Origin: a virus
DNA: 64,000 nucleotides
Reading direction: 5' to 3' (one strand)
Virus record (IMG/VR): IMGVR_UViG_3300005436_000501
Span: 63,095 to 127,094 of that record
Shown here: positions 1 to 64,000 of the stretch, one piece after another
How the letters are laid out: every line of letters starts with the position of its first letter
How positions within the stretch are numbered: the first letter of the stretch is position 1
Notes under the pieces: model-generated
The model's input: only the letters and a program-made list of their open reading frames with translations
Database searches by the model: none
Told to the model about the DNA's origin: nothing
Program-made: the position numbers and the translations under genes

Positions 1-659
1 GCGCCGTGGGCGAGCTGCCCGAGCGGCACGTTGTGGCCGGTGCTGCCGTCGGGGAAGGTGACGTCCTCGCGGCCGTAGTTGTAGACCGCCGCGGCGACGG
101 CGGCGATGTCCTGTTGTGTGAGCGGCATGTCTGCTCCTCGGGTGTCCCACAGGGGTGTGTCGGCGGCCACGACGGACAGGTCCCAGGGGTGCCCGAGTTG
201 CGTGTCGCCGGCGTATTGGCGCGCCGCCCACCCGGACGCGAGCCGGGTCGCGGCGGCGTCGCGGTCCCAGTTCGCGACCCAGTAGCCGCCGGAGGGGCGC
301 GGGTTGCCCAGGACCGTGGACTGCTGCCCGTACACGGCCACGAGCCACCCGGCGGCGTGTACCGCGGTGTCGTAGGCGCGCAGGTATATCGGGTCGACGC
401 GGTCTTCGAAGTCGAGCGCGGTCAATGTGCCCGCCGGCTGGCCGTGGGCGCGGCACCAGGCGATCAGCGCGGCGGCGTCTTTCGCGGGGTCGCCGCCGAT
501 GTTGCGGGTCAGGATCGGCAGCCGGTAGCGGCAGGGGATCGCCGCGACTTCCTCGTCGGTCCACACGTGGGGGGTGTCGCCGTGGACGTAGAACGCCCAG
601 GCGTCGACCTTCGGGTAGGCGGCGGGCGGGTTTGCCGAGTCACCCATGATCGGGTTCAC
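1..659 (-). CDS. Endolysin, GH25-like muramidase (3' end beyond window)
   Basis: Hand translation VNPIMGDSANPPAAYPKVDAWAFYV...LTALDFEDRVD...VAVYG...YWVANW...ARQY; DxE motif; GTGA overlap with upstream gene; absent from ORF track because no stop lies in the window. Confidence 0.7.
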   Translation of the reverse strand, partial: MNPIMGDSANPPAAYPKVDAWAFYVHGDTPHVWTDEEVAAIPCRYRLPILTRNIGGDPAKDAAALIAWCRAHGQPAGTLTALDFEDRVDPIYLRAYDTAVHAAGWLVAVYGQQSTVLGNPRPSGGYWVANWDRDAAATRLASGWAARQYAGDTQLGHPWDLSVVAADTPLWDTRGADMPLTQQDIAAVAAAVYNYGREDVTFPDGSTGHNVPLGQLAHG

Positions 660-904
660 GGCGTGTCTCCGTCGCCCGTGCGCTGCGGATGTGCGTCGAG
701 GTGTTCGCGCAGGTCGGCGAGTTGCGCCCGGGTCTGTTCGGCGAGGTCGCGCTGCGCGGCGAGTTCGGACAGCAGTTGCGCGTGGCGTTTCGCCGCGGCG
801 GTGTCGACGCGCCTGGACACGGCGCGCCACGCCGCGGTGGGGATCGCTGCGGCGGTGAGCGCGGTCAGGGCCGTGCGGACGCGGGCGGTGTCGGGTCGGC
901 TCAT
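656..904 (-). CDS. Small membrane/coiled-coil protein of the lysis module (holin-like?)
   Basis: Hydrophobic N-terminal stretch then coiled coil; overlaps both neighbours. Confidence 0.5.
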   Translation of the reverse strand: MSRPDTARVRTALTALTAAAIPTAAWRAVSRRVDTAAAKRHAQLLSELAAQRDLAEQTRAQLADLREHLDAHPQRTGDGDTP

Positions 905-1404
905 CGGGCGGCTCCCGTCGGGGGTGTGAAGCGGTCGAGGATCTGCTGGATCTGCGCGAGGATCCGCAGGGCGGCCTGGTCCTGGACGTGGAGGTGGTTG
1001 TCTTGCGCCTGGAGGTGGCGTTGGATCTCGGCCGCCTCGTGCAGGACGGCTTCCGCGTCTTTATATGTGGCTTCCGAGCGGGCGTCAGCGGCCTTCGCCT
1101 GGATATTCTGGCCTACGATCACAATTGGCAGGAGAATCAGCTGTAAAAAATTGCTGCTAATCCAGGCAACTATGATCGTCATATTATGGGAGGAGATCGC
1201 AGATGGGAGGCTCAGCAGGGCGACGGCGGTGAAAACATATGCCGCCCACATCGTTCCAACCGAGATGGTTATCAACAACCCGAGTCGGGCGTTGAGTCTT
1301 CCAAGCACGCCGCTCGACCTGGCGCGATGGTCCTCCACACGCACCGGCCCCCGAGCCTTCCGCTCTTCGCGATACGGGTGCGGGACGTGCTCGTAGAGGC
1401 TCAA
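901..1404 (-). CDS. DUF1003-like membrane protein (possible holin)
   Basis: VGTMWAAYVF...WISSNFLQLILLPIVIVGQN...ADARSEATYKD; TTG start after GGAGA. Confidence 0.65.
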   Translation of the reverse strand: MSLYEHVPHPYREERKARGPVRVEDHRARSSGVLGRLNARLGLLITISVGTMWAAYVFTAVALLSLPSAISSHNMTIIVAWISSNFLQLILLPIVIVGQNIQAKAADARSEATYKDAEAVLHEAAEIQRHLQAQDNHLHVQDQAALRILAQIQQILDRFTPPTGAAR

Positions 1405-1422
1405 CTGAATCTCCCCGCCCGG

Positions 1423-1437
1423 TATAATTATTACATG
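1423..1437 (+). promoter_or_regulatory. -10 box TATAAT, probable leaderless promoter of the HNH gene
   Basis: TATAAT at 1423-1428, ATG at 1435, no RBS. Confidence 0.55.
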
Positions 1438-2190
1438 ACGAGTTTGACGCTGAAGCCCTGCGAAGAAACCGACTGCAAGAACCCGTCGAAGGCTCGTGGG
1501 CTGTGCATGAAGCATTACAACTATCACACTTGGCGGGGAACGCTTCCGCCGCTTAAAAGCTTTACCGACCCCGCATCCCGGTATGAACACTGGATCGACC
1601 GGAGTGATCCGTCCGGCTGCTGGCTATGGGGCGGTGCGCTCAGTAGCGGATACGGCGTCATCGCGGTCAACGGCGGCAACGACTACGTCCACAGGTGGGC
1701 CTACGAGACGTTCGTTGGCCCGATACCTGATGGCCTGATAGTCGGGCATGTCTGTCACGACCTCGACCTGACATGCCGGGGAGGTGAGTGCGTCCACCGT
1801 CGTTGCGGCCGTCCGGATCACTTGTCTCCGATGAGTAAGGGCGACAACCTCCGCGCGGGGCGCATGGCAATGCTCACGCGGGAGCGCGGGCAGATCCGTA
1901 GGGCGACGCGCACGCACTGCCGTAACGGCCACGAGTGGACTGAGGAGGACCTGTACATCCGGCCCAGTGACGGCGCCCACATCTGCCGGGCGTGCACTCG
2001 GGAGTCCGGCGAGAGGTACAAGAGAAAGCTGGGGATCGCCACCCGGCCCTACAGGGACAGGGCCGAGTGCCCGCAAGGCCACCCCTACGATACGGTCAAC
2101 TCTCAGGGTTCCCGCGTGTGCACGATCTGCGCGAAGGAAGCGCAGGCGCGCTATCGGGAACGGATGCGACAGTCCCGGCTGACCGCGTAG
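1435..2190 (+). CDS. Free-standing HNH endonuclease with Cys/His zinc-binding repeats
   Basis: CWLWGG...GYG...YVHRWAYE...GPIPDGL.VGHVC...C.RPDHL....GDN; ARGLCMKHY; THCRNGHE and CPQGHPY repeats; opposite strand to neighbours. Confidence 0.85.
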   Translation: MTSLTLKPCEETDCKNPSKARGLCMKHYNYHTWRGTLPPLKSFTDPASRYEHWIDRSDPSGCWLWGGALSSGYGVIAVNGGNDYVHRWAYETFVGPIPDGLIVGHVCHDLDLTCRGGECVHRRCGRPDHLSPMSKGDNLRAGRMAMLTRERGQIRRATRTHCRNGHEWTEEDLYIRPSDGAHICRACTRESGERYKRKLGIATRPYRDRAECPQGHPYDTVNSQGSRVCTICAKEAQARYRERMRQSRLTA

Positions 2191-2194
2191 AGGC

Positions 2195-2728
2195 TCACGG
2201 CTTGGCCGCAGCCTGAAGCATGCGGTGGTGAATGGCGTCCACGCGGGCCCGCGCCTCCCCGGCCACCAGGGGGTCGCGGATGACGACGAACGCATTGTCC
2301 TGGGCGCTCTCGCCCGACGCGGACCAGTTCGTCGAGCCCGTGACCACATCGAGGCTGTCGCAGATCAACAGCTTCATGTGTTGGATGGCGCCCTTCTCCG
2401 AGCGGCCCACCGCGATCGACGACGCCGGGTACGCCTCGTGCTCCAGCAGTTTGCGCTCGTGCACCCCGCCGGCTTGGCTCGAGTCGAGGGTCAGTTGCAC
2501 AAACACGCTCTTGTCGGCGAGCTTCTCGTGCAGTGCGTCCGCGACCTCTTCGTCATCGAACCCGTAGACCGCGACTATCAGGGAGGACGTCGAGGCGCGG
2601 ATCAGATCGAGCAGCGCCGCATGAATGTCGTCGACCGGCGAATACAGGGTCCTGAGGTTCGCGGGATAGCCGGGCGGGTAGCCGCCGACTTTGTACTGGT
2701 CGAGCGCGGCGAGGTCGGGCAGCGCCAT
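2195..2728 (-). CDS. Single-domain phospholipase D-family (HKD) nuclease/phospholipase
   Basis: HMKLLICD...TGSTNWS = HxKxxxxD/GSxN motif; RBS GGAGG. Confidence 0.85.
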   Translation of the reverse strand: MALPDLAALDQYKVGGYPPGYPANLRTLYSPVDDIHAALLDLIRASTSSLIVAVYGFDDEEVADALHEKLADKSVFVQLTLDSSQAGGVHERKLLEHEAYPASSIAVGRSEKGAIQHMKLLICDSLDVVTGSTNWSASGESAQDNAFVVIRDPLVAGEARARVDAIHHRMLQAAAKP

Positions 2729-2737
2729 GGCAACCTC

Positions 2738-3913
2738 CTACAGTGCGCCGAGAGGAACGACGCCGGCCATGACGTCGTAGCCGGCGGAGCCCGGGTGCAG
2801 GTGGTCGCCGGAGTCATAGAGGCTGTTCAGCGCGAGCGGGTTGCTGGTGCTCATGGCGGCGCCGTTGAAGTCGACGCAGCCGTCCGCCGTGGAGCCGCCG
2901 CTGAAGACCCAGGAGTTGTAGATCTCCCGCTGCGTCTCGAAACCCGATGCGCACTGGGGCGCGCCCGCGCAGGGTGTGAGGGTGGCGAGCAGTACCCGCA
3001 CCCCGGCGGCGTGCGCCTGCGCGATCAGCGTGTTCTGCGCCGCCTCCAACGTCGCCGCGCTGACTCCGCCGCGCAGGTCGTTGATCCCCGCCGCGTCGAT
3101 CACCGTGCGCACCCCGGACACCGCGAGCACGTCGCGGCCCCACCGGTTGGCGAGGTCCTGGTTGCCGGGCTGATCCTGCGTCACCCAGTCCCCGACGATG
3201 CCCATGTCGACGACGCCGTACCCGCCGGGCGCGGCGCGGGCGGCGAGGTAGTCGGGCCAGCGCGTGTCGGCGTCCACGACGGCGCCGGTGCCGTCGGTGA
3301 TCGAGTCGCCGACCGCGACGACCGTCTGCGGGCCGGCGGTGTCGACGTCGAGCCCGGTCAAGTACGTGGTGAAGTTGAACATGTTCGTCACCGCGGGATG
3401 GGCGATGCCGGTGACGTCGCTGCCGATGATGTTGTATTCCTGCTCGTCCGGCAGTTGGTGCACGGGCGCGGAGGTGATCCCGGCGCCGGGTGGGATGTAG
3501 AGGCTGACCAGCAGCCGGGTGTCCGCGGTCACGGGCAGCGGCACGGGGTCGGACACCGCGGACGCCCCGGGTGGCAGGGTCACGGAGGACGCGCCGCCGA
3601 ATGTGGCCTGCACCGGTGCCGCCTGGGTCCACGCGCCGTCGAGCTGCACACCCACCGAGACGCGCCCGAACGTCGCCGTGCTGGTCGCGAAGGTATTCGC
3701 GAGGTGGACGCGGACCTGCGTGCCGCCGAGCGAGACCCGTGCCGCCATCCGCAGCGTCTGCGACTGCCACGGCCCGACGGGGATCGCCTGCGCCTGCGCG
3801 GTGCCCCACGACGCCGACCAGGCGACCGGCAGCCCCGCGGCGCGCGGACCCGCGAACAGTGCGGCCGCGGCGGCGAGCAGTGCGGCGGCGCAGACGGCGA
3901 TACGGCGACTCAT
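2738..3913 (-). CDS. Secreted SGNH/GDSL hydrolase
   Basis: Signal peptide MSRRIAVCAAALLAAAA; GDSITDG, GINDL and DHLHP blocks. Confidence 0.88.
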   Translation of the reverse strand: MSRRIAVCAAALLAAAAALFAGPRAAGLPVAWSASWGTAQAQAIPVGPWQSQTLRMAARVSLGGTQVRVHLANTFATSTATFGRVSVGVQLDGAWTQAAPVQATFGGASSVTLPPGASAVSDPVPLPVTADTRLLVSLYIPPGAGITSAPVHQLPDEQEYNIIGSDVTGIAHPAVTNMFNFTTYLTGLDVDTAGPQTVVAVGDSITDGTGAVVDADTRWPDYLAARAAPGGYGVVDMGIVGDWVTQDQPGNQDLANRWGRDVLAVSGVRTVIDAAGINDLRGGVSAATLEAAQNTLIAQAHAAGVRVLLATLTPCAGAPQCASGFETQREIYNSWVFSGGSTADGCVDFNGAAMSTSNPLALNSLYDSGDHLHPGSAGYDVMAGVVPLGAL

Positions 3914-4449
3914 CAGGCGTGCCCCCAGTAGACGGCCATGCCGGGCTGCGGCCCGGTCGTGAAGGTGGTGAGAGCGCCACCGCTGGTCTGATACGCGCCG
4001 AGCTCCACATAGTCGCCTGCGTTGAGCTGCAGGATCCCCGCGGTCGCGGTCGCGGTCGGCGTGGATGCGGCGGTCACGGCCTGCGCCCACACGTCGAAAT
4101 AGACGACGCTGCTGCCGTTCTTCAGCAGTCGCGCGACCCTGACTCCCGTGCCGTTGGTCGCGAACGCGGCGACACCGATCACCAGGTACCAGCCTGTGAC
4201 CTGCGCCGTGTACCTGGAGTTATTGGTGATGTTGGAATGTCCGCCATATGAGTCGTTGACGGTGGAGTCGAACGTCACCGGGGTGACGGCGCTGTTCGGG
4301 ATGCTCTGGACGCTGCCCTGGGTGATCTGCGCGATCGGCGGATTGAGCAGGAACGTCCCGAGGTCGCGCACGCCCGCGTTGAAATACGAGCCGACCTCGG
4401 TCTCGCCGGGCGTGAACGTGCGCGGGATCGGGACGGCGAGGTTCGCCAC
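3913..4449 (-). CDS. Minor tail protein (C1q-like beta domain)
   Basis: SRYTAQVTGWYLV...LNAGDYVEL; downstream of large tail gene. Confidence 0.6.
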   Translation of the reverse strand: MANLAVPIPRTFTPGETEVGSYFNAGVRDLGTFLLNPPIAQITQGSVQSIPNSAVTPVTFDSTVNDSYGGHSNITNNSRYTAQVTGWYLVIGVAAFATNGTGVRVARLLKNGSSVVYFDVWAQAVTAASTPTATATAGILQLNAGDYVELGAYQTSGGALTTFTTGPQPGMAVYWGHA

Positions 4450-4506
4450 CAGGGCACCTCCGGGCTCGGGTCGGCCCGGGAGGGCGGATTACGTGTCGGG
4501 TGGCTG

Positions 4507-7500
4507 TCAGTACGCAACGCGGCTGGTCGCCGCTATCTGGCTGGGCGCGGTGTCGCCCGGCGGCAGCGGATCGCACACCCCGTCGCCCGCCGCATGGTTC
4601 TGCGTCAGGTTCTGGTACAGCGTGATCACGCAGGTGGTGTAGCCCGGGTACGACGTCGCCACCGACAACACCTGCGGGCACACCTGGAACGCCGACGCCG
4701 ACGCGGCCTGCTCGAGCTGCAACGCGTCCGCCTGCCACGTCCACGCCCCAGCCGGCGCAGTCGCGGTGAGCAGCAACCCGATCTGCGCCCACACCGTGTT
4801 TGCGGGAGCCGTCGCAGTCACCGTCATCCGCGTCCACGCCGCGGACGGCGCCCCGGTCAGGACCGTGGTGCCCGAGTTGGCCTGCGCGAGGCTCGTCCCG
4901 GTCGCGTCCGAGAATTTGAGGTAGATCTGCACGGTGGGGTTCGCGCCGGTGGTCGCGGACCGCACGTACTCGCTGGCGGTGTACACCAGTCCCGCGGTCA
5001 CCGGGACCTTGAGGACGTACATCAGGCCCTTGGTGGGTACGACGCCGCCCGCGACGCTGACCGCCCATACGTTGGCGCCCTGCTGCGCCGACCCGGACGC
5101 GGTTACGGTGGGGGTGCCCACGTCCGACGACAGACCCCACGCCGCCCCTGACGTGCCCGCCGCGAGCGGGAGTGCGCCCTCGCCCGCGGTCGCGATGTTC
5201 GGGTGCAGCAGGTTGTAGCCCTCGAACTGGGGTGTTCCCGGGGAGAGCCACAGCAGGTCGCCGGTCGAGAGGTCGGACCCGAGCGCGTTGGTCTTCCCGT
5301 CCGCCGGCGCGTTCACCGTGATCGCGTTCGTACCCGAGGACGCCGCGGCGGCGAAGCTCGTGGACAGCGCGCCGAGCACCGACTGCGAGTCGTACGTGGT
5401 GGGGTCGGTGATCCCGGGCGGCAGCGGTTCGCATGCGACCGTGCCTATGGCGTGGGTGAACGCCAGGTTCGGGGTGACGTTCAGGGTGGCGCTGTTGTAG
5501 CCCGGGTTCGTCGCGGGCAGTGGCGGCACGACTGTCACAGTCTCCGCGCGCACCGTGCCCGGCTCGAGCGTCAGCTGCTGGTTCTGCGGCATCGACGCGG
5601 CGAGCGGGTTGACCGCGGAGTCGAGCAGCGCGTTGATCGAGATCGAGGACGCGCCCGCAGTGGCCTGCGCGTGCAAACTGGTGTGCATCGCCCCGAGCAC
5701 CCAGTACGACGCCAGGTTCGCGGGCGAGCACTGCAGGGTGACGAACACCTCGGGGCCCTCGGGATCCCACTCCCATTCGATCTTCTCGACGAAGCCGTTG
5801 AAACTGATCTGTGGGGCGCCGTTCGGCCGCCGGTTGACCTGGATCCGCATCCCGAGCTCGAGTTGCAGGCACACCAGGAAAAGACCCGGCACAGCGCTGG
5901 GGTGCAGGCGCAGCGTGGACACCCGCATCTGCGCGGTCCTGTACTGCGACAGCAGATACGCGGCGGCGTCGGCAGCCTCGGCCGGGGACGTGGTATTGAC
6001 GGTGCGCTGGTAGACGCGGGGCCAGTTGCGCAGCGCCGACGCCGTGTCGATCGCCGTGAACGTCGAACCCTGGTATTGGGTGACCTGGACGTTGTTCGCG
6101 ATGTGCGACGGGTCGTCGTCGAACTCGACGACCTCGAACGGCCACTCACCGGTGGCGGTGTGCTCGCCGAACGTGAACACGGGGACGGTTTTGTTGTAGC
6201 GGGCGTTGCGCGCCTGGAACGTCAGGGCGCCGCCGCTGGAGACGAAGAAGTCGCCGTTTTCCGTCAGGGTGATGTTGTTGATGGCGTCGAGGGCGGTGGC
6301 CCCGGTCAAGTCGCTCGCGGGGCCCATCGACGCGGTCACGCCGGCGTCGATGGCGGTGGGCCCGGTCCACGGGATCCAGTTCAGGACCCGCTGTACGCGC
6401 GCCCCGGTGGACTCGCCGGAGGACGCGGAGCGCCAGGACGCGTAGAGGTTCGCGGCCTGCGCGGTGGTCAGTGCCGTCGGCAGTTCGATCGCGTGCGCGA
6501 TGTCGCCCTCGTAGCCCTGCTGGAACCACTCGCCGCCGTACAGGATCGCCGCGCCGAGGGTGTCGGCGGTGATCCCGGTGGGGTAGCGGGCCACGGAGTT
6601 CGTCGCGACCTGCACGCCGTCGACGTAGTAGCGCATGAACGTGCCGCCGGTGCCCGCCGGGTCCACGGTCATGATGACCTGGTGCCAGTTGCCGTCGCAG
6701 ATGGATGAGGCGCCGTTGTAGAACAGCCCGAAGTTCGAGGAGTTGACGCAGTTGAGGGAGATCACCCCGGCGGGTGAGATCTGCATCCAGAACGAGGAGA
6801 GGTTCCCGGTGCTCCAGGTGGTCGGGTAGGCGGTCCACAGGCTCATGACGTTGCTGCCGCCGGGCACCGTGGAGGTGCGGAACGCCAGGATCCTGCTCCA
6901 GCCGCCGGACACGGGCGGCCCCGGGGTCGCGGTGGTCTTGTGCAGTGCGACGTACGTCTCGGCGAGCTGGACGTTCGAGCCCGACAGGACGTTGTTGACC
7001 GTCGCGACCGGTCCGGCGGCCCCGGTGAACAGGCCCGACGGCGACAACGCGGCGGTGATCGAGGTGCCGAGGGTGAGCGAGCCGACACCGTAGGGGCTGT
7101 TCTCGATCGGCGCCGCGCCCCGTTTGCCCGCCAGGTCCGCGACCGAGGAAACCCCGGCGGGGTCGCTGAGGGGGTAGTAGAAGTTCGGGCCGAGCGCGAG
7201 CACCTCGTTGACGTACGGGTCGCGCAGGGTGACCTGGGATAGGGCCGCGAACGCGTCCACGCCGACGACGTCGCACTGGCCGTAGGTGGCGTCCTGCTCC
7301 GACCAGGACTGCGGCCACCGCTCCACAAACGGGGTGATCACCGAGAACACGGCGCCGGTGTCCCGCCACGCCGACGCCGTCGCCGCGGCTTCGAACTGGC
7401 ATCCGGTCAGGTACGCCACATTGGTCGCGGTGGTGCTGGCGGGGGTGGTGATCGCCAGGGACAGGCGTCCCCACAGCGCCCCGGCCGGCGCGGTCCCGGT

Positions 7501-8733
7501 CACGCTCGCGCGACCCCACGCCCCGGTGGCGAGGGTGAGGGGGGATCCTGCGCTGGTGCCGAGCGACACTGCGGTCGCGCCGTACCAGGTGATCGTGGGG
7601 GTGATCGCGAGGGTCGCGTCCGCGGAGGCGGCGCGCAGCGAGTAGACCGACGCCGTGTACTGCGTCGCGGCGACCACCTGAACGTTGTCGCCGACGGGCC
7701 CGGAGGATGCGGCGCCGAACAGGAGTGGCGATGCGCTGGTCGTCGCGGCCGGGGTGGTCCACGCCAGGGCGTTGGTGTGCCCGGTCGGCGCCGCCAGTAG
7801 CGCCGTGGCGTAGGCGACGGACCCGGCGGTGGGGTACAGCCACCCGGTGGCGCTCTGTGCGTCGTAACCGCCGGAGGCGATGTTGCCGGGGAACAGGTTC
7901 GGCGGGACGGCGAACGGGACCTGGAACGGGGTGGGGAAGTAGCTGTTCTCGAACTGCAGTCCGTCGAACTGCGCGGACGCGGTCGCGGTAGTCGTGGTGC
8001 CGAGCACGGCGCGGATCGCGCAGTACTGGGTGCCGGGCGGCGCCGTCCCGGACGCGGACAGCGTCACCCAGCTTGTCGATCCGCCGGTGATGGCGACGCC
8101 GGCGCCGCTGGTGGTGGAGATGAGCGTCCCGGTGGCGCTGTACCAGTCGATCGCGACGCTCAGGGTGAGGTTCTGTACGGTCGCGAGCACCCGCGCCTGG
8201 GTTTGTGCGGCGTAGGCGGCGCCGGGCTGCGCGTCCACGACGGCGACGGCGAGCAGGTTTTGCGGCGCTGCTGCGCCGTTGGGTACGGACACCTGGTAGA
8301 CCTGCGCGCCCTGGTATGCGGATCCGGAGGCGGCGAGGGTGAGCGGGTATCCGGCGCCACAGCTCACGTTCATCGACGCGGGCGGTGCGATCCCGGCGGG
8401 GTAGCCGGTACCTTCGCCTGCGGTGGACTGGTCGGGGGTGAGCCAGTTGGGGCCGGGCGTGCAGCGGATGCGCGCCTGGCGGTAGGGCACGACGTTGGGG
8501 GCGTAGGGCGACGCGGTGTTGCTGGGGTCTAGGGCGCCGTCGGGGTTGGCGAGGGTGGGGCGCCATTGCCCGGTTTCGTTGGCGTCCTGTTCGTATTGGC
8601 GTCCGCGTTCGCTGGACCAGGGGTATTGGGTGCGCCAGGACTGGTCGGTCCAGTAGGGGGGGATGGTGGTCTGGTTGGGGTCAGCGTTGAACGCGACCTG
8701 GTAGAAGATGGGTGGGATGGTGGGGACCGCCAA
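4507..8733 (-). CDS. Large minor tail/tail-tip protein with LamG-like and repeated carbohydrate-binding modules
   Basis: 1408 aa Ala/Thr/Gly-rich; YYPLSD, DGNWHQV, YVDG; repeated NL...W..(S/T)VT(G/A)TAP...W/Y...Q(F/L)E modules; follows tape measure. Confidence 0.8.
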   Translation of the reverse strand: MAVPTIPPIFYQVAFNADPNQTTIPPYWTDQSWRTQYPWSSERGRQYEQDANETGQWRPTLANPDGALDPSNTASPYAPNVVPYRQARIRCTPGPNWLTPDQSTAGEGTGYPAGIAPPASMNVSCGAGYPLTLAASGSAYQGAQVYQVSVPNGAAAPQNLLAVAVVDAQPGAAYAAQTQARVLATVQNLTLSVAIDWYSATGTLISTTSGAGVAITGGSTSWVTLSASGTAPPGTQYCAIRAVLGTTTTATASAQFDGLQFENSYFPTPFQVPFAVPPNLFPGNIASGGYDAQSATGWLYPTAGSVAYATALLAAPTGHTNALAWTTPAATTSASPLLFGAASSGPVGDNVQVVAATQYTASVYSLRAASADATLAITPTITWYGATAVSLGTSAGSPLTLATGAWGRASVTGTAPAGALWGRLSLAITTPASTTATNVAYLTGCQFEAAATASAWRDTGAVFSVITPFVERWPQSWSEQDATYGQCDVVGVDAFAALSQVTLRDPYVNEVLALGPNFYYPLSDPAGVSSVADLAGKRGAAPIENSPYGVGSLTLGTSITAALSPSGLFTGAAGPVATVNNVLSGSNVQLAETYVALHKTTATPGPPVSGGWSRILAFRTSTVPGGSNVMSLWTAYPTTWSTGNLSSFWMQISPAGVISLNCVNSSNFGLFYNGASSICDGNWHQVIMTVDPAGTGGTFMRYYVDGVQVATNSVARYPTGITADTLGAAILYGGEWFQQGYEGDIAHAIELPTALTTAQAANLYASWRSASSGESTGARVQRVLNWIPWTGPTAIDAGVTASMGPASDLTGATALDAINNITLTENGDFFVSSGGALTFQARNARYNKTVPVFTFGEHTATGEWPFEVVEFDDDPSHIANNVQVTQYQGSTFTAIDTASALRNWPRVYQRTVNTTSPAEAADAAAYLLSQYRTAQMRVSTLRLHPSAVPGLFLVCLQLELGMRIQVNRRPNGAPQISFNGFVEKIEWEWDPEGPEVFVTLQCSPANLASYWVLGAMHTSLHAQATAGASSISINALLDSAVNPLAASMPQNQQLTLEPGTVRAETVTVVPPLPATNPGYNSATLNVTPNLAFTHAIGTVACEPLPPGITDPTTYDSQSVLGALSTSFAAAASSGTNAITVNAPADGKTNALGSDLSTGDLLWLSPGTPQFEGYNLLHPNIATAGEGALPLAAGTSGAAWGLSSDVGTPTVTASGSAQQGANVWAVSVAGGVVPTKGLMYVLKVPVTAGLVYTASEYVRSATTGANPTVQIYLKFSDATGTSLAQANSGTTVLTGAPSAAWTRMTVTATAPANTVWAQIGLLLTATAPAGAWTWQADALQLEQAASASAFQVCPQVLSVATSYPGYTTCVITLYQNLTQNHAAGDGVCDPLPPGDTAPSQIAATSRVAY

Positions 8734-8784
8734 CGCCGCACCGCCCCCCGTGTGCGCCGCGTGCGGGCCGGACGTTGCGGGGCG

Positions 8785-11682
8785 TCAGTTGCCGATGCCG
8801 GCGAGTGCGAGGTTGTTGCGGGAGTTGCGCTGCTGGTAGCGCAGCACCTCCGTGCGTACGACCTTCGCGATCCCGGCGTCGGAGTGCACGGCGCCCTGCA
8901 CGTTGACCACGACGATCACGCCGTTGCCCGCGGACGTGCCGCCGCCGACACCGGACCCGGCCAGGTTCAGCCCGGCCGTGGGCGACCCGAACCCGCGCAG
9001 TGCCGCGTTGCCGAGGCCCGCAGTCGCGGCCTGCGCGGCACCGTGCATGGACGCGATGCCGTTGACGAGGCCCTGGCCGATGTTCATGCCGAGTTCGTGG
9101 AAAACAGTCGAGGGAGAGTGCGCGCCGATCAGGGACTTGAATCCACCGACAATCTTGGAGCCCACGGACTTGACCGCGTCCCAGGCGGCGGACGCCATGC
9201 TCTCCACGCCGTGGACCAGGCCCATGATGAGGTCCTTGCCCGCTTGAAACAGCCAGCTGCCCGCATCCTTGAAGAAGCTGACGATCGCACTCCACACGGC
9301 CTTGATCGCGCCGACGATGCCGCTCACCGCGTCCTTGATCGCGCCGATGAAGCCGTCCCAGATGGCTTTGACCGCGCCGAGCACGGTGCTCTTGATGTCG
9401 CCGAGTACGGAGGTGAAGATCCCCTTGATGTCGTTCCACACGGTCACGACAAGGTTCTTCACGTCGCCCCAGAGCTTGCCCCATTGGCCGGTGACCAGAT
9501 CCGCGAAGATCTTCAGCACGCCCTTGATCAGGTCGAGGGCGGTGTTGACGACCCCGGTGATCACATCCCACGCGGCCTTGAAGATCCCTGCGACGACGTC
9601 CCACGCCGCCTTGATCACGCCGGTGATGATCGAGAGCGCGCCCTTCACGATCCCGGAGATGAAGTCCCATGCGGCCTTGACGATGCCCTTGATCAAGTCC
9701 CATGCCATGTGGAAAACGCCTTGCACGACGTCCCATCCGGCACGCACGACGCCCTTGACGATGTCGAGGTAGCCGCGCACGAGACCAGAGATGAAGTCCC
9801 AGGCGGTCTTTACCAGGCCCACGATGTGGTCCCAGGACTGAGCGAAGAAGTCCTCGATCTGCGAGAGGTGGTCCGAGATCAGCGACACGAGCTTGCCGCC
9901 GGTCGCGTTCCAGATCGTGGCCAGGCTGCCCCAGATCGACGACAGGTCGCCGGAGATCTTGTCCCACTCGGCGGTGATCGGCCGGGTCAGCCTGTCCCAG
10001 GTGTCCTTGATCCAGGTGATGGCCTTGCCGCCGGTGCCGTCCCAGATCGCCTTCAGGCCCGCCCACTGAGTCTTGAAGAACCCGGAGATGTCGCCCCACA
10101 CACGCTTGAACGCGCCCGACACGTCGTCCCACACGTGCTCAAGGAAGTGCGCGACGTCGGCGCTGATCCTCTTGATCTCGCCCCAGACCGTGCTCCAGTG
10201 CTTGACAAGCTCGACGATCCCGATCGTGATCAGTGCTATCGCGGCGACGATGGCCGCCGCGATCCACACGATCGGGTTCGCGAGCAGCACCGCGTTCCAC
10301 TCGATCGTCGCGATCGTGGCGGCGGTCAGCCCGACAACCAGGGCGCCGAGCGCGACACCGAGCCCGAGCAGCACGACCTTGTGTCGGCCGAGCCACGCCC
10401 CCGCGGTGGTGATCCAGCCGATGAACTTCTGCAGAACCGGGATCAGGACATTGCCGATCTTCACGCCCCACACGTCCAGGGCCGCGCCGATCTGCTTGAT
10501 CTGCTGCCCGAACTGCGCCTGCTGCGCCTTCCACGCCTCCTGCGCCTGCGCCGCCCTCGACGCGGCCGTCCCGTACGCGTCCGTCTTGGTCTTGAACCGG
10601 TCCATCTCGCCGAGCAGCGTCATCATCGTGCCGCTCGACTTGCCGCCCCCGAACATCGCCGACAGCGCCGCGGACTGCTTGACCGCGGCAGAGCCGGACG
10701 TCTCCAGGTTCGTCTTGAACTGCGCGAGCAGTGTGGTCTGCTGGTCGAGCGGGACACCCATGTCGGTGAGCGACGCCGAGTAATTCTTGAGCTCGGCCTG
10801 CTGCTCGACGAGCGAGAGCTTCATGGCCTTACCGGCCGGATACGTCTTCTCGAGATGCGCCTTGAGGTCCTCGAGCGCCGCGGACAGCCCGCCGGGGCCG
10901 CGCATGTCCTGCGCCATCTGCCGGCTGCTCATGCCGATGGAGTTGTACGCGTCCTGCGCCTTCTGCGTGGGCGCGGACATCATCGAGAACGTCATGCCCA
11001 GGCGCGTCGCGGCCTCGTTCGCGGGAGTGACGTTGTCGGTCAGGGTCGCCAGCGCCGCGCCCACGTCCTCGAACGACAGTCCGGCGGCGGCGGCCTTGGG
11101 CAGGATCCCGGTGCCGATCGCTTCGGCGAGCTGCTGCATCTTCATGTCGCCCATGCCGACCGTGGTGTTGAGCAGGTTCCCGGCGTCGGCGGCGTCCTTG
11201 ACGCCCTTGATCTGGCTCGCCATCACGCCGACCACGGCCTGCGCGGTCGTTTCGAAGTCGGACTGGCCGATCTGTGAGAGCTTCGAGGAGGCGGTGAGGA
11301 TGTCCATGGCCTGAGCGCCGCGGAACCCGGCGGACTCGATGTGGTACAGGCCTTCGGCGAGGGTCTCGGGTCCGATGCCGACAGCGGGCGCCAGGGCGAG
11401 CACGGAGCCCTTGAGCTTGTCGACCTCCTGCTGGGAGGCGCCGGCCTGGGTATGGACCATCTCCATGGCCTGGTCGAAACCGGTGGCCATCTTTACCGAC
11501 TCGTAGCCCACCCCGACGGCGGCGACGCCGATACCGAGCAGCGCGACCTTCCCGAACGCGCCCGCCTGCTCCATAGACGTCTTGGTGGCGTCCATCTCGC
11601 CGCGCGCCTCGCCCATCGCCGCCTTGAAGCCGGTGATGTTGCCGAGCAGATACGCCACAGTCGGAGGCAAGAATCCCGCCAT
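8785..11682 (-). CDS. Tail tape measure protein
   Basis: 965 aa; TP901-type core (FDQAM...AEGLYHIESAG...AATRL), ANPIVW, periodic W/F repeats, HSPSTVF. Confidence 0.93.
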   Translation of the reverse strand: MAGFLPPTVAYLLGNITGFKAAMGEARGEMDATKTSMEQAGAFGKVALLGIGVAAVGVGYESVKMATGFDQAMEMVHTQAGASQQEVDKLKGSVLALAPAVGIGPETLAEGLYHIESAGFRGAQAMDILTASSKLSQIGQSDFETTAQAVVGVMASQIKGVKDAADAGNLLNTTVGMGDMKMQQLAEAIGTGILPKAAAAGLSFEDVGAALATLTDNVTPANEAATRLGMTFSMMSAPTQKAQDAYNSIGMSSRQMAQDMRGPGGLSAALEDLKAHLEKTYPAGKAMKLSLVEQQAELKNYSASLTDMGVPLDQQTTLLAQFKTNLETSGSAAVKQSAALSAMFGGGKSSGTMMTLLGEMDRFKTKTDAYGTAASRAAQAQEAWKAQQAQFGQQIKQIGAALDVWGVKIGNVLIPVLQKFIGWITTAGAWLGRHKVVLLGLGVALGALVVGLTAATIATIEWNAVLLANPIVWIAAAIVAAIALITIGIVELVKHWSTVWGEIKRISADVAHFLEHVWDDVSGAFKRVWGDISGFFKTQWAGLKAIWDGTGGKAITWIKDTWDRLTRPITAEWDKISGDLSSIWGSLATIWNATGGKLVSLISDHLSQIEDFFAQSWDHIVGLVKTAWDFISGLVRGYLDIVKGVVRAGWDVVQGVFHMAWDLIKGIVKAAWDFISGIVKGALSIITGVIKAAWDVVAGIFKAAWDVITGVVNTALDLIKGVLKIFADLVTGQWGKLWGDVKNLVVTVWNDIKGIFTSVLGDIKSTVLGAVKAIWDGFIGAIKDAVSGIVGAIKAVWSAIVSFFKDAGSWLFQAGKDLIMGLVHGVESMASAAWDAVKSVGSKIVGGFKSLIGAHSPSTVFHELGMNIGQGLVNGIASMHGAAQAATAGLGNAALRGFGSPTAGLNLAGSGVGGGTSAGNGVIVVVNVQGAVHSDAGIAKVVRTEVLRYQQRNSRNNLALAGIGN

Positions 11683-11749
11683 TGCGAGGCACCCCCACCC
11701 CGCGTGGACTAGGCGTGCGGCGGCGGACTACGGCGCAGGGGGTGGCGTG

Positions 11750-12199
11750 CTACGCGTGGACGGCAGCGCGCCACGCCTTGGAGAACACGGCCGACAGGCG
11801 CCCCGAGTCGATCAGGTGTTGCAGCGCCGGCCCCAGGTACGGGCGGGCGGGCAGTGCCGTCGCGCCGCCCCGGCCGGTCACCCCGCCGAGTTCCTGGATA
11901 CGCCCATACACTGCCGTCGGACCGACCCCCGCGCGCCACGTGGCCGGCCCGACGCGCGCGGGCCCCTCTACTTTCACCGAGCGGCGTAGCGCGCCCGTCA
12001 CCAGATCCGGGGGCGCGCCCGGCGCGGAGCTCGTCGGCTCACCCTTGGCGTGCGACCCGATCGAGAGGTCCTCCTTCGTTTCCGCCTCGATCAGGTGCGC
12101 GCCCGCGGCCACGGCCTCGCGGGACGCCACGTCCGCCGCGACCACCATCGCCTCGATCGCGGCCGTGAACTCGGCCACGCCCAGGAGTTTGACGTCCAT
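11750..12199 (-). CDS. HK97 gp10-like tail completion protein
   Basis: TGALRRSV...YGRIQELGG...ARPYLGPA; start overlaps previous stop. Confidence 0.75.
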   Translation of the reverse strand: MDVKLLGVAEFTAAIEAMVVAADVASREAVAAGAHLIEAETKEDLSIGSHAKGEPTSSAPGAPPDLVTGALRRSVKVEGPARVGPATWRAGVGPTAVYGRIQELGGVTGRGGATALPARPYLGPALQHLIDSGRLSAVFSKAWRAAVHA

Positions 12200-12435
12200 C
12201 AGCGCCACCGCCGATCCTCGCGCTCGTTGCGCACCTCGTCGAACACGGCGGCGACCGGGAGCATCCGGTGGTAGAGCTCCACCGGCAGGTCGTCTACTTC
12301 TTGCGGGGTCCAGCCCCAGCGCTCCGCGAACGCGACGTAGATTTGCGCGTCGTCCCACCCGGTCCAGATGTCCCTGTGCTCGGGGACAGTGCCGCCCTCG
12401 AGCCGGGCCCGGATCCGGCGGAGGGCACGGAAGGG
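12199..12435 (-). CDS. Tail assembly chaperone -1 frame extension (gpT-like)
   Basis: -1 frame reads PFRALRRIRAR...FAERWGWTPQEVDDLP and ends at the next gene's start; no obvious own start. Confidence 0.6.
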   Translation of the reverse strand, partial: PFRALRRIRARLEGGTVPEHRDIWTGWDDAQIYVAFAERWGWTPQEVDDLPVELYHRMLPVAAVFDEVRNEREDRRWR

Positions 12436-12791
12436 GACTCGGGATTGTCGTAGTCGTCGGGGGTGACCTTCTCGCCGCGTAGTTCCATCAGCCGCGTGGC
12501 GACCTGGGTGACGTATTCGTGGCCGAGCAGCGTCTCGTAGTCGTCGATGGTGAGCTCGTCGATCGAGTCGAACAGCTCGGAGGGCAGCGGCAGCAACTCC
12601 CCGTCGTCGCCGGTCACGTTCCAGTCCTGCACGAGGATCGCGATGACACCGTCGGTGATGTCGACGGCCATGCCGCCCTGGCGCTGGTCGCGGCTGGTGA
12701 CGGCGCGCATGACGGCGCGTTGGTGCTTGGCCTTGAGCTTGTCGGGGGGCAGCAGGTCCGCCCACGCGCCCGACGGGAGGTCTATCTTCAT
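12294..12791 (-). CDS. Tail assembly chaperone (gpG-like)
   Basis: Acidic protein (LVQDWNV...LPLP) between tail tube and tape measure genes. Confidence 0.75.
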   Translation of the reverse strand: MKIDLPSGAWADLLPPDKLKAKHQRAVMRAVTSRDQRQGGMAVDITDGVIAILVQDWNVTGDDGELLPLPSELFDSIDELTIDDYETLLGHEYVTQVATRLMELRGEKVTPDDYDNPESPSVPSAGSGPGSRAALSPSTGTSGPGGTTRKSTSRSRSAGAGPRKK

Positions 12792-12806
12792 CCGGATCCT
12801 TAACCG

Positions 12807-13820
12807 TCACACATACGTCGAAGCGGCAATGGCGTTCTGGAGGCTGAGCGTCGCCGGCCCGTAGCCGCCGCTCGTGCCGATGTTCGTGGTGTTCAGCACG
12901 CACTCCCCAGTGGCGTCGAACATGATCGCCTCGGAGCCGAAGTTCGGCTTGGCCTCGGTGAACGCGGCCTGCTGCATGTCGACCTGCACCACCAGGGCGT
13001 TCGACAGGGTCAGGCCGTTGTTGAGGATGAACTGGATCTGCGGCTGGGTGTTGTTGCGCATGTACGTCAGCGGCGACTCGTCAGCGGCGACGAAACTCAG
13101 CTTCCAGTCCACGGTCAGGCCGCCGCGCTGGATGATGTACGGGTTCTGCGAGTTCTGCGCGGTGAAGTACGGCTTGAGTGCCCGCTTGAAGTTGAACTCG
13201 CCGCTCGCGCACGAGAGCACCGGTGCGCCCACGACCGTGCCGCCCACGCCGAGCTGCGACTGCCACGACGGCAGCGGCTTGGCCGTGGTGAACGTCGCCG
13301 TAGGGGTCGCCGCGGCGACATTGCTGATCCAGGACGCGGCCTTCGCCGTGTACGTGAGCAACTCGCTCTCGGCGTTGAACTTGAGCCCCACCTCGGACAC
13401 GCACGTGCCGGAGAACTGCCGGGCCTGATGGGTGGGCTCCGCCATGTAGTACTGCGTCACCGTGTGCGTCGTCGGCTGGCCGCCGCCGGTGTTGAGCAGC
13501 GAGAATTTGTGCGTGAACGGGGCGCTGGCACCGGTGGTGTCGTCGGCGCCGAACAGGTTGCCGATCAGGTATCCGAGTTCGTCGGCGAATACCGGCCCCT
13601 CGAAGTCCAACTCGCCGAGCTGGACGCCCTGGATGATGCCGAACGCGTCGTCGGCCATCACCCCGCGCAGGCCCTTGTCTTTCAACCAGGTGGGCTTGTC
13701 GTTCCAGTCGAATTTCGTGACCGGCATGAACGCCGCCGGCGCGACCGGGATGCCGGGCGTCACGTCCCGGGCGAAGCCGATGAACCGCTTGATGCTCGGG
13801 AACGTGCTGGGTGCGGGCAT
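12807..13820 (-). CDS. Major tail (tube) protein
   Basis: 337 aa; PFTHKF, TTHTV, FSGTCVSE; canonical position. Confidence 0.8.
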   Translation of the reverse strand: MPAPSTFPSIKRFIGFARDVTPGIPVAPAAFMPVTKFDWNDKPTWLKDKGLRGVMADDAFGIIQGVQLGELDFEGPVFADELGYLIGNLFGADDTTGASAPFTHKFSLLNTGGGQPTTHTVTQYYMAEPTHQARQFSGTCVSEVGLKFNAESELLTYTAKAASWISNVAAATPTATFTTAKPLPSWQSQLGVGGTVVGAPVLSCASGEFNFKRALKPYFTAQNSQNPYIIQRGGLTVDWKLSFVAADESPLTYMRNNTQPQIQFILNNGLTLSNALVVQVDMQQAAFTEAKPNFGSEAIMFDATGECVLNTTNIGTSGGYGPATLSLQNAIAASTYV

Positions 13821-13826
13821 GGCCGG

Positions 13827-14168
13827 TTACGCCTCCGTCGCGGTTTCGTCGGCCGCACCCGTGGGCGCCGGCTCGGGGGTGGCCTCGGCTTCGGCCCGCG
13901 CGGCGTCGGCGCCCTGCTGGGCGTCGAAGTCGGACTCGGTTGCCGGGGACAGGTCGCGGTGGGTCGGGGTGCGCTGCAGGTGCGCGATCCGGCCGGGCGC
14001 GAGCACGGCCGTGGCGCCGTCGCCCAGGACCACCAGGTCGACCAGTCCGCTGTTGCGGAACCAGCCGCCCCGGTCCGGCTCGGCGGTGGCTGTCTGCTCG
14101 ACCGGTGCGGGCGGCGGCGCGGTCTCCTCGGTTAGCGCCGGGGCGGGCGGGCGGGCGCGTGGAGGCAT
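13827..14168 (-). CDS. Hypothetical Pro/Ala/Glu-rich protein
   Basis: RBS AGGGGAG; fills gap in operon. Confidence 0.55.
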   Translation of the reverse strand: MPPRARPPAPALTEETAPPPAPVEQTATAEPDRGGWFRNSGLVDLVVLGDGATAVLAPGRIAHLQRTPTHRDLSPATESDFDAQQGADAARAEAEATPEPAPTGAADETATEA

Positions 14169-14234
14169 GGCTCGGCTCCCCTTTCGGGTGCGGGTCGGAA
14201 AGGGGTGCGGGCGGGTCGGGGCGTGGCCGGGCGG

Positions 14235-14672
14235 TTACTTCCAGGCGTGGGTGTGCCGGCGCCCGGCCGCGTAGGGGGAGCGCATGCCGCGGATCCGTTT
14301 GCCCTTCTTGAAGCGCGAGGCCAGCCGGGTGTGGCCGCGCTTGAAATGGGACGGGCGGATGCGTTCACGCCTCGGGCGCGCGGCCCGGCCGCGGTGCGTG
14401 GACGCCGCACGCCGGGCGGAGTGCCGGTGACCGGCACGCCGCGCAGGCCGGTGCTTGACGTGCGAACCCTTGTGCGGGTGCTTCAGCCCCTTGCGGCGCT
14501 TCGGGTGTCGGCGCGGCGCCCCTTTATGCCCGTGATGCTTGGCGTGGCTGCCCTTGTGCGGGTGCTTGCGGCCCTTCTCGCGGGCGCTGAGCTTCTTGCG
14601 GGTCGCCGCGGACTCGGGGCGGCGCTTGCCCGGATGGCGTCGGGCGCTGTGGCGTCTCGCGCGCCCTGCCAT
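14235..14672 (-). CDS. Highly basic Arg/Lys/His-rich protein
   Basis: 145 aa; KHPHKGSH twice; starts 1 nt after upstream stop; AAG/CAC/CGC codons. Confidence 0.6.
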   Translation of the reverse strand: MAGRARRHSARRHPGKRRPESAATRKKLSAREKGRKHPHKGSHAKHHGHKGAPRRHPKRRKGLKHPHKGSHVKHRPARRAGHRHSARRAASTHRGRAARPRRERIRPSHFKRGHTRLASRFKKGKRIRGMRSPYAAGRRHTHAWK

Positions 14673-14673
14673 G

Positions 14674-15204
14674 TCAGGCCTGGAGGTACTCGGTCGCGCC
14701 GAACCGCATCAGCAGATACGACTTGGTCAGCTCGTCCTTCGTCTCCGGCTGCCCGTACTCGATCTCGAGCCAATCGTGCTCGCCCTCGATCGCCTCGCCC
14801 GCCTGGAACACGGCGAGACCCAGGGTGCGGTCCTCGCGCAGCCGCACCTTGAGCGCGTCGCGCAGCGCGTACACGTCGTCCTGCGCGTCTTCTGCGTGCG
14901 GGGTGCGCGAGCGGATGTAGCAGTGCAGCTCGACCGTGTACGCGGCGCGTTTGAGCCCCGAAACCGCGCCACCGACCGCCTTGCGGGTCTCGTGCTCGTG
15001 GGGGATGAACACCACGATCTGGCAGCCGGTGCGCGACGCGGCGGGCAGCCCCTGGAAATAGTCCTGGTGGTTGTCGCGCTTCGCCCAGGCGCGCCGTACG
15101 ATCCCCACTCCAGGCACCGGCGAGGAGCGGTAGGTGCGGGTGACCGGGTCGTAGGGCCCGCCGAAGTACTGGCAGATACCGTCGAGCGCACTCTGGATGG
15201 TCAT
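14674..15204 (-). CDS. Tail terminator/neck protein
   Basis: MTIQSALDGI...YTVELH...LREDRTLG; ATGA overlap; position. Confidence 0.6.
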   Translation of the reverse strand: MTIQSALDGICQYFGGPYDPVTRTYRSSPVPGVGIVRRAWAKRDNHQDYFQGLPAASRTGCQIVVFIPHEHETRKAVGGAVSGLKRAAYTVELHCYIRSRTPHAEDAQDDVYALRDALKVRLREDRTLGLAVFQAGEAIEGEHDWLEIEYGQPETKDELTKSYLLMRFGATEYLQA

Positions 15205-16085
15205 CGGATCCGGCGTAGCCGCTCGAGCAGCCGCTCGGCCTCGTCGATCAGGCCGGAGCCGTCCTTGCGCGAGTCGTTCTGCCGTGTGCCGCTCGCCTGG
15301 CGCGAGTCCGGGTACGCGTCCTCCGCGGCGGTGTCCGGGCGCAGCAGTTGCGCGATCGTGTAGTTGGTCACCGCGAGCCGCGCGTCGTGCTCCATGTTCG
15401 TGAAGTCGTGCCCGACCGCGTGCGCGAACACGGCGGGCGCCGCCAACGGGACCGCCGTCACCACCGGGGGCACGGCGACCGCGGGTGGCGCGAACGCCGA
15501 GGAGACGGTCACCGTCTCCTCGGCGCCCGGCTCCCAGATCCGGTAGGAGGCGCCCGGCTGGATCCCGGTCGGGTCCGTCACGCTCAAAGACGTGGCGCCC
15601 AGGGATGCGGACGCCGCCAGGGTCGTGGCGACATACCCGGCCGTGTACGTCAGCTGCGCGTACACCTGGCAGCCCGCGCCAGGCGTACCGAACTGGAGCG
15701 ACCCCGACCAGGGGCCGCCCGCGCCGATCGTGATCTCGAGGTTGCGCCCGTCCTCGCTCCACACGCTCGGGTTCGCGATCGTGGTCATCGCCGTGGGCGT
15801 GTAGCCGTAGCCGACCGAGGAGACCGCGATCACAGGCCCGTGATCGGGGTGGATCTTCAGGGTGCCGGTCCGGCTGAAGCGGGTGCGCAGGTTCTGGACG
15901 TTCTGGTGCGCGAGCAGCGGCTGCTCGAGATAGCCGTCCGCCCACGCCGAGGACATCAGCAGCAGGTTGTTCAACTCGGCTGCCTGGTCGGCGGTCAGGG
16001 CGTCGCCGTAGCGCAGGTCGTCCAGGTCCAGGTAGGTGGGGTGGGCGGTGAACGCGGCGACGGACACGAACGGGGTGACGATCAA
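15201..16085 (-). CDS. Head-to-tail adaptor protein
   Basis: LLMSSAWADGYL, LTYTAGY, EAERLLERLRR motifs. Confidence 0.7.
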   Translation of the reverse strand: MIVTPFVSVAAFTAHPTYLDLDDLRYGDALTADQAAELNNLLLMSSAWADGYLEQPLLAHQNVQNLRTRFSRTGTLKIHPDHGPVIAVSSVGYGYTPTAMTTIANPSVWSEDGRNLEITIGAGGPWSGSLQFGTPGAGCQVYAQLTYTAGYVATTLAASASLGATSLSVTDPTGIQPGASYRIWEPGAEETVTVSSAFAPPAVAVPPVVTAVPLAAPAVFAHAVGHDFTNMEHDARLAVTNYTIAQLLRPDTAAEDAYPDSRQASGTRQNDSRKDGSGLIDEAERLLERLRRIR

Positions 16086-16156
16086 CGGGTCCGCCTCCCG
16101 GTGTTCACGGGCGGCGCGTCACGCCGAACGGGGAGCGGGTGGCGGTGCGCGCCGGG

Positions 16157-16351
16157 TCAGCGGGTGTTCGGTGGGTCGGTGTTTTCGGCGCCGATCCACG
16201 CCCCGGCCGGATACACGGCCACGACCCACTCGCCGCGGCCCTCGCGGGCGGTGACGACCAGGTTCCCGGCGTCGTCGACCGACACGTCCTGGCCCGCGTC
16301 GTGCACGACTTTCTCGGGGCGCGGGCCGGCGAGCCGAACGGTGACGGGCAC
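16157..16351 (-). CDS. Small hypothetical protein
   Basis: GTG overlaps upstream TAG; VDDAGNLVV...VAVYPAGAW. Confidence 0.5.
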   Translation of the reverse strand: MPVTVRLAGPRPEKVVHDAGQDVSVDDAGNLVVTAREGRGEWVVAVYPAGAWIGAENTDPPNTR

Positions 16352-16812
16352 TACTGGGCCGACGCGATCAGGGCGGTGACGGTCGGGGCTGTTCCGCCGG
16401 TCAGCACGGTGAGGTTCGCGCGCACATACCGTACGGCCTTGCCGGTGGCGGTCTGCACGTCGCCGGTGGTGGAGGTGGACGTCGCGAGCGTCGCCCACGG
16501 CCCCGCGGCGGCGAGCGATCCCTCGAGCAGGACCGTCACCCCGGTCGGTGACCCGGTCGTAGAGGTCTGCAAGGTGTGTGCGGAGCGTACGACGCCGAGG
16601 TCGGTTACGGTGCCCGGCCCGGTCGATGTCGCGGCCGACAGTGACGCGACGGGACCGGCGCCGCTGGACGTGGGCAGGGTGCCGCCTGCGCCGACGGCGA
16701 GCACGTTGCCCTCGCCGTCGGTGATCGCGACGGCGCGCGCGGCCGGGGTGGTCAGGTTGGTTGCGGGCTGGGTGACGCATGCGCCGCCGGTGCCCTGCAC
16801 GATGGACGCCAT
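16351..16812 (-). CDS. Probable virion decoration/minor structural protein
   Basis: Thr/Gly/Ala-rich beta protein, LEGSL...W, RYVRANLT. Confidence 0.55.
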   Translation of the reverse strand: MASIVQGTGGACVTQPATNLTTPAARAVAITDGEGNVLAVGAGGTLPTSSGAGPVASLSAATSTGPGTVTDLGVVRSAHTLQTSTTGSPTGVTVLLEGSLAAAGPWATLATSTSTTGDVQTATGKAVRYVRANLTVLTGGTAPTVTALIASAQ

Positions 16813-17195
16813 CAGGGTGTGGTGTCCGCGACGCGCACCCACTGGCCGTGCGCGCAGCCGATGCTTCCTGCACCGGGGGGCGGTCCGGCGGGGTTGCACT
16901 CGCGGCACGGGGCTCCGGGCTCACCGGCGGCCGTCTCCCAGTGGAAGGACGGCCCCGCCGCAGGTTCGGCGGGCGCGTCCCCGGCGGGCTTGTCGTCCGC
17001 GGGCTTGGCCCCGCCCTCACCCGCCGACGCCAGCTTCGGCTCCGGGGCACTGTCTGGCGTGGCGGCCGGGTCCGGCTCGGTGTGCGGGGTAGCGGCCGCA
17101 GGGTTCTTCGCATCCTTGGGCGCCACCGCGCTGTCCGGCTCGCTCGCGTCCGCTGCGGGCTTCGCCGCGGCGCTCTTGCGCGGGGTGGTGGGCAT
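16812..17195 (-). CDS. Hypothetical low-complexity protein with C-terminal CxxC...CxH
   Basis: MPTTPRKS; TGATG overlaps on both sides. Confidence 0.55.
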   Translation of the reverse strand: MPTTPRKSAAAKPAADASEPDSAVAPKDAKNPAAATPHTEPDPAATPDSAPEPKLASAGEGGAKPADDKPAGDAPAEPAAGPSFHWETAAGEPGAPCRECNPAGPPPGAGSIGCAHGQWVRVADTTP

Positions 17196-17458
17196 CAGCT
17201 CTCCCTCTCGCACTCGCCGCCGCAGCGCGAGCACTTCTTCACGAACGATCCGAATCCGCACGACCCGCACCGGTAGCCGATCGAGCGGCGGGTGCCGCCC
17301 GACAGGGACGCCGGGAACGCGCCCTCGGACCGCAGCGCCTTGACGTGCATCGGGTCCTGCACGTCCATGATCCGGCCCGGGTATCTGGTGACCTGGCCGC
17401 TCTGGGCGCCCTTGACCTCCATGCCTGCGACCGTGCTGCTGGGTGCTGCCAGGCGCAT
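17195..17458 (-). CDS. Small zinc-ribbon protein
   Basis: CGSCG...CSRCG; RBS AAGGAG. Confidence 0.65.
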   Translation of the reverse strand: MRLAAPSSTVAGMEVKGAQSGQVTRYPGRIMDVQDPMHVKALRSEGAFPASLSGGTRRSIGYRCGSCGFGSFVKKCSRCGGECERES

Positions 17459-17478
17459 GCGGGACTCCTTTCACGACA

Positions 17479-17508
17479 CGGCGCCCGGCCCGGTTGAGCC
17501 GGGCGCCG
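17479..17508 (-). terminator. GC hairpin after capsid gene
   Basis: CGGCGCCCGGC-8nt-GCCGGGCGCCG inverted repeat. Confidence 0.5.
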
Positions 17509-17526
17509 CTCGGTATCAGGGGGCGA

Positions 17527-20327
17527 CTATCCGGCGGAAACGCCCGAGATGCAGCCGTTCCAGCCGGGTGCGTAGCATAGGTGAGTACCGAACCAGTAGC
17601 TCGACGACTCGTACGCGAACTGCGTCACGGGCCAGTCGATCCCCATGAAGTCCTGCACGTTGCAGATCGCCCACACGTTGCTGACCTGCGAGTCGGGGAT
17701 CGGCAGGGTGTCCGAGATGATCGGACACACGCCCTGCGGCAGCCACGGCGAGACTTCCATCTCGACGTGCTTGCCCGTGGTCTCGTTCACGATCGCGACG
17801 GCGACCGAGCCGAGCGTGACCCCGGCGACCTGGTCCTGGGTGACCTGCAGGATGTAGTTGTTGGACTCGCCGGTCTTGAGCGTCGCGGACAGCTGCTTGC
17901 GGTCGGCGCCGTTGAACATGACCCGGTCGGGGTCGGCCTTGACCGAGTTGTAGAGGCTGGCGAACGCGGTCTGGAACTCGCCGCCGGGGGTCGCGGTGCC
18001 GAACGCCGAGTTCAACTTGACGTTGTAGCCGGACGAGGTGCCCATCGTCCAGGCGAGGATCCCGTCGTACCCGGCGGAGTACGCGGAGGTGTCGGCGGTG
18101 GGCGGGTTCGCTCCCGCCACCGGGATCGCGCCCTGCAGCACGATGCCGGTACCGCCAGCGCCGCCGCCGTTGACGGACTGGTTCGGGAACCGGCCGTACA
18201 GGAAGAACGCGGAGTTCGCCGGCTGGGAGGCTCCCGTCCCGATGTACACCTTGTATCCCAGCGCCGCCGGGACGTCGGTCAGGCGCAGCACCACGTTGTG
18301 GCCCGCGGTCGGCGCGATCGTGGCGACGGTGGAGACGACGGACTCGCCGAACGCGCCCGCGTCGGAGGTGACGTACACGTAGATGTTCGTGGTGTACCCG
18401 GTCAGGGCGGCCTGCCCGGTGCCGAGGGTGTTGTCCACCAGCGACGTGCCGGTGGGCGCGGCGAGAGCGCCGGCGTACCCGGACGCGGTGCCGCGGCCCA
18501 TGATCAGCATCCGCTCCTCCATCAGCTTGCTGGCGTACAGCAGGCTGGTGCGCGAGAGCTGGCGGATGTCCTGATACCCCTGGCCAGCATATTGGGCGGA
18601 CCAGGTGACCTCGTCGGACATCGAGAACTGCGAGTGCGGCAGCACGACGTCGTAACCGGCGTACGCGATCTTCGGGCCGCGCGCGTAGTACAGCGAGTTG
18701 CTCGCGCCCGACGGGGCGAAGTTCGTCTGGCTGCTGTCGGCGATACCGGGGTGGATGTTGCCGACGCCGCCGGTGCCGGAGCCGGTGATCCCGGAGATCA
18801 CCTTGAACCGGTGCGAGGTGCCGAAGCCCTTGATCCGCGGCGTGCGGTTGCTGACCGGCGTCGGACGGGGAGCGAGGAACTTTGCCAGATTTGTTACCGA
18901 GCCCCGTCGGCTCGGGCCGCTTCATTTCTGCGCGGCTCTGCATGTCTCCATGCAGCTCGGACTATGCCACCACCTGCTGCTTCCGGTGATCCTTCCACCG
19001 GATGTGGACCGGATTGGACTGAGGGTTCTTCCTCATCCAAACCCCGTAGCACTTCTGGGTGCAGAACTTCTTCTCGTAGGTCCGGTTCGTCCGGTGCTCG
19101 ACGAAGACATTTCCGCAGCCGGTGCAGGTGTGCTCGATCTGAGCACCCTTCCAGCTTGCGTTGTCCTTGCCGCGCCCACTCCGACGGATGTCAGCGATCG
19201 GATCCGTGTCGGGTGTCAGTCCAACGGCGTCCGCGACCGACCGGACGCAGGCGTCCGGGTCAGCGTTGATCTGGGTTCCGTTGAACCGGAAGACCTTGTA
19301 GCCCACATCGGCGAGTTCGGCGTCGCGCACTGCGTCGAGCGCCTTGCGACGCTCGAGTCGGTGCGACAGTCCGTCGGCCTCGATGATCACGGGAGCCTGA
19401 AGAAGCTCGATATCGACGACATAGCGGCCGAGGTGGCATCGCTGTGTCGTGAACGAGAGTCCTGCACGTTTGAGTGCTCCATGGAGCAGCTTTTCCAGCG
19501 GAGAGTCCGCCGACGAGCCTCGCAGCTCATCGAATCGCTTAAGCGGACTCACTCGGTGCGCTTCCTTGAACTCCGGAGTGTTGCATGCGGCCCTGTGTGC
19601 AGCCTTGCGCTCGTCACTCCACACCCACGTTCGCCCAGTCATGGGCTTGCGGGCGATACCAAGGCGCTTCATCGCGTTCTCTACCGGCTTGCGTGAGCAG
19701 CCGTACAGTTCCGCGACAGCGCGTTGCGGCCCGAGTCGGTCGTAATCCGCCTGGAGGTTGCTCCAGTCCAACAGGTGCCCCGCATCTAGTCTCTACGGAC
19801 TCGCCCCTACGAACGGGGATTGCCTCGGCGTTTTCCACATGACCTGGACGCTCTAAGTATATTGCGCCCAGCGAAGGACTTTCACCGATACAGCGGGGTT
19901 CTCAACTGCGCATCACTGCGCAGCGGCCCTACGAAAACGAAGGCGCCTCGAGGTCGAACGCGACGAGGCCAGTTCCAACGGGGGACGTGAGGTTGATGTC
20001 CTTGACCAGGTCCGGCTGCTGCCCCTTGAGGGCGTCCAGCGCCGCGGCCACCGACGCGACGGCGTCCGGGGACATCGACTTGACCAGGTCCGGCGAGCCG
20101 AGCGCCTTCTGCAGGTACTCGATCGCGTTGGTCGGGCGCGGGCTGAAGTCGATCGGGTGGCCGGCCTTGAAGCTGGTGACGATCTCCTCGCGGGTCAGTT
20201 CCCGCTCGGGAACGCACTGGATCGACTTGACCAGTTCGTCGAAGCGGATGGAGACCTCGGCCTTGGACAGCTTCGCGGACTCCGGGGACTCACCGAACAT
20301 GAGCTCGACGTTCGTGGGCAGAGCCAT
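17527..20327 (-). CDS. Major capsid protein, spliced: exon 1 20327-19941, exon 2 18885-17527 (~581 aa)
   Basis: Joining exons gives in-frame ...VAFDLEAP|AKFLAPRPTPVSNRTPRIKG...; follows protease/scaffold; RBS AAGGAG. Confidence 0.85.
18886..19940 (-). mobile_element. Group I self-splicing intron
   Basis: P1 exon GCCU/GGGC with U.G at 5' splice site; P3 CCCCGC/GCGGGG; GUAGAGACUA (19796-19787) and AUAGUCC (18965-18959) forming P7; P8 CACCUGUUG/CAGCAGGUG; P9 hairpins; terminal G. Confidence 0.92.
18962..19771 (-). CDS. Intron-encoded putative homing endonuclease (HTH + Vsr/DUF559-like nuclease + Zn finger)
   Basis: SPLE...Q...GRYVVDI....IIEADGLSH...D..RD..L...GYKVFRF; CTGC...FCTQKC; located in P8 loop. 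Confidence 0.8.
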   Translation of the reverse strand: MDWSNLQADYDRLGPQRAVAELYGCSRKPVENAMKRLGIARKPMTGRTWVWSDERKAAHRAACNTPEFKEAHRVSPLKRFDELRGSSADSPLEKLLHGALKRAGLSFTTQRCHLGRYVVDIELLQAPVIIEADGLSHRLERRKALDAVRDAELADVGYKVFRFNGTQINADPDACVRSVADAVGLTPDTDPIADIRRSGRGKDNASWKGAQIEHTCTGCGNVFVEHRTNRTYEKKFCTQKCYGVWMRKNPQSNPVHIRWKDHRKQQVVA

Positions 20328-20342
20328 GGGCCCTGCTCCTTC

Positions 20343-20371
20343 CATGCGAAAGGCCCCGCACTGGCGGGGCC
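20343..20371 (-). terminator. Hairpin + TTTCGCATG upstream of capsid gene
   Basis: GGCCCCGC-CAGT-GCGGGGCC-TTTCGCATG on minus strand. Confidence 0.5.
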
Positions 20372-20387
20372 GGGTGGTCGGGGGGGG

Positions 20388-22448
20388 CTATGCGGCGGCC
20401 TTCGCGAGCAAGGCGCGGGCACGGTCGCGGTAGCCCTGGGCGAGGTCCCGGTTCGCCGAGAACATCTCGGCCTTAGCCAGGAGTTCGTTCGCCTGGGCGT
20501 GCAGCGTGTCGGCGTCGCTCTTGGTCGCTGCGCCCTGCTGGGCGGCGGTGCGAGTCAGGGCGGGCCCGCCGGGCTGCGGCAGGTCCTTGACGGCCTCGAA
20601 TGCGCTGGCCTTCGCGAGGTCCACCGTGAGCGCCGTGAGGCGCTCCTCGTCGGCGGCCCTTGCCTCTGCCACGGCGCTCTTCACGAGGTCTTCGAGTTCT
20701 GCCTTGGTCATGCCCTGCGGCTCGGTGGCCGCAGGAGTCTCGGGTGTGTCGTTCTTCGTAAGGGCTGCGGCGACGGCGGCCTTGACGAGGTCGGCAGCCT
20801 CGGCCTTGGTGAGCAGCTGCTCGACCTCGGGCGCGTGGGCAGCGTCGGGCGCGTCTGCCTTCGCGGCGGTCTTGGCCGCTGCCTTCTTCTTTGCCGCAGA
20901 CTTCTCGTCGTCGCCCTCGGTGTCATCCTCTGCGTCGGCGCCGTCGGCGCCGTCGGCGCCTTCCCCGTCGGCCGCGTCGGCAGCGCCCTTCTTCTTGAAC
21001 GGCGGCGCGAGGTTCGGGTTCTTCTTCCCGTCCGCCTTGAGCAGGTCCTCGCCGTCCGCCGGGGCGTCGGAGAGCATCATCACCGCGTCGTCCACGCCGG
21101 ACTGCTCGCTGCGCTCGTTAGCCTGGAACCACTTCAGTGCCCTTACGGCATCGAGCAGCAGCGCGATATCGCAGGCCTCGTTCAGGTTGCCCATCGCGAG
21201 CGACTCGGCCTCGGACACGATCAGCTTCGCGATCGCGGCGATGGCGTCCTGCGCGCCCTGGATGTCGTCAGTCTCGTCCACGCCGCCGGCCGCTCCGCCG
21301 CCGTCGTCGGCCTTGGCGAGGTCCGGGACGAGCGCACGCACGTCACGCAGCACCGCCTCGGCCTTCTCGATCGCCTCCGGGTCGGCGTCAGCCTTCGCCG
21401 CGTCGTCCTTGAGCGAGCCGTCGGCATTCCAGTTCTCGGGCACCATGCCCTCCAATCCGAGGGCCTGGGCCCGCTTGCGGATGTGCTTTCTCACGTCGTC
21501 GTGGTCGGCGTTGCCGCGACCCACGGCCTTGATTGCGCGGCGCAGATCGGCCTTCGTCTTGATCACATAGGAGGGGTCGCCCTTCGCGTTCGGCATCGCC
21601 TGACCCGCCGCCAGCGCCTGCCGCTTCTCCTCGGCCGTGTACGCCTTGTCGAGCGACTCGTAGGTCTGCGCCTTGTAGGCGTCCGCCGCCTCACGTACCG
21701 CGCCTACCAGTGCCTCGTCGCTCACGAGACGCCCGGACACAGTCACGTTGACCACCACGGGCGCCGCGGGGGAGTCCGTCTTGGCGGTCTCAGCGTCCTG
21801 CTCGGCTACGGCCTGAACCGAGGCCCCGGCCCCGGCGAGGTCGGCAAGCGCCTGCTTTACGGGGGAGGCGAGGCGGTCGAAGAGTTCGGGCGGCAGTCCG
21901 TAGGTCGGGGACGCGACGCGCTCGAGCGTGGGCTCCTCGACGATCTGGAGTTCCCCGGCGCCATCGGACTTCGCGAGCGGCAAGCGCCAGTGATCTGAAA
22001 TCGTCGCCGTGGGCAAGCACGGGCTATCTACGAGGCTTGATTCACATATCCTGCCAGCGACGACGGTCCCGCCTGGCGCGTCGGCCTTGGTGTAGTCGAG
22101 GCGGTGGCCGCGCACGCCGATGGAGAAGCCGTTGAGGACACCCTCTTCGACCTTCTCGACAGCCTCGCGGTCGACGACCTTCGCGCCGATGTACCAGCCG
22201 TCGTCCTTCTCCTCGAGTTCGATGGCCTTGCCGACGGCGCGTCGATGATCATGGCCCTCGCGGATGTTACCGGCGCGGGTGAACCACTCGGGGACGGCAG
22301 TCCTGAGCCAATCCGCTGACATGCGCTGCTGGTCATGGTCGAGATCCGTGCCGGTCAGCTTCCCGTACACGTACAGGTGGCCCGTCGTCGGGTCCTTCTC
22401 GCGCTTCGTGATCGGCGCGTAGAGCTCCAGCACCGCAGGCAGCGCCAT
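20388..22448 (-). CDS. Prohead protease/scaffold fusion
   Basis: NIREGHD...VGKA...VLNGFSIG...ESSLVDSP (HK97-type protease); long acidic Ala-rich C-terminus; RBS GGAGGAGG. Confidence 0.85.
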   Translation of the reverse strand: MALPAVLELYAPITKREKDPTTGHLYVYGKLTGTDLDHDQQRMSADWLRTAVPEWFTRAGNIREGHDHRRAVGKAIELEEKDDGWYIGAKVVDREAVEKVEEGVLNGFSIGVRGHRLDYTKADAPGGTVVAGRICESSLVDSPCLPTATISDHWRLPLAKSDGAGELQIVEEPTLERVASPTYGLPPELFDRLASPVKQALADLAGAGASVQAVAEQDAETAKTDSPAAPVVVNVTVSGRLVSDEALVGAVREAADAYKAQTYESLDKAYTAEEKRQALAAGQAMPNAKGDPSYVIKTKADLRRAIKAVGRGNADHDDVRKHIRKRAQALGLEGMVPENWNADGSLKDDAAKADADPEAIEKAEAVLRDVRALVPDLAKADDGGGAAGGVDETDDIQGAQDAIAAIAKLIVSEAESLAMGNLNEACDIALLLDAVRALKWFQANERSEQSGVDDAVMMLSDAPADGEDLLKADGKKNPNLAPPFKKKGAADAADGEGADGADGADAEDDTEGDDEKSAAKKKAAAKTAAKADAPDAAHAPEVEQLLTKAEAADLVKAAVAAALTKNDTPETPAATEPQGMTKAELEDLVKSAVAEARAADEERLTALTVDLAKASAFEAVKDLPQPGGPALTRTAAQQGAATKSDADTLHAQANELLAKAEMFSANRDLAQGYRDRARALLAKAAA

Positions 22449-22463
22449 GTCGCCTCCTCCGGG

Positions 22464-22498
22464 CATGCGAAAGGGCCGCACCGACCGGTGCGGCCCTT
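22464..22498 (-). terminator. Hairpin + TTTCGCATG upstream of protease gene
   Basis: AAGGGCCGCACC-GGTC-GGTGCGGCCCTT-TCGCATG on minus strand. Confidence 0.5.
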
Positions 22499-22517
22499 CG
22501 TGAGTTGGTGTGGCGGA

Positions 22518-25500
22518 TCAGCCGTCCGTCGCGCCGACGCCGGCGCGGTCCGCCGGGGCGATCTCCGCGAGCGAAACGGTCACCGGCATGGGCGCGCACC
22601 GGCACCGAGTATGTCCAGGTGGTGATAAATCGCCGCTCTGGAAAGCCGCTCCGAGCGGCACGGCGCCCTCGGCCTCGTTCGGTTCGCAGACGCTCGAACA
22701 CACGCGATCATCATCAGCCGAGGCCCAGTAGGTGGCCTCAATGCCGTTGGCCCGGTACGTGTCCATCGACGCGGCGCTCGTTGCTCGCGCCAGTTCCGTG
22801 ATCGCGACCGCTTCGGCCCACGCGGGGTCATCGAGGATGCCGCGCAGTACCCCGGCCAGGGTGGCGGCCGAGTCTCCGCGCGCCAGGGCGTCGGACAGCG
22901 CCTTGGCCAGCTTGTCCAGGCGGTTGCTGGCGATCGACTTGATCGTGATCCCGGCCCGGTCGAGCAACAGCGCTAGTCCGTTGCGGCCGTTCTCGTCCAG
23001 GACCAGCCGGGCGGCGTCCACGTCTCCCGGGACCCACCGCGACCAGTCCACGCGCGCGCTGCCGGTCAGGACGGCGGTCGCGGACAGGTCCCCGATGACG
23101 TAGCCCTCGGTCCACAGCCCCACGATCAGGCCAGCGAGTACCACGGTCAGGTCCACACCACGTTCGGCGAGCCAGGAAGCGGGGTCCTGGGTGTAAGTGT
23201 CGGGGCCGGGCGGGTCGTCGGTGAAGTCGTTGGGCAGGTCGGGTTCGTCGGCCTTTCCGAGCATGGCGATGCGGTGCGCGATCCACGCCTCGGCAAGTGC
23301 TCGGGCATTCAGGGCGCCGCGCATGGCTGTGCGGATGCGCGGCTTCCAGGCGGCGGCGGTCTGCTTGTCTCGGTCCCAGCCCGGCCAGTGCGGCCGGTCC
23401 GGGTCACCGGCTTTTGGGACTTTGCCGACACCGCCCGCGGGCGCGAACACGATGCGCGGGTCGGCGAACATGTCGTCGGGCGCGTCGGCTTTGGTCAGGA
23501 TCCGGGCGTGGAAGGCGCGGCCGGGCTTGGGGTTGCGGCGCGCCCAGTTGCGATAGGCGGCGATCTCCGCCTTGACGGACTGCGTGGTGGCTGGCGTCGG
23601 CGCGCCCTCGGACGCGTCCGACTCTTCGCCGTCACCGTCGTCGCCCTGGTCGTCCTCGAACTGGTCGGGCACGCCGTCCGCGTTGTCGTCCTTGTTCGGG
23701 GGCGACTCCAGGGGCGTAACCGTCTCCCCTGCGGGCGCCAGCTTCGACGCGCCCTCCAGGAAGATCACGCCGCGGCTGGTCACCACGATCGGCATGTCCG
23801 CCTCGGGGAACGCATACCTCGGCAACCCGAGCCGGTCGCGGTCCTCGTTGTACGTCATCCGCGCGCTCTTCACGCGGGTGTCGGCAACCGCGTCGGCCGC
23901 CGCTTCGTCCTCGTCCTCGAGTCCGAGGATCTTGAATTCGAGTTCGCCGGGCATCCCCAGGTGCCGCCGGGAGATCCCGGTGACCAGTCCCTGGATCCAC
24001 CGGTACGTCGGCATGGTGGCGTTGCGGTCCTTGATGTCCGCCTGACCCTCGTGGTACCCGCTGGAGCCTAGACCGCCGGTCTCGGTGAAGTTGAGCTCCG
24101 CGATGGTCGTGGCGAAGTGCGCGGCGAGCTGCTTGAGCAGGAACAGGTCGTACTCGGGCTTGTAGCGCTCGGCGACGTCCGCGTGGGATTCGAGCTCGAA
24201 CCCGGGCGGCAGGATCCGCATCCGGTGCCGCTCGAGCGTCTGCCCGGACCAGGCGTCGTTCAGGGCGGTCTCGTACTCCAGGACCTGCTGCGGCGTCCAT
24301 GAACTGGTGGCGTTGTTGCGCAGCAGCCCGGCGGGCACGGTGCCGTCGGTGAACTCGGCGCGGATCCAGGCGCGCCGGCGCAGCCACACGTCGAGGTCCT
24401 CGAGGCACTGCTCGACCGCGCTGAAGCCGTAGAGGGTCTCGGTGCGCACGTTGCGCCGCTTGTAGATCAGGGTGTCGGGCGCGTAGCCGTTGATGACCTT
24501 GCCCTGGTCGTCCACGTCTGCGACGTACTCGCCGCGCGGAAAGCCCCACAGGATCTGCTGGTACGCCGGGTTGGGCGGCAGGGGCTTGCCGCCGCGGTAG
24601 TCCCGCAGCACCTTAATGGTGTTGCCGCACCAGGCCGGCTTGCCGTTGCGCCGCACGTACAACACCTCGTTCGGCACCGACACGCAGAACACGTCGCCGT
24701 CATACGGCACCCCCTCGACACGCCACGTGCGAGCTTGCGTGTTCGACAGTCGGACCGAATACTTTGGCCGCATGTTCCCCGAGTGGATAACACGTCCATC
24801 ACGCATCACCGAGTCCGCGGTGGCCACGCTACGACTCACGTTGGCGCACTTGCCGATCTTCTGCGCGATCTCCTGTAGATCGTCAGCCATGCGGGGGCTG
24901 CACGTCGTGATGGTCTGACGATTCCCGTCGTAGCAGCCATCCCCCAGCATGTAGAAACGCCAGAAGATCTCAAGCTGGCGCGCAGACATGTTCTTGACGA
25001 TGTCCGGGACATGCTTCTCGTGCGCTTTCCCGAACTGCGCAAGGTAGGAGTGGAGGCACTTCCGGCTGATGACGAACGACTTGCCGGTATGGCATACCTC
25101 GCGGCCGAAGATCCGCATGAGCAGGTCGCGGAACGGGCCGTATCCCTTCGACGCGGGGTCTTGCGTGATGCAGACGGCGTCCTTCTTCGCGCCGGTAACG
25201 CAGCCCTCGGAGAGGTACGCCCCCATGAAGGCCGCGAAGTCGTCGCCGCTGCACTCGAACGGCAGCGACGTGGTACGTCCAGAGGCGGCCAGTTTGAACT
25301 CGGCCAGGTCGGCGCCGATCCAGTGCGATGTCATCGGGATCTTCGACGCTTGGCCATTGCCGAATTCAGCCAACTCGGCTGCCGTGACAATTGCCTCGCC
25401 GCGATCCTGCCAGCGGGAGCCGCCCAGCGCGCGGGGCTTGGCGGTCACGAGCATCCGATGATTGCCCGTGACGAGGACATCCAGGGACTTCGACGTGAAG

Positions 25501-26381
25501 TGGTAGAGGTCGCCCTTGTGCGGGGCGCGGTGGAAGTACGTGGCCTGCTGCCACTCGAAGTCGTGCGTCTTGGGGTTGCGCGTCGCGAAGTCATCGTCGA
25601 CGCGGGTGTCCGCGAAGCGGAGCCAGCCGCGTCGCGTCAAGACTTCAGTGTCGTCGGAGTAGCAGGACCCGTCCAATATCTCTAAAGCGTACAGGTCGCC
25701 GCCGTACGTGCGCCTGGGATAGATCGCTAGGGCGTCCAACACGAGGTGCTCTTCGAGGAGTTTTCCGATCCAGTCGGTCCAGTCCTCGTCCTGGCCGGGG
25801 TCGGGCTTCTCCCAGAACGCGGAGCAGCGGGCGATCTCGGGTCCGAGGCGCCTGCGCAGGTCCGCCTCGACGTCGGCACGCGCCGAGGAGGGACTGTCGG
25901 CCTGCGCTTTCGCAACGGCCGACTTGGTGATGGTGATCGCCCATTCGAGGGTGGAGATCTCGTCCTTGCGGATCTGGATACAGCGCCGCGGGATCCCGCC
26001 GGCCGCGGCGGCGTCGCGCAGCACCTTCCACGGCACGAGCCGGTCGGTGACGCCGGGCAGGTTCGTGGAGACGGGGTATTCGCCGAAGCGGGGTTCGGGC
26101 CGGCCGGAGTCGCGCCGTACGGGGTCGATCGCGGCGGGGATCAGGGCGAGGCCGGGTCCGAACGCGACCTGCGGGTCCAGGCGTGGCAGCGGGTTGAAGC
26201 CGCCGCTGGTGGCCGGGGCGGTGTTCACGGCGGCGAGCAGCGCGGCGACCTGCGTTCCGGTGTAGGTGGTCGCTCCGGGTCCGACACCAGGCACCATAGC
26301 CTTGGTCATTTCGGCTTCGGTGCTGCGGCGCACCTGGTAGTGCTGGTTGCCGCCCTTGCGGTTGCGGTTGCGGCGACTCAC
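22518..26381 (-). CDS. Portal protein fused to MuF-like head morphogenesis domain, with intein
   Basis: YGFSAVE, FTDGTVPAG, MTYNEDRDRLGLP portal motifs; C-terminal ITELARA...W....DDRVC...C...PPGHTRCRC. Confidence 0.88.
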   Translation of the reverse strand: MSRRNRNRKGGNQHYQVRRSTEAEMTKAMVPGVGPGATTYTGTQVAALLAAVNTAPATSGGFNPLPRLDPQVAFGPGLALIPAAIDPVRRDSGRPEPRFGEYPVSTNLPGVTDRLVPWKVLRDAAAAGGIPRRCIQIRKDEISTLEWAITITKSAVAKAQADSPSSARADVEADLRRRLGPEIARCSAFWEKPDPGQDEDWTDWIGKLLEEHLVLDALAIYPRRTYGGDLYALEILDGSCYSDDTEVLTRRGWLRFADTRVDDDFATRNPKTHDFEWQQATYFHRAPHKGDLYHFTSKSLDVLVTGNHRMLVTAKPRALGGSRWQDRGEAIVTAAELAEFGNGQASKIPMTSHWIGADLAEFKLAASGRTTSLPFECSGDDFAAFMGAYLSEGCVTGAKKDAVCITQDPASKGYGPFRDLLMRIFGREVCHTGKSFVISRKCLHSYLAQFGKAHEKHVPDIVKNMSARQLEIFWRFYMLGDGCYDGNRQTITTCSPRMADDLQEIAQKIGKCANVSRSVATADSVMRDGRVIHSGNMRPKYSVRLSNTQARTWRVEGVPYDGDVFCVSVPNEVLYVRRNGKPAWCGNTIKVLRDYRGGKPLPPNPAYQQILWGFPRGEYVADVDDQGKVINGYAPDTLIYKRRNVRTETLYGFSAVEQCLEDLDVWLRRRAWIRAEFTDGTVPAGLLRNNATSSWTPQQVLEYETALNDAWSGQTLERHRMRILPPGFELESHADVAERYKPEYDLFLLKQLAAHFATTIAELNFTETGGLGSSGYHEGQADIKDRNATMPTYRWIQGLVTGISRRHLGMPGELEFKILGLEDEDEAAADAVADTRVKSARMTYNEDRDRLGLPRYAFPEADMPIVVTSRGVIFLEGASKLAPAGETVTPLESPPNKDDNADGVPDQFEDDQGDDGDGEESDASEGAPTPATTQSVKAEIAAYRNWARRNPKPGRAFHARILTKADAPDDMFADPRIVFAPAGGVGKVPKAGDPDRPHWPGWDRDKQTAAAWKPRIRTAMRGALNARALAEAWIAHRIAMLGKADEPDLPNDFTDDPPGPDTYTQDPASWLAERGVDLTVVLAGLIVGLWTEGYVIGDLSATAVLTGSARVDWSRWVPGDVDAARLVLDENGRNGLALLLDRAGITIKSIASNRLDKLAKALSDALARGDSAATLAGVLRGILDDPAWAEAVAITELARATSAASMDTYRANGIEATYWASADDDRVCSSVCEPNEAEGAVPLGAAFQSGDLSPPGHTRCRCAPMPVTVSLAEIAPADRAGVGATDG
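24621..25664 (-). mobile_element. Intein with LAGLIDADG endonuclease (348 aa)
   Basis: N-terminus CYSDDTEVLTRRGW; block B VTGNHRM; FMGAYLSEG and YMLGDG; C-terminus YDGDVFCVSVPN...WCGN followed by Thr. Confidence 0.92.
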
Positions 26382-26427
26382 CGGGGATCCGACCCCCTCG
26401 GCGCGGTCGGGGTGGCATCCTCAGTGC

Positions 26428-26691
26428 ATGCGGATCACACTGCAACAGCAGGCGGAGCCGGGCTGCGTCTTCGCCGGGGATGCCCTGGACGCGAACATCG
26501 GCCGGACGGCCCCGGTCAATCTGGGCGCCCACCGGGCCGAGGGCGTCATCGTCGCGGCGCGCGTAGTCGACAACGGCGAAGCGATGGAGGTGACGGTCGA
26601 GGTGGCCGAGGATGAACAGGTGCGGCACCTGGAGTCCGCGCTCAAACCGCCGCTGGGCCGCTACTCGATCGGCGCGACGCCACCAGTCTGA
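26428..26691 (+). CDS. Small opposite-strand hypothetical protein, possibly leaderless
   Basis: MRITLQQQAEPG...; CATCCT 6 nt before ATG; fills gap before portal. Confidence 0.5.
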   Translation: MRITLQQQAEPGCVFAGDALDANIGRTAPVNLGAHRAEGVIVAARVVDNGEAMEVTVEVAEDEQVRHLESALKPPLGRYSIGATPPV

Positions 26692-27143
26692 TCGCCACGC
26701 AGACTCGTCGGCCTTTGCGCGAGCCGCTCAAGTTGCTCCGGCGTCGGACTGTGCGGCAGGCCGCCAACCGGGTATTGCGCCGAGCGCGGCCCGGGCCGGG
26801 CGGCGGCTTTCAGCGGGCGCACGAGGTATTCGTACCGGAACTCGACGATCGGCAGCGGGTGCAGGGTGGCCGCGCCGATGAGCCCGGCTTCGGTGAGCAG
26901 CCGGGCCGCGATGGCGCAGGCGGCGGCGGTGACCTCGCCTGTGCTCATGCCTGCGGTGTGCTCGTCCCAGCGCAGGCTGAACCTGATGTGCCGAGCAGCC
27001 CAGTCGTCCACCCCGGGAGGACTCCACGGGGTCACGGTGACGTCCGGGTGTGCGTCGGGCAGCGAATCGACCGGGATGAGCGTGATGTCGCCCGGTCCGG
27101 GGCCGTACACGGTAACCCTCTGTCGCCGAGTAGGTTCGGTCAT
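26661..27143 (-). CDS. Hypothetical protein
   Basis: MTEPTRRQRV; ATGA overlap. Confidence 0.5.
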   Translation of the reverse strand: MTEPTRRQRVTVYGPGPGDITLIPVDSLPDAHPDVTVTPWSPPGVDDWAARHIRFSLRWDEHTAGMSTGEVTAAACAIAARLLTEAGLIGAATLHPLPIVEFRYEYLVRPLKAAARPGPRSAQYPVGGLPHSPTPEQLERLAQRPTSLRGDQTGGVAPIE

Positions 27144-27652
27144 CGTGTCACGACCTCGATCGGGATCAGCGGGCGCGAACCCTCGGGACGGTCTGCGGGT
27201 GGCAGGTCCCCGAGGTACGAGCACTGCGGGTCGAGGTTCGCGGCCCGCTCGGCGCTGGGCGCCTGTCCGTACCAGGGGAAGTTCGCGCAGATCGGGGGCT
27301 TGGAGTCTTGGGCGGCGCACAGCCGGGTATGGCGGTCGAACAGGTCGCAGTCGTAGTCGTTCGCGTCCCCGCCGCGGCGGCGCCAGTGCTTCGCGGCGAA
27401 GTCGGCGTTGCGGCGGGTGGAACCGTCCGGGGCGAACATGCCCACGGCGCGGGCACGTGACTCGGCGCTGTCGTCGTTCCAGCCGTTGGCGCGCCAGTAC
27501 GCCCAGCCCTCGTCGGTAGAGGGGTCCGGGACACCCGCAAGGCGCTGCGTGGTCCACATTGCGAGGGTGTCGGCCGCCCACTGCGAGAGCGTCACCGGAT
27601 CGCAGCAGCAGCCGCACCTGGCGCAGCCGAGCGTCGAAGCGAAGTCGGTCAT
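27140..27652 (-). CDS. YkgJ-like cysteine-cluster (CxxCxxCC) Fe-S/Zn protein
   Basis: CARCGCCC...CDLFD....LC......PPICANFP. Confidence 0.8.
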   Translation of the reverse strand: MTDFASTLGCARCGCCCDPVTLSQWAADTLAMWTTQRLAGVPDPSTDEGWAYWRANGWNDDSAESRARAVGMFAPDGSTRRNADFAAKHWRRRGGDANDYDCDLFDRHTRLCAAQDSKPPICANFPWYGQAPSAERAANLDPQCSYLGDLPPADRPEGSRPLIPIEVVTR

Positions 27653-27891
27653 GTAGTGATAATGCCGAGCTGGATCCTCGGCGGGAACGCCGCGTAGATC
27701 ATCGAACACATTCCGCAGTACCCGGGTACGGGCTGCTTGCGCACACAGCCGGGACAGAAGTACTCGGGGACGTCGAACTCGAACGTGTAACCTGCGAGCG
27801 CCGCCGCGAGGGACTGCGTCTCGGGCCACGCGAGCCGCTCCGGATCAACCGCGCAACCGGCCTGTGGCGTGTCGAACTCGGGGTCGCCCAT
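27649..27891 (-). CDS. Small zinc-finger protein
   Basis: CPGC...CGMC; overlaps neighbours. Confidence 0.45.
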   Translation of the reverse strand: MGDPEFDTPQAGCAVDPERLAWPETQSLAAALAGYTFEFDVPEYFCPGCVRKQPVPGYCGMCSMIYAAFPPRIQLGIITT

Positions 27892-28115
27892 CAGGCGATC
27901 GGGACTCCGTTGAGCAGCCCGCTGGCGCACACGGCCTCGTGGGCGTCGCGGGTGCGCAGGTCCCGGGCCAGGGCGTGGGAGTCGTTCGAGGTCCAGTGCG
28001 CGCCACAGAACTGGTGACCGCCAGCGCGGCACAGCAGCACCCGGAACAGTCCGTTCGTCGCACCGAAACTGCCGCCGAGCCGTCGCGGCCACAACACCCC
28101 GGACCACCACCTCAC
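27891..28115 (-). CDS. Small hypothetical protein
   Basis: GTGA overlap with terminase stop; C..C...H...C. Confidence 0.4.
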   Translation of the reverse strand: MRWWSGVLWPRRLGGSFGATNGLFRVLLCRAGGHQFCGAHWTSNDSHALARDLRTRDAHEAVCASGLLNGVPIA

Positions 28116-29608
28116 GCCGCTGCGGTGAGCCCGCGCAGCCACTCCATCGCCTGGTCCGCTGACCCGTGACCCCCGAGGAGCCGGGACACCGCCTGCGACA
28201 TCGTATCGACCTGATCGTCGTGTACCGCATTCGGGAAACCCGCGTGCTCCTCGATGAACGCCGCCACCCACGGCGCCGACGACGGGTCCGGCAGATGCAC
28301 GTTGTGCGCCTCGACGAACGGCGCGACGGCCGAGGCGCGCGCGTACTTGGAGTCCTTCGGCGTCACCGCGATCAGGCCGGGAACCCGCGAACGCAGTTGT
28401 GCGATCACGGCCGGTCCGTTCGCTTTGTCCTCGACGAGTTTCCCGTTGGCCTGTGGCCACTTCGCCGTCAGCGCCTCGAACGCCTTGCACGTAGCGGGGA
28501 AGTCGAGGCGGTCGCGCACCTGGTCCAGCAGGTACACGTCTGCGCCGCGCCGCCCCCACACCTGCCCGACGACATAATCCGAAACCTTTGTGTCCTTGAA
28601 CGCCATATCCCAGGACTGGACGAGTTCGTCCATGCTGTCCGCGCGCCATGCGCCGTCGCTGCCGCAGCGGGCCAGCGCAGGACTGTAGTACTGCCAGTCG
28701 CCCCGTTTGAACAGCGTGCCCTCGGCCGGCGCGGGCCGTCCCTGGTAGAGGGCGTTCCAGACGCGCGCGCCGACCGCCGTCTTGATCTGCTCCCACTGCT
28801 CGCGGGTTCGCTTGCGTGCCGAAGGAAGGAACTCGCCGACCGGTCGTCCGAGCGGATCGTGCTGCCCCTTGTTCGGGTCGTGGTCCGCTTGAGCCGGGAT
28901 GTTGATGACTCGCCAGCGGTGGCCGTCCGCGGCGGCGAGCATGCGCCCGGCCAGGTCGTCCTCGTGCCAGCGGGTAAGGATCAGGATGACCGGCGCCCCG
29001 GGCGCGAGGCGCGTGTTCCCGACCGCGAGCCAGAACTTCCAGACCCGCTCGCGCCAGGTCGCCGACTGGGCCTGCGCCTCGTCCTTGATCGGGTCGTCGA
29101 TATAGAGGATGTCGGCGGGGCGCCCGGTCAACCCCGCGGTGATGCCGACGCTGCGCACACCGCCGCGGCGCCCGGCGATACGCCACCTGCGGGCCGCGCC
29201 GTTGTCCGGGGCGATACGCAGACCGAGGTCGAGTTCGTCGTCTTCGCCGCTATTGGAGGTGATGTGGTTGCGGATGTTGCGGCCGAACTCGTCCGCGAGG
29301 TCCTGTCCATAGGAGACGATCGCGATGCGCAGGTCCGGGTTGCGGGTGAGCATCCACAGCGGGCCCACCGTGGTGACGCGGGTCGATTTGCCTTCCTGCG
29401 GCGGCATGCTGATGATCAGTCGGTCGCAGCGACCTTCCGCCACGTCCACCAGTGCGGCGTCGATCAGGTCGAGTGCCCGGGTCTGGACCGTGCTCGGGTC
29501 GATCGCACGGGCGAGGATCCCCGGGGTGACCCACGGCTGAACCTCGCTGCGGTCGCACTCTTCGTCGATGTGCTCCGCTGTGCGCTCAAGCAGGTCCATC
29601 CCGGCCAC
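28112..29608 (-). CDS. terL: Terminase large subunit
   Basis: MPPQEGKST Walker A; LYIDDPIKD; TRWHEDDLAG; SWDMA; VEDKANG; FPNAVHDDQVD. Confidence 0.95.
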   Translation of the reverse strand: MAGMDLLERTAEHIDEECDRSEVQPWVTPGILARAIDPSTVQTRALDLIDAALVDVAEGRCDRLIISMPPQEGKSTRVTTVGPLWMLTRNPDLRIAIVSYGQDLADEFGRNIRNHITSNSGEDDELDLGLRIAPDNGAARRWRIAGRRGGVRSVGITAGLTGRPADILYIDDPIKDEAQAQSATWRERVWKFWLAVGNTRLAPGAPVILILTRWHEDDLAGRMLAAADGHRWRVINIPAQADHDPNKGQHDPLGRPVGEFLPSARKRTREQWEQIKTAVGARVWNALYQGRPAPAEGTLFKRGDWQYYSPALARCGSDGAWRADSMDELVQSWDMAFKDTKVSDYVVGQVWGRRGADVYLLDQVRDRLDFPATCKAFEALTAKWPQANGKLVEDKANGPAVIAQLRSRVPGLIAVTPKDSKYARASAVAPFVEAHNVHLPDPSSAPWVAAFIEEHAGFPNAVHDDQVDTMSQAVSRLLGGHGSADQAMEWLRGLTAAA

Positions 29609-29619
29609 CTGCTTAGGGG

Positions 29620-30225
29620 CTAGGCGACCGAGCGAAGTCGTCGCGCGACCGCGCGCTTCGCGGCGACGGCGTCCTCACCGTCCAGCCCGACATCCCGGAT
29701 CGCTTCAGCGACAGCCTTGGAGATCAGCTCGACCTTGTCCTGCTCGATGCGTGTCAGCCGTTCGTCGATCCGCAGCCGCGCGTACGACGACAGGACGGTG
29801 TTCGCCCGGTCCATCGCCCGCTCGTAGAGTTGCACGACGGCCTGGATCTGGACGCCTGCGTACTCGGATTCGTAGCCGACGACCTGCAGGTCGTCGAGCA
29901 ACTTGTCCATCAGGTCCAGCCACGCCATGACGCGCCCGGCGAACGCGGCGTAGGCGGCCAGCGGATTCTCTACCGGGGCGGACTCGGGAGCGACCTTGCC
30001 GAAGAGTTCGCGCGCTTCACGATCAACCAATTCGACCAACTCGGCGTGCCCGGCTTTCGCCCCGGCCGGCGCGCAGCCGCCGTGAAGCTTGCATCGGCCG
30101 GCGCCCGCGTGGTCGGTGCCCCAGCCGGCGGGTCGCGTGCACAGTCCTTCGCCCTGCTTCTTCTTGCCGCCGCAGTGCCGACTGTCATGGATGGGGGGGC
30201 GGTTGCCGCCTGTCATGGATGGCAC
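29620..30225 (-). CDS. terS: Terminase small subunit
   Basis: CGGKKKQG...C...GRCKLHGG motif; directly upstream of terL. Confidence 0.75.
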   Translation of the reverse strand: MPSMTGGNRPPIHDSRHCGGKKKQGEGLCTRPAGWGTDHAGAGRCKLHGGCAPAGAKAGHAELVELVDREARELFGKVAPESAPVENPLAAYAAFAGRVMAWLDLMDKLLDDLQVVGYESEYAGVQIQAVVQLYERAMDRANTVLSSYARLRIDERLTRIEQDKVELISKAVAEAIRDVGLDGEDAVAAKRAVARRLRSVA

Positions 30226-30274
30226 CGAAGTTCGACGGCCTTGTGGTCGTGGCCGTCATCGGGCGGTGGGGACA

Positions 30275-30694
30275 TCAGGGACTCGCCGGCGCGCGGTTGT
30301 CGCTCGTGCAGACGCAGGCGCTGTAGCCGCCGCAGTCCGCTTGGTGGAGGTGATCGCAGGTGTCGGGCTTCGGCTGCGCGGCGATGCGCGCCGGATGCTC
30401 GACCGGGCGCTGCGTCCCGTCGGGTTTCACGCACGGATCGCCCACGGCGGCGGCGCAGTCGGGGCACGGCACCGGCTGCGGTTCGGTGTGGGTGCATGTC
30501 GACACCAAGGCGTGGTCGCCGCACCCGTGGACGGTGACGCGCACCACGCCGCTTCGGTCCTGTACGTAGCTGGGGTTCCCGGACGCGATGATCGACGCTT
30601 CGAGCGCGGACCAGTGCGCCGCGGCCTCGACGTCGGTCGCGTAGCGCTCCCAGTGCATTTCCGCCGGGGCGCCGCAAATGTGGCAGTCGGGCAC
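30275..30694 (-). CDS. Cys/His-rich zinc-finger protein
   Basis: CHIC, CPDC....G.PC...HPAR, further C/H pairs. Confidence 0.6.
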   Translation of the reverse strand: MPDCHICGAPAEMHWERYATDVEAAAHWSALEASIIASGNPSYVQDRSGVVRVTVHGCGDHALVSTCTHTEPQPVPCPDCAAAVGDPCVKPDGTQRPVEHPARIAAQPKPDTCDHLHQADCGGYSACVCTSDNRAPASP

Positions 30695-30705
30695 GGCACG
30701 CCCCC

Positions 30706-31569
30706 TTACGCGGTGCGGGTGAGCACGATGCGCTCGACCTGTCCGATGAAACCGGTCGCGGACGCGTTCTGCGTGAGCATCGCGAGGGTGACGGTGTGCT
30801 GACCGGCGCCTATCGTGAGCCCGGTCAGGGCGCTGCGGGTGGGGGTGAGGCTTGCCGCGTATCCGTCGATCGTGCCGGCCGTGACGCCGTCGATCTTCAC
30901 GGTGTAGATGCCGCGCGACTGGAACCGCGGGTGGAAAAGCTCGAACGTGTAGGTGCCCACGTCACAGGCGAAATCGAGACTGATCGTGTCGCCCTGGGTG
31001 CCATCACTTTGGTTGACCCACCCGTAGAACGCGGGATCCGCGATGTACGTGGGCGTCCACGCCCCGACGGGCGCGACCACGGTCGACGGCTGGCCGTTGG
31101 CCTGGATGGCGACCTGCCGGGAGAACGTGCTGGCGCCGGCTGCGGCGAAGGTGACGTCGACTCGGTTGCTCGCGGGATTGTCGGCGGCGGTGACGGTCGC
31201 GTTGGCGCCCGCGATCAGGTTTACCTCGGACCGGACGCCCTTGACGGTGCCGCCGACCGCGACCTGCACTGGGGCGGACGGGGTCGGCGGGACACCCGCG
31301 AGAACCTGGCTGAGGTTGTACGGGCCGCCGCTGGCCGGGACGATGATGCTCGCGATCGTCTGGCCTGCGGTGACCTGGTAGAACGTGCCCGCCGTGTTCG
31401 GGGTCAGATCCAGGGACCAGTTGCCGCCGTTGTCGCTGCGGATCGTCGTCGGCGTGCCGGTCGCGGCGCCGGGGTTGAGCGGGCTGCCGCTCATCGGCGT
31501 GATGCCGACGCTGGTGTATTTGAGGGGCGCGCCGCCCGAGTCGGTGGCTGTGCCCTGGATGACGGTCAT
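30706..31569 (-). CDS. Probable virion protein with C-terminal carbohydrate-binding-like domain
   Basis: Thr/Gly/Ala-rich; IQGTATDSGGAPL; GTYTFEL...IDG...AGQHTVTL. Confidence 0.55.
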   Translation of the reverse strand: MTVIQGTATDSGGAPLKYTSVGITPMSGSPLNPGAATGTPTTIRSDNGGNWSLDLTPNTAGTFYQVTAGQTIASIIVPASGGPYNLSQVLAGVPPTPSAPVQVAVGGTVKGVRSEVNLIAGANATVTAADNPASNRVDVTFAAAGASTFSRQVAIQANGQPSTVVAPVGAWTPTYIADPAFYGWVNQSDGTQGDTISLDFACDVGTYTFELFHPRFQSRGIYTVKIDGVTAGTIDGYAASLTPTRSALTGLTIGAGQHTVTLAMLTQNASATGFIGQVERIVLTRTA

Positions 31570-31627
31570 CGCGCGGACCTCCTGTCTGTCGCGTGCAGGG
31601 GCCAGCGCGGGCGGCGCGCGGGTTCGC

Positions 31628-32140
31628 CTACCGGTCTTGCGCCAGGGCGAGCCGCGCGAGGTCCGCGGGGACGACGTAGCCGGACCAGCGGTGGTCGTCG
31701 AAGATCTGCCAGCCGCCGAGCTGCGCGGCCTTGTCGGCGAGGCGGCTGCAGATCGCGTGGCCGGTGGCGTCGATGTAGTCGCGCAGCCCGGGGATCGGCA
31801 GGTGGAAGCGGTGCGCGGCGAGGGCGAAATATTCGAGCGCCGAGTAGGGGGTGTCTTTGAGGTGCCGGGCTGCGGCGGTGACGCTGTCGCGGTGTTGCGC
31901 GGGGCAGCGCAGCCACAGGACGGGGCGGTCGTCGTATTCGGTGAGGCTGGCGATGCGGGCTCCGCCGGGTTCGGCTTCGAGGAGTTCGCCGTCGCCGAGG
32001 TAGACGAAGCAGTGTTCCCAGGGCTGGAATCCGTCGCCGAGCAGGTACTGGCCCAGGGAGATGAGGCGGCCGGCGTCGCCGTGGATGGTAGTGATGCCGA
32101 TGTCGCCCGGTTCGGGGGCGGCGGCGCCGGTCGCGGTCAC
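31628..32140 (-). CDS. Permuted papain-like (YiiX/NlpC-P60) amidase
   Basis: PGDI...WEHCFVY...EA....GARI...PYS...ICSRLA (His before Cys). Confidence 0.75.
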   Translation of the reverse strand: MTATGAAAPEPGDIGITTIHGDAGRLISLGQYLLGDGFQPWEHCFVYLGDGELLEAEPGGARIASLTEYDDRPVLWLRCPAQHRDSVTAAARHLKDTPYSALEYFALAAHRFHLPIPGLRDYIDATGHAICSRLADKAAQLGGWQIFDDHRWSGYVVPADLARLALAQDR

Positions 32141-32313
32141 TGCGGGGGTCGGCGGGTCCACGTGGTCGTTCCGATGCCGCACAGGTGCAGCGCGACGCAG
32201 ACGAGGCCTGCGAGGATGAGGCTGGTCGGGGAGAACCAGGCGTTGGTGTGGTCGCCGGATCCTGAGAGGACGAAACCGATCCCGAAGAGGATCGCGGCGA
32301 TGATGGCGAGCAT
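32137..32313 (-). CDS. Small two-TM membrane protein
   Basis: MLAIIAAILFGIGFVL...LILAGLVCVALHL. Confidence 0.55.
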   Translation of the reverse strand: MLAIIAAILFGIGFVLSGSGDHTNAWFSPTSLILAGLVCVALHLCGIGTTTWTRRPPQ

Positions 32314-32315
32314 GC

Positions 32316-32864
32316 TCAGCCGGCGGGCGCGGGGGCGGGCTGGTCGGTGACCGGTCCGGCGGTCAGGCCCAGCGAGGTGGCCGGGCCGCTGACGACGTCG
32401 AACACGAACGGCGCCGAGTTGCCGGACGCGTCGGTCGCGGTGAGGGTGACGCCGGTCGCGGGGATAGCGCCGAGCAGGGTGACCGAGAGGGTGTCGGCGG
32501 ACACCTCGAGCGGCTTGACGGCGGTGGTGTTGTCGACGGTCCACTCGACGGTGTCGCTGGTGGGCTGACCGGCGGCGTCCTTGGGGGTGGCGGTGATGAC
32601 GACCTGCTGGCTGTCGCCGAGTTCGAGCGCCATGTCTTCTCCTGTGGTGGTGGGGGCGACCGCGCCGGTGCGCTGGTCGGTGATGGGTCCTGCGGTCAGG
32701 TCGAGTGAGAGCGGCGCGATGAGCCAGGCGTAGATCTCTTCGGCGGCGTCGAGGATCTCCTCGGTGCGCTGGTCGAGGCCTGCGCGGCGGGGGCCCATTT
32801 CGTTTGCGTCGATGCGGGCGGCGAGGTCTGCGGCGGCTTCACGCAGGCGCATCCGGTCGCTCAT
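32316..32864 (-). CDS. Protein with C-terminal Ig-like domain
   Basis: ITATPKDAAGQP...VEWTVDN. Confidence 0.55.
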   Translation of the reverse strand: MSDRMRLREAAADLAARIDANEMGPRRAGLDQRTEEILDAAEEIYAWLIAPLSLDLTAGPITDQRTGAVAPTTTGEDMALELGDSQQVVITATPKDAAGQPTSDTVEWTVDNTTAVKPLEVSADTLSVTLLGAIPATGVTLTATDASGNSAPFVFDVVSGPATSLGLTAGPVTDQPAPAPAG

Positions 32865-32902
32865 GTCGCCTCCGGTTCGTTGTGGTCCAGTGCCGAGCGT
32901 GG

Positions 32903-33184
32903 TCAGTTCGCTCCGGCGCAGAGGCGTTCGTCGGGTTCGAGCGGCCGGGCCGGCAGCACGAACGTGCAGGCGCCGAGTTGCGCGATGCGTTCACCGGCGG
33001 GCCACCAGGGCGGGCCGTCGTTCTCTTGGCCTTCGGGTACGGCGACGCGGCCCTCGTACCAGGGCGTGTTGTCTTGCAGGGTGTGGCCGCAGGCGGCGCA
33101 GGTTTGGACGGGTCCGACGGGTGGGGCGGCGGTGTGCACGGTCCACGGCTCGTCGTCGGGGTCCTGGATCGCGGCGCGCGTCAC
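32903..33184 (-). CDS. Hypothetical protein
   Basis: GTGA overlap; QTCAACG. Confidence 0.45.
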   Translation of the reverse strand: MTRAAIQDPDDEPWTVHTAAPPVGPVQTCAACGHTLQDNTPWYEGRVAVPEGQENDGPPWWPAGERIAQLGACTFVLPARPLEPDERLCAGAN

Positions 33185-33618
33185 GTCTCCGCGATCCGCA
33201 TCTCGGCGACCGCGTACCGGAACAGCGCGGTGCGGAAGCTCTGGCCGTCTTGCGTGGGGACGGCTTTGCCGCGTCCGATCGGCTTGCCGTCGGCGTCGAC
33301 CAGTCGCTCCAGGGTTGCGGTCGTGACTCCGCGCGGGTCGACGTTGACGCGCAGGTTGAGCACGTCGGCGGTCCACTGCTCGCCGGTGTCGGCGTCCGCG
33401 ACCACGACACCGAAGCCGGGAACGGCCAGTCCCGCCGGGCGGGGCCAGGTGATGACGACGCGTCCGGCGAGTTCGTCGGCGCGCGGGACCTCGCGTTGGC
33501 CGGGGCAGTCCCGGTCGACGATGACGGGGGTGACGCTCACGCTGATCGGGTCGAGCGGGCGGCAGACGCAGTCCGGGCCGTGCTGGGTGCCGACGACGGC
33601 TTGGACTTCGCGCGCCAT
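33181..33618 (-). CDS. Hypothetical protein
   Basis: MAREVQAVV; overlaps neighbours. Confidence 0.5.
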   Translation of the reverse strand: MAREVQAVVGTQHGPDCVCRPLDPISVSVTPVIVDRDCPGQREVPRADELAGRVVITWPRPAGLAVPGFGVVVADADTGEQWTADVLNLRVNVDPRGVTTATLERLVDADGKPIGRGKAVPTQDGQSFRTALFRYAVAEMRIAET

Positions 33619-34013
33619 CAGGCGGTGGCGGGTGTCGCGGCGAGGAACGCAGCCCACGCCTCGGGTGCGGCATGCCAGCGGCAACGGTCGGACCCGGGGA
33701 TCGCGTGGCCGGTGCAGCCGGGTCCGTCGTTGGCCGGTTCGTCGCAGGGCCGGTGCGGTGCGGCGTCAAGCAGTCGCAGCGACTTCTTGGCGTTGACGCA
33801 CCCCTGCCCGGAGGTGGGGATCGTGCCGGGCTTGCGGGGTCGCGCGGCCTTGGTGTCGGCGCGGCGTCGGCGGGTGCGGCGGGACTCTTCGCGCAGGGTG
33901 CGGGCGAACATCCCGGGCATGGCGCTGCGGGCCGGTTCGGGCTGCTCGACGACGGCGTGCGGCTGGATCATCGCCATCTTCGCGCGCAGCAGGAGCGTGT
34001 TCGGGCTCGCCAT
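33618..34013 (-). CDS. Hypothetical protein with C-terminal Cys/His motif
   Basis: C......GC...A..GSDRCRWH. Confidence 0.45.
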   Translation of the reverse strand: MASPNTLLLRAKMAMIQPHAVVEQPEPARSAMPGMFARTLREESRRTRRRRADTKAARPRKPGTIPTSGQGCVNAKKSLRLLDAAPHRPCDEPANDGPGCTGHAIPGSDRCRWHAAPEAWAAFLAATPATA

Positions 34014-34327
34014 CAGGCGTTCGCCTCCGGCTTCTCGTTGCGGGCGATCGCGGCGTTGGCCCACATGACGACCTGTTCGAGGTTCGTCAGGGCGAGCGAG
34101 CGTTCCCGTGACGGCGGGCACAGTCGATCGAGCAGGCAGGCGAGGTCGAGCCCGGCGGCGCGGATCTGCTCGTAGCGCTGGGGCTGGTCGCCGGTCGGCG
34201 GATGATAGGTGAACCGGTTCGCCAGGTCGTCGCCGGTCGGCAACGGCACTGCCGCGACCGGATCTGCAGATCCGGAGTCCTTGAGTTCGTTGGGTGACAC
34301 GGCGCCGGATGGGCTGGTCCCGCTCAA
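34013..34327 (-). CDS. Acb2/Tad1-like hairpin protein (candidate anti-defence nucleotide sponge)
   Basis: RFTYHPP...RYEQIR.....LA......CP.SRERSLALTNLEQVVMWANAAIARN. Confidence 0.65.
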   Translation of the reverse strand: MSGTSPSGAVSPNELKDSGSADPVAAVPLPTGDDLANRFTYHPPTGDQPQRYEQIRAAGLDLACLLDRLCPPSRERSLALTNLEQVVMWANAAIARNEKPEANA

Positions 34328-34328
34328 C

Positions 34329-34631
34329 TCAGGCGCCCTTGCCGGTCTCGGCGACGGCGGTCTCGACGTCGCTCACGGCTTCTGCGCCGAGCTTCGCGGC
34401 GTCCGCGCCGGCTTCGTGCTCGGCCGGGACGACACCCTGCGTCTCAGCAGTCGCTACGAGCTGGGCCGCATCGGCCTCGGCTTCGTGCTCAAGCACGGGC
34501 GCGTCGCCGCGCAGCTCCTCGTACACGTTCTTCGCTTGTCCGGCGAGGTGGTGGCCTTCGGCGTCGAGTGCCGCCCACAGGGCGCGGGCCTTGTCGAGGG
34601 CTGCCTCGTATGCGGCCTTCATCGCGGCCAT
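34329..34631 (-). CDS. Acidic Ala/Glu-rich hypothetical protein
   Basis: RBS GGAG; in operon. Confidence 0.55.
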   Translation of the reverse strand: MAAMKAAYEAALDKARALWAALDAEGHHLAGQAKNVYEELRGDAPVLEHEAEADAAQLVATAETQGVVPAEHEAGADAAKLGAEAVSDVETAVAETGKGA

Positions 34632-34831
34632 CAGGTCTCCAGGGGTCTTGGTTTCGTGTCGCCGACCCGGCGGACGAGGACTTCGAGGTCGCGTCCGTCC
34701 CAGTCGCCGGCGAGCAGGAGGGTGGCGCCGTTGTCGACGACCCGGTGGATGCGTACCTGGATCTCGTCGAGGTGCGGGTCGTTGGATCTAACGGCGAGCA
34801 GGTCGCCCGCTCGTGGCGGTCGGTAGGCCAT
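34631..34831 (-). CDS. Small hypothetical protein
   Basis: MAYRPPRAGDLL; RBS GGAG. Confidence 0.45.
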   Translation of the reverse strand: MAYRPPRAGDLLAVRSNDPHLDEIQVRIHRVVDNGATLLLAGDWDGRDLEVLVRRVGDTKPRPLET

Positions 34832-35015
34832 GGGGTCTCCGGCCGGGCGGGTTACCGGGCGAGCGTGTGCAGGATGTGCAGCAGGAGCGTCGAGAAGATC
34901 GAGAGTGCGTATTCGAGCGCTCCCAGCAGGATCAGGTTCAGGATGGCGAGGACCACCAGGGCGGCCAGCAGGAGGCGTTGCACGGTGGCGGCCGATCGTG
35001 CGCGGGCGGATCGGG

Positions 35016-35384
35016 TCAGGCCGGGCTGAGGATTCCGTCGCGCAGCCACCAGTGCCCGTCGCATTTGCCGCGGCGCCACGTCGGGCAGCCCAGTGACGGG
35101 GTGAGCGTCGGGCGTTCACGCGGGCCGGTCATGACCCAGCGCGGCGCATCCCACCCGGAGACCGGTTCGGTTCCGAGGGTGCCGCCCGCGCAGCCACCGC
35201 AGCCGGGGCAGATCCAGTCGAACTGGCCGCCCTGGATGTGAAGCAGTGTTTCGCCGGTGGCTGCGATGTGCCGAACGCGGGCGTCGTGGGGGTTTTCGCC
35301 CTCGGTGTGCTCGATCTGTTGGAGCCAGGCGATGCGGTCGACGTCCTCGGTGGTGACGTGCACCCGGTAGGAGCGCACGCTCAT
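35016..35384 (-). CDS. DUF6527-like Cys/His protein
   Basis: CPGCG...W...G..E.PTLTPS...C.GHWWLRDG. Confidence 0.6.
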   Translation of the reverse strand: MSVRSYRVHVTTEDVDRIAWLQQIEHTEGENPHDARVRHIAATGETLLHIQGGQFDWICPGCGGCAGGTLGTEPVSGWDAPRWVMTGPRERPTLTPSLGCPTWRRGKCDGHWWLRDGILSPA

Positions 35385-35707
35385 GACCCAAGCCGGGTGC
35401 CGTCGCCGTCCCACACGAACTCGGACACAGGGCGGTGCATGCGACAGGCGACGCAGTACGTTGCCCCATAGAAGCCGGGCTGCCGGGCGTACGTCTCGGC
35501 TAGCGCCTGCGACATGGTGGTGAGCGCGCCGCACGGCGGGGTCGCGCCGGTGTGCAGGTAGGAGCGGCGCACGGGGCGCACGAACCCCTTGGCGCGTTCG
35601 GCTTCGGACAGCACCAGGTACGCCTCGGCCTGCGGGGTGGGTTCGTCGTCGGCGCCGTGAGTGAGGCGCGGGTCGTCGGGGTCGGTCACCAGGTCGGCCA
35701 CGGTCAC
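35381..35707 (-). CDS. Hypothetical phage protein with Cys/His motif
   Basis: YLVLSEAERAKGFVRPVR.SY.H...CG..T.M...AETYAR.P.FYGATYC..C..H. Confidence 0.6.
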   Translation of the reverse strand: MTVADLVTDPDDPRLTHGADDEPTPQAEAYLVLSEAERAKGFVRPVRRSYLHTGATPPCGALTTMSQALAETYARQPGFYGATYCVACRMHRPVSEFVWDGDGTRLGS

Positions 35708-35857
35708 TCCCTCACGGCAGCCAGGTACGAGGGTTTCCCGCGCGAGCTTTTGGAGGCGCGCGGGAAGTTGGGGTCCGGCCGCCGGTCCGCGGGGTCCCCG
35801 CCTCGACCCGGAGAAGCACGGACCGGCGGCCGGAGAACTTCGGTTACTCGTCGCCGG

Positions 35858-36064
35858 TCAGCGCTGTGGCCGCCACACTTCAGCCAGCAGGACCAGGATG
35901 CTGAACGCGCGCTTGGTCTCCACGTTGCCGTCGAAGAACCGGCCGTGGGCCAACGTGATCGCGTCGGGGTCGGCGCCTGCGCGGCGTGCGAGGGTGGACA
36001 GGTCGGCGAACGCGTCGATCATGCTGCGGCGGCCGTTGTTGAACCGGTCGCGGATCTCGTCCAT
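35858..36064 (-). CDS. Small hypothetical protein
   Basis: 68 aa ORF with typical codon usage. Confidence 0.4.
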   Translation of the reverse strand: MDEIRDRFNNGRRSMIDAFADLSTLARRAGADPDAITLAHGRFFDGNVETKRAFSILVLLAEVWRPQR

Positions 36065-36135
36065 ACCCTCTATGGACGTCGCACCGCGCGGGACTGTCCG
36101 GTGCGGACTTGTTGACAGTCGGCGCCGTTACGGAA

Positions 36136-36170
36136 AAGCCGAAAGCCCCGCACGGTGGCGGGGCTTCGGT
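36136..36170 (-). terminator. Intrinsic terminator
   Basis: GAAGCCCCGC-CACCGT-GCGGGGCTTTC followed by GGCTTTT on minus strand. Confidence 0.6.
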
Positions 36171-36198
36171 GGGCGCGTCGCGAGATCCGGCCGGAATC

Positions 36199-36858
36199 TC
36201 AAGCGGCGATGGACGGATTCTGCCCGTCCGCGGTGATCGGTTTTGCGCCAGCCTTCGCGCGCAGCTTGTTGATGTACTTGATCAGGTCCGGGCCGGGCGA
36301 GAACCACTCGCCGTGCAGCCGCAGGTGACCGAACTTCGCATGGAGCGCTTCCTCGAGTTGCCGGTGACCCGGCTCGGTCGCAAGGATGGCCGCGTCGGCG
36401 AGGCTCTGGGCGCGCTTCTGCGGATCGATGCTGTAACCGATCTTGATGATCCGGTCGTGCCGCATGAAGTACACCTTGCTGAGAGCCTCGTGCTCAGCGC
36501 GGGAATGTCCCGTCGCGAGTCGGGCCGAGGCCGCCAGCCGCGCAGCCTCCGCCGCGTCAAGGATCGCCTGCTCTTCCTCGCTGAGGGTTTCGCCGAGCGC
36601 CTTCCTGCGCATCAGGCCAGCCTTGTACTCGACGTCCCGGCCGAGAGAGAACTGGGTCTTGAGGCGCCGCGCGTGGTCTTCGCAAAGGGGTACGTCGTAG
36701 TCCCGCAGGCCAGCGAAGCGGCAGCCCTTCCATGCGCACTGCTCGGACGGCGCCACATCGGGGACGGTGATCGCGATCCGCGCGCCGCAGCCGCAGCGGA
36801 ACGCCCCGCGACCCCGTAGCGCGTCAAGCGTCATCGCCCGGCCGCAGCCGCAGCGCAC
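36199..36858 (-). CDS. GIY-YIG (T5orf172/MUG113-like) protein with N-terminal zinc ribbons
   Basis: VYFM....IKIGYS.DP.KR...E..LH..F...RLHGEWF; start uncertain. Confidence 0.75.
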   Translation of the reverse strand: MRCGCGRAMTLDALRGRGAFRCGCGARIAITVPDVAPSEQCAWKGCRFAGLRDYDVPLCEDHARRLKTQFSLGRDVEYKAGLMRRKALGETLSEEEQAILDAAEAARLAASARLATGHSRAEHEALSKVYFMRHDRIIKIGYSIDPQKRAQSLADAAILATEPGHRQLEEALHAKFGHLRLHGEWFSPGPDLIKYINKLRAKAGAKPITADGQNPSIAA

Positions 36859-37049
36859 TGTGATCTCGCTGATCTGTACTCCCGCGATATGAATTGGCTC
36901 AGTCCCATTATCGCAGGTCGGAGACGGCAGAGCGCCCCGCTTTAGGGGCGGGGCGCTCGATGCGGCACTCGGTCTCCGGAGTCGGCGCGCTAGGCGCCCG
37001 TCGAGTGCCGGAACCTGAAAGGGGCGCTGTGCACCCACTGTCCGCGAGG

Positions 37050-37289
37050 TTACGCCACGGGGCGCAACTTCGACAACATCTCATCGCGCCTGCGCTTGCG
37101 TGTCGCGGTCCTGCGGCGCTGGTCGCGCTCGACGCGCATCACGTCGGCGATCATCACGACCCTGCGGCCGTCCGCGGTCCGGTAGGCACTGAGCAGTTTG
37201 AGGTGGATCCAGCGCTGGACGGTGCGCTCGCTGCGGCCGGTCTGCTCGGCGGCCTGAGCGAGGGTGACGGGGATGCCGGTCGGCTTCAC
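37050..37289 (-). CDS. Small HTH DNA-binding protein
   Basis: VTLAQAAEQTGRSERTVQRWI. Confidence 0.7.
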   Translation of the reverse strand: MKPTGIPVTLAQAAEQTGRSERTVQRWIHLKLLSAYRTADGRRVVMIADVMRVERDQRRRTATRKRRRDEMLSKLRPVA

Positions 37290-38107
37290 GCGGCCACGGC
37301 CGGTGCGACGTGTCCGCCGGTCAGCAACTGGATCAGCCACAGGTACTCGGTTTCCTGGTACAACCTGGCGCAGCCGCCGAGCCGTTCGCTGCATTCGACG
37401 TACCAGGCTTTGCCCGCGATGCCCTCTTCTTGGATGAGGGTGAGCATGTCGCAGCTCGGGCAGGGTGCGGGCAGGTGGCGCCGCACGGGCTTGTTCTTGA
37501 CCATGGCGACGGCCACCCGGTGCAGCCGCCAGATCTCGGACGCGAAGTCGCCGGCGCACTCGGGGCGCTGGATCATCGCCGCGTAGTTGGTGTTGAGGTA
37601 CTCGACCGACGCGGCGAGGTCGGCTGCGGGGCCCCCGGTGTCGGCGGCGGCCTGGTGTCCGAGGTGATGCCGCAGGTCGTCTTCCCAGGTGGTGATGGTG
37701 CGGCGGATCTCGTCCTGGTGGTCGGCGCCGGGGCTCGGGCTGGGGGGCACGTCGCTGCGTCCGCGGCGTTCCTCGTCGGCGCTGGCGGTTCTTGTGAGGA
37801 ACTTGACCGACCCGAGTGCTGTGTGGGCGAGGGGGAGTTCGCGCAGGGCTCCGCGGACGACGGCGGCGCATTTGCGGCACAGGACGGGTTCGCCGGGCCA
37901 CGGTTCGATGTCGGGCGCCTGCGGTTCGGCGCCGGTGTACCCGGTTTCGGTCCAGCGGGCGGCGGCTTTGGTGTGGGCGTCGGTGGCTTCGCGCCAGCGG
38001 TTGTTGCAGCGGAAGACGCAGGGACCTTCGGAGGTGATGCGCGGTTCGGGTTCGGGGGCCGGTTCGGGCTGGGAGTGGATCCAGTACGGGCGTTGGTATC
38101 GTGGCAT
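37286..38107 (-). CDS. Zinc-binding phage protein, possible late-gene regulator
   Basis: LCRKC...LRELP, PCPSC...C....C; sits just upstream of late region (function inferred from position). Confidence 0.5.
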   Translation of the reverse strand: MPRYQRPYWIHSQPEPAPEPEPRITSEGPCVFRCNNRWREATDAHTKAAARWTETGYTGAEPQAPDIEPWPGEPVLCRKCAAVVRGALRELPLAHTALGSVKFLTRTASADEERRGRSDVPPSPSPGADHQDEIRRTITTWEDDLRHHLGHQAAADTGGPAADLAASVEYLNTNYAAMIQRPECAGDFASEIWRLHRVAVAMVKNKPVRRHLPAPCPSCDMLTLIQEEGIAGKAWYVECSERLGGCARLYQETEYLWLIQLLTGGHVAPAVAA

Positions 38108-38276
38108 GGCGCGGCTCCCGGGCGTGCGGCTGTACCGTTGGGGAGTCGCCAGCGATCGTGTCGGGCGCCCCGCTGGTCACGGGGCGCCCTCGTGCTGTTG
38201 GTGCGAGTGTGCTGGGTGTTGATCGGCCGTGCAACTTCGATCGGACACGCTCGGACGCGGCCTATCCTGGAACGAC

Positions 38277-38306
38277 GAACCCCGCCACTTCGGATGGCGG
38301 GGTTCG
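38277..38306. terminator. GC hairpin
   Basis: GAACCCCGCCA-CTTCGGA-TGGCGGGGTTC. Confidence 0.5.
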
Positions 38307-38325
38307 GCTTGCGTGCGGGGTACGG

Positions 38326-38583
38326 TCAGGCGTCTTTGGCGCTCTTGAGGTCGGCGACGACGGTGCGCGGGTCGACCGTGGTGGTGGCGAAGTTGTAGCG
38401 CCAGATGTCCAGTGCCTGGCCGAACAGGACGCGGTCCCCGTCCAGGTCGATCGCTTCACGCCAGGTGGCTGCGGGGATCCCGGTCTCGGCTTCGAGGGTT
38501 TCGGCGAGCGCGTCGGCCATGCCGTCGGCGTAGGCGCTGGTGTCGGCGTGCATGTAAACGGTGATGTTCCGGTCGGTGGCCAT
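38326..38583 (-). CDS. Hypothetical protein
   Basis: RBS GAAGG; in operon. Confidence 0.55.
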   Translation of the reverse strand: MATDRNITVYMHADTSAYADGMADALAETLEAETGIPAATWREAIDLDGDRVLFGQALDIWRYNFATTTVDPRTVVADLKSAKDA

Positions 38584-38584
38584 G

Positions 38585-39268
38585 TCAGTCGCCTTCCGTG
38601 GTCGGGGTGTCGCGGAGTTCGAGGTTGCTGGTCTCGTTGTTGCGCGGGTCGCCGTCGCGGTGGTGGACCTGCTTGCCGGACCTCCACGTCCCGGCCGCCC
38701 ACTGCTCGATGTCGGCCAGGTCCCACAGCGGGGTGCGCCCGATGTGGCGGCGCGGTTTCGGCGCCTGGCCGCGGGCGACGTACCCGGTCCAGGTGCCCGG
38801 GGCGATCGGGCGATCGTGCTCGCGCAGCCAGGTCAGGACCGTGTCGCGGGTCATGCCCGTGTCGGCCGCGCCCGCCTCCAGTGAGGGCACGGGTGCGGCG
38901 GGGTGCGCGCCGAGCGGATGCCAGTCGGGGGGGATGCGGCGGGCCTGCTGCTCGAGATATTCGGCGGGGCTCATCGTCGAGGTGGCGGGGTAGTCGGACC
39001 AGCCGCGCCAGGCGCGCCGCTCGGGTTGCGCGGCCTGCGCGTCGGTGTACCACAGGGCCCAGTCGGGGGCGGTGTCGCGGATGGGGCGGTCGCGCTGCAC
39101 CCAGATATCCACGGCGGTGCGCAGCGGGGTGGCGGCGACGGCTTCGACCAGGGCGCGGGCGCGGGGGGTGAGGGTGTCGAGGTCGACGTCTTCGTAGAGG
39201 GCGGCCACGGGGTTGCCGTCGTCGTCGGTGGTGTCGCGGCGCAGTTTGACGCGGACGGTGTTGCCCAT
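38585..39268 (-). CDS. AlpA-like HTH protein with C-terminal HNH-motif tail
   Basis: TWTGYVARGQAPKP...GRTPLW....IEQW then VHHRDGDPRNNETSNLEL. Confidence 0.6.
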   Translation of the reverse strand: MGNTVRVKLRRDTTDDDGNPVAALYEDVDLDTLTPRARALVEAVAATPLRTAVDIWVQRDRPIRDTAPDWALWYTDAQAAQPERRAWRGWSDYPATSTMSPAEYLEQQARRIPPDWHPLGAHPAAPVPSLEAGAADTGMTRDTVLTWLREHDRPIAPGTWTGYVARGQAPKPRRHIGRTPLWDLADIEQWAAGTWRSGKQVHHRDGDPRNNETSNLELRDTPTTEGD

Positions 39269-39444
39269 CAGTCCTCCTGCTCGAGGCGCGCGGCTTCGGC
39301 GTCGAAGGGTTCGGCGAGGGTGACGGGGGTGTCGGTGCGGTAGGCGGTTTCGAGGAGTTCCTGGGGTCCGACGGCGGCGTAGTGGCCGGGGTGTCCGTAG
39401 CGGCGGCCGTCGGCGATTTTGACGGGGATGTCGGCGTTTTCCAT
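39268..39444 (-). CDS. Small hypothetical protein, probably leaderless
   Basis: MENADIPVK; promoter-like TTGGCA-18nt-TACCTT 6 nt upstream. Confidence 0.5.
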   Translation of the reverse strand: MENADIPVKIADGRRYGHPGHYAAVGPQELLETAYRTDTPVTLAEPFDAEAARLEQED

Positions 39445-39505
39445 AACCCCAAGGTACAGCGTGAGGCTGTACAGTGCCAAGCTGTATGGCGGGTCGGGGG
39501 CGGAC

Positions 39506-40153
39506 TCAGCGCGCGAACACCAGCAGCGCGACCGCGCCCAGGCCGAACGCTGGCGCGAAAAACAGCGTCTCCAGCTTGTTCCCGGTGCGCTGGATCACGG
39601 GGAGCATGTAGTGCCGCCGGTGCGGCCAGAGCAGCGGACAGCCCTCTTTGGTCAGACAGTCACCGGCCAGGTGCGCGAGGATCCCGGCCGCGACCGACCA
39701 CGGCAGCCACGACAGATCCGGCAACAATACCCACGTCGCGACCGCGGCGAGGAACCCGAACCCCGAGGACGCGCCCGGAGCCAGCCGAAGCGCGCGAGCC
39801 GCGAACGTGTAGAGCAGGAACAGCGCACCGATCTCGAACCAGCGGCCGAACACCGCGTCGCCGAGCCACGTCAGCAGCGGGACCAGGGCGGCGAACAATA
39901 GCGAATGCGTGGCGTGGCGGTGCCCGCCCGAAAGCCGGTGCACGATCCGGGTCACCGCCTTGCTGACCGGGCCGAACGTAAAGGCGATAGTGGCCGAGTC
40001 GTGGTCAGCATCTGCCAGCAACGCGGCACCCGCAGTGGCCAGCAGACCCGCAGCGACCGCGCCCCAGTGCGGGTGAACACCCACCGTGGGCGCGAGGCTG
40101 CACAGCCCTGCGAACGCGGTGCACCCGGACAGCGCGTGCGAGTGGCCGAGCAT
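39506..40153 (-). CDS. YdjM-like metal-dependent membrane hydrolase
   Basis: MLGHSH, ADADH, HRHATHS, HLAGDCLTKEG.PLLWP. Confidence 0.8.
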   Translation of the reverse strand: MLGHSHALSGCTAFAGLCSLAPTVGVHPHWGAVAAGLLATAGAALLADADHDSATIAFTFGPVSKAVTRIVHRLSGGHRHATHSLLFAALVPLLTWLGDAVFGRWFEIGALFLLYTFAARALRLAPGASSGFGFLAAVATWVLLPDLSWLPWSVAAGILAHLAGDCLTKEGCPLLWPHRRHYMLPVIQRTGNKLETLFFAPAFGLGAVALLVFAR

Positions 40154-40434
40154 CAGGCGGCCTCGTCGATACGTCGCAGGGTCTCGGCCCCGAACGGGTC
40201 CAGGCGCACACCCGGTTTGCGTCCGACGGCGAGGATCTGGTCGAGCAGTTGCCGGTACTCGGCGCGCGCCTCGGGCGGCAGCGCGAACACCTGGGCGCGT
40301 GCGTGCGCGTGGTCGCCGTTGGCGGCGGCGCGCAGCCCGGTCTCAATCAGCGCGCTGACGGCGCCGTCGGCCGGGCCGGCGTATTCGTGCACCTGCCGTT
40401 CGCGCCCGAGCGTGATAGCGGTGATCTCGGCCAT
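40153..40434 (-). CDS. Hypothetical protein
   Basis: RBS AAGGAG; overlaps next gene. Confidence 0.55.
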   Translation of the reverse strand: MAEITAITLGRERQVHEYAGPADGAVSALIETGLRAAANGDHAHARAQVFALPPEARAEYRQLLDQILAVGRKPGVRLDPFGAETLRRIDEAA

Positions 40435-40459
40435 GGTCGTGTCGTCTCCTTCGGGGTGG

Positions 40460-42523
40460 TCAGGCCGCAGCCTGGTAGTCGGTGTCGGCCCACATGCCGG
40501 GGTCGGTGCCCAGCGCCGCGTACACCCCGTGGGTGACGCGCAGGATCCTCCCTGCGTCCACGTCGCGCCTGAGCGCCTGGGAGACGGCGGACGGGTTCAG
40601 TCCGAGTTCGGTCACCAGCGCCCCGGAGGTGACATGCCCCGGGTGCTGCGCGAGGTAGGCGCGGATCAGCTCGCGCGCGCTGCCCACGGCGGGCGTTTCG
40701 CCCTGCTCCGCAGCGTCGCGGGCGGCGGCGGTACCGGATGCCGCACCGACGGCGGGGGCGGCGTCCTGCGTCTGCGCCGCTTTCGCCTCGGCCGTGTCCG
40801 CTGCGGTCGCCAGCGGCGTCAAATGCGCTGTGCTGCCGGCGTCCGCCCAGTCGAACACGGCGTTGTCGTCGAGGAAGAACGTGCGGAACTTCGCCGGCCG
40901 GTCCGCGCCCAGGATGTAACCCAGGCCGAAGGTCTTGGATCCGTCGGGGAACTGCTCCTCCAGCAGTCGCGGGTCGCCCGGCAGCTTCGGGAACGCCCCG
41001 CCCGTGATCGCGTCCTCCGTGCGCAGGCACACCACCGACATGGACGCGAGCAGCGGCCGGATCGTGAACGAGTTGCCGAGCTCCGCGATCGACGGGATCT
41101 GGGTGACCAGGCGCAGCCGCACGCCGCACTTGCGGCCCATCGACACCAGCCGCTCGATCAGCCACTTGGCGCGCGGGTGCGCGAGCACCATCGGCGCCTC
41201 GTCGATGGTGACCGACAGGATCGGCAGGTCGAGGTCCAGGCCGAGCCGCGCGTAGGCGGCCGGGTCGTAGTAGCTCAGTCCCTTGTGTTCGCGGCCCTTG
41301 TCGTCGAACCATTTGACCTGCGCGAGCAGCTTGTTGCGCGCGATCATCTCCGCGAACGCGTCCTCGAGCATCGCCAGGCCCTCGACCGGTCCGCGCGCGA
41401 ACCGGTCGACGCGGTCCTGCCAGTCGGGCAGCGACTGGCCCTCCTGCGGATCGCAGATCCAGGACACGATCAGGTGGCGTCCGTGCGGGTCGGTGGCGTG
41501 GCGTTCGCACAGCAGCGCCTGGTCCAGGTACCGGGACTTGCCGGAGCCCGAGCAGCCGACGACCACTTCCATGTTGGTGCCGGACTTGGGCTCCCAGAAG
41601 CGGATGCGCGCGGGCTGGCCGTTGATGCGCCGCCCGACGGTGGCGCATCCGGTGTCCAGGTCGATGGCGGGCCCGGGGAACGCGACGTTCTCCTGTAGGA
41701 GGTTCGTGGTGAAGATGGCGACGCGGGCGCGGTCTTCGCGCTGGTCGTCCCACCGCTCGAATGAGATCATCTGGCGGGCGGTGCCGCGCTGCGCGGCCAT
41801 GCGCTTGTGCACTGCGAGGGATATCAGGTCGTCGTAGGACTGGCGGTCGGCGTCGAGTTGCACGTCCAGGTATGCGCCCAGCTTGTCGGCGCCCACGGCC
41901 AGGAGCTTGGACCCGGGGGCGAAGCCGCTGCGTTCCGGGGCGGCCTTCGCGGCCCACCAGGCGGTGATCTCTTCGCGTAGCGCGGAGTACTGGTCGCGCT
42001 CGGCCCGGGGCGCGCTGGTGCGCTCCCGGCGGCGAAGGTGTCGCGCCCACCAGGTGCCGGAGGCGGCGAGCGCCCCGGCGCCGAGGACGTCCAGGGCGAG
42101 CGGCGCGGTGGGGGACAGCGCTGTGGCGGCGCCCAGGTAGAGCAGCGCGGCGGTGTAGGCCAGGGCGTAGTAGGCGCGGCGCATCAGCGAGGGCGCGCGG
42201 TGTCGGTCGCGGCGGTAGAGCAGGTATCCGGCGAGCAGGAGTGCGGCGTACAGCAGTGGCCAGCCGAGGGCGGGCCCGTGTGCGGCGCCCTCGGCAGCGG
42301 CGAGCACGACCCCGCCCGCAGCGGCGGGCGCGAACTCCTTCGGGTGTGTGGCCGCGCCCTTGACTGCGGCGACGGTCAGGTCGAGGGCGGCGTGCCCGGC
42401 CCGGCTGGCCCCGGCGCGGGCGAGCGCGCCGAGTTCGTCGGCGATGCGCTCGCCGACGCCGCCGCGCGCCGGGGCCGCGGGGGCGGTGCGGCGCGGCGGG
42501 GGCCGGTAGTCGGTGTCGCGCAT
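40460..42523 (-). CDS. FtsK/SpoIIIE-family TraB-like DNA translocase
   Basis: N-terminal TM helices; Walker A GCSGSGKS; Walker B VTIDEA; MGRKCGV.L.LVTQ; GLGY; C-terminal winged helix; RBS AAGGAGG. Confidence 0.82.
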   Translation of the reverse strand: MRDTDYRPPPRRTAPAAPARGGVGERIADELGALARAGASRAGHAALDLTVAAVKGAATHPKEFAPAAAGGVVLAAAEGAAHGPALGWPLLYAALLLAGYLLYRRDRHRAPSLMRRAYYALAYTAALLYLGAATALSPTAPLALDVLGAGALAASGTWWARHLRRRERTSAPRAERDQYSALREEITAWWAAKAAPERSGFAPGSKLLAVGADKLGAYLDVQLDADRQSYDDLISLAVHKRMAAQRGTARQMISFERWDDQREDRARVAIFTTNLLQENVAFPGPAIDLDTGCATVGRRINGQPARIRFWEPKSGTNMEVVVGCSGSGKSRYLDQALLCERHATDPHGRHLIVSWICDPQEGQSLPDWQDRVDRFARGPVEGLAMLEDAFAEMIARNKLLAQVKWFDDKGREHKGLSYYDPAAYARLGLDLDLPILSVTIDEAPMVLAHPRAKWLIERLVSMGRKCGVRLRLVTQIPSIAELGNSFTIRPLLASMSVVCLRTEDAITGGAFPKLPGDPRLLEEQFPDGSKTFGLGYILGADRPAKFRTFFLDDNAVFDWADAGSTAHLTPLATAADTAEAKAAQTQDAAPAVGAASGTAAARDAAEQGETPAVGSARELIRAYLAQHPGHVTSGALVTELGLNPSAVSQALRRDVDAGRILRVTHGVYAALGTDPGMWADTDYQAAA

Positions 42524-42554
42524 GCCGTGACCTCCTTCGGGTTGGCGGAATTGG

Positions 42555-43109
42555 TCAGTGCTGCCGGAGCGTCGGGGGCGCGCCGTCCGCTTCGGCTGCG
42601 CGCGCCTCGTCGGCCTGGTTGAGCCGCCAGCAGGCGACGGCGTCACCGTGGGACGGCCGACAGTTGGCGTGGTCGACGCGCCCGTCGACAGCGGATGAGA
42701 GCAGCGCCTGGGCCAGGTCGCGCTCGCCCTGGAGCGCGACCACGTTGTGGCGCTCGGCGCCCGCCGTACACGGGCGCAGCGCGGCGAAGACGACCGCGAG
42801 CAGGTGGCGTGACGCGGCGACCGGCATGGCGAGAGCGAGCAGGGTCAAGTCCGGGCACTGCGGAACCTGGGCGGAAAGGACGGTCACCGGCCGGTCGATG
42901 GGCTCGCCGAGCGGATGCGGTTCCCACGCAGGCGATTCGGTGGCGCGCCCGAGAACGCGGGTCCAAAGCGTGGCGACGGCGTCGGGCAGCGGCTGGTTCG
43001 GGTCGGCCGCGAACGGGCGCGTGTCGCGGTGGCGCAGGAAGTCGACGATCGCGATGGACTGCACGGGATCGGCTGCGCCCACGGCGCCGGGGTGGATGGG
43101 GCGGGTCAT
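42555..43109 (-). CDS. Hypothetical protein of the transfer cluster
   Basis: RBS GGAGG; in operon. Confidence 0.5.
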   Translation of the reverse strand: MTRPIHPGAVGAADPVQSIAIVDFLRHRDTRPFAADPNQPLPDAVATLWTRVLGRATESPAWEPHPLGEPIDRPVTVLSAQVPQCPDLTLLALAMPVAASRHLLAVVFAALRPCTAGAERHNVVALQGERDLAQALLSSAVDGRVDHANCRPSHGDAVACWRLNQADEARAAEADGAPPTLRQH

Positions 43110-43134
43110 GGCGGTTCCTCCGGGATGCGGCGCG

Positions 43135-44277
43135 TTAGCTGGCGGGCAGTTGCGGGGCGCCGGCGGCGGGCAGCGCGTCCTGGCCGCCGGTGTCGGCGAC
43201 GCCGTAGAACGCGCCGTGCGCCCCGGAATGCCCGGTCGCCATCGCGGCCTCGGCGTGCGGCATCTGGTGGCTGGCGAGCACGTCGAGCGCGGTGCGCGCG
43301 GTCTCGTGGTAGTTCGCCGCGGCGGACGCCATCACGGACGCGGTCGCGGCGGCGTCGTGGCACTGCGCGGAGAACGTCGCGGTCTGGTCGCGGTAGACCT
43401 GGCCGGCTTCGAGCAGGGCGTGGTAGGCGGCGGTGGACTCGGGGTCGACGCGCAGCATCGCCATCGCGGCGACGGCGTGTTCGAGGGAGGTGGTTTCGTC
43501 GGTGACGCGGGCCGCGGTCTCCCCGGCGAACTCCGCTCCGGCGATCATGGAGGCGGAGGCGGCGGCGGCGTCTTCGGATTCCATGCCGGCGACTTGCGCG
43601 GTCTGGCCGGTGAAGTGGACGAGGGACTCGAGGTCGGTGATGTCGGCGGCCATGGTGTCGGGGTACTCCTGGGGCTTGGGGACGAGGTGAAGGGGGACGC
43701 GGCCGAGTCGGCGCAGGGCGACCAGGATCGGGGTGGGTGCGGCGGGTGCGTCGCCGGGTTCGGTGGCGGCGTCCTCGGGGGCCGGGGCGGGTGCGGTCCC
43801 CGGGCGCGGGGGCGTGTCTCCGGAGCCGGGCGGCGGGGAGTCCGGCCCGGGGGTCGGCCCGGGTGCTGCCGCGGCCCGCGGGCCGCGGGGGGTGTCGGCC
43901 GCGTCCGGGGCGGCGTCGCGTGCGGGGCGTCGTCGTTCGTTCCAGTCGCGGGCGCGGCGCGCGCCGGCTGCGGTGTGGCGGCGTCCGGCCCGGTACAGCT
44001 CGATCCCGGTGGCCCAGCCCAGGGCGAACCCGACGCCGGTGGCCCAGCCGAAGCGGTGCGCGGCGTGCAGGGTGCGGCCGTGCACCAGCGCGCCGAACCG
44101 CCCGGACCGGGTGGTCGGGGCGGTGGCCGCGGCGCCCGCCGCGGTGGCGGGGGCGCCGGAATCGGGGCTCGCGCCACCGGGGGTGCGCAGCGACTCGCGC
44201 ACCCCGGCGGCGGCGGACACCGCCAGCACGATCAGGTAGTAGCCGACGATCGCGTCGAGCAGGTCCTTGAACGTCAT
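43135..44277 (-). CDS. Membrane-anchored protein with Pro-rich linker and Ala-rich helical C-domain (Spd-like)
   Basis: Hydrophobic N-terminus; helical region MAADITDLE...GAFYG; upstream of translocase. Confidence 0.55.
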   Translation of the reverse strand: MTFKDLLDAIVGYYLIVLAVSAAAGVRESLRTPGGASPDSGAPATAAGAAATAPTTRSGRFGALVHGRTLHAAHRFGWATGVGFALGWATGIELYRAGRRHTAAGARRARDWNERRRPARDAAPDAADTPRGPRAAAAPGPTPGPDSPPPGSGDTPPRPGTAPAPAPEDAATEPGDAPAAPTPILVALRRLGRVPLHLVPKPQEYPDTMAADITDLESLVHFTGQTAQVAGMESEDAAAASASMIAGAEFAGETAARVTDETTSLEHAVAAMAMLRVDPESTAAYHALLEAGQVYRDQTATFSAQCHDAAATASVMASAAANYHETARTALDVLASHQMPHAEAAMATGHSGAHGAFYGVADTGGQDALPAAGAPQLPAS

Positions 44278-44286
44278 CGCCGCCCC

Positions 44287-44940
44287 CTACACCAGGTGCG
44301 CGACGAGAGGGCCGACGTGCGCGGCGACGGCGGCGTACACCCAGGTCGCGCCCTGTCCGAAGTAGCCGGGCACGAGGGTGAACAGCATCGGGCCGAGGAA
44401 CACGAGCAGGTCGGCGTCGCCGTGGTGGGCCTTGCCCTCGATCAGGTCGGCGAGCAGGTGCAGGCCGCGCCACAGTGCGAGGATCGCGACGAGGCTGAAT
44501 CCGAGGGTCGCGGCCTGGTGCCCGGCGCCGGGGAACAGGTTCACCAGCCAGTGGAAGGCGCTGTCGGCGCGGCGGGCGCACCACAGCACGATGGTGCCGA
44601 TGAAGGTGCCGGACGCGGCGACGCCGGCGACGGCGAACAGGGCGAGCGCGGTCCATCCGGCGAGGTGGCGCAGCAGGTCCAGGGGTTTCGCGCCGCTGTT
44701 CCCCATGCCGGTGTCGGGTGTCGCGCGGCCCCGGCCCCGGGACGAGGCGGTGGTGCGGCGGCCGCGCAGCCCGCCGCGGATCGCGGTGGCGCGGGAGTTC
44801 AGGGACGCGGCGACGGTGGGTACGCGGCGGCGCAGGATCAGGGCGAGGATGAGGCTGACGGCGGTGAGGCCGAGCAGCGAGACGCTGGTTTGGGCGGGGG
44901 TCAGGCCGGTGGTCATGGCCGGCGGCGCTAGGGCGCGCAT
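44287..44940 (-). CDS. Multi-pass membrane protein (Spd-like)
   Basis: About four hydrophobic segments; RBS GAGGAG. Confidence 0.6.
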   Translation of the reverse strand: MRALAPPAMTTGLTPAQTSVSLLGLTAVSLILALILRRRVPTVAASLNSRATAIRGGLRGRRTTASSRGRGRATPDTGMGNSGAKPLDLLRHLAGWTALALFAVAGVAASGTFIGTIVLWCARRADSAFHWLVNLFPGAGHQAATLGFSLVAILALWRGLHLLADLIEGKAHHGDADLLVFLGPMLFTLVPGYFGQGATWVYAAVAAHVGPLVAHLV

Positions 44941-45117
44941 CGGGGTCTCCTCGATTTCACACCCGTGAACTTCACGGGCGGTTTGGGCGGCGATTCGGGG
45001 GATCTTGCTGGTGGGGCCGATCTTGCCTGCGTGGAGCGGCTGTCAATTTCACTGTGAATTCGTGGCGCGGCGACTGGGCGTGCTTGGCGGCTGGAACCCC
45101 CGGGCGGCACGGGTGGA

Positions 45118-45633
45118 GGGGTGTCACGTGCCGCCCGGGAGCGCTCGGGGGTGTCACCGGTGGGGGTGTCATGAGGCGCGCCGTTCGGGGGTGTCGTCCG
45201 CGTCCCGGGGGGTGTCACCGGCGGGGGTGTCGCTGCGGCGGCGGCTGCGTGTCACGCGCACGTAGACCTTGTCGACGGTGACACCCCGTGCGGCGAGCAG
45301 CGCCACGACGTGGGAGGCGACACGGTCGGGCAGCAGGTCGTCCAGGCGCCGCACGGCCTCCGCGTTGGACATCTCCGCCCAGGCCGGGGGGCCTGCGGCG
45401 TCGAGGACTTTGAGGTCGGCTTCGAAGTCGGCGTGGCTGAGCGGCACGGTGACACCCGTAGCGGGGGGTGTCGCTGCGGCGGTGCGCGATACCCGGGGCT
45501 TGCGGGGTGCGGTGCGGGGCGCTGATACGCGGGGTTTCGCGGGGCGTATCACCCGGGGGGTGTCACTCGCGCGGGGGGTGTCGACGGCCGGGGTATCAGC
45601 GGGGGTGTCGGCTGCGGGCGGCGTGGGGGTGTC
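45118..45633 (-). repeat. Array of 8-bp direct repeats GACACCCC (clt/TRS-like)
   Basis: 11 exact GGGGTGTC copies on + at 45118, 45148, 45163, 45188, 45209, 45224, 45465, 45557, 45575, 45602, 45626, plus variants and an inverted copy at 45280. Confidence 0.75.
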
Positions 45634-46308
45634 CGCTTCGCCGAGGCTGATGCTCAGGCGCACCGCGGCGGACACCTTCCAGCGCCACGCGCGCCCGTGG
45701 GTGTCGCGCAGGGCGGCGATCCGGGCCAGGCGCGCCCGCTCCTGGGCGAGCGCGGCCGGGTAGGAGTTGGTGCGCCACAGCACCATGCGCCGCCACAGCT
45801 TCAGCGTCGGCCAGGGGGACAGCAGCCAGCGGGCGGCGGGGATCGGTTCGCGCAGGTTCGCGTCGCCCTTGAGCGCGGTGCGCCGCACCACGTGCCGCAT
45901 CAGTTCGACGAACATCACCCACACCGACGGCATCAGCACGTGTGCGATGCGCCCGGCCGGGTCGCCCCCTGCGGCGTAGTTGAGGGCGACGGTGCCGAAG
46001 GTCGCGCCGTACACGGTGGCGCGGGCGAGCGGGTGGCTCATGCCGAGGCGGTTGAGGACCAGGTCGACGCCGGAGAACACCAGGACGGTCAGGTCGACGA
46101 CGAGGGGTACGAGCCACGCCCAGCGGGGACCGAAGCTGGGGGTCATGCGCTCGGACACGGCGTGGAAGGACAGGGTCATGCCGGCGACGGCGATGAGGGC
46201 GGCGAGGATCCCGATGACGACGGTGACGGTGGTCCAGCCGGCGCCGAGGGGTTCGGGGTCGTTGTGTGTGTCGTGGGTGGTCATGGCCGCCTCGGTGGTC
46301 GTGGTCAT
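45169..46308 (-). CDS. DUF2637-family membrane protein (plasmid/AICE spread-type)
   Basis: LSFHAV...AWLVPLVVD...TVALN...IPAARWLLSPWPTLKLWRRMVLW; C-terminal HTH-like region. Confidence 0.75.
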   Translation of the reverse strand: MTTTTEAAMTTHDTHNDPEPLGAGWTTVTVVIGILAALIAVAGMTLSFHAVSERMTPSFGPRWAWLVPLVVDLTVLVFSGVDLVLNRLGMSHPLARATVYGATFGTVALNYAAGGDPAGRIAHVLMPSVWVMFVELMRHVVRRTALKGDANLREPIPAARWLLSPWPTLKLWRRMVLWRTNSYPAALAQERARLARIAALRDTHGRAWRWKVSAAVRLSISLGEADTPTPPAADTPADTPAVDTPRASDTPRVIRPAKPRVSAPRTAPRKPRVSRTAAATPPATGVTVPLSHADFEADLKVLDAAGPPAWAEMSNAEAVRRLDDLLPDRVASHVVALLAARGVTVDKVYVRVTRSRRRSDTPAGDTPRDADDTPERRAS

Positions 46309-46430
46309 CGTGGTCGCCTCCTTCGGGACGGTCGGGGCCGGCCGGTGGCGGCCGGGCGGGTGTGGTGGCTACTCAGTGGTCGTGGCCTGGGCGCCGGGGA
46401 AGGCGGTGCGGCCGGTGGTGGTGTGGGTGG

Positions 46431-46637
46431 TCACGGGCGCAGTCCGAGCAGTGCGAGGACTGCGTCGGTGTGCTCGGCGGCGGCTTTCGCGGCGCAGGCG
46501 CGTTCGTCGGGGTGCAGGGTGGGGTCGCGGGCTTCGCGGGTGGCGCGTTGGAAGTCGGCGTCGCGGTCGCGCAGTTCGGTTTCGGCGGCCGGGGTGAGGG
46601 GGTCGGGGGTCGGGCAGTTCTGGGGGTCGGCGGTCAT
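46431..46637 (-). CDS. Small hypothetical protein
   Basis: RBS AAGGAG. Confidence 0.5.
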   Translation of the reverse strand: MTADPQNCPTPDPLTPAAETELRDRDADFQRATREARDPTLHPDERACAAKAAAEHTDAVLALLGLRP

Positions 46638-46652
46638 GGTCAGGCTCCTTGC

Positions 46653-46991
46653 CTAGATCGCGGGAAAACCGTCGAGGGACTGTCCGTAGCCGGGAAGATC
46701 GGCTGCGGTGTCGCGGTGGCTGTTGGCCCGTGCGGCGGCGCGGGCGCGGTCGATGCCGCGGCGGGCTGTCTTCTCGTCCACGCCGAGTGCGGCGGCGAGG
46801 TTGCGGGCGGCGCGGGTGGGGCCGCCGGTGGCGAGGCTGTAGGCGAGGGCGACGTCGGCGGGGGTGTGCGGGGTGGGGTGGCCGTCGAGCAGCCGCTGTG
46901 CAACGACCTCGTCGGCGGGGCCGGCGGGGGTGTCGACGCTCAGGCCCCGGGAGACGACGGTACGGCGCGGGCGGATGTCGGTGGCGGTCAT
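46653..46991 (-). CDS. Small HTH protein
   Basis: DEVVAQRLLDG...LAAALGVDEKTARR. Confidence 0.55.
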   Translation of the reverse strand: MTATDIRPRRTVVSRGLSVDTPAGPADEVVAQRLLDGHPTPHTPADVALAYSLATGGPTRAARNLAAALGVDEKTARRGIDRARAAARANSHRDTAADLPGYGQSLDGFPAI

Positions 46992-47300
46992 AGGACGGGC
47001 GCCTTCCGGCTGGGCGCGGCGGTGATCGTGACGCGCTGCGCGAGGGCCGCGGTGTCGGTGTCGCAGCGGTCGTGCGGGGTGCCGGTCAGGCACGGCACGC
47101 ACACGCTCAGAGTGCGGGTCGGGGTCGCGGTGATCGCGGGGCTCATCGGGTCACCGCCGTCCGGGCGGGGTGTGCCTGCTCGGTGTGGTGGGTCTCGGCG
47201 CGGATCGCGGCGGACGCGGAGGCGTATCCGGCGCGCACGGTGTGGCAGCCGGGGGTGGTGCAGCGGAAGCCGGGGGTGGGGGAGTGGGGCTCGTGGATCG

Positions 47301-47777
47301 TCATCGGGCCACCGTCAGCTTGTCGGCCTCGAGGGTGGCGGTGACGAGTGCGTCGAGCGCCTCGGCGACGGTGATCATGATGTTGTGCTTGAGCACCACG
47401 AACCCGGCGAGTTCGGCCGCGCTCGGGGTCCAGCCGGTGGGGCGGGCGGGGTGGCGCAGCAGCTCGCGGGCGCAGTCCAAGGTGAGGGTGCGGGCGTGGT
47501 CGATCGCAGCCCGGGCGGCGGCGAGGCTGCGGGGCAGCCCTTCGGGCGTCGTGGTGATCCGGGCGGCGGACTCGGCGAGCGACTTGTGGTGGGCGCGGTT
47601 GGCGGCCTGTGCGCGCGCCATGCCGACGCCGAGGTCGAACACGGCCATGGCGTGGCCGGGGGCGGCGGTCTTGCGCGCGTCGCGCAGTCCCGCGGTGTAG
47701 CCGCGCAGGTAGGTCTGGTTGTCGCGCTCCAACTGCTCGGCGCTCTCGCCGGTGATGCTGGGCTGTACCTTGGTCAT
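47301..47777 (-). CDS. Hypothetical protein
   Basis: MTKVQPSI; helical; downstream of Cro-like gene. Confidence 0.5.
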   Translation of the reverse strand: MTKVQPSITGESAEQLERDNQTYLRGYTAGLRDARKTAAPGHAMAVFDLGVGMARAQAANRAHHKSLAESAARITTTPEGLPRSLAAARAAIDHARTLTLDCARELLRHPARPTGWTPSAAELAGFVVLKHNIMITVAEALDALVTATLEADKLTVAR

Positions 47778-47867
47778 CAGTGCCGACCCTTCGGACTCAA
47801 CGGACTGCGGGTTTGGTGCGAGGCCCTGCCTTGGTGTCTTCAGCACCTCGGCGGGGCCGACTGGCTT

Positions 47868-48137
47868 CTATGCGGCGGCCGGTAGAGCCGACTCCAGCTC
47901 GGCCTCGGCGCACTCGTTCTCCACGACGAACAACTCGTCGAAGGACCACTCGGGATAGGTCGCGAGGATCGCCGCGATAGTGCGGGCGCTTGGCGTCTCG
48001 TGCCCGTTGAGCAGTCGGCTCAGCGTCGGCTGGTTGATGCCGGTGGCGTCCGAGCGCTGAACGTTGGTGCGGTGTCCCGCAGTGTTGGCGACCTTTGTGA
48101 ACTGGGCCGCGTTGAGCCGGATCTTGACGGCGACCAT
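47868..48137 (-). CDS. Cro-like XRE HTH regulator
   Basis: ATGINQPTLSRLLNG..TPSARTIAAI...FDELF; RBS AAGGAG; divergent from repressor. Confidence 0.8.
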   Translation of the reverse strand: MVAVKIRLNAAQFTKVANTAGHRTNVQRSDATGINQPTLSRLLNGHETPSARTIAAILATYPEWSFDELFVVENECAEAELESALPAAA

Positions 48138-48312
48138 GCTTTCTCCTTCGTGGTGTGGGGCTCGCTTCCGAGCGTACGCGCATAGTATGCTCAACGCAAG
48201 ACAGTCTTTCCGTAGTGCAATGAACCATCGGAGGTGGCTGTGCGGCCCACCGCGGCAAGTTGTATGCCCGGCGCATATCGATCGTTGCCCGCCAGCGCGT
48301 TACAGTGCAGCC

Positions 48313-48789
48313 ATGGCCGCGCAAGACCAGGACACGGATGCCGCGTTCGTTGCATGGCTGCGGGACAGGGTCGAGGAACGCGGTTACGCCCTCGACGGTC
48401 GCGCCCGCCGTGCCGGCGGACAGTCGCTGCTGGCGGCCAAGGCCGGAGTCCCGCAGTCGGTGATCAGCCGCGCACTGAGCGGCCGGGGCAAGCCGTCGAT
48501 CGAGACGCTGATCGGTCTTGCGCACGCACTGGACACGGACGCCGCGGAGATGATGGAGCGTGCGGGTTACACGCGGCAGGCGCAGATCGTGCGCGCGGCC
48601 CGTTCGCGTGGCGGGGATGGGCTGGACGACGTACTCGACCGGATCGAGGCTTCCGGGCTGCCCGTGGGGGCGCGGCGGGAGCTTGCCAGCCAGTACCGCC
48701 GACGCTTGGCCCAGTTGGACGCGGACATTCTCGGGATGCTCGATGCCGTTCGCGCCAGCGTGGATCCGGTAGGCGCCGACAAGACCTGA
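48313..48789 (+). CDS. CI-like XRE immunity repressor, probably leaderless
   Basis: QSLLAAKAGVPQSVISRALSG..KPSIETL..LAHAL...MMERAGY; TACAGT 6 nt before ATG. Confidence 0.8.
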   Translation: MAAQDQDTDAAFVAWLRDRVEERGYALDGRARRAGGQSLLAAKAGVPQSVISRALSGRGKPSIETLIGLAHALDTDAAEMMERAGYTRQAQIVRAARSRGGDGLDDVLDRIEASGLPVGARRELASQYRRRLAQLDADILGMLDAVRASVDPVGADKT

Positions 48790-48802
48790 TTCTCCCCAGG
48801 CG

Positions 48803-49141
48803 GTGCGTGTGACCGCCCTGGACACGCAGTACGTCTCCGTGGCTGACGCCCCGTGCGGCTGGTCGGTCGCGTTCATGGTGCAGGTACTGCACGCCCACAG
48901 CCTCGAGATCGCGCAGCGCGAAGCCGACGCGCACGCGTACGGATACGCCGCCGGGCTCGAAGCGGGCCGCGCGCAGGCCGAAGCCGAGATGGACGCCTGG
49001 TGGGCCATGCTCGCCCGCCGCATCAGAGCCGACGCCGACCGGATCCGCAGGCCGATACCCGAACCTGCGGCACGCCCGCAACCGGACGACGCCATGTGGT
49101 TCACGAACGCCGAGTGGGCGAGCTGGGCGGGAACCCCGTGA
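48803..49141 (+). CDS. Hypothetical protein
   Basis: AYGYAAGLEAG; GTGA overlap with helicase; start uncertain. Confidence 0.5.
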   Translation: MRVTALDTQYVSVADAPCGWSVAFMVQVLHAHSLEIAQREADAHAYGYAAGLEAGRAQAEAEMDAWWAMLARRIRADADRIRRPIPEPAARPQPDDAMWFTNAEWASWAGTP

Positions 49142-50379
49142 CCGACATCCTGTCCGCACAACCCGGCGACGCCCAGCAGTTGCGCGACCTCGGCTGGGAC
49201 GAAGCCGACATCAGCCGCCACGCGCCCGAACCCGACGACGAACCCACCGGCGCCGACAGTTGGCGCCCCGTCGACCTCGGCCCGCTGCTCGACGGAAGCT
49301 ACAACCCGCCCGTCCCCACAATCGGCAGACGCGACGACGGCGTAGGTCTGTTCTACCCGGGCCGTATCCACGCCCTCATCAGCGAACCCGAAGCAGGCAA
49401 GACCTGGTTCGCGTGCATGGTCAGCGCCTCGGAGATCGCGCAGGGGAACGAGGTCGTGTTCATCGACTTCGAAGACTCGGCGGCGGGCATCGTGCCGCGC
49501 CTGCTCGACCTCGGCGTGCCCGCGGAGTCGATCCGCGAACGGTTCGTCTACATCCAGCCCGACGCGGCACCAGGACTGGCTGGCATGGTGAGCCTTATGG
49601 AGGCGATCACGTCGCGCACGAGCATCGTGTGGATCGACGGCGTCACCGAGGCCATGTCGCTGTACGGACTGAACCCGCAGGTCGACACCGAGGTCGCCGC
49701 GTTCGGCAAGCGCCTGATGAAGCCGATCGCCAAGACGGGCCCCGCGGTCGCGGTGCTCGACCATGTGGTCAAGAACCAGGATTCGCGCGGCCGGTGGGCC
49801 ACCGGCTCGCAGCACAAGATCTCCGGCCTGAACGGCGCGGCGTACATCCTCACGAACGTGGACCGCTTCGGCGTGGGCTTGAAGGGCCGGTCGCGTGTGT
49901 CGGTGTCCAAGGACCGTCCCGGCCAGGTCCGGCGGCACTGCGTGCGCACGGAGTCGGTGCCCGGCGGCTGGCCGTTCGGAGACATGGTCATCGACTCGCG
50001 GCCCGGCGGGGTGCTCGCCCACCTGTACCCGCCGCCCGAGCGCGCCGCGGCGGCCAGCGCGGACGACGGGCCGCGCCTGCCGCAGGAGGTGATGGAGAAG
50101 GTCTCCAGGCTCTTGGAGGACGCACCCGAGGGGCTGAGCAAGAACGCGGTCGAGACGATGCTCGGCGGTTACGTCAAGAAGGTGCGCACGGCGATCGAAC
50201 TGCTGGACCGGGCCGGCTTCATCGCTGCGAAGGCGGGTGGCGTGGGCAAGCCGACGATCTGCCATTCGGTGCGCCCGTACCGCGTCGGCGCGGACACCTC
50301 GGCTACCTCGGCTATACCTCGTCTGGACCTCGGCGCAGACGAGGCCGACCCAACCTCGGCTACCTCGGCTCCCCTTTAG
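49138..50379 (+). CDS. RecA-fold (AAA_25/RepA-like) replicative helicase
   Basis: SEPEAGKTW Walker A; VFIDFED; WIDGV; VLDHVVK...ATGSQHK; KDRPG. Confidence 0.8.
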   Translation: MTDILSAQPGDAQQLRDLGWDEADISRHAPEPDDEPTGADSWRPVDLGPLLDGSYNPPVPTIGRRDDGVGLFYPGRIHALISEPEAGKTWFACMVSASEIAQGNEVVFIDFEDSAAGIVPRLLDLGVPAESIRERFVYIQPDAAPGLAGMVSLMEAITSRTSIVWIDGVTEAMSLYGLNPQVDTEVAAFGKRLMKPIAKTGPAVAVLDHVVKNQDSRGRWATGSQHKISGLNGAAYILTNVDRFGVGLKGRSRVSVSKDRPGQVRRHCVRTESVPGGWPFGDMVIDSRPGGVLAHLYPPPERAAAASADDGPRLPQEVMEKVSRLLEDAPEGLSKNAVETMLGGYVKKVRTAIELLDRAGFIAAKAGGVGKPTICHSVRPYRVGADTSATSAIPRLDLGADEADPTSATSAPL

Positions 50380-50440
50380 GGGAGCCGAGGTACGCAGACG
50401 AGGTCGGCGCTCCCCGAAGACGAAGGCGACCTCGTCTAGA
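50296..50440. repeat. Iteron-like ACCTCG repeats with 15-bp hairpin (putative origin 1)
   Basis: ACCTCG at 50296, 50305, 50316, 50327, 50353, 50362, 50429; inverted copies; TACCTCGGCTCCCCT-TT-AGGGGAGCCGAGGTA at 50361-50392. Confidence 0.65.
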
Positions 50441-50466
50441 TCTCTCAACGACCGAAAGGACGACCC

Positions 50467-50739
50467 ATGGACGACCTGCCACGCTCGATCACCGACCACC
50501 TCGCCGGGCACCGCGACGCCGCAGCGTTCACCCGCACGATCCTGGCCAGCCAGCCCGAGCAGGCGCTCGCACTGTGGCTGGCGCTCGACGGCGACGAACG
50601 GTTCGAACTGGTCGCCGCGCTCGCCGCCCAGTCGGCCGGCTACCTGTCGATGCTGCTGGGCAGCGAGGAGGCGGCGGTCGAGGTCCTCGACTCTGTCGCG
50701 GTCAGGCTGGCGCTCAAACGCGAGACCGGAGGCGAGTGA
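50467..50739 (+). CDS. Hypothetical protein
   Basis: RBS AAAGGA. Confidence 0.55.
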   Translation: MDDLPRSITDHLAGHRDAAAFTRTILASQPEQALALWLALDGDERFELVAALAAQSAGYLSMLLGSEEAAVEVLDSVAVRLALKRETGGE

Positions 50740-50857
50740 CGCACTACGGGTGTGGCGGCCCTGTCGGCCGGCGGAATGGATTCCGGCCGAACCGCTATCC
50801 GCCGTCGAAGTGAAGTAGGTACGGTGTCGGTGGGTGGCTACTGAAGGAGTTCCGGGG

Positions 50858-51145
50858 ATGCAGGACGAACCGCGCAGCGAGCCGACGCTCGCGCAGGTGC
50901 TCGCCGCAGTCGAGGCGCTGGCCGCACAGGCCGGGCGCATCGACGGCAAGCTCGACGCGCTGAATACCGCAGTCGGCGAGATGAACGAACGCGTCGAGCA
51001 CGTCGAGGCGATGCTCGACCAGGTCGGGGAAGACGTGGTCGCGGTCAAGGTCAACCAAGGGTTCACCGACCGGCACATCGCGGACTTCCAAACCTGGGCG
51101 CGCCGCCACCAGGGCAACCCGAACGCGCACGGCACTGCGGCCTGA
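50858..51145 (+). CDS. Coiled-coil protein (paralogue A)
   Basis: SEPTLAQVLAAVEAL...RHQGNPNAHGTAA; RBS AAGGAG. Confidence 0.65.
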   Translation: MQDEPRSEPTLAQVLAAVEALAAQAGRIDGKLDALNTAVGEMNERVEHVEAMLDQVGEDVVAVKVNQGFTDRHIADFQTWARRHQGNPNAHGTAA

Positions 51146-51157
51146 GAGGGGAGCGGG

Positions 51158-51601
51158 ATGAGCGAGCCGACGATCGGCGACGTGCTGGCCGCAGTGCAGG
51201 CACTGGCAGCGAAACTCGACGCGCAGGGCGAGACCCTGGCCGGGCACGGGCTCGCACTCGAAGCACTGAACACGAAGGTCGACGCGCAGGGTGCCACGCT
51301 GACCGGGCACAGCCAGGCACTGAAAACCCTCGCGTTCAACTTCGCCGCCCGCGCCGAGCTGGACGAATCCCGCCACGCCGAGGTCACCCAGGCGCTCGAA
51401 GCGCTCGCGGACCTCGCCCACACCCACCACGCGCAACTCGCCGGGCTGCCCGAGGACATCGGCGGCGACATCCGCGCGGCCGAGGCGCGGGTCACCTCCC
51501 GGCTCGAGGACCTGCGGCGCGCGGTGCACGCGCTGAAGACCGACTTCGTGCGGCACACCAACGACCCGCACGCGCACCACCGGCACGGCAACGCGGCCTG
51601 A
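51158..51601 (+). CDS. Coiled-coil protein (paralogue B)
   Basis: SEPTIGDVLAAVQAL...RHTNDPHAHHRHGNAA. Confidence 0.65.
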   Translation: MSEPTIGDVLAAVQALAAKLDAQGETLAGHGLALEALNTKVDAQGATLTGHSQALKTLAFNFAARAELDESRHAEVTQALEALADLAHTHHAQLAGLPEDIGGDIRAAEARVTSRLEDLRRAVHALKTDFVRHTNDPHAHHRHGNAA

Positions 51602-51714
51602 CCCGGCCCGAACCCGTTCTTGCGCTCCACGCGATTCAGTACATTGGTTGTGTCCGGCGCATTCGATGATGCGGCGGTGCAGCGGCAGTGCAGTGCCTGA
51701 GGCGGGCGGCCGGA

Positions 51715-52398
51715 ATGGTTGTGGTGGAGAAGTGGACCGGTGAGCGCGCCTGCCTGCTGCAAGCCGCTCTGCGCGCCACGAACGAATCGTTCGCGCACAG
51801 GTTGGGGATCGCGGTGCGCACCGTGGCGGCCTGGCACGCGGACCCCGCACTGGTACCGCGCGGCGAGGTGCAGGCGATCCTCGACACCGCCCTGGAGCAG
51901 GCCCCGGACGCCGCGATCCAGCGGTTCGAGGCGCTGCTGTTCACCCCGCTGCCGTCCTTCAAGCCCCCGGCCACTCAGCGCGGCCACGCCCAGCCCCTGA
52001 CGGTCGCTGTGGCGGTCGTGCGCCGAGGCGACAGCGTGCTGCTCGTGTGCAGGCGCGGCGGCGAGGGCGGCGGTCTGCGGTGGCAGTTCCCCGCCGGTGT
52101 CGTGAAGCCCGGCGCGGACCCGGCCGCGGTCGCCGTCGCGGAGACCCTGGGCGAGACCGGCGTGCACGCCGCGGTCGCCCGACCACTGGGCCGACGTGTG
52201 CATCCGCTGACCGGGGTCGTGTGCGAGTACCTGCTGTGCGACTACCTGACCGGGGACGCACGCAACGCCGACGAACTGGAGAACCTGGACGTCGCGTGGG
52301 CGCCCGTCGGTAGCCTGGGCAGGTTCATCCCGCCCGAGACCGTGTATCCGCCGATCCTCGACGCCCTGGAGATGCCCCGTGACCGAGCCGACGACTGA
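51715..52398 (+). CDS. XRE-HTH + Nudix fusion protein
   Basis: WTGERACLLQAALR...FAHRLGIAVRTVAAW; WQFPAGVVKPG...AETLGETG. Confidence 0.8.
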   Translation: MVVVEKWTGERACLLQAALRATNESFAHRLGIAVRTVAAWHADPALVPRGEVQAILDTALEQAPDAAIQRFEALLFTPLPSFKPPATQRGHAQPLTVAVAVVRRGDSVLLVCRRGGEGGGLRWQFPAGVVKPGADPAAVAVAETLGETGVHAAVARPLGRRVHPLTGVVCEYLLCDYLTGDARNADELENLDVAWAPVGSLGRFIPPETVYPPILDALEMPRDRADD

Positions 52399-52798
52399 GT
52401 CCGCGGCCAAGCCGCCGATCGCCGCCGCGGTCATCGTCAAGGACGGCCGGGTGCTCATGGTGCGCCGCAGGGTCGCCGAAGGGACGCTGTCGTGGCAGTT
52501 CCCGGCCGGGGCGGTCGAGGCGGGGGAGAACGCGGCGGACGCGGCGGTGCGCGAAACCGCCGAAGAGACCGGGCTGAAGGTGTGGGCCGCAGAGTTTCTC
52601 GGGCAGAGGCTGCATCCCGCGACCGGGCGCCGCATGACGTACGTCGCGTGCGACGTCCTCGACGGGGAAGCCGTGGTCGGGGATCCCGAGGAGTTGGACG
52701 CGGTCGAGTGGGTGGACGCCGCGCGGCTGGCCGAGCTCGTGCCGCTCGGGTTCTTCGCCCCGGTGCAGGCGTACCTCGACGAGGCGCTCGCCGTCTGA
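52379..52798 (+). CDS. Nudix hydrolase
   Basis: Intact Nudix box GAVEAGENAADAAVRETAEETGL. Confidence 0.88.
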   Translation: MTEPTTESAAKPPIAAAVIVKDGRVLMVRRRVAEGTLSWQFPAGAVEAGENAADAAVRETAEETGLKVWAAEFLGQRLHPATGRRMTYVACDVLDGEAVVGDPEELDAVEWVDAARLAELVPLGFFAPVQAYLDEALAV

Positions 52799-52814
52799 GC
52801 CCGGCCGCCGGTCA

Positions 52815-53141
52815 TCATGCGGCGCCGGCCCACTGGTCGTAGACGTACAGGTACGCGCCGTGCTGCCCGGTGGGCGCCTGGTAGATGATTTTGCCGGCGG
52901 GCAGCGCCACCATGAGATCGGCGGCGATCAGCTCCGCGGCCTGCTGCGTGTCGTGGCCCGCGAGCAGGGTGATGTATGCGCCGCGGGAGCCGTCCGGATT
53001 CTCGCGCACGCTCGACGCGGTGGGCCGGTAGCCCGCCGCCCAGTCGTCGCGCTGGGTGAGCCGTGCCAAGCCTACAGCGGTCAGCCGGCCGGGGGCCTCG
53101 GCGAGCGCGAGGCGCTGCGCCGCGCGGGCGCGCCGGCTCAC
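52815..53141 (-). CDS. Hypothetical protein
   Basis: Last gene of overlapping minus-strand operon. Confidence 0.5.
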   Translation of the reverse strand: MSRRARAAQRLALAEAPGRLTAVGLARLTQRDDWAAGYRPTASSVRENPDGSRGAYITLLAGHDTQQAAELIAADLMVALPAGKIIYQAPTGQHGAYLYVYDQWAGAA

Positions 53142-53341
53142 CGCCGGTCGCCGTCCCGCCCGGGCCCGTCGCCGAGCAGCGCCCGCACGTCCGCGCTGAT
53201 CTCCCGCGCCATCTGCACCGCCGCGTCCAGTTCCAGCGCCAGCGAGTCGGCGCGCGCGGCGAGGTCGCGCACGGTGTCGGCGAGCAGCGGCTCACCGTGT
53301 TTGCGCAGGAACTGCTCGGCCTGGGTCAGCAGATCCGTCAT
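53138..53341 (-). CDS. Small coiled-coil protein
   Basis: MTDLLTQAEQFL; ATGA overlap. Confidence 0.45.
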   Translation of the reverse strand: MTDLLTQAEQFLRKHGEPLLADTVRDLAARADSLALELDAAVQMAREISADVRALLGDGPGRDGDRR

Positions 53342-53781
53342 CGGATCGCCGCCAGCATCAGCGCGGACACCAGCAGCGCCCCGTGGTGCAGCGCCTGGTC
53401 GGCAAGGTACATGCCGCTCACTCCGCCGGAGTTGAGGTCCGCGAAGCCCCGCTTGCGGGTGTGGACCAGGATCCAGCGCACCGGCCAGCGCCGGTCCAAC
53501 AGCGCGTGCGTCCCCGCGGACCACACGGTCGCGAGCACCGCACCGAGCGCGGTGATGTGCAGCGGCAGCAGCCACCACACCAGCGCCGTGAGCGCGATCA
53601 GGGTGACGTGGTAGGCGGCGACGTGCCGCAGGTTCGCCAGCCAGCCCGTAGCGCCCGGGGATGCCTTCGTTAGGGCCTGGGCGTGGGTCTGTCCGGTGAC
53701 GTGGTCGGCGAGGTTGTGCGCGACCAGCAGCAGCGGCAGTGTCGCGGCGAACGTGAGCAGGGACTGCGGATCGGCGGTCAC
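53338..53781 (-). CDS. DUF3307-like membrane protein
   Basis: AHNLADH..GQT....K....GW.AN..H...THALLDRRWP...DQALH. Confidence 0.75.
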   Translation of the reverse strand: MTADPQSLLTFAATLPLLLVAHNLADHVTGQTHAQALTKASPGATGWLANLRHVAAYHVTLIALTALVWWLLPLHITALGAVLATVWSAGTHALLDRRWPVRWILVHTRKRGFADLNSGGVSGMYLADQALHHGALLVSALMLAAIR

Positions 53782-54134
53782 CGGGTCACCTTCATCCGGT
53801 TGGGCGCGTTGATGACCAGCGCCAGGGCGGGTTCGGCGGCCGCGGTCAGGCTGGAGAAGACCCCGGTGCGCGCGTCGTCGATCAGCAGGCGGTCGTGCCC
53901 GGGGTGGGTGCGGCGCAGGTGCTCGGCGAGCAGGAAGGCGCGGTATTCGGGGTCGTCGACCTCCACGTCGGCGCGCAGTGTGCGGCAGGTGCAGGTCAGG
54001 CGTATTTCGCCCGGGGTGTGGTGGCTGATGGTCGCGACCGGCGGCGGCCCGGGCTCGATCGCGGCGGGCTTGGCGGGCACCTGCACCATGACGGGGTCGG
54101 CGCCCAGCGGTACGCGGATCGCGCAGGACGGCAT
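53778..54134 (-). CDS. Hypothetical protein with CxC...H...H motif
   Basis: MPSCAIRV; TGATG overlap. Confidence 0.45.
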   Translation of the reverse strand: MPSCAIRVPLGADPVMVQVPAKPAAIEPGPPPVATISHHTPGEIRLTCTCRTLRADVEVDDPEYRAFLLAEHLRRTHPGHDRLLIDDARTGVFSSLTAAAEPALALVINAPNRMKVTR

Positions 54135-54577
54135 CAGGCGGCCCGCCCGACGGTGGGCGCGGGCTCCGAACGGGTCGCGCGGCGGGAGCGCAACCGGTTG
54201 ACCGTGTCGGGCGCGAAACTCAGCGCCTCGGGCCGGTCCAGCAGCGAGCCCAGGATCTGGAAATACTGCGCGGCACCGAACCCGAACCGGTCGCGGACCG
54301 CAGCCTCGCACGCGTCCGCGTCGTCGAAACGCGGCGCGCGCCCGGCGAACGCGAGCACGGCGCGCTCGATGCGGGTCAGCGCGCCCAGGCGTACGACCCC
54401 GGACCCGCGCACGGCGAGCACCGCGGCCACGAAATCGGCCAGCGACGTGCCCTGGAGCCCCTTTCGCCGGTCTGTGATGTCCCGGCGCTCGAGGCGGTCG
54501 AGCCACGCGTCGTAGTACGCCCGGTCGCCCGCCGCCCGGGTGATGTCGGGCGCCTGGCGTGGTCGGCCCATCACCAT
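54134..54577 (-). CDS. DUF3263-domain protein
   Basis: LT..ERAVLAF...EAAVRDRFG..AAQYFQ.L..LLD.PEAL...P..VNRLR. Confidence 0.65.
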   Translation of the reverse strand: MVMGRPRQAPDITRAAGDRAYYDAWLDRLERRDITDRRKGLQGTSLADFVAAVLAVRGSGVVRLGALTRIERAVLAFAGRAPRFDDADACEAAVRDRFGFGAAQYFQILGSLLDRPEALSFAPDTVNRLRSRRATRSEPAPTVGRAA

Positions 54578-57449
54578 CACGCACCCGCCTTCGGGTCGTC
54601 GCCGTTGTCGAGGATGTACGCCGCGCCGGCCCGCCAGGCGTCGCTGAGCGCCCCGTCGAGGGCTTGGCCGAGCGGGGAGCCCGCAGCGGCCCCCAGGCGC
54701 CGCAGCAGGCCCGCCACGGCCCCACGGCGTGCGCGCTCGGCCTCCGGAGTCCCGGCGGCGTCCACGGCGCCGCAGCGGGCTTGTGGGGCGTCGGGTGTGG
54801 CGACGGGGCGGAGGTGGGTGCGGGTGTCGGGCACCGCACGCAACCGGGCGGCCATCACACGCCCACCGTTCCGCGCAAGGCCTCGGCCGTGTAGAACCCG
54901 GCCATCTGGTCGCCGTCGGCGATCGCGTCATAGGCGAGCAGCGCCATCGCGAGCGGCCGGATCTGGTCGCGGTCCAGGCTGATACTGGTCAGCCCCGCGA
55001 TCAGGTTCAGGCGCGTGCCCTCGCTCGCGCGGGTCAGGAACAGCACGGCCAGGTCCACGGCGTCGGGGCTGGCGTGGCGTTCGCCGAAGTCGAGCTCGAG
55101 GGTGCCGCTGAAGCAGGCGCCGTCGTAGCCGGGGTCGTGGGGGTCCAGCGGGTGGCTGGTGCACCACGCGGCGTGCGGGCCGGGCTGCAGCGGGCTCACG
55201 GCGTCCACGCCCCGGGCAGTTCCTGCCGTGCGCGGTCCAGTGATTCGCCGACGGGGCTGAGCCGTTCGCTCGCCCTGATCAGGTGCGTGGCGATCAGGGC
55301 GCGGGCGGCGGCGTTCAGGCCGGGCACCCGGTGGAGTGTCTCGGTGAGGTGGTCGAGCAGGTCGCCCAGGGCGGTGATCAGGTTGTCGTCGCCGGTGCCG
55401 TTGAGGGTGCGCAGCAGCGCGGCGAGGTCGTCGGGGGTGGCGGGCTGCCAGGTGGCGGCGTCGCGGAGCCTGGTCAGGGCGGGGGCGAGGATCGGGTGGG
55501 GGGTGTGCTCGCTCATCGCGGTCCGTCCCATCCGGCGGCCGAGGCGTTGCTCGACGCGGTGGGCCCGGGGCCGGCCGGGACGGGCCGCAGGAGCGCCTGC
55601 ATCTCGTCGGCCAGGACCCAGCGGGCGCGTTCCCCGTGCGGGCCGTGCGCGGTGATGTGCGCGAGCGCGGGCAGCGCGGTCTCGTCCAGGGCGGTTTCGG
55701 TCACGGTGTGCCAGGCGCCGAACAGCGGCAGCAGGTCCCCGGGCTTGACGTCGCGGGCCGGGACACTGAGCGGCGTGAAACCGGCGGGGTCCACGGCGAC
55801 GGGGGTGTCGGTGTTCATCGCGCTGCTCCGTTCCGGGTGGGGGTGAGCTCGATCGCGAGCCTCGCCCACGCGTACGACTGGGCCAGCGGCCCGCCGGGCA
55901 TCGCCCGGATCTCGGCGATACGCCGCGCGGTTTCCTGCTGGCGGGCGCGGCGGTCCGCGAGGGAGCTTTCCGCGGCGGCGGCCAGAGCCGCGGCGATACC
56001 GGCGGGGACGGGCTGCTGCGGGTTCACCGGGCCACCGCCGCCAGGACCGTGTCGGCGGGCAGGCCGCGGAACTCGGCGACCAGGTTGCGCAGGTCCGCCA
56101 ACTCGAGCGGCGTGAGGGCGTTCAGGAGCCTCACGGCGCGGGTCACGGACGTCGCGCGCTCGGTGAACGCGGCCACGGTGGCGGCGGTCGGCGGGTCCGC
56201 GAGGATCGGGGCGGGCAGCGTCGCCGTGCTCATCGGGCACCTGCCGCGGCGAACTCGAGCAGGCTGCGGACCTGGCGGCGGGTCGGGCGGGCGCCGGAGC
56301 GGCGCAGGGCGTTGCGCAGCCGGGCGAGGTCGGCCTCGCCGTAGCCGCCGACCGCTGCAGTCGCGATCGCGTGCTGGACGCGCTCCAGGGGGCGCGCGGC
56401 GGGCTTGTCGGCGGGGCTGTCGCTGAGGGGTTGTACGGTGGTGGTCACGATCCTGATCCCTCCAAGGTCCGGATCCGGCCCCGTCGCTGCTTGCATCAGT
56501 GGCGGGGCCGCCTGCTATTCGGGGTGGTGCTGCGTGGCCGCCCCGGACTCGAACCGGGAAGTGTGCCGCTCGGCCTGATCGGTCAGTCGGCGTCGCGGCG
56601 GAACTCGGGGCGCCAGCCCTGCTCGAGCGCCTGGCCGGGGGTGGTGTCGACCGGGGTGCGGTGCCCGCCGCGGTCCACGTGGGTGACCGTGGTGGCGTCG
56701 GGGGTCTCGGTGACGGTGAGGATCTCCCCGCGGCGCTGCGGGTGGGAGTGGGTGGTGATGCGGGTCACGGGGTGCTCCTTCGTTCGTCGTCGGCTGGTTC
56801 GGGGGTGGCGCCCCGCCCGGGGGCCCTGGATTTAGCCCCCGGGCGGGTGGTGCTGTCGACTGGTGTTGGCGCATCGGTCGGGTGCCGCGGCGCCGCCTAT
56901 CCGGCGCCGGGACGACTTATGCGGCCTGGTCGGCCGTGGTGGTGGGGCGGGTGGGGCGGTTGCCGAGGACCCAGTCCAGGTAGTCGGCGCCGAGGATCAC
57001 GTCCAGGTCCGCGTCGGTCACGGTGCGGCGGGCGATCGGGCCGTTGCCAGCCAGCGCGTCCCGCAGTGCGTCCGAGCCCTCGGCCTGGTAGCGGCGGGTG
57101 ACGTCGCTGGGGATGTCGCCGGGGTCCGCGGGCGGCGGCAGGACGGGGGCGTCTACGGTGGTCATCGCTCGCAACCGCCCGCGTCCACGGTCTTCTGCGC
57201 GACATCCTGCGCGGTCTCGCACGGTCCGTCGTGGCCGAGGTCGTAGCAGCACCGCTCACCGTTGACGTCGGTCGGGCACTGCGGGTTGTCCGGCTCGTCC
57301 TCGGTGCAGATCTCGCGGAGCCGGGCCATGAACTGTGCGGCGCCGCGGACCTGGGCGCGCTTGGGGCGGTTCGGGCGGTTCGGGTCGTTCTGGCGGGCCA
57401 TCGCGGACTGGTAGGCCATCGGGTCCGACTGGGGGTTGGTCGCGGGCAT
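54577..57449 (-). CDS. Run of about ten small, mostly overlapping hypothetical genes (e.g. 54577-54858, 54855-55208, 55196-55516, 55513-55818, 55815-56027, 56024-56233, 56230-56496, 56583-56762, 56917-57165, 57162-57449)
   Basis: Successive ATGA/GTGA overlaps and RBSs downstream of the Xis-like gene; no recognised domains. Confidence 0.5.
56535..56575 (-). ncRNA. tRNA-like minihelix (acceptor-like stem + T-arm; no D or anticodon arm)
   Basis: GGCCG-AGCGGCACACTT-CCCGG-TTCGAGT-CCGGG-G-CGGCC-A. Confidence 0.45.
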
Positions 57450-57458
57450 CACGGGCTC

Positions 57459-57680
57459 CTAAGCGGCGGCGGGGACGGGGGCGGGCTCGGTCAGGGTGCC
57501 GGCCTCGACTGCGGCCAGGTAGCGCTCGCACTCCGACTCGCGGATGTGGTACTTGCCGCCCGCGACGTGCTGCATCCCCTTGATCCGGCCGGTGCGGATC
57601 AGGTCGCGCACACCGCTTGGACTCTTGCCGAGCACGGGCGCTGCTTCGGTGACGGAGAGCCACCTGTCCGTGTTGGGCAC
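57459..57680 (-). CDS. Excisionase-like HTH protein
   Basis: WLSVTEAAPVLGKSPSGVRDLIRTGRIKG.....GKYHIRESE; RBS AGGAG. Confidence 0.75.
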   Translation of the reverse strand: MPNTDRWLSVTEAAPVLGKSPSGVRDLIRTGRIKGMQHVAGGKYHIRESECERYLAAVEAGTLTEPAPVPAAA

Positions 57681-57724
57681 TGTCGCCCTCCTTCGGTTCT
57701 GTTGGGACTGTTCGGATTGCTTCA

Positions 57725-57753
57725 ACACTACCGCTCTATCATAGAGTCGTCAA
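57725..57753 (-). promoter_or_regulatory. Sigma70-type promoter with palindromic operator in spacer
   Basis: TTGACG-17nt-TAGTGT; CTCTAT-C-ATAGAG at 57734-57746. Confidence 0.65.
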
Positions 57754-57780
57754 TGCTGGTAATCTTTGGAGTGCAAGAAA

Positions 57781-57806
57781 AAGCCCCAGGCACCTGGCCT
57801 GGGGCT
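57781..57806 (-). terminator. Intrinsic terminator after GntR gene
   Basis: AGCCCCAGG-CCAGGTG-CCTGGGGCT followed by a T run on minus strand. Confidence 0.65.
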
Positions 57807-57829
57807 GTGCAACCTCTACGGGAGGAGGG

Positions 57830-58570
57830 CTACTCGTGGACCGGCAGGTCGTACTCCAGCAGGTAGCGGTCTCCGCCGAACACCATCACCAGCGCCTCGA
57901 TCGGAAGCCGTCCGTCCGTGTATGTGACCCGCAGCAGCCGAAGCACGGGGGTGCCGGGCGGCAGCCGCAACTCGCGGGACTCGCTCGCGGTCGGCATACG
58001 CGTCTGCACCCACTCCTTCGCAGGATGGCGGGGAATGTAGCCGAGCCTGCGCAGCGCGGCGAGCGAGCCGCCCTTCAGCCCGCTGGGGGAGTCGAGCTCC
58101 GTCCCGCGTGCGATCTCCACCGGGAAGTACGAGTCGACCAGCTCGATCGGCTTGCCCTTCTCGACCATCAGCCGACTGCGGCGTACCACGCGCACGCCCT
58201 CGTCCAGCCCCAGCTTCTCGGCGACGTCGCTTGGGGGCACCACCTCGGAGATGCCGAGCAGGCGGGAGGGTGCGCGGAATCGGGCGGGCTCGTCCCCCGG
58301 TGGGGGCGACGTGTAGTCGGCCGACCTGCTAACGGTCCGCTCGACGAACCGGACGAACACGCCCTTGCCCTGCTTGGACTCGACGAGGCCGGCGGCCTTC
58401 AGCGCGCGCACCGCGGCCTGGGCGGTGGAGTTCGAGGTGTCGTACTGCTCGATCAGGGCGCTCACGGACGGGAGCGCCTCGCCGGGCTGGATCTCGCCGT
58501 TCTCGATCCGTGCACGCAGGTCGTTGGCGATCTGGACGTAGGCCGGAGTCTCGCCCCCGAGCTCGGACAT
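57830..58570 (-). CDS. GntR/HutC-family regulator with UTRA domain (KorSA/TraR-like)
   Basis: YVQIANDLRARI..GE..PG.ALPS...L...GLV....GKGVFV; MPTASE...L.LP.GTPVL...R. Confidence 0.88.
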   Translation of the reverse strand: MSELGGETPAYVQIANDLRARIENGEIQPGEALPSVSALIEQYDTSNSTAQAAVRALKAAGLVESKQGKGVFVRFVERTVSRSADYTSPPPGDEPARFRAPSRLLGISEVVPPSDVAEKLGLDEGVRVVRRSRLMVEKGKPIELVDSYFPVEIARGTELDSPSGLKGGSLAALRRLGYIPRHPAKEWVQTRMPTASESRELRLPPGTPVLRLLRVTYTDGRLPIEALVMVFGGDRYLLEYDLPVHE

Positions 58571-58722
58571 GACGGCGCTCGCCTTCTTTCGTCACCATGC
58601 TGGCATAGCGCCATTAGCGCTATAGCGCTCTACGCTACACCGGATGTTGCATCAAGTGATCGTTGTGAAATTCACGAGGGCGCAGGCCCCGGGCGGGTAG
58701 CCAAGCGCGCCGGGGTCGCGCC

Positions 58723-59667
58723 ATGACCACACCCACCCTCGGCGCGCTCGCCCTGGTCTACGCCGAACGCGGCTGGCACGTCTTCCCCGTCACCCCCAAC
58801 GGCAAAGCCCCCGCCATCCCCGCCGCACATCCGGCGGGCGACCCGCAGCGCGGCGCCTGCAAGGGCGAGTGCGGGCGGCTCGGCCACGGCCTGTACGACG
58901 CCACGCTCAAACCGGACCAGATCCGCCACTGGTGGGGCTACTGCCCGAACGCCAACATCGGCATCAACGCGGGCGCCTCCGGCCTGGCCGTCCTCGACCT
59001 CGACGCAGGCAAGGACCAGCCCGCCCAAGTGCTGCCCGACCAGGGCGACGAACCTACGCCGCAGGGCGTTCACACCGGCGCGGACGTGCTCGCGTGGCTG
59101 TCCGAACGAGTCGGCGCCCGGATCGAGTTCGACACCTACGCGGTACGCACCCCCTCCGGCGGCGAACACCTCTACTACCGGCAGCCGGACCCGCCGATCG
59201 GCAGCAGCGCGGGGCGCCTGGGCTGGGCGATCGACGTGCGCGGCATCGGAGGCTCCATCATCGCCGCCGGGTCCCGCCGCGACGGACGTGAGTACGTGTT
59301 CGCGGGCAACCCGGACCCGGCGCCGCTGCCCGCGTGGATCGCGAGGCTGCTCGCGCCGAAACCCCGCCCGCCGCGCACCGGGACGCCGCCCGACTTCAGC
59401 GGCGCGAACGGCTCGCGCTACCTGGTCGCCGCGCTGCGCGGGGAGATCGACGCCGTGCTCAAGGCCGCGCCGGGCACCCGTAACGACACCCTGAACCGGG
59501 CCGCGTTCAACCTCGGCCAGGTCGCCGCACAGCGCGGACTCCCGCTGGACGCGGTGCGTGCGATGCTGATCGATGCCGGGCACGAGATCGGGCTGGAGGC
59601 GCACGAAGTCGCCGGTACCGTCGATTCCGGCCTGCGCGCCGGCCAAGCACAGCCGAGGCGCACATGA
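58723..59667 (+). CDS. Bifunctional primase-polymerase
   Basis: GWHVFP...K.P...HG..DAT.....I..WW.....NIGI...LAVLDLD...TPSGGEHLYY...IDVRG.G; GTRNDTLN. Confidence 0.9.
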   Translation: MTTPTLGALALVYAERGWHVFPVTPNGKAPAIPAAHPAGDPQRGACKGECGRLGHGLYDATLKPDQIRHWWGYCPNANIGINAGASGLAVLDLDAGKDQPAQVLPDQGDEPTPQGVHTGADVLAWLSERVGARIEFDTYAVRTPSGGEHLYYRQPDPPIGSSAGRLGWAIDVRGIGGSIIAAGSRRDGREYVFAGNPDPAPLPAWIARLLAPKPRPPRTGTPPDFSGANGSRYLVAALRGEIDAVLKAAPGTRNDTLNRAAFNLGQVAAQRGLPLDAVRAMLIDAGHEIGLEAHEVAGTVDSGLRAGQAQPRRT

Positions 59668-61043
59668 CCGTCACCGCGGACGACCTGATCGCCGAGCACG
59701 CCCCCGGGCTCCTAGACGCGGCCGAGACGGACAAGGAGCCCGCCAAGCGTCCCGGACTACTGCCCGAGGAGTTCTGGGCGGCCCGCGACGTCTTCGGCCA
59801 CATCCGCCGCGCCGCGTACGCCGAGGCCCGCTCCGGCGACGTGCTGTTCTACACGACACTCACCCGGCTCGCCGGAATGCTCGACCACCGCATCAAGATG
59901 CGCACGGGCATCCTCGGCCGGGGATCGATGAACTTCTACACGGCGCTGGTCGGCGCGTCCGGCGCGGGCAAGTCGTCCGGCGCGTCCGGGGCGCGCGAAC
60001 TGATCCCTTCGAACAACCCCGAGTTCCGCGACGGGCTACCGCTGGGTTCCGGCGAGGGAGTCGCCGAGGTCTTCATGGGCGTCGTGGACGAGGACACGGG
60101 CGAGATGCGCAAGGGCGAGCCGGTCACGGCCAAGGTCCGCAAGCAGGTACGACACAACGCGTTCTTCTACGTCGACGAAGGCGAACGGCTGACCCAGCTC
60201 AACTCGCGGCTCGGTACCGTGCTCGCCGAGACGCTGCGCAGCGCCGCGATGGGCGACACGCTCGGGCAGACCAACGCGTCCGAGGACCGCACCCGCTATA
60301 TCGCGCCGGGCAGCTACAGTCTCGGCCTCGTCATCGCCTACCAGCCGACCACGGTCACCGCGCTGCTCGCCGATGGGCACACCGGCAGCCCGCAGCGGTT
60401 CTTCTGGACATGGGCCGAGGACCCATCCATCCCGTTCGACGCGCCGGAGCACCCCGGACCGCTGGCCCTGGACCCGTGCGTGGAGAACGCGCAGCGCAAC
60501 CTCGACATCAGGTTCCCCGCGAGCGTCCAGGAGCTGATCCGCCGGGAACGCGTCCTACGGGGCCAGGGAAAGATCGAGGTCGCCGAACTGGACGGCCACC
60601 ACCGGTTCATGACCGCGAAGATGGCCGCGCTGCTCGCATTGCTCGACGGCCGCTTCGAGGTCGACGAGACGGACTGGGATCTTGCCGAGATGGCGTGGCA
60701 GTCCTCGTGCGCGGTGCGCGATTCCCTCGTACGCCGGGCGAAGCTCGAGTCCGAGGCGGCCCGGGAGCGCGAACAGGATCAGAAGGTGCTGCTCGCGGTG
60801 CGCGCCCACGGCGCCAAGCGCGGAGCCGATCTGCGGCTTGAGCGCATAGCGATCGCGGTGCGGCGCGCGGTGTCGAAGGCGGGGCCGGGCGGGTTGTCGT
60901 TCAACGGCGTGAAGATGGCGATCGCGAGCCGGGACCGGGACGCGCTGGAGGAGTCGATCGACGTCGCCGTCTCGCGGGGCTGGATCTACGAGGACGGCGA
61001 GCGGTTCTGTATCGCGACCGAGTTCGAGAACGCGGACGCGTAG
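59664..61043 (+). CDS. P-loop ATPase/helicase partner of prim-pol (DUF3987-like)
   Basis: NFYTALVGASGAGKS; SGEG; FYVDEG; G.PQRF; ATGA overlap with prim-pol. Confidence 0.75.
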   Translation: MTVTADDLIAEHAPGLLDAAETDKEPAKRPGLLPEEFWAARDVFGHIRRAAYAEARSGDVLFYTTLTRLAGMLDHRIKMRTGILGRGSMNFYTALVGASGAGKSSGASGARELIPSNNPEFRDGLPLGSGEGVAEVFMGVVDEDTGEMRKGEPVTAKVRKQVRHNAFFYVDEGERLTQLNSRLGTVLAETLRSAAMGDTLGQTNASEDRTRYIAPGSYSLGLVIAYQPTTVTALLADGHTGSPQRFFWTWAEDPSIPFDAPEHPGPLALDPCVENAQRNLDIRFPASVQELIRRERVLRGQGKIEVAELDGHHRFMTAKMAALLALLDGRFEVDETDWDLAEMAWQSSCAVRDSLVRRAKLESEAAREREQDQKVLLAVRAHGAKRGADLRLERIAIAVRRAVSKAGPGGLSFNGVKMAIASRDRDALEESIDVAVSRGWIYEDGERFCIATEFENADA

Positions 61044-61050
61044 TTGATCT

Positions 61051-61240
61051 TATGGACATCGGAGGCGGTATGGACGCTATGGACATATGGACGCGCGTCC
61101 ATACCCCCCCTCGCGCGCAGAATTCAGCGCCTCTAGAACTACCAGATACAACAACAAAAAGGACATCTTGTCTTTTCGTGCGCGCGCACGACACGACCCC
61201 TATGGACACATGTCCATATGTCCATAGCGCGTCCATAGTC
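61051..61240. repeat. Iteron-like TATGGAC repeats with AT-rich core (putative origin 2)
   Basis: Direct copies at 61051, 61069, 61078, 61086, 61201; inverted at 61097, 61212, 61220, 61231; central A-rich tract and CGTGCGCGCGCACG palindrome. Confidence 0.7.
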
Positions 61241-61266
61241 CAGAGCATCCGACGAGGAAGCCGATC

Positions 61267-61872
61267 ATGATTGCCGACAGAAGCCTCACGGCCCAGAGCA
61301 CACCCACCGTCACGATCGGCGCCCTAACGGTCGGACAGATCCACTGCCTGCCGGAAAACGACGCGACCTGGGTGCGCACAGGCCCCGGCACAGCGCTCCC
61401 GAGCCGCCTGAACGCCCGATTCGTCGTAGCCGACCCCGCCGTCGACGTCACCATGCGCATCCTCGTGGACGGCAGCGGCAGGCCCGTCGTCGGGAGCCTG
61501 ACCATCGACTGCAAACCCGGCGTCAATGTCTCGATCACCCTCATGAGGCGCCTGCCGGTCGACGCGATGATGCGCGAAGCGCTCAACCGGTCCGCCGTGC
61601 AGCGACCCGAACCGACGCCGGCCGAGGCGCCGAAGTACACACGGTTCAGGCCGGTCGACGAGGACCGGGTCAAGCGCGTCGCGGAGGTCTACCGGCTGGC
61701 GCTCGCCGGCGGCAGCATCGCCCCGACGGAGGTGGTTGCGGCGACGCTCGGCTACTCGAGGGCGACCGCGTCCAGGGATGTGCGGCGCGCCCGGAAGGTC
61801 GGCCTGATACCGCCCCTCGCGGAACTGCGCCTATGCGGGTCCGAGGCGCCGCGAAAGGAGAAGTCCGCGTGA
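61267..61872 (+). CDS. DUF6214-like protein with C-terminal HTH
   Basis: RVAEVYRLA.....APTEVVA...YSRATASR.VRRAR..GLI. Confidence 0.6.
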   Translation: MIADRSLTAQSTPTVTIGALTVGQIHCLPENDATWVRTGPGTALPSRLNARFVVADPAVDVTMRILVDGSGRPVVGSLTIDCKPGVNVSITLMRRLPVDAMMREALNRSAVQRPEPTPAEAPKYTRFRPVDEDRVKRVAEVYRLALAGGSIAPTEVVAATLGYSRATASRDVRRARKVGLIPPLAELRLCGSEAPRKEKSA

Positions 61873-62288
61873 GCGCCGATCGCCCGACGAGGCTCGAAGT
61901 CGAGACCCTGACCGCCGCGCTGGAACGTGGATGGGCTCCGCCGCTGCCCGTCACCGCGCACCTCGACCTCGCCGTGACCGTCCTCGCGTCCATGAGCGGC
62001 GAGGACCAGCGGCCCGAACCGCAGTACGACCAGGACGGCTACCTGGCCGGATGGCACGGCATCGCGCCCGTGCGCCCGCAGGCACCGAAACGGCGCGACA
62101 GCGTGACGCGCAAGCACCTCGAAGAGGTTGCCGAGGTCTACCGCCAAGCCGTCGAGGACGGGGCGGCTCCGACGATGGCCGTGGCCACCAGGTTCAATGC
62201 CTCGCATTCGACGGCAACCCGCTGGGTCGGGATGGCGCGCCACCCGAGAAACCCTGCCGTTTATCCTCGACGTACCTTGACACGATAA
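61869..62288 (+). CDS. Second DUF6214-like HTH protein
   Basis: HLEEVAEVYRQA...GAAPT.AVA.RF..SHSTATRWV..AR; GTGA overlap. Confidence 0.55.
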   Translation: MSADRPTRLEVETLTAALERGWAPPLPVTAHLDLAVTVLASMSGEDQRPEPQYDQDGYLAGWHGIAPVRPQAPKRRDSVTRKHLEEVAEVYRQAVEDGAAPTMAVATRFNASHSTATRWVGMARHPRNPAVYPRRTLTR

Positions 62289-62305
62289 ACTCTGGGGTAT
62301 ATGTT
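62277..62305 (+). promoter_or_regulatory. Sigma70-type promoter
   Basis: TTGACA-17nt-TATGTT. Confidence 0.6.
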
Positions 62306-62344
62306 GGGGGTGTCGGCAGGGAGAACGACCCGAGGGAGACCGCA

Positions 62345-62755
62345 ATGACCGCCACCGCCACAATCGAGCAGACCGCCGGACAGACCTTCACCGCCCACAT
62401 GCTCAAGAACCTCGGCATCGGCTCCCGGACCCGCCTGCGCCAGTCGCTGCGCGAGGACATCCTCGACGCCGTCGTCAACGCCGCCACCATCCCCGGCTAC
62501 TACAGCGAGACCCGCGCCGCCGCCTTCAGCCCCGCCTACGCCGTCGTCAACGGCTACCGCGCCAACTCCGGCGGCAGCAGGATCGACGCGATCGTCGGCT
62601 GGTACTTCCGCGAAGGACTCTCCGCCTACCAGTTCGTGAAGATGCTCGGCCGCATGGTCGACGCGGGCGTCACCACCAGCTACCAGGCCGAGCAGTTCTT
62701 CAGCGGCCTGCGCGACGAGGCCAACGCCGCCTACGCCGCCCGCTACGCCCGCTGA
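62345..62755 (+). CDS. Hypothetical protein
   Basis: RBS GAGGGAG; strong codon bias. Confidence 0.65.
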   Translation: MTATATIEQTAGQTFTAHMLKNLGIGSRTRLRQSLREDILDAVVNAATIPGYYSETRAAAFSPAYAVVNGYRANSGGSRIDAIVGWYFREGLSAYQFVKMLGRMVDAGVTTSYQAEQFFSGLRDEANAAYAARYAR

Positions 62756-62765
62756 GGGGACCGAG

Positions 62766-63299
62766 ATGGCCCACGCGCTCGACACGACCCGCGACGAATG
62801 GCAGGCCGACGCCGCCCGCTCCGTACGCCTGTCCTGCTACCCCTACCAGCGCATCCCCGCCGACCACCCCGTCCACGCCTGGTCGCAGGCGGCGCAGGAC
62901 CTCGGCAAGGACCTGGCCGAGCGCACCCGCGCCGCCCTGACCGATCGGCTGCGCGAGAGCACCGGCCACTACGCCACCGCCGTCCGCTCCCGCCGGCTGA
63001 CGCTCGGCCGTCAGGCTCGGGCGGACGAGTGGGGCGAGGTCGCCGCGACGATCCGCCGCGCACTGAACCACGAACTCGTCAGCACCGACACCGCTGCACT
63101 CACCTACGACCTGCTCGCCCTCGACCGACTGGCGCGCGAGCACACCGCCGCGATCCACGCCCTCGGCGAGCAGCTTACCTCCCAGGCCATCGAACGCGAG
63201 ACCGCGCGCCGCGCCACCGACGACGCGTGGCAGCGGGAACTCAAGCGCCGCGAGGAGATCAAGGCGTACCTGACCGGAAGCACGAGGCTCGCCCGGTGA
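62766..63299 (+). CDS. Hypothetical helical protein
   Basis: RBS GAGGGG. Confidence 0.6.
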   Translation: MAHALDTTRDEWQADAARSVRLSCYPYQRIPADHPVHAWSQAAQDLGKDLAERTRAALTDRLRESTGHYATAVRSRRLTLGRQARADEWGEVAATIRRALNHELVSTDTAALTYDLLALDRLAREHTAAIHALGEQLTSQAIERETARRATDDAWQRELKRREEIKAYLTGSTRLAR

Positions 63300-64000
63300 C
63301 CGCGCTCGAGGCGCCGCAGCGCACGTCGATCCGCGTCCTCGGCCACCCCTGGGAACTGCAGCACGTCCACGACGCCCCCGACTTCCCCGCGATCACACCG
63401 CTCAAGACATGGGGCACCCTCACCCTGGAAAGCTGCGGACTGACCCCGGCGCAGGGCAGGCACATGGCCGCGGTCCACGAAGCCGCCCACACAATGCTGC
63501 TCCACGCCGCCGGCTACCAGATCGAAGAGGTCCAGATCTACCCCGACGACCCGCAGTCCCCGCACCCCTGGCAGCGCCCCGGCGACGGCCACACCACGGT
63601 CGGCGCCCTGCGCCCCGGCGCCTACCCAACGCCCGGCGCGGTGTTCTCGGCCCTGCTCGCCGGGCAGGCCGCAGCGGCGATGTGGCTGGAGCGGGAGGGC
63701 CTGGCCAACGACCACAGCCGGCTGCTGACGTATTCGACCGCGACGGGCGACCACGAGCGGCTGCTGTCCGCCGACAACGCCGCGTTCCTGTACGGGGACG
63801 CGCAGCCGCCGAGCAACTGGCGCGGGCTCGTGTTCCGGGTCGACGCGCTGATCGCGGCGGCCCGGCGCGACCTCACGCGGCAGTGGCCGACGGTGGCTGC
63901 GGTCGCGCGGTTCGTGGACGAGCGCGGCGCGGCGCACGCCGGACAGTTGGCCGAGTTGTTCGCCGCACAGGAGCGCCTCGGCCGGATCGGTGCCCGATGA
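63296..64000 (+). CDS. HExxH zinc metalloprotease-like protein (M41-like)
   Basis: AAVHEAAHTML...G.T...LLAG.AA...GD...W..V.AVA. Confidence 0.65.
   Translation: MTALEAPQRTSIRVLGHPWELQHVHDAPDFPAITPLKTWGTLTLESCGLTPAQGRHMAAVHEAAHTMLLHAAGYQIEEVQIYPDDPQSPHPWQRPGDGHTTVGALRPGAYPTPGAVFSALLAGQAAAAMWLEREGLANDHSRLLTYSTATGDHERLLSADNAAFLYGDAQPPSNWRGLVFRVDALIAAARRDLTRQWPTVAAVARFVDERGAAHAGQLAELFAAQERLGRIGAR

Follow-up and report, generated by a model that had tools for sequence, protein, structure and literature searches.

The window, that is, the whole 64,000-nt stretch of viral DNA analysed here, carries genes in the order terminase, portal-MuF, weak HK97 protease, intron-split gene, tail tube, and tape measure. 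The locus lies in an integrated provirus whose record is rated 97% complete, and the host replicon is a high-GC prophage of soil actinobacteria. The initial annotation, which was made from the DNA letters alone, had named the split gene as the major capsid gene. This label was favored by the gene order, by a distant homologue annotated as 'major head protein' in phage MMB025, and by SU10_MCP clusters among the protein atlas matches (12 of 30), as well as by a match to phrog_13692, but the capsid protein had no match in Pfam and NCBIfam. Searching the PDB with a profile of the capsid alignment yielded only weak Ig-like matches (E >= 0.012) along with an HK97 capsid at E 0.17, and the AlphaFold model of a 581-aa capsid homologue was too poor for a fold search (pLDDT 45.8). 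The assignment of the gene product as the major capsid protein is regarded as well supported but not proven.

The head gene is interrupted by an exact insertion of 1055 nt on the minus strand (Table 1). Exon 1 ends with GAG GCG CCU, of which the last base is U19941, the insert runs from 19940 to 18886, and exon 2 starts with GCA AAG UUC from 18885. The earlier claim that removal of 1055 nt restores EAP/AKF in frame proved exact in its coordinates, and the excision joins 129 and 452 codons into a 581-aa protein. A length of 557–587 aa was found for 116 of the best 120 homologues listed. The closest of those listed (P0001) is an uninterrupted 581-aa protein with 96% identity, and this and six others, which makes seven full-length homologues, were aligned without a gap over DLEAP/AKF. 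A break in the capsid homologues at this point had been set beforehand as a refutation test; it was run, and the alignment was continuous. Uninterrupted DNA alleles were also found at the insertion site in related loci. The frame of exon 1 encounters a UAG stop at 19931–19929 (intron positions 10–12), 9 nt inside the intron, and gene callers give three separate ORFs over the capsid-intron region. Exon 2 lacks a start codon at the junction, and initiation at the first one in frame would cost 28 conserved residues. Homologues of exon-2 size (438–453 aa) numbered 4 of the 120 listed, three of which are unnamed and one labelled 'hypothetical protein'. A tblastn search of exon 1 against a phage collection gave zero matches. 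Among the sequencing runs listed for this sequence there was no RNA run, and no spliced read was seen. No exon joints appeared in the four runs examined, of which one, possibly from the source sample, spans the stretch in a single contig and the other three contain only short exon-like pieces. Separately, the CCU end of exon 1 was considered as an exclusive mark of intron-bearing alleles and rejected, as CCT was also present in 13 of 77 uninterrupted alleles.

The inserted RNA exhibited a complete group I layout of P1–P9 with P9.1 and P9.2. The initial annotation had proposed P1, P3, P7, P8, P9, and the terminal G, all of which were located, together with P2, P4, P5/P5a, P6, P9.1, and P9.2. 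When the 5' and 3' parts were folded together as two strands (MFE), P1, P2, P3, P4, P5, P5a, P6, P8, P9, P9.1, and P9.2 were recovered. P1 is lengthened by intron UCG/CG, the wobble pair being U19941.G19929, while P10 appeared weak by eye. GNRA loops are located on two helices, P2 and P9. The sequence of P4–P6 and P7 presumably resembles the small bacterial IC3 type, such as the Azoarcus tRNA intron. Structured RNA flanks the endonuclease ORF by 169 nt upstream and about 79 nt downstream, and the ORF itself enters the core at both ends. Its TTG start had been placed in the 5' strand of P8, where it forms the last three bases. Its last codons and TAG had been said to overlap P8' and P7', which also held: the codons Q-Q-V coincide with P8', and P7' begins with the three bases of the TAG (18964–18962).

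Table 1. Features of the interrupted head gene, with positions numbered within the window.
Feature	Position	Strand	Details
Group I intron	18886..19940	-	1055 nt; omega-G at 18886
Putative homing endonuclease ORF	18962..19771	-	269 aa; fills L8
Predicted capsid exon 1	19941..20327	-	129 aa, MALPTN...FDLEAP; aligned with residues 1-129 of uninterrupted 581-aa homologues
Predicted capsid exon 2	17527..18885	-	452 aa, AKFLAPRPTP...; phrog_13692 7e-70; aligned with homologue residues 130-581
P1	19926..19944	-	Exon GCCU (19944-19941) with guide GGGC (19929-19926); U.G at splice site
P2 hairpin	19906..19923	-	7 bp; GUGA (GNRA) loop
P3 5' strand CCCCGC	19893..19898	-	Partner GCGGGG 19778-19783
P4-P5-P5a-P6 domain	19797..19888	-	P4 UCGGUG/CGCCGA; P5 UCC/GGA; P5a 8 bp; P6 GG/CC + CCCC/GGGG
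P7 5' strand GACUA	19787..19791	-	Partner UAGUC 18960-18964; pseudoknot with P3
P8 5' strand CACCUGUUG	19769..19777	-	9 bp; last three bases are the endonuclease TTG start (19771-19769)
P8 3' strand, J8/7, P7 3' strand	18960..18979	-	P8 3' strand CAGCAGGUG 18979-18971; J8/7 GUGGCA 18970-18965; P7 3' strand UAGUC 18964-18960
P9, P9.1, P9.2, tail	18886..18955	-	P9 7 bp, GAGA loop; P9.1 GCCGC/GCGGC; P9.2 CCGAGCC/GGCUCGG; GUAACAA tail to omega-G

The pairings were compared with related intron halves of metagenomic origin (32 distinct 5' halves and 47 distinct 3' halves), which were obtained by an alignment-based scan of metagenome contigs; a single endonuclease query found no relatives in viral or genome contigs. 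Compensatory change was strong in P1/IGS, P2, P3, P4, P7, P8, P9, and P9.1. For the 5' halves (n = 33), 86.6% of the cells were paired versus 37–50% with slid partners, and the covariation score was 0.408 versus 0.07–0.13, a value reached in 0 of 500 shuffles. For the 3' halves (n = 48), 78.1% were paired versus 34–45% in the control, with a covariation score of 0.585. A P1 of at least 4 bp with U.G was detected in 31 of 33 sequences, while shuffled upstream sequence gave 12.8 on average and 23 at most. The guide and exon also co-varied at other sites, giving GCCU/GGGC, CCCU/GGGG, CCGU/GCGG, and GGGU/GCCC. Within the 5' halves, compensatory change was observed in 7/7 pairs of P2 (94.8% of cells paired) and 6/6 pairs of P3 (99.5%); P4 was 100% paired with two compensatory pairs, and P5 97% paired. 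P7 was paired in 100 of 105 cells of 21 introns (maximum over 1000 partner shuffles, 97), its variants being GACUA/UAGUC, GACUG/CAGUC, GAGCA/UGCUC, and GAGCG/CGCUC, and P8 was paired in 131 of 147 cells (maximum over 1000 partner shuffles, 115). Altogether, P3, P4, P5, P7, and P8 were 89–100% paired with compensatory changes. Within the 3' halves, P9 was 97.3% paired with compensatory change in 6/7 pairs, P9.1 was 99.6% paired with 5/5, and the GUAACAA-N3-4-G tail was kept across all 48. P5a, P6, and P9.2 lack column-wise confirmation (P9.2 was 43% paired) because MAFFT misaligned these variable stems. The covariation is far above the shuffled and slid controls, indicating that the structure is more than chance.

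The Infernal check for a group I intron, suggested by the initial annotation, gave nothing on the window and succeeded on ORF-less family members and neighboring introns. RF00028 (Intron_gpI; gathering cut-off, 50 bits) had no match on the window at the gathering score, at E<=10 over 18700–20100, or with the 5' half alone, and Rfam scans of the window gave chance sRNA matches only. The model is interrupted by the 810-nt ORF in L8, and the P3–P6 5' half of this intron family diverges from it. Two ORF-less relatives scored below the gathering cut-off, one with 41.6 bits and E 1.7e-9 (L047:3503-3738), which is the best value of a same-type relative, and the other with 19.3 bits and E 0.0078 (L045). 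Four neighboring introns in related loci scored above it (55–71 bits), and the 3' part of the window intron can be aligned with their 3' ends. The helix order is the same as that of RF00028, and J6/7-P7 'AGACUA', J8/7-P7' 'AUAGUC', and the P9 GNRA hairpin align in the ORF-less relatives. The group I identity of the ORF-less relatives is shown by these matches.

The ORF consists of an N-terminal HTH, a DUF559/Vsr-like nuclease (residues ~88–186), and a C-terminal CxxC...CxxxC (Cys4) module. The earlier description of a Vsr/DUF559-type enzyme was borne out by a Pfam DUF559 match (PF04480; 5.5e-14, 52.4 bits over residues 93–180, cut-off 20.6) and by a fold like those of I-Bth0305I and Vsr. A total of 69 homologues were found, and E93, D120, E131, D133, H137, D146, and D150 are invariant in 34 aligned sequences. 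Among them, E93, D120, H137, and D146 would make up the composite E-D-x-H-D catalytic set, with a spacing of 27/17/9 residues. The structure model (pLDDT 84.9) matched 3hrl (Z 11.3) and, over residues ~85–186, I-Bth0305I (3r3p; Z 11.3, 93/97 residues, rmsd 2.5) and Vsr structures with Z 9.3–10.3 (1cw0, Z 10.3; 1vsr, Z 9.3); Foldseek TM values were 0.71–0.75 when normalised to 3r3p. In searches with the endonuclease profile and the single nuclease domain, 3hrl was the sole PDB match (8e-8), and 3r3p was absent from the PDB sequence matches at E<=1 and E<=10 (phmmer). The enzyme model has a Vsr-type nuclease fold.

A second intron copy (L088) was found at the identical site with 81% nucleotide identity. 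Its changes in P2, P6, and P9.1 are compensatory, and its 269-aa ORF is intact with a dN/dS of 0.255; the endonuclease ORF is under purifying selection. A matching intron and ORF at the identical codon boundary were also found in capsids that are only ~26–28% identical (L003, L011), and such a placement of one element at one site is as predicted by homing or lateral spread. ORF-less and ORF-bearing versions occur at one site (L045 versus L009), and among the 80 best viral loci bearing this capsid, a single one has the intron. In total, the capsid loci number ~187 viral and 71 metagenomic ones. Several sites in the capsid family are occupied by related introns. These probably represent a radiating family of group I ribozymes, some of which carry a DUF559-type endonuclease, that has come to occupy five or more positions within one phage capsid gene family; three or more introns would lie in some capsid genes, two of them just 11 codons apart, and the same-site versions with and without the ORF would be snapshots of the homing cycle. 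If this is true, DUF559/Vsr-like enzymes are a major, not a minor, class of homing endonucleases in soil actinophages, and a heavy intron load is tolerated by the most highly expressed phage gene.

We interpret the locus as a mobile group I intron with a DUF559/Vsr-type endonuclease in the major head gene of an actinobacterial prophage, with a probability of roughly 0.88. The pre-mRNA would fold into a group I core, in which the guide GGGC and the exon end GCCU form P1 with a U.G wobble, and the pseudoknotted P3–P7 core would be braced by the GNRA loops of P2 and P9. Guanosine-initiated transesterification would then excise the 1055 nt and ligate ...GCGCCU to GCAAAG..., giving the 581-aa capsid reading frame. 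We infer such splicing from the RNA architecture, and the supply of capsid may reasonably be expected to depend on it. Ribosomes arriving from exon 1 would be halted by the UAG three codons into the intron. The ORF start lies in P8, the preceding G-rich stretch is P3', and the stop lies in P7'; therefore, the folded ribozyme should hide the initiation site. A translating ribosome should in turn unfold P8/P7, such that translation and folding would be mutually exclusive for each RNA molecule. A competition between the two is a reasonable expectation from this overlap. The enzyme most probably cleaves capsid alleles that lack the intron, close to the FDLEAP/AK site, after which the intron would be copied in by repair (homing).

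The best surviving alternative, though an unlikely one, is that the intron splices while its ORF encodes something other than an active homing enzyme, such as a maturase or a nicking or defence-type nuclease, or is an inactive passenger. Most DUF559 proteins are uncharacterised, the 1-in-80 occurrence means limited spread among close relatives, and the ORF is dispensed with in versions at the same site. However, the putative catalytic pattern is invariant among the 34 aligned homologues, selection on the ORF is purifying, its fold is shared with the proven homing enzyme I-Bth0305I, and the intron and ORF recur at one codon boundary in the divergent capsids. It is more improbable still that the locus is a decayed, non-splicing relic in a dead capsid gene of a defective prophage. 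This would suit the lack of spliced reads, the lack of an RF00028 match on the window, and the location in an integrated provirus, but every core helix is intact, and the 81% identical copy keeps the helices by compensatory changes and a full-length ORF with the low dN/dS given above. Neither frameshifts nor stops interrupt the exons, which share 96% identity with an uninterrupted allele, and the completeness rating of the provirus record argues against a defective prophage. Another kind of element, i.e., an intein, a group II intron, an IS/IStron, or a free-standing endonuclease gene that leaves the capsid as two subunits translated on their own, hardly comes into consideration despite the three called ORFs and the four exon-2-sized homologues, given that an intein is excluded because of the in-frame stop directly after the junction, there is neither a reverse transcriptase nor a transposase, the flanking RNA is structured with group I covariation and RF00028 matches in relatives, and exon 2 would lose conserved residues for lack of a start at the junction.

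To our knowledge, few group I introns lie in phage structural genes, and a single Vsr-fold homing endonuclease has been characterised. A literature search on DUF559 and introns gave no intron-encoded DUF559 enzyme in titles and abstracts, and one on group I introns in capsid genes of Streptomyces phages gave nothing relevant by title; the terms EDxHD, Vsr, DUF559, phage, and capsid do not occur in the main text of a group I intron database paper from 2025. With the mobile intron as the preferred reading, the most abundant virion protein would be made only after RNA splicing. Annotation pipelines would give a truncated capsid and a 'very-short-patch-repair endonuclease' for such a locus, and the present analysis exposed 69 related enzymes and dozens of ribozymes that are missed or split by Rfam, Pfam capsid families, and gene callers. 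New rare-cutting nucleases may be found among these enzymes, and the overlap of the ORF with P8 and P7 offers a compact system to study the exclusion between translation and ribozyme folding.

The locus is a new example of an already known type of mobile element, a well-supported added case in a high-GC actinobacterial prophage. The T4 td intron with I-TevI similarly has an ORF extending into the core ribozyme and an in-frame stop just inside the intron, and its ORF expression is described as necessarily controlled to spare folding (PMC3984707). It differs in its GIY-YIG enzyme, host gene, and intron subgroup, and the regulation proposed here is read from the overlap. The mycobacteriophage LittleE (Cluster J) has an intron in its major capsid gene, for which the splice was demonstrated by RT-PCR and N-terminal sequencing; its authors called the type 'unclear, most likely group I' and cited a capsid intron in the lactococcal phage Tuc2009 (PMC3706429). 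Both cases share a split major capsid gene of an actinobacteriophage, a U at the end of exon 1, a G at the end of the intron, an endonuclease gene inside it, and a capsid dependent on splicing; for our locus, the capsid identity is probable and this dependence is a prediction. The LittleE endonuclease, in contrast, is encoded on the opposite strand and is given as HNH in a figure legend and as LAGLIDADG-like in the text of that paper, not as DUF559 (PMC3706429). Splicing is experimental there and predicted here, where the core is backed by covariation. I-Bth0305I, the prototype of the EDxHD family (PDB 3r3p), is encoded by an intron in recA of the Bacillus phage 0305phi8-36 (PMC3239194). Our enzyme belongs to Pfam DUF559, with 3hrl as its nearest relative and without a sequence-level match to 3r3p, it has the C-terminal Cys4 module, and its host gene encodes the probable capsid instead of recA. 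Nevertheless, both combine a phage group I intron, a Vsr-fold nuclease, and an N-terminal HTH-type DNA-binding region, and the E...D...H...D spacing of 27/17/9 is nearly that of I-Bth0305I (26/17/9 for E170, D196, H213, and D222; PMC3239194).

The joined capsid exons of the window encode 581 aa (129 + 452), and reading on from exon 1 meets a stop three codons past it (UCG UUU UCG UAG). Exon 2 alone, used as a query, matched 2812 of the 7999 candidate proteins scored (E ≤ 0.001); among the 120 matches listed, 116 are 557–587 aa long and 4 are exon-2-sized (438–453 aa). The best match is P0001, an uninterrupted homologue of exactly 581 aa with 96% identity. In an alignment of the window pieces with full-length homologues (A1), P0001 and six others (61–84% identical to P0001 and, where named, from Actinacidiphila, Streptomyces or Kitasatospora) spanned both pieces end to end, with zero columns gained or lost at DLEAP/AKF (slash, exon junction). 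This gap-free alignment indicates that the 1055-nt insertion is base-exact. The initial annotation, which had claimed a capsid gene split by a group I intron carrying a Vsr/DUF559-type endonuclease, had named continuity of capsid homologues across this junction beforehand as a point on which it could fail; the homologues are continuous there, and the claim was not refuted. The four short database proteins (P0002, P0027, P0057 and P0062) are probably other intron-split alleles shortened by gene callers, and P0057 shares one 2472-nt contig with the endonuclease homologue P0128.

Helices of the inserted element were assigned by direct reading together with a two-strand MFE fold, from which P7 is missing because it is pseudoknotted. 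From its structure and the comparison with relatives, we conclude that the element is a group I intron. The Rfam group I intron model RF00028 gave no match to the window at the gathering score, at E ≤ 10 on 18700–20100, or for the 5′ half alone. This is because the 810-nt ORF splits the intron, and because its P3–P6 half departs from the model; this half may resemble the small bacterial IC3 type.

Features of the intron-split capsid gene, the ribozyme core and the neighboring head and tail genes
Feature	Position	Strand	Description
Large terminase	28112-29608		
Portal-MuF fusion	22518-26381	-	1287 aa
697-aa protein	20388-22481	-	upstream of capsid gene; weak N-terminal HK97 prohead-protease match
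Capsid exon 1	20327->19941	-	129 aa, MALPTN......FDLEAP; final codon CCU ends at 19941
Group I intron	18886-19940	-	1055 nt
Endonuclease ORF	19771->18962	-	269 aa, in L8
Capsid exon 2	18885->17527	-	452 aa, AKFLAPRPTP...; second reading frame
Tail tube	12807-13820		
Tape measure	8785-11682		
P1			exon GCCU + guide GGGC, U.G at splice site; intron UCG/CG lengthens stem
P2			7 bp, GUGA loop
P3			CCCCGC/GCGGGG
P4			UCGGUG/CGCCGA
P5 + P5a			P5a of 8 bp
P6			present
P7			GACUA/UAGUC, pseudoknotted
P8			CACCUGUUG/CAGCAGGUG, enclosing endonuclease ORF
J8/7			GUGGCA
P9			7 bp, GAGA loop
P9.1, P9.2			both present
Intron 3′ tail	final base G18886		GUAACAAAUCUG

All 69 endonuclease homologues are metagenome-derived, and their alignment, used to scan metagenome contigs, located 71 loci. 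Among ORF-less introns, that at L047:3503-3738 matched RF00028 end to end (41.6 bits, E 1.7e-9), and that of L045, at a capsid site identical to the window's, gave 19.3 bits (E 0.0078), both under the 50-bit gathering score. Four others, found by scanning 20 of the 71 loci, lie above it (55.2–70.8 bits). Their 3′ ends (J8/7-P7′-P9-P9.1) share an alignment with the 3′ part of the window's intron, and the helix assignment in the Rfam alignments agrees with that made by eye. L009:206-1652 and L045:1433-1688 are ORF-bearing and ORF-less forms of one intron at one capsid site, with 3′ regions identical throughout the compared stretch; the pair appears to capture an endonuclease being gained or lost.

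The 169-nt 5′ part of the window's intron was searched against the 71 loci with nhmmer, giving 39 near-full-length matches (32 distinct), and the 3′ part gave 115 matches at E ≤ 1 after one iteration, 47 of which were distinct and full-length. The covariation alignments held 33 (5′) and 48 (3′) rows. Standard pairs fill 86.6% of cells in the 5′ alignment, compared with 36.6–50.3% when partners are slid by 1–3 columns; sliding the partners also lowers the covariation score from 0.408 to 0.07–0.13, and the observed value was reached by 0 of 500 shuffles. Compensatory change was found in 7/7 pairs of P2 and 6/6 of P3, and P4 and P5 were 100% and 97% paired. MAFFT misaligned the length-variable P5a and P6, so their figures (47–71% paired) carry no claim. 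In the 3′ alignment, P9 was 97.3% paired (6/7 pairs compensatory), P9.1 99.6% (5/5) and the misaligned P9.2 43%. Because P7 and P8 span the ORF, a script was used to match the 5′ part of each of 21 introns with its 3′ part before scoring. Paired cells numbered 100/105 for P7 and 131/147 for P8, against maxima of 97 and 115 over 1000 partner shuffles among introns, with two rows mis-registered by one base included in the counts. The P7 variants among relatives are GACUA/UAGUC, GACUG/CAGUC, GAGCA/UGCUC and GAGCG/CGCUC. A P1 of at least 4 bp with U.G was present in 31/33 sequences (shuffled upstream sequence: mean 12.8, maximum 23), though P1s were picked automatically and some may be a few bases off. 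Exon and guide change together between insertion sites (GCCU/GGGC, CCCU/GGGG, CCGU/GCGG and GGGU/GCCC).

Scanning viral contigs with the capsid alignment gave 187 relatives. Among the best 80 of these, the 5′ and 3′ profiles of the intron family matched one, L088, whose intron occupies the same position as the window's (...GAGGCGCCU/UCGUUUUCGUAGGGCC...). The two are 81% identical over 1262 nt with the ribozyme core nearly unaltered, and differ in P2 (U-A to C-G), P6 and P9.1, in which five of five pairs are changed with pairing kept. The L088 ORF likewise encodes 269 aa, with the same TTG start and the same QQVVA-stop end, and comparison of the two ORFs gives a dN/dS of 0.255. The compensatory changes and this ratio indicate that RNA structure and protein are both under selection, which argues against the insert being a decayed relic. 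Exon 1 ends in CCU in both intron-bearing alleles, and the corresponding codon in 77 uninterrupted alleles is CCT in 13, CCG in 40, CCC in 13 and CCA in 11, a count leaving out the 2 of 79 in which the motif is absent. P1 requires this exon-end U, yet the U is not diagnostic for the intron.

The endonuclease matched Pfam DUF559 at residues 93–180 (5.5e-14), with a sub-threshold match to MTES_1575. Its TTG start is supported by the conserved N-terminus of the family, MDWSNLxADYERLG. All 34 aligned sequences retain E93, D120, E131, D133, H137, D146, R149 and D150, and a CxxC...CxxxC module lies C-terminal to these residues. In an AlphaFold model (pLDDT 84.9), the N-terminus is a helical HTH, followed by an alpha/beta nuclease domain and, at the C-terminus, a small beta module. 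Using VIA-align, residues ~85–186 were superposed on 3hrl (DUF559; Z 11.3, rmsd 2.0), on the I-Bth0305I catalytic domain 3r3p (Z 11.3, rmsd 2.5, 93/97 residues) and on Vsr (1cw0, Z 10.3; 1vsr, Z 9.3), and residues 1–45 on HTH domains at Z ~5, inside the program's "common" range. EDxHD is defined in I-Bth0305I by E170, D196, H213 and D222, with N208 at x, as described in PMC3239194; the catalytic spacing there is 26/17/9, compared with 27/17/9 for E93/D120/H137/D146. The Vsr-type fold matches and invariant residues of EDxHD-like spacing therefore predict an enzyme that would work like an EDxHD/Vsr-type homing endonuclease. Sequence searches from the window endonuclease gave no link to I-Bth0305I, and on sequence grounds the protein is classed as DUF559, its membership of the I-Bth0305I sequence family being not demonstrated. 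In a subgroup of loci (L016, L022, L024, L026 and L031), the conserved DWSN... frame is without ATG, GTG or TTG at the usual post-P8 position, where the reading is ...CUGCCGACUGG...; translation may begin upstream or at a non-canonical codon, or else the ORFs of this subgroup may be in decay.

In the proposed mechanism, GTP-initiated self-splicing would ligate the capsid exons, and the UAG at intron positions 10–12 would halt ribosomes arriving from exon 1; stops just inside introns are regarded as a folding aid in a review (PMC3984707). The ORF overlaps the core: its TTG closes the P8 5′ strand, P8′ is made up of codons Q-Q-V, and P7′ contains the stop. P3′ is a G-rich run six bases upstream of the TTG. 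The folded core should prevent ORF initiation, and passage of a ribosome through the ORF should in turn open P8 and P7; ORFs extending into the core are described as tightly controlled in the same review (PMC3984707). The endonuclease would cleave intron-less alleles near FDLEAP/AK. An ORF-bearing intron of this type occupies the same codon boundary in capsids ~26–28% identical to P0001 (L003, LEAP/AKML; L011, L-A-P/SRLVYP), and also in L010 (FDLLAP/SRLIYP), L007, L004 and L009. This recurrence is consistent with homing, or with lateral transfer, to a conserved target.

The intron-bearing gene is probably the major capsid gene, although this is not proven. Counting for this identity is the gene order, which runs large terminase, portal-MuF fusion, 697-aa protein, intron-split gene, tail tube and tape measure, together with the match of exon 2 to phrog_13692 (7e-70). 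So do a tblastn match to the "major head protein" gene of Alicyclobacillus phage MMB025 (24.6% identity, E 5e-13), which adjoins portal and protease genes, and the SU10-type major-capsid clusters making up 12/30 protein-atlas matches (score 0.96). Counting against it, the product matched no Pfam or NCBIfam family and its structure model was unusable. In the 1287-aa protein, a portal domain under the Pfam cut-off (residues ~598–851) and a Mu-F-like domain (1157–1263) leave the N-terminal ~600 residues without explanation. The 697-aa protein, whose prohead-protease match (E 3.5e-4) is under the cut-off, ends in a long stretch rich in Ala, Asp and Lys that contains GADGADGAD repeats, and is possibly a protease-scaffold fusion. 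Capsid residues ~270–405 (window ~17650–18075, exon 2) form a beta-rich block of pLDDT 70–90, the sole confidently modelled part of the homologue, and weakly resemble immunoglobulin variable domains in profile searches (E 0.012–0.1); the block may represent an inserted Ig-like decoration domain. Exon 1 (19941–20327) is predicted, at low confidence, to be mainly helical. It gave no tblastn match in the phage collection and is without counterpart in shorter phage homologues, the phrog_13692 match starting at profile position 48. The intron may lie where the capsid body meets a scaffold/delta-like N-terminal domain.

A distant homologue of the same capsid is present in 39 of the 71 endonuclease loci, with exon breaks near residues 129/130, ~140, ~216, ~231 and ~250, and one capsid gene can hold several introns. 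Among L003–L073, metagenomic loci crowded with group I introns in this family include L016:170-2175, L047:2330-5585 and L045:1434-2000; L016 has three intron cores inside 2.2 kb, and L045 and L009 each have two introns 11 codons apart. Such many-site occupation of a capsid family is the more novel part compared with the window's single intron, which is solid, useful for annotation and unsurprising in principle. The combination was not found described in literature on DUF559 with introns or on group I introns with capsid, Streptomyces and phage. Capsid-gene introns in phages are already published (LittleE described and Tuc2009 cited in PMC3706429), as is a Vsr-fold intron endonuclease, I-Bth0305I (PMC3239194). 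Gut jumbo phages are reported to carry heavy intron loads in their genes, and the split genes named in the text of that paper are terL, nrdD and DNA polymerase, not the capsid gene (PMC12880540).

Follow-up and report, generated by a model that had tools for sequence, protein, structure and literature searches.

Phage-plasmids are usually described as moving by particles only. The plasmid-phage pZL12, presented by Zhong et al. in 2010, has reportedly been shown to spread without particles as well. It is treated as a singleton in the excerpted text of PMC7157519, and conjugative phage-plasmids go unmentioned in the excerpted text of a 2025 review of plasmid mobility (PMC12282955). The excerpts of PMC2440964 give the AICE backbone as a GntR or XRE regulator, a Nudix protein, a prim-pol or primase-helicase, an FtsK-family transfer gene and an HTH protein, and put three named AICEs at 10.9-17.3 kb. 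According to likewise partial texts on the plasmid pSVH1, the winged helix of TraB reads repeated 8-bp motifs (Vogelmann et al. 2011, via PMC3583192), the Spd membrane proteins are encoded in an adjacent operon, and the GntR-type regulator TraR binds upstream of spdB3 (PMC4447253). The excerpted text of PMC4447253 also suggests that SpdB2 homologues on actinophages might help phage DNA to spread. In our literature search, which mostly covered journals outside subscription, we failed to find any TraB-type module in integrative large actinophages.

The element described here, G000, is a 127-kb IMG/VR phage record, the right half of which forms the window, i.e., the whole 64-kb stretch of DNA that was analysed. 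Genes in the window were called by a GC3-based procedure, and families were assigned with Pfam, PHROGs and NCBIfam; by gene calls and Pfam, each gene named in an earlier note on this DNA was found where it had been placed. G000 is a temperate tailed phage of the siphovirus type, roughly 130 kb in size, with a high-GC soil actinomycete as the host. Judged from sequence comparisons, it is a virion-encoding phage that appears to carry a DNA pump of the Streptomyces-plasmid kind, which in those plasmids passes DNA between hyphae, together with membrane proteins, as an old and conserved part of its genome. The virion genes are represented by the following features.

About 2-16 kb of the window: tail module, represented by the tape measure gene
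8785..11658, minus strand: tape measure protein (Pfam PhageMin_Tail, E 2e-22; PHROG tape measure, E 3e-70)
22518..26381, minus strand: portal fused to a MuF-like minor head domain, 1287 aa (PHROG portal, E 2e-77)
28112..29608, minus strand: large terminase, TerL (PHROG TerL, E 8e-110)

The portal fusion protein also matched PHROGs for head morphogenesis as well as Pfam Phage_portal and Phage_Mu_F, and TerL is 50-60% identical to those of Arthrobacter and Glutamicibacter phages. Genes for the protease, neck and minor tail proteins were recognised by PHROGs in the same region. The head-tail part of the contiguous, co-oriented head-tail-lysis region proposed earlier is therefore real, but the lysis genes can be named only loosely, the candidates being a GDSL lipase, a PLD-like protein and a weak glycoside-hydrolase-like match. 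We found no direct or inverted terminal repeats in G000 or in its relatives G001 and G002. Beyond the right end of the record, metagenome contigs yielded nothing, whether scanned by exact 40-mer or by protein. A 92,347-bp contig of run X1 extends 27 kb beyond that end, and runs X2, X5 and X6 gave short pieces only, 90-99% similar.

Upstream of the head-tail genes, and co-oriented with them on the minus strand, lies the pump-side block.

39506..40153, minus strand: YdjM-family membrane hydrolase, last gene of the block (Pfam YdjM, E 1.3e-20)
40153..40434, minus strand: small protein of 93 aa, translationally coupled to YdjM (gene call)
40460..42523, minus strand: TraB-like FtsK-family dsDNA translocase, 687 aa (NCBIfam, AF2 fold, invariant motifs)
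42555..43109, minus strand: protein of 184 aa in the pump operon (gene call)
43135..44277, minus strand: protein of 380 aa with one N-terminal hydrophobic helix, followed by a linker rich in Pro and Ala and by a C-terminal part that is helical
44287..44940, minus strand: polytopic membrane protein of 217 aa with 4-5 hydrophobic segments, first gene of the pump operon
45169..46308, minus strand: DUF2637 polytopic membrane protein with a DTP-repeat linker (Pfam DUF2637, E 7e-20)

Of plasmid TraB and FtsK, TraB is the closer to the translocase, although it passes the cut-off of neither family. Its only NCBIfam match was plasmid_TraB (NF041214; 47 bits, E 1.3e-12, residues 66-499), far below the curated equivalog cut-off of 800 bits, and Pfam FtsK_SpoIIIE (PF01580) scored 21.1 bits (E 2.3e-4) against a gathering threshold of 24 bits. 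The comparison of TraB and FtsK profiles proposed in the earlier note thus favours TraB as the sole NCBIfam match, with both curated cut-offs missed. A profile search against PDB sequences found FtsK at E 0.006 only, and Foldseek with the AF2 model gave the FtsK motor structures 6t8o and 2ius as the best matches (E 3e-14 to 1e-13), with the coupling protein TcpA also matched and HerA defence complexes ranked lower. The motor domain is of the FtsK type with intact Walker A and B motifs: 20 homologs show no variation in the Walker A sequence G-x-x-G-x-GKS or in further residues of the motor (G323, G328, K329, S330 and E442). At the C-terminus, a winged helix was detected by Pfam AbiEi_4 (E 6.8e-6, residues 619-669), and the AF2 model has three helices and a two-strand wing at residues 614-670. 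The N-terminus bears Ala-rich hydrophobic helices at about residues 60-165, where one window exceeds a Kyte-Doolittle value of 1.5 and the confidence of the model is low. By tblastn, homologs of the translocase were found in 0 of 50,697 phage records versus 105 of 72,556 plasmids, 89 of them from Streptomyces, a distribution suggestive of plasmid/AICE kinship. In a FastTree tree, computed with long-branch warnings, the pumps of phage records and genome records are interleaved. A 91-bp imperfect palindrome lies inside the 5' end of the pump gene, in GC DNA rich in Ala and Arg codons.

The partners of the pump are less readily assigned. The 93-aa protein matched neither Pfam nor PHROGs, and the 184-aa protein matched no family in Pfam, PHROGs or NCBIfam. 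The 217-aa polytopic protein also belongs to no family, and the ESM Atlas gave no usable lead for it (best score 0.84). Two membrane proteins had been proposed beside the pump: the 217-aa protein is indeed polytopic and the 380-aa protein has its single N-terminal helix, whereas the 184-aa protein has no convincing hydrophobic helix. Syntenic homologs of the polytopic protein are 43-46% identical, and those of the 380-aa protein 47% identical at the same place, in G001 and G002. The DUF2637 protein is a candidate Spd-like protein, and members of its family also precede the translocase in L053 and L058, two AICE-type loci. The proteins at its position in G001 and G002 had no Pfam DUF2637 match, a literature search on DUF2637 returned unrelated papers only, and the Spd family was unrecognisable in any partner protein of the pump. 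YdjM homologs adjoin the translocase in 7 of 55 related loci, and Pfam YdjM was also found in G001 and G002. The GC content at 42-48 kb of the window is 0.73-0.77, against about 0.70 elsewhere. An Acb2/Tad1-like counter-defence gene was detected by Pfam near the block.

The relatives G001 and G002, of 111 and 133 kb, demonstrate that the block belongs to the phage. By tblastn, each matches 31 of the about 206 proteins encoded by G000; the matches are collinear from end to end and include virion genes, early genes, YdjM (63%) and the translocase (50 and 55%); the two genes upstream of the translocase are 43-47% identical. The TerL of G002 is 59% identical to that of G000, so packaging gene and translocase (50-55%) have diverged about equally. 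The pump block occupies one and the same position in all three genomes, with early genes on one side and the Cro-like gene on the other. G001 is circularly permuted relative to G000, and its junction region holds phage- or plasmid-like genes only. Two further records, G004 and G005, have exact 127-bp repeats at their ends, which indicates circular assembly; both carry the translocase gene as well as genes homologous to virion or packaging genes of G000, and G005 also those for YdjM and DUF2637. A scan of IMG/VR with the single translocase protein retrieved no relative, and an alignment-based scan was needed to define a family of 42 records. Terminase_6C, PhageMin_Tail or SPP1_portal occurs in 26 of these and G005 was added by tblastn, so that at least 27 of the 42 carry a virion marker; 7 of these 27 assemble as circles. 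We detected no tRNA in the window, no integrase within 39.5-64 kb and no att-like repeats bounding the pump module. The sole recombinase of G000 is of the serine type and lies beside the tail genes (59176-60681 in G000 numbering); no tyrosine integrase was found. Integrases are present in G000, G001, G002 and G005, and neither ParA (PF13614) nor ParB (PF02195) was found in any of the five records (G000, G001, G002, G004 and G005). The proposal of a single virion-encoding element with a plasmid/AICE-type block and Nudix, GntR and prim-pol genes is borne out by this synteny in diverged relatives and by the circular genomes. The synteny search suggested for related prophages placed the block identically in the whole-genome relatives, and att repeats, a tRNA or a second integrase that would set off a nested AICE, and so speak for two elements, were not found.

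Regulatory and replication genes flank the block on its other side.

47868..48137, minus strand: Cro-like HTH, at the head of the leftward early unit (PHROG HTH DNA-binding protein, E 1e-14; Pfam HTH_3)
48313..48789, plus strand: CI-like repressor, transcribed away from the Cro-like gene (PHROG transcriptional repressor, E 8e-11; Pfam HTH_3, E 3e-9)
51688-52398 and 52379-52798, plus strand: overlapping Nudix pair on the CI-side strand (Pfam NUDIX, E 9e-12 and 2e-22)
57459-57611: weak Xis-like HTH (Pfam HTH_17, E 0.0054)
57830..58570, minus strand: GntR/UTRA (HutC-type) regulator (Pfam GntR, E 3e-18; UTRA, E 2e-22)
58571..58722, no strand: divergent GntR/prim-pol control region, with ATAGCGCT repeats at 58605-58637
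58723-59667, plus strand: prim-pol (Pfam Prim-Pol, E 1e-36)
59664-61043, plus strand: helicase (PHROG primase/polymerase, E 1e-37)
61051..61226, no strand: iteron-like repeats TATGGACA and complement, 5 copies, after the helicase gene

The Nudix pair, GntR-UTRA regulator, Xis-like HTH and prim-pol named previously all lie where they were placed, with a weak match (E 0.0054) for the Xis-like HTH. Nudix pairs 50-64% identical to that of G000 adjoin the translocase in 10 related loci, and GntR homologs occur in 16 of 55. The helicase is 60% identical in G002, and the TATGGACA repeats that follow it are a candidate origin.

Two kinds of putative cis site were found within the pump-side block.

45118..45633, minus strand: array of 12 copies of the 8-mer GACACCCC, over the 3' end of the DUF2637 gene and the downstream spacer
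44941..45168, no strand: regulatory spacer, with the palindrome GTGAANTTCAC twice, at 44965-44975 and 45042-45052
About 45096-45144: GC-rich strong hairpin directly after the DUF2637 stop codon

The window contains 21 copies of GACACCCC versus 4.6 expected, 12 of them within the array, which is the top-ranked 8-mer cluster of the whole 127-kb record. The copies occur in two reading frames, over the DUF2637 stop codon and in non-coding DNA. Nevertheless, 7 of the 8 coding copies share one reading frame in the low-complexity DTP-repeat linker, so part of the signal could reflect peptide repeats or slippage. G001 and G002 have analogous 8-mer arrays in the corresponding position, that of G002 being weak genome-wide (p about 1e-5 to 1e-6 before correction). 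The array looks like a clt-like site, for which we regard it as a candidate. The recognition helix of the winged helix is quite similar in G000, G001 and G002, whose arrays differ; a co-variation of helix and array motif was considered and dropped, the three sequences being too similar to tell.

The transfer genes had been suggested to be under the CI/Cro switch. Control by that switch alone is at odds with the hairpin after DUF2637 and with the pump operon's own palindromic operator, a pair of GTGAANTTCAC copies kept in the same spacer of G001 and G002. The palindrome recurs as one exact GTGAAATTCAC at 58665-58675, in the GntR/prim-pol spacer. Taken together, these features point to a separate, putative regulator of the Kor/TraR kind for the pump operon. 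Neither G001 nor G002 has the palindrome in its GntR spacer, and the link to GntR is accordingly drawn from G000 by itself. A consensus promoter scan of 39-49 kb gave 0 sites and one weak terminator, and is uninformative in DNA of 70% GC.

The best explanation for these observations, to which we assign a probability of roughly 0.55, is a phage with an inherited core block for particle-free transfer of dsDNA, equipped with its own array and operator. From the folds, motifs and cis sites we infer DNA binding, pumping and intercellular transfer as follows. Once the operator is derepressed, the winged helix of the pump would dock on the 8-mer array of the circular phage DNA. The pump, a putatively membrane-anchored and presumably hexameric motor of the FtsK fold, would then move the double-stranded genome across septa or into neighbouring hyphae, probably assisted by the membrane proteins of the block. 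If the genome reaches neighbouring hyphae, it would spread without particles, as in pZL12, and phages of the G000 type may thus have two ways of spreading, by virus particles and from cell to cell. Encoded on the repressor-side strand, the two Nudix proteins may play the part of the conjugal immunity factor Pif, and GntR that of KorA or TraR.

A narrower role for the block is conceivable, in which it serves the phage within its own mycelium by distributing or segregating the prophage or the replicating genome among hyphal compartments and spores, and thereby stands in for a partition system. Pumps of the FtsK/SpoIIIE type drive DNA through septa, and both ParA and ParB are missing from all five records. 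In the excerpted text of PMC4447253, SpdA2 of pIJ101 affects segregational stability and TraB acts in intramycelial spreading. An integrated prophage would have no need of such segregation, however, and four of the records encode an integrase; moreover, the closest non-phage contexts of the pump are AICEs and plasmids, in which it is the transfer gene. We therefore consider segregation as the role of the block unlikely, while giving it more weight than the two rivals that follow. Because the same Streptomyces machinery does both transfer and spreading, it overlaps with particle-free transfer.

FtsK/HerA-fold ATPases also occur in anti-phage systems, so the membrane ATPase and its partners might instead form a device for superinfection exclusion or for defence against incoming DNA, by blocking or expelling it. 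The HerA defence complexes among the lower-ranked fold matches agree with this, and the Acb2/Tad1-like gene nearby indicates that conflict genes are present in the region. Such a device appears improbable to us, as the block lies on the Cro-side early strand rather than the repressor side, the fold matches are led by the FtsK motor and a coupling protein of conjugation, and a specific-looking winged helix with an 8-mer array in cis fits the recognition of the element's own DNA. More improbable still, and already largely refuted, is an AICE or plasmid segment in or beside an unrelated prophage, with the shared orientation being coincidental. The gene set of GntR, Nudix, prim-pol, FtsK-like and HTH genes does equal the AICE backbone in the excerpts of PMC2440964, GC is higher at 42-48 kb, and the phage records searched lack a translocase homolog. 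Yet the same block occupies the same place in G001 and G002 with a divergence equal to that of virion genes, it occurs in circularly assembled phage genomes, PHROG-matching early genes of phage type directly adjoin YdjM, and no integrase, tRNA or att-like repeat surrounds it.

Returning to particle-free transfer by an inherited block, the union of tailed phage and Streptomyces-type transfer pump is more than an isolated case, as it is conserved in the 111-133 kb lineage, and at least 27 IMG/VR records, out of the 42 of the pump family, have it too. If the pump works, it would offer a particle-free route for phage spread in mycelial bacteria, with effects on host range, escape from receptor-based resistance, gene flow in soil and the classification of mobile elements. 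The candidate recognition array and operator make the idea of transfer directly testable. TraB plasmids mobilise host DNA. It is tempting to extend the idea, tentatively and at somewhat less than even odds, to a whole, previously undescribed group of large (about 105-150 kb) temperate actinophages with an AICE-type pump as a core component, complete with recognition array and operator, in which particle-free movement from hypha to hypha would be routine, host DNA might be mobilised, infection and conjugation would be two outputs of one circuit, and AICEs and phages would form an evolutionary continuum.

How does G000 compare with the described transfer systems? TraA of pWTY27, as portrayed in the excerpts of PMC3583192, is a protein of 688 aa with N-terminal transmembrane helices and a central FtsK domain, and it resembles the G000 pump by this description; the repeated TGACACC heptamers of the pWTY27 clt resemble (T)GACACCCC, which may be chance. 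With TraB of pSVH1, to judge from partial texts (PMC4447253; PMC3583192), the translocase shares the FtsK-like motor and the C-terminal winged helix, and it may share the membrane association, in a setting that recalls the TraB/Spd/TraR system. Unlike in pSVH1, the candidate array of G000 is in the DUF2637 gene and not at the tra gene, and the TraB score is far below the cut-off.

The components of AICEs such as pSAM2 (GntR-UTRA, two Nudix proteins, prim-pol with helicase, and translocase) are all present in G000. L053 and L058, both of AICE type, match G000 in the order DUF2637, small genes, translocase, and possess GntR and a terminal integrase; their pumps are 37-39% identical over the tblastn-matched residues 152-669 and 241-670. 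L058 spans about 13 kb from GntR to integrase. AICEs end in an integrase with attP, often reside in tRNA genes and make no virions, whereas the corresponding genes of G000 extend across 22 kb of a 127-kb phage and have neither integrase nor tRNA close by, so the module lacks an integrase with attP of its own that would bound it. YdjM is an addition relative to AICEs, and the Nudix genes are on the repressor-side strand.

The closest likeness in layout is to pZL12 (phage ZL12, GQ919031), in which the FtsK-like tra gene pZL12.71c, a large gene of unknown function and a membrane gene are located just upstream of, and co-oriented with, terminase and head-tail genes, as in G000. The Nudix gene 76c and the divergent GntR-UTRA gene 80 lie beside these pump genes, and the precedent invoked for G000 therefore holds for the arrangement of terminase, FtsK-like gene, membrane genes, Nudix and GntR. 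At the level of sequence the two are remote: only 4 of about 206 G000 proteins match (E <= 1e-3), namely TerL (34%), Nudix (33%), GntR (30%) and one short match, and the pZL12 Tra protein and the G000 translocase are barely alignable (hhalign probability 49%). Moreover, pZL12 is a circular plasmid of 90 kb that encodes ParA and ParB, whereas the lineage of G000 measures 111-133 kb, has neither protein and, unlike pZL12, encodes a serine or tyrosine integrase beside the tail genes. Nevertheless, virion genes and a tra block reside on one replicon in G000, and the union of phage and transfer pump described here is a variant of a kind already known from pZL12.

The window makes up the final 64 kb of G000, the 127,094-bp record IMGVR_UViG_3300005436_000501, which is labelled as a provirus and rated 97% complete by CheckV. 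As the DNA is ~70% GC, genes were called by third-position GC, and the minus strand carries all genes from 3 to 48137. All genes named in the earlier note, which proposed one virion-encoding phage with a TraB-type conjugation module, were found in the window by gene calls, Pfam, PHROGs and NCBIfam. The HTH protein described as Xis-like is present, but its match is weak (E 0.0054), and one of the two supposed membrane proteins is clearly polytopic but the second is not.

Features of the window (coordinates, strand, assignment)
First part of the window, minus: tail and head module (PHROGs, Pfam)
Within this module, minus: tape measure (PHROG E 3e-70)
Within this module, minus: neck protein, minor tail protein, head protease (PHROGs)
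22518-26381, minus: portal fused to a MuF-like domain (PHROG E 2e-77)
Within this module, minus: TerL (PHROG E 8e-110)
30 to 39.5 kb, minus: small early genes, several with PHROG matches, including Acb2/Tad1-like, HNH and MerR/HTH_17 proteins
39506-40153, minus: YdjM
Between YdjM and the FtsK-like gene, minus: 93-aa protein
40460-42523, minus: FtsK-like protein, 687 aa (the pump)
42555-44940, minus: three proteins without family
45169-46308, minus: DUF2637
Between DUF2637 and the Cro-like gene, minus: four small genes
47868-48137, minus: Cro-like HTH
48313-48789, plus: CI-like repressor, divergent from the Cro-like gene
CI side, divergent from the Cro-like gene: AAA_25 ATPase
51688-52798, plus: two overlapping Nudix genes, CI side
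52815-57611, minus: ~15 small genes, in a run headed by the GntR-UTRA gene
57830-58570, minus: GntR-UTRA regulator, divergent from prim-pol
58723-59667, plus: prim-pol
59664-61043, plus: helicase
61051-61226: iteron-like repeats after the helicase gene

Arthrobacter and Glutamicibacter phages encode TerL proteins that share 50-60% identity with that of the window, and for the lysis genes the assignments are loose (GDSL lipase, PLD-like and, weakly, glycoside-hydrolase-like). The portal gene product is a 1287-aa fusion, in which the portal and MuF-like minor head domain follow ~580 N-terminal residues whose sole match is a weak thymidylate-synthase-like PHROG. A DUF559/MTES_1575 endonuclease-like fragment between the capsid and protease genes (18962-19390, minus strand) may be a homing endonuclease remnant. 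Among the early genes, a 78-aa protein with the Acb2/Tad1 hairpin domain (34013-34249, minus strand; Pfam E 2e-25, PHROG 1454 E 1e-30) probably acts as a cyclic-nucleotide sponge that counters CBASS or Thoeris. Outside the window, the record also has a gene for a Ro60/TROVE protein of 557 aa that includes a vWA domain (G000 13628-15301, minus strand, locus L003; Pfam E 1e-38 and 3e-17).

The pump block could belong to the phage itself or represent an actinomycete integrative and conjugative element (AICE) nested in a prophage. No tRNA gene was found within the window, no convincing long direct repeat around 39-64 kb, and no tyrosine integrase in G000. The sole recombinase of the record is a large serine recombinase (G000 59176-60681, minus strand), located ~2.4 kb outside the left edge of the window, just beyond the tail-fibre genes. 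Homologues of the pump in public protein data (P0001-P0018) showed 42-88% identity, some of them on 128-133 kb contigs, and an alignment-based scan recovered 42 loci from IMG/VR and 12 from GTDB genomes. Of the IMG/VR records, the two closest, G001 (132,777 bp) and G002 (111,156 bp), were compared over their full length. Each matched 31 of the ~206 G000 proteins, collinearly over the entire length, from the small genes of the left 58 kb through tail, capsid, portal, early genes, YdjM and pump to GntR. Identities to these relatives were 63% for YdjM, 50 and 55% for the pump and 43-47% for the two genes upstream of it; the pump has thus diverged about as much as TerL (59% identical in G002) and is more conserved than the tape measure, capsid and portal (26-33%).

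The G001 map is circularly permuted relative to that of G000, and the G001 DNA bridging the equivalents of the two G000 ends carries GntR, DnaB, Thg1, RNase T and small genes, with no host genes. The Thg1-like tRNA-His guanylyltransferase lies at G001 96500-97300 (16500-17300 of locus L075; Pfam E 1e-19). At the map position of the G000 serine recombinase, next to the tail-fibre genes, G001 (~26.7-27.3 kb) and G002 (~67 kb) have a tyrosine integrase; since the integrase differs in kind at the same position, this locus resembles an exchangeable cassette for phage integration and not the end of an AICE. The more distant records G004 (132.7 kb) and G005 (115 kb) are circular assemblies, as both have exact 127-bp terminal direct repeats, and both carry a pump (31-35% identity) together with homologues of G000 virion or packaging proteins: TerL and one virion structural protein in G004, and tail tube, capsid, portal and protease, besides YdjM and DUF2637, in G005. 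The G004 TerL homologue (G004 32534-35440, loci L063/L064) consists of two matching pieces within a single 1005-aa open frame, which suggests an intein or other in-frame insertion.

Among the 42 pump-bearing IMG/VR records, nine have terminal repeats and 14 were called provirus. Terminase_6C was detected in 10, PhageMin_Tail in 16 and SPP1_portal in 13, so that 26 of the 42 have at least one of these families (27 with G005), including seven of the nine terminal-repeat records. Seven of the remaining 15 are fragments under 50% complete, and the 15 may also use virion families other than the three searched. Given the absence of inner boundaries, the conserved block in collinear G001 and G002, the phage-type integrase and the circular pump-bearing records, a nested AICE is very unlikely, and the view of G000 as a single element, held in the earlier note, is strongly supported.

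G000 starts inside an ORF, suggesting that its left end is a contig end, and its right end coincides with a stop codon, suggesting a boundary set by software. In run X1, which may be the source sample, an identical 92,347-bp contig continues 27,039 bp past the window end. The last gene (63296-64000, plus strand), on the stop codon of which the record ends, encodes a 234-aa protein with a HEAAH metalloprotease-like motif and no family match. With an integrase in the middle of the map in both 'provirus' records, and with G001 permuted, the provirus labels may not correspond to true attachment sites.

The pump lies outside every curated family at that family's threshold. Its sole NCBIfam match was plasmid_TraB (E 1.3e-12), but at 47 bits against a cut-off of 800, and Pfam FtsK_SpoIIIE also stayed below threshold (21.1 bits against 24). 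A 20-homologue profile matched FtsK and EccC structures weakly (E ~0.005). The AlphaFold model (mean pLDDT 69.5; mostly 80-92 over residues ~180-590) best matched the FtsK motor domains 6t8o and 2ius (E 3e-14 to 1e-13, target TM-score 0.55-0.65), followed by the pCW3 coupling protein TcpA and then EccC and EssC. Walker A and many motor residues are invariant across the family, the C-terminus is a winged helix (Pfam, AlphaFold model), and residues 1 to ~165 form Ala-rich hydrophobic helices of low model confidence. By tblastn, the pump matched none of 50,697 phage records and 105 of 72,556 plasmids, 89 of them from Streptomyces, at ~35% identity.

In two Streptomyces chromosomes (L053, L058), a pump of 37-39% identity resides within a textbook AICE, in the order GntR, HTH_17, WhiB, RNase T, DUF2637, three small genes, pump, primase-helicase and tyrosine integrase; host genes flank the AICE of L053. 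In L025, from a 59.7-kb record with terminal repeats, genes for an SPP1-type portal and a scaffold protein follow 5-7 kb downstream of the pump, and there is a Nudix pair nearby. A FastTree of 57 pumps, which gave long-branch warnings, grouped the window with G001 and G002 (support 100) and interleaved pumps from phage records and from genomes. By these comparisons, we place the pump as a divergent member of the TraB-like branch of FtsK-family pumps, common to plasmids, AICEs and phages.

Transfer genes had been proposed to be under the CI/Cro switch. Allowing one mismatch, the window holds three copies of the palindrome GTGAANTTCAC (0.66 expected; 4 of 100 shuffles reached three): two in the 228-bp spacer that precedes the gene for the polytopic protein (44287-44940), which heads the pump operon, and one, exact, in the GntR/prim-pol spacer. 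G001 and G002 each have their only exact GTGAANTTCAC and a one-mismatch copy in the same spacer upstream of the pump operon, and none in their GntR spacers. Since the palindrome is kept there in all three genomes, the pump operon is predicted to have its own conserved operator, which weakens control by CI/Cro alone; in G000, this predicted operator is common to the pump operon and the replication module. The GntR regulator TraR of pSVH1 is reported to bind upstream of the spd operon (PMC4447253). The GntR spacer of G000 also contains ATAGCGCT repeats.

The GntR-headed operon encodes a DUF3263 protein (54134-54580, minus strand) resembling mycobacterial nucleoid-associated NapA (NCBIfam E 1.6e-13, below cut-off). 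G000 has two prim-pol replication modules, one with an AAA_25 ATPase (G000 37097-39395, locus L005) and one with the helicase (58723-61226), each followed by a short-repeat cluster (GGGAACAG six times and TATGGACA five times, respectively), and G001 has a DnaB helicase on its GntR side in place of prim-pol/helicase. The modules appear interchangeable, and they may divide lysogenic and lytic replication between them.

An unbiased scan of the whole 127-kb record revealed its strongest 8-mer cluster beside the pump operon genes. The window contains 21 copies of the 8-mer GACACCCC, given here as on the coding strand (4.6 expected; 0 of 100 shuffles reached 21), 12 of them within 516 bp at the 3' end of the DUF2637 gene and in the spacer after it. 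Seven of these are in the D-T-P frame and one is in another frame; of the other four, one overlaps the stop codon, one has the inverted orientation and two are non-coding, one of the latter falling in the loop of a GC-rich hairpin (-41.8 kcal/mol, z -2.98). The top-ranked cluster of G001 occupies the corresponding place and consists of another motif, CGACACG (19 copies, all three frames, five non-coding), and G002 has eight copies of CGCGAGC there in two frames, a cluster weak genome-wide. As Streptomyces clt sites (Tra recognition sites) are described as short repeats in arrays, recognized by the winged helix of Tra, the pWTY27 repeat being TGACACC (PMC3583192), the array is a candidate clt site. 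Part of its signal may stem instead from a repetitive peptide linker.

Spread of G000 both as virions and by conjugation is a well-founded hypothesis, which the two predicted cis sites, the 8-mer array and the palindrome, make testable. The Streptomyces plasmid-phage pZL12 (GQ919031), called a singleton among actinophages in a 2020 paper (PMC7157519), has the same design: tail, head and terminase, then FtsK-like 71c, 766-aa 72c and membrane gene 73c, and beyond these small genes including Nudix 76c and the divergent GntR-UTRA gene 80. Sequence kinship is nevertheless almost nil (4 of ~206 G000 proteins match; hhalign probability 49% for the two pumps), and pZL12 has ParA and ParB, whereas the G000 lineage has integrases and, by profile search, neither Par protein. 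In the literature searched, the coverage of which was incomplete, no paper described a TraB-type block for a large integrative actinophage. There is evidence that the arrangement of a phage with a TraB-like pump is widespread, and the G000 lineage is a new, integrase-bearing, ~130-kb form of an idea known from pZL12, that of the conjugative plasmid-phage.

Follow-up and report, generated by a model that had tools for sequence, protein, structure and literature searches.

Eleven exact copies of an 8-bp word, GACACCCC, were found on one strand of a phage-like genome, within 516 bp, running through the gene of a DUF2637 membrane protein and past its stop codon. We propose that this array is a clt-type loading site for a TraB-like DNA translocase, and give this reading a probability of about 0.5; its membership of the clt class is that of a candidate, by likeness to described sites. 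The array lies in the window, as we call the whole stretch of 64,000 nucleotides that was analysed, and the gene of the TraB-like protein follows about 2.5 kb downstream of the array end, in the same operon direction. That the repeats are a functional array at the DNA level is probable, and we infer that TraB is the binder and that the array has a role in transfer.

In the proposed mechanism, the array would be the cis-acting site of the element's double-strand DNA transfer module, its [C/T]GACACCCC words being recognised by the winged helix at the C-terminus of the hexameric TraB-like translocase. The TraB pump would assemble on the element's own DNA and move DNA into neighbouring hyphae. The site would be written into the coding DNA of two predicted disordered stretches of the DUF2637 protein and would continue into intergenic DNA, the DNA word imposing Asp-Thr-Pro on a tolerant part of the protein.

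Both strands of the window together hold 21 copies of GACACCCC, where 4.64 (sd 2.13) would be expected, and none of 100 shuffles reached 21, the maximum being 12. The whole record of 127,094 bp has 23 minus-strand and 4 plus-strand copies. No 8-mer is clustered more densely in any 520-bp interval of the record than in this array, which lies on the minus (coding) strand; the next unrelated cluster is GCGGCGGC, with 6 copies. In an 843-bp region that starts at the linker and ends 300 bp beyond the stop, GACACCC was found 12 times, against a shuffle mean of 4.7 and a maximum of 11 (0/200 shuffles reached 12). A sequence-only reading of this DNA had listed eleven exact same-strand copies here, in plus-strand coordinates; the count agrees, with the strand being the minus one, and the excess over background which that reading had left to be counted is present.

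Read on the minus strand, the copies start at 45633, 45609, 45582, 45564, 45472, 45231, 45216, 45195, 45170, 45155 and 45125, with spacings of 24, 27, 18, 92, 241, 15, 21, 25, 15 and 30. This spacing is irregular, the flanks of the copies are unrelated, and TRF reported no tandem period for the array, its rows being two short, unrelated ones. Five copies are of the TGACACC type and six of the CGACACC type; ten of the 11 have the extended form GACACCCCC. The features of the locus are collected in Table 1.

Table 1. Features of the repeat array and of the surrounding genes, in window coordinates.
Feature	Position	Strand	Basis
Array, 11 exact GACACCCC	45118..45633	-	8-mer counts and shuffles
One-mismatch copy GATACCCC, inside the array	45597-45590	-	
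One-mismatch copy GAAACCCC, inside the array	45538-45531	-	
One-mismatch copy GACACCCA, just outside the array	45705-45698	-	
Sub-cluster 1: four in-frame DTP copies, predicted disordered linker (residues 226-290)	45557..45633	-	
Out-of-frame copy, GCG ACA CCC CCC = ATPP; 18-nt stretch in common with the in-frame copy at 45231	45465..45472	-	
Sub-cluster 2: three in-frame copies (SDTP, GDTP, DDTP), predicted disordered C-terminal tail (residues 361-379)	45188..45231	-	
Three copies outside the reading frame, all TGACACC-type	45118..45170	-	
Copy overlapping the TGA stop	45170-45163	-	
Two intergenic copies past the stop	45155-45148, 45125-45118	-	
Single inverted GACACCCC copy, in conserved RGVT codons of the C-terminal domain	45280-45287	+	
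DUF2637 membrane-protein gene, 379 aa, SpdB2-like architecture	45169..46308	-	Pfam PF10935, 7e-20
Intergenic region with the last two repeat copies and two GTGAA/TTCAC palindromes	44941..45168	-	
Perfect palindrome GTGAAnTTCAC, ~25 nt upstream of the next gene's ATG	44965..44975	.	
Second palindrome TTCACnGTGAA, same intergenic region	45048..45058	.	
217-aa ORF, no family match, first gene after the array	44287..44940	-	
380-aa ORF, no family match	43135..44277	-	
184-aa ORF, no family match	42555..43109	-	
TraB-like FtsK/SpoIIIE-type translocase, 728 aa	40460..42646	-	Pfam, NCBIfam, motif
GntR/UTRA (HutC-type) regulator	57830..58570	-	family match
RepA-like AAA_25 helicase gene, 3.2 kb from the array	48853-50379		

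The protein that carries the repeats matches DUF2637 with 71.9 bits, for a cut-off of 22.8 (Pfam PF10935), and also phrog_29003 (2e-28). Its predicted layout is a helical N-terminal domain, a disordered linker, a four-helix C-terminal domain (residues 291-360) and a disordered tail; a low-confidence AF2 model places long helices at 23-59, 66-87, 93-112 and 117-147. Both repeat clusters fall in the segments predicted to be disordered, 226-290 and 361-379, on either side of the folded part. The mean pLDDT of the whole-protein model is 54.5, and searches with Foldseek and VIA-wide returned generic helical matches only. Modelled alone, the C-terminal domain reached a pLDDT of about 90 over residues 11-70 of the 95-residue model and formed a small basic helical bundle. 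Foldseek gave no match for this fold at E ≤ 0.001; the best was at E = 1.3 (the PEX14 N-domain), and several HTH domains were among the weak rows. The family search of the same domain returned no HTH match, only ACT at 0.006.

[quoted passage not shown] Pfam matched it to FtsK_SpoIIIE at 2.6e-4 (21 bits, below the 24-bit cut-off) and, at residues 660-710, to AbiEi_4 (7.6e-6) and MarR_2; the NCBIfam model plasmid_TraB matched at 1.5e-12, with 46.8 bits for a cut-off of 800. By its sequence, the window translocase is a distant TraB relative and no equivalog. Since its homologues are 606-697 aa long and span 84-94% of the ORF (for the short P0137, 423 aa and 60%; P-numbers denote protein homologues), the true start is probably near Met42. 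No match to the TraB-like protein was found among isolated phages, nor in four Actinocrinis-type genomes, and a profile of TraB relatives did not match any solved structure. As a single-protein query against viral contigs it found none; an alignment query then gave 38 loci.

Seven of the 11 copies read DTP in frame, one is in another frame, one lies on the TGA stop (45170) and two are intergenic (45155 and 45125), as the sequence-only reading had described. At the background rate of the record, the chance of three exact copies in the ~230 nt at and after the stop is about 4e-7. Within the gene, seven of the 8 DTP are spelt GACACCCCC and one GATACCCCG; record codon usage predicts 0.19 GACACCCCC per DTP, giving P = 6e-5 for 7/8. 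Elsewhere on the record DTP (n = 11) is spelt in six ways, 2/11 being GACACCCCC (Fisher 0.005 versus the gene). At the 8-mer level the codon test is weak (P = 0.045, Fisher 0.059), GAC-ACC-CC being the commonest DTP spelling, at 0.52 per site. The frames, 0 for seven copies and 2 for one, with three at or beyond the stop, are not those of a protein tandem repeat, for which one frame and a regular period or longer unit are expected. The three copies at and after the stop are mutually in frame, and the +1 frame would give DTP, so that they may belong to a former or frameshifted coding tail; the stop position, however, is common to relatives, and GC3 past the stop is 0.67, the intergenic GC3 being 0.65-0.75 in all three frames.

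DTP appears to have some persistence at the protein level, because two orthologues keep it with scrambled codons and the tail still reads DDTP[E/Q] in eight close protein relatives. The first orthologue (L002, 72% identical; L-numbers denote relative loci and WIN the window's own) has 6 DTP in six spellings, 2/6 with GACACCCC, plus two out-of-frame GCGACACCC; the second (L023, 69%) has 3 DTP in three spellings, 1/3 with GACACCCC. Conserved DTP with scrambled codons in homologues, which the sequence-only reading had named as counter-evidence to its proposal, is thus seen in part.

Arrays were then scored in the relatives. Among 29 DUF2637 loci, two were too short and 27 were scored (L024 and L034, which duplicate L003 and L006, were left out). 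The top 7-mer of the linker-to-intergenic region was compared with 200 shuffles, at most 5/200 counting as a pass, and loci were classed by their downstream gene. With a TraB-like gene downstream, 5/10 loci pass (WIN, L004, L015, L016 and L031), whereas among chromosomal DUF2637 paralogues beside gcvP 0/10 do, the lowest being 72/200 (Fisher 0.03, several of the gcvP loci being near-duplicates, which makes the counts not independent). Seven loci have no class, and one of them, L014, passes. In a second set, anchored on TraB (42 loci, leaving out L031, L054, L056 and L073; 60 shuffles each), arrays beating all 60 shuffles were found in the 4 kb upstream of traB at 19/42 loci, versus 4 in the 4 kb downstream (Fisher 4e-4, with many loci of this set, as of the DUF2637 set, being related and the counts not independent).

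Most of the upstream arrays precede traB by 2.3-3.5 kb and lie towards the 3' end of a membrane-protein gene. The repeat words differ between elements and sit at the same place in the gene, often running past the stop. L042 has CGACACG 14 times in the linker of a homologous membrane-protein gene (frames 2/7/2, with 3 past the stop), L004 has CCGAACC (3/3/2), L015 CCGGCCA (4/1/1), L016 CGGACAC (2/2/2, 3 past the stop) and L044 CCGGACC (3/4/2). CAGAGC of L003 has 5 copies in the gene, 5 past the stop and 5 inverted, and CGACACC of L014 has 6 in the gene and 2 past the stop. Among 20 arrays examined, 17 use at least two frames and three are single-frame (L057, L063 and L078); two of the 17, L058 (7:1) and L075 (9:1), come close to a single frame and, like L057, resemble protein-level repeats. 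The earlier claim of a constraint on the DNA is strengthened by the non-coding and out-of-frame copies, the homogenised codons and the multi-frame arrays of relatives, but the scrambled DTP codons of L002 and L023 speak against it.

Sites of this type are known from Streptomyces plasmids. TraB proteins recognise 8-bp clt direct repeats through their wHTH (PMC4447253, PMC4170104, PMC3583192), and for pSVH1 and other plasmids the reader of the 8-bp clt/TRS repeats is reported to be helix alpha3 of the TraB wHTH (Vogelmann et al. 2011, as related in PMC4447253, PMC4170104 and PMC3583192). Direct repeats of 8 bp that are specific to the element are common to pSVH1 and the window, as is a hexameric FtsK-like pump whose C-terminal part is a wHTH, but the motif differs. 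Among the described sites, the array is by our comparison closest in likeness to clt of pWTY27, where the TraA footprint covers four TGACACC; this clt has 16 bp inside the traA 3' end and 159 bp outside, and also a second repeat and inverted repeats (PMC3583192). In both cases direct repeats with the same core run from the 3' end of a gene into non-coding DNA, and the Tra protein is FtsK-like. The pWTY27 site, however, has 4 copies at traA, whereas the window has 11 over 516 bp, mostly in the DUF2637 gene, with the translocase about 2.5 kb further downstream. In the passages of PMC4447253, PMC4170104 and PMC3583192 that describe clt, the sites are at traB or traA or in non-coding DNA, and none is placed in an spdB2-like gene. 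Our literature search returned no passage with clt inside an spdB2 or DUF2637 gene, the primary TRS literature lying outside its scope, and such a case may already be in print.

The DUF2637 protein has its own counterpart in SpdB2 of pSVH1, which it resembles by the Pfam family, the gene order and the architecture. According to the account in PMC4447253, SpdB2 is an integral membrane spread protein whose gene directly precedes traB in a common operon and whose C-terminal domain is separate; it binds dsDNA, reportedly in a non-specific manner, and its C-terminal domain contacts the TraB wHTH. SpdB2 homologues are also noted there on actinophages.

If TraB reads the word, the word and the recognition helix should change together, as the sequence-only reading had anticipated in making the array the cognate site of the translocase. 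The TraB of L042 is 50% identical to that of the window, its helix is NSTVSQALKRD versus PSAVSQALRRD, and the two arrays have a common GACAC core. L041, however, has a TraB of 55% identity with helix NSAVSQAIKRE, yet a CGCGAG array in an unrelated membrane-protein gene, and so has L081, a Kitasatospora plasmid, with helix PSTVSQTLRKA. Conversely, the TraB of L002 is 28% identical, with another helix, and GACAC-type words are still there, in decayed spelling. Thus WIN and L042 agree with a joint change and L041, L081 and L002 do not fit. The proposal of a cognate site keeps the TraB-like wHTH gene about 2.5 kb downstream and the precedent of pWTY27 in its favour, but the co-variation it predicted is not clean. 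Motif type tracks the membrane protein in 4/4 informative loci (WIN, L002, L042 and L041) and the TraB helix in 2/4. Judging from these loci, the word seems to follow the gene that contains it, which fits mere linkage, decay after a TraB swap (L002), or the C-terminal domain of the membrane protein as the reader.

The last of these leads to an explanation which we regard as unlikely, although several observations favour it: a cis site whose reader is the C-terminal domain of the DUF2637 protein itself, or another protein of the module, serving as a membrane or septum tether that feeds or assists the TraB pore. The parS sites inside parB/spo0J are a parallel for tether sites within their own gene. 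Besides the 4/4 versus 2/4 count, WIN, L002 and L042 have homologous C-terminal domains together with GACAC-type words, whereas L041 has an unrelated protein and CGCGAGC. In L014, L015 and L016 the C-terminal domain is plainly an HTH (HTH_11 at 2.7e-7, HTH_3 at 4e-5), some database relatives carry HTH_23, HTH_31 or HTH_11, and the window domain is confidently predicted to fold as a basic helical bundle; the reported dsDNA binding of SpdB2 and its contact with the TraB wHTH (PMC4447253) point the same way. A motif that travels with its gene is, however, explained by physical linkage alone, the window domain has neither an HTH family match nor a significant fold match, and the DNA binding of SpdB2 was reported as non-specific. 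The array might instead be the DNA shadow of a DTP-rich disordered linker, its codons homogenised by slippage or conversion and its post-stop copies the remains of an old tail, with no function for the DNA. The use of one frame by 7/8 in-gene copies would be explained in this way, as would the scrambled DTP codons of L002 and L023, the DTP kept in aligned relatives, the commonness of GAC-ACC-CC, the post-stop copies reading DTP in a mutual frame, and the protein-level repeats found at this place in pFP3 and in L057, L058 and L075. We nevertheless doubt it: the exact 9-mer is used far above codon expectation (6e-5), no unit is longer than the word, there is no period and the flanks are unrelated, one copy is in the other frame, and the stop position is conserved in relatives. 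Moreover, many relatives have multi-frame arrays of unrelated words, and the long linkers of the gcvP-linked paralogues have none.

Replication or regulation could also employ such repeats, as iterons of the RepA-like helicase, as a partition centromere, or as an extended GntR operator. Direct repeats of 7-8 bp form the RepA-bound iteron of pWTY27 (PMC3583192), the array lies between the transfer operon and the RepA-like AAA_25 gene, and its end is about 70 nt before a palindromic operator-like site. This we consider very improbable, as in relatives the arrays remain at the membrane-protein gene before traB no matter what the other flank holds, the GntR-type site is a different word, GTGAAnTTCAC, found also at the regulator's own gene, and no ParA or ParB gene was found adjoining the array among the window ORFs scanned. 

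The loading-site reading concerns an element with both phage and plasmid traits. Terminase (8e-110), portal (2e-77) and tape-measure (1e-70) genes, together with protease and minor-tail genes, are present in the window, and the first half of the record has SSB, RecT-like and Ro60-like genes and many ORFs without assignment. A scan of 58 further ORFs, 49 belonging to that first half, brought up no host housekeeping gene. A tape-measure homologue is present in 3/5 related viral records; the relatives are on uncultured records of about 115-133 kb, and the hosts of these kin records are likely to be Actinocrinis/Actinospica-like. Structural and packaging genes of a tailed phage thus stand on one replicon with a TraB-like transfer gene, and by its gene content the element resembles, as an uncultured, phage-like relative from soil actinomycetes, the known Streptomyces plasmid-phages. 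Of these, pZL12 and pFP4 are reported both to conjugate and to form particles (PMC4170104, PMC3583192, PMC4487206). Like the window, pFP3 (NC_023067.1) has phage structural genes, GntR, DUF2637 and FtsK/SpoIIIE on one replicon. The window record differs from pZL12, pFP4 and pFP3 in its 127 kb and in its proteins, which are only distantly related (35-40% identity or less). The repeat in the DUF2637 gene of pFP3, CCGAAGC, is also unlike the window array, its nine copies being all in one frame (9/9) with a 21-bp period and coding for a coiled coil, which is the protein-level type.

Few clt sites of TraB-type conjugation have been mapped. If linker arrays are loading sites, then, since the element-specific words are readily spotted, sequence data would suffice to predict clt in many plasmids, AICEs and phage-plasmids of actinomycetes, and pairs of word and reader-domain specificity could be read out for mobilisation tools. 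The array would also show clearly how a DNA site can dictate the peptide that a disordered segment carries. The matter has a bearing, too, on whether conjugation adds to particles as a route of movement for large actinophage-like elements. A bolder generalisation, and in our view quite an unlikely one, is that an entire lineage of tailed phage-plasmids of about 115-133 kb from acid-soil actinomycetes, and many other actinomycete transfer modules, carry their site in the linker code of a self-reading membrane protein, a membrane-anchored centromere that would hand the genome to the TraB pore. The phage genome could then spread through the mycelium without particles, and the peptide repeats of the linkers (DTP, TDR and others) would be mere imprints of DNA words.

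Regulatory signals were also looked for next to the array. GTGAAnTTCAC occurs again at 58665-58675, beside the GntR gene, and at no more than one mismatch there are 3 sites, against 0.66 expected (4/100 shuffles reach 3). We infer that this palindrome may be the operator of a GntR-type repressor, an operator and promoter reading drawn from the palindromes alone, GntR being the family to which, according to PMC4447253, TraR/KorA repressors of transfer operons in Streptomyces belong. A consensus scan for promoters and terminators over 44700-45400 found none. The 217-aa ORF is a possible spread gene by its position.

The single inverted copy of GACACCCC is probably incidental, because it lies within conserved codons and recurs at the same place in L002. 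No Rfam match to an RNA element was found over 43500-47500, at E values up to 1. KOPS and SRS are guide 8-mers that are read by the C-terminal winged helix of FtsK/SpoIIIE pumps. The window word is like them in its length of 8 bp, in its proposed reader, the winged helix of an FtsK-type pump, and in its strand skew, but it is clustered at one locus, whereas KOPS are found along the replichore. On the record, the degenerate form YGACACS counts 143 on one strand versus 64 on the other, and 24 versus 1 in the 10-kb bin of the module, with the array excluded from the bin count. Its sense to antisense ratio is 74:21 in minus-strand genes and 19:15 in plus-strand genes, and the skew largely follows gene orientation.

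In the window, the three array copies that overlap or follow the stop of the DUF2637 membrane-protein gene would read as Asp-Thr-Pro in a 96-codon ORF of the +1 frame. This ORF is probably non-coding, because GC3 downstream of the stop is 0.67; a longer, frameshifted protein tail is the less likely reading. For YGACACS, strand skew over the whole record was 143 on the minus strand versus 64 on the plus strand. With the array excluded, density peaked in the transfer module, at 24 versus 1 in one 10-kb bin (window about 37000-47000). Within plus-strand genes, 15 copies were antisense versus 19 sense; antisense copies are still frequent, and this hints at a polarity beyond what coding fully accounts for.

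Like the window, two named plasmids carry word arrays inside a membrane-protein gene near traB. The CCGATCG copies of the Micromonospora plasmid fall in three frames and encode the peptides TDR and DRS, and the CGCGAGG copies of the Kitasatospora plasmid are split 8:4 between frames. A conserved chromosomal DUF2637 gene was found immediately 5' of the glycine dehydrogenase gene (gcvP) in Actinocrinis-type genomes (L008, L009, L010, L013, L017, L018, L026-L029); the long linker of these gcvP-adjacent genes holds no word array.

Features in the window, the whole record and the compared loci
Feature	Location	Strand	Setting
96-codon +1-frame ORF	window 44928-45218	-	overlaps end of DUF2637 gene
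CCGATCG x15	L082:10470-11181 (NZ_CP107937.1)		within a membrane-protein gene immediately 3' of traB
CGCGAGG x12	L081:3059-3649 (NZ_CP108210.1)		encodes part of an ER-rich membrane protein; traB lies 4 kb downstream
GTGAA/TTCAC-built palindromes	window 44965-44975, 45048-45058, 58665-58675		before spd-traB operon and beside GntR/UTRA gene
DUF2637 gene, hypothetical gene, 561-aa AAA ATPase gene, in that order	L001 8851-12371		phage Gilgamesh
Tailed-phage structural and packaging module combined with AICE/plasmid-like set	window 2195-30225 and 39506-61043; whole record G000:C1		
Two NUDIX genes	window 51688-52798	+	adjacent or overlapping
Ro60/TROVE plus vWA protein gene	G000:C1:13628-15301		outside window, on phage-like record

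The GTGAA/TTCAC palindromes are probably operators of the GntR/UTRA repressor. At the equivalent position, L041, a locus whose TraB is 55% identical to that of the window, has GTGAACTTCAC.

A tailed-phage structural and packaging module and an AICE/plasmid-like set are united on this one 127-kb virus record. Besides the TraB-like gene, DUF2637 and the GntR repressor, the latter contains an excisionase-like gene, two NUDIX genes, a RepA-like AAA_25 gene and a prim-pol with helicase. Contigs bearing relatives measure about 115-133 kb, and tape-measure homologues are present in three of five related viral records. The record looks like a member of an uncultured plasmid-phage lineage. Searched against isolated phages, the window's TraB gave no match. 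The isolated Streptomyces phage Gilgamesh (129 kb) is similar in size to the record and has a DUF2637 gene of its own. Pif, the transfer inhibitor of pSAM2, is a Nudix protein, and the record's two NUDIX genes lie on the plus strand.
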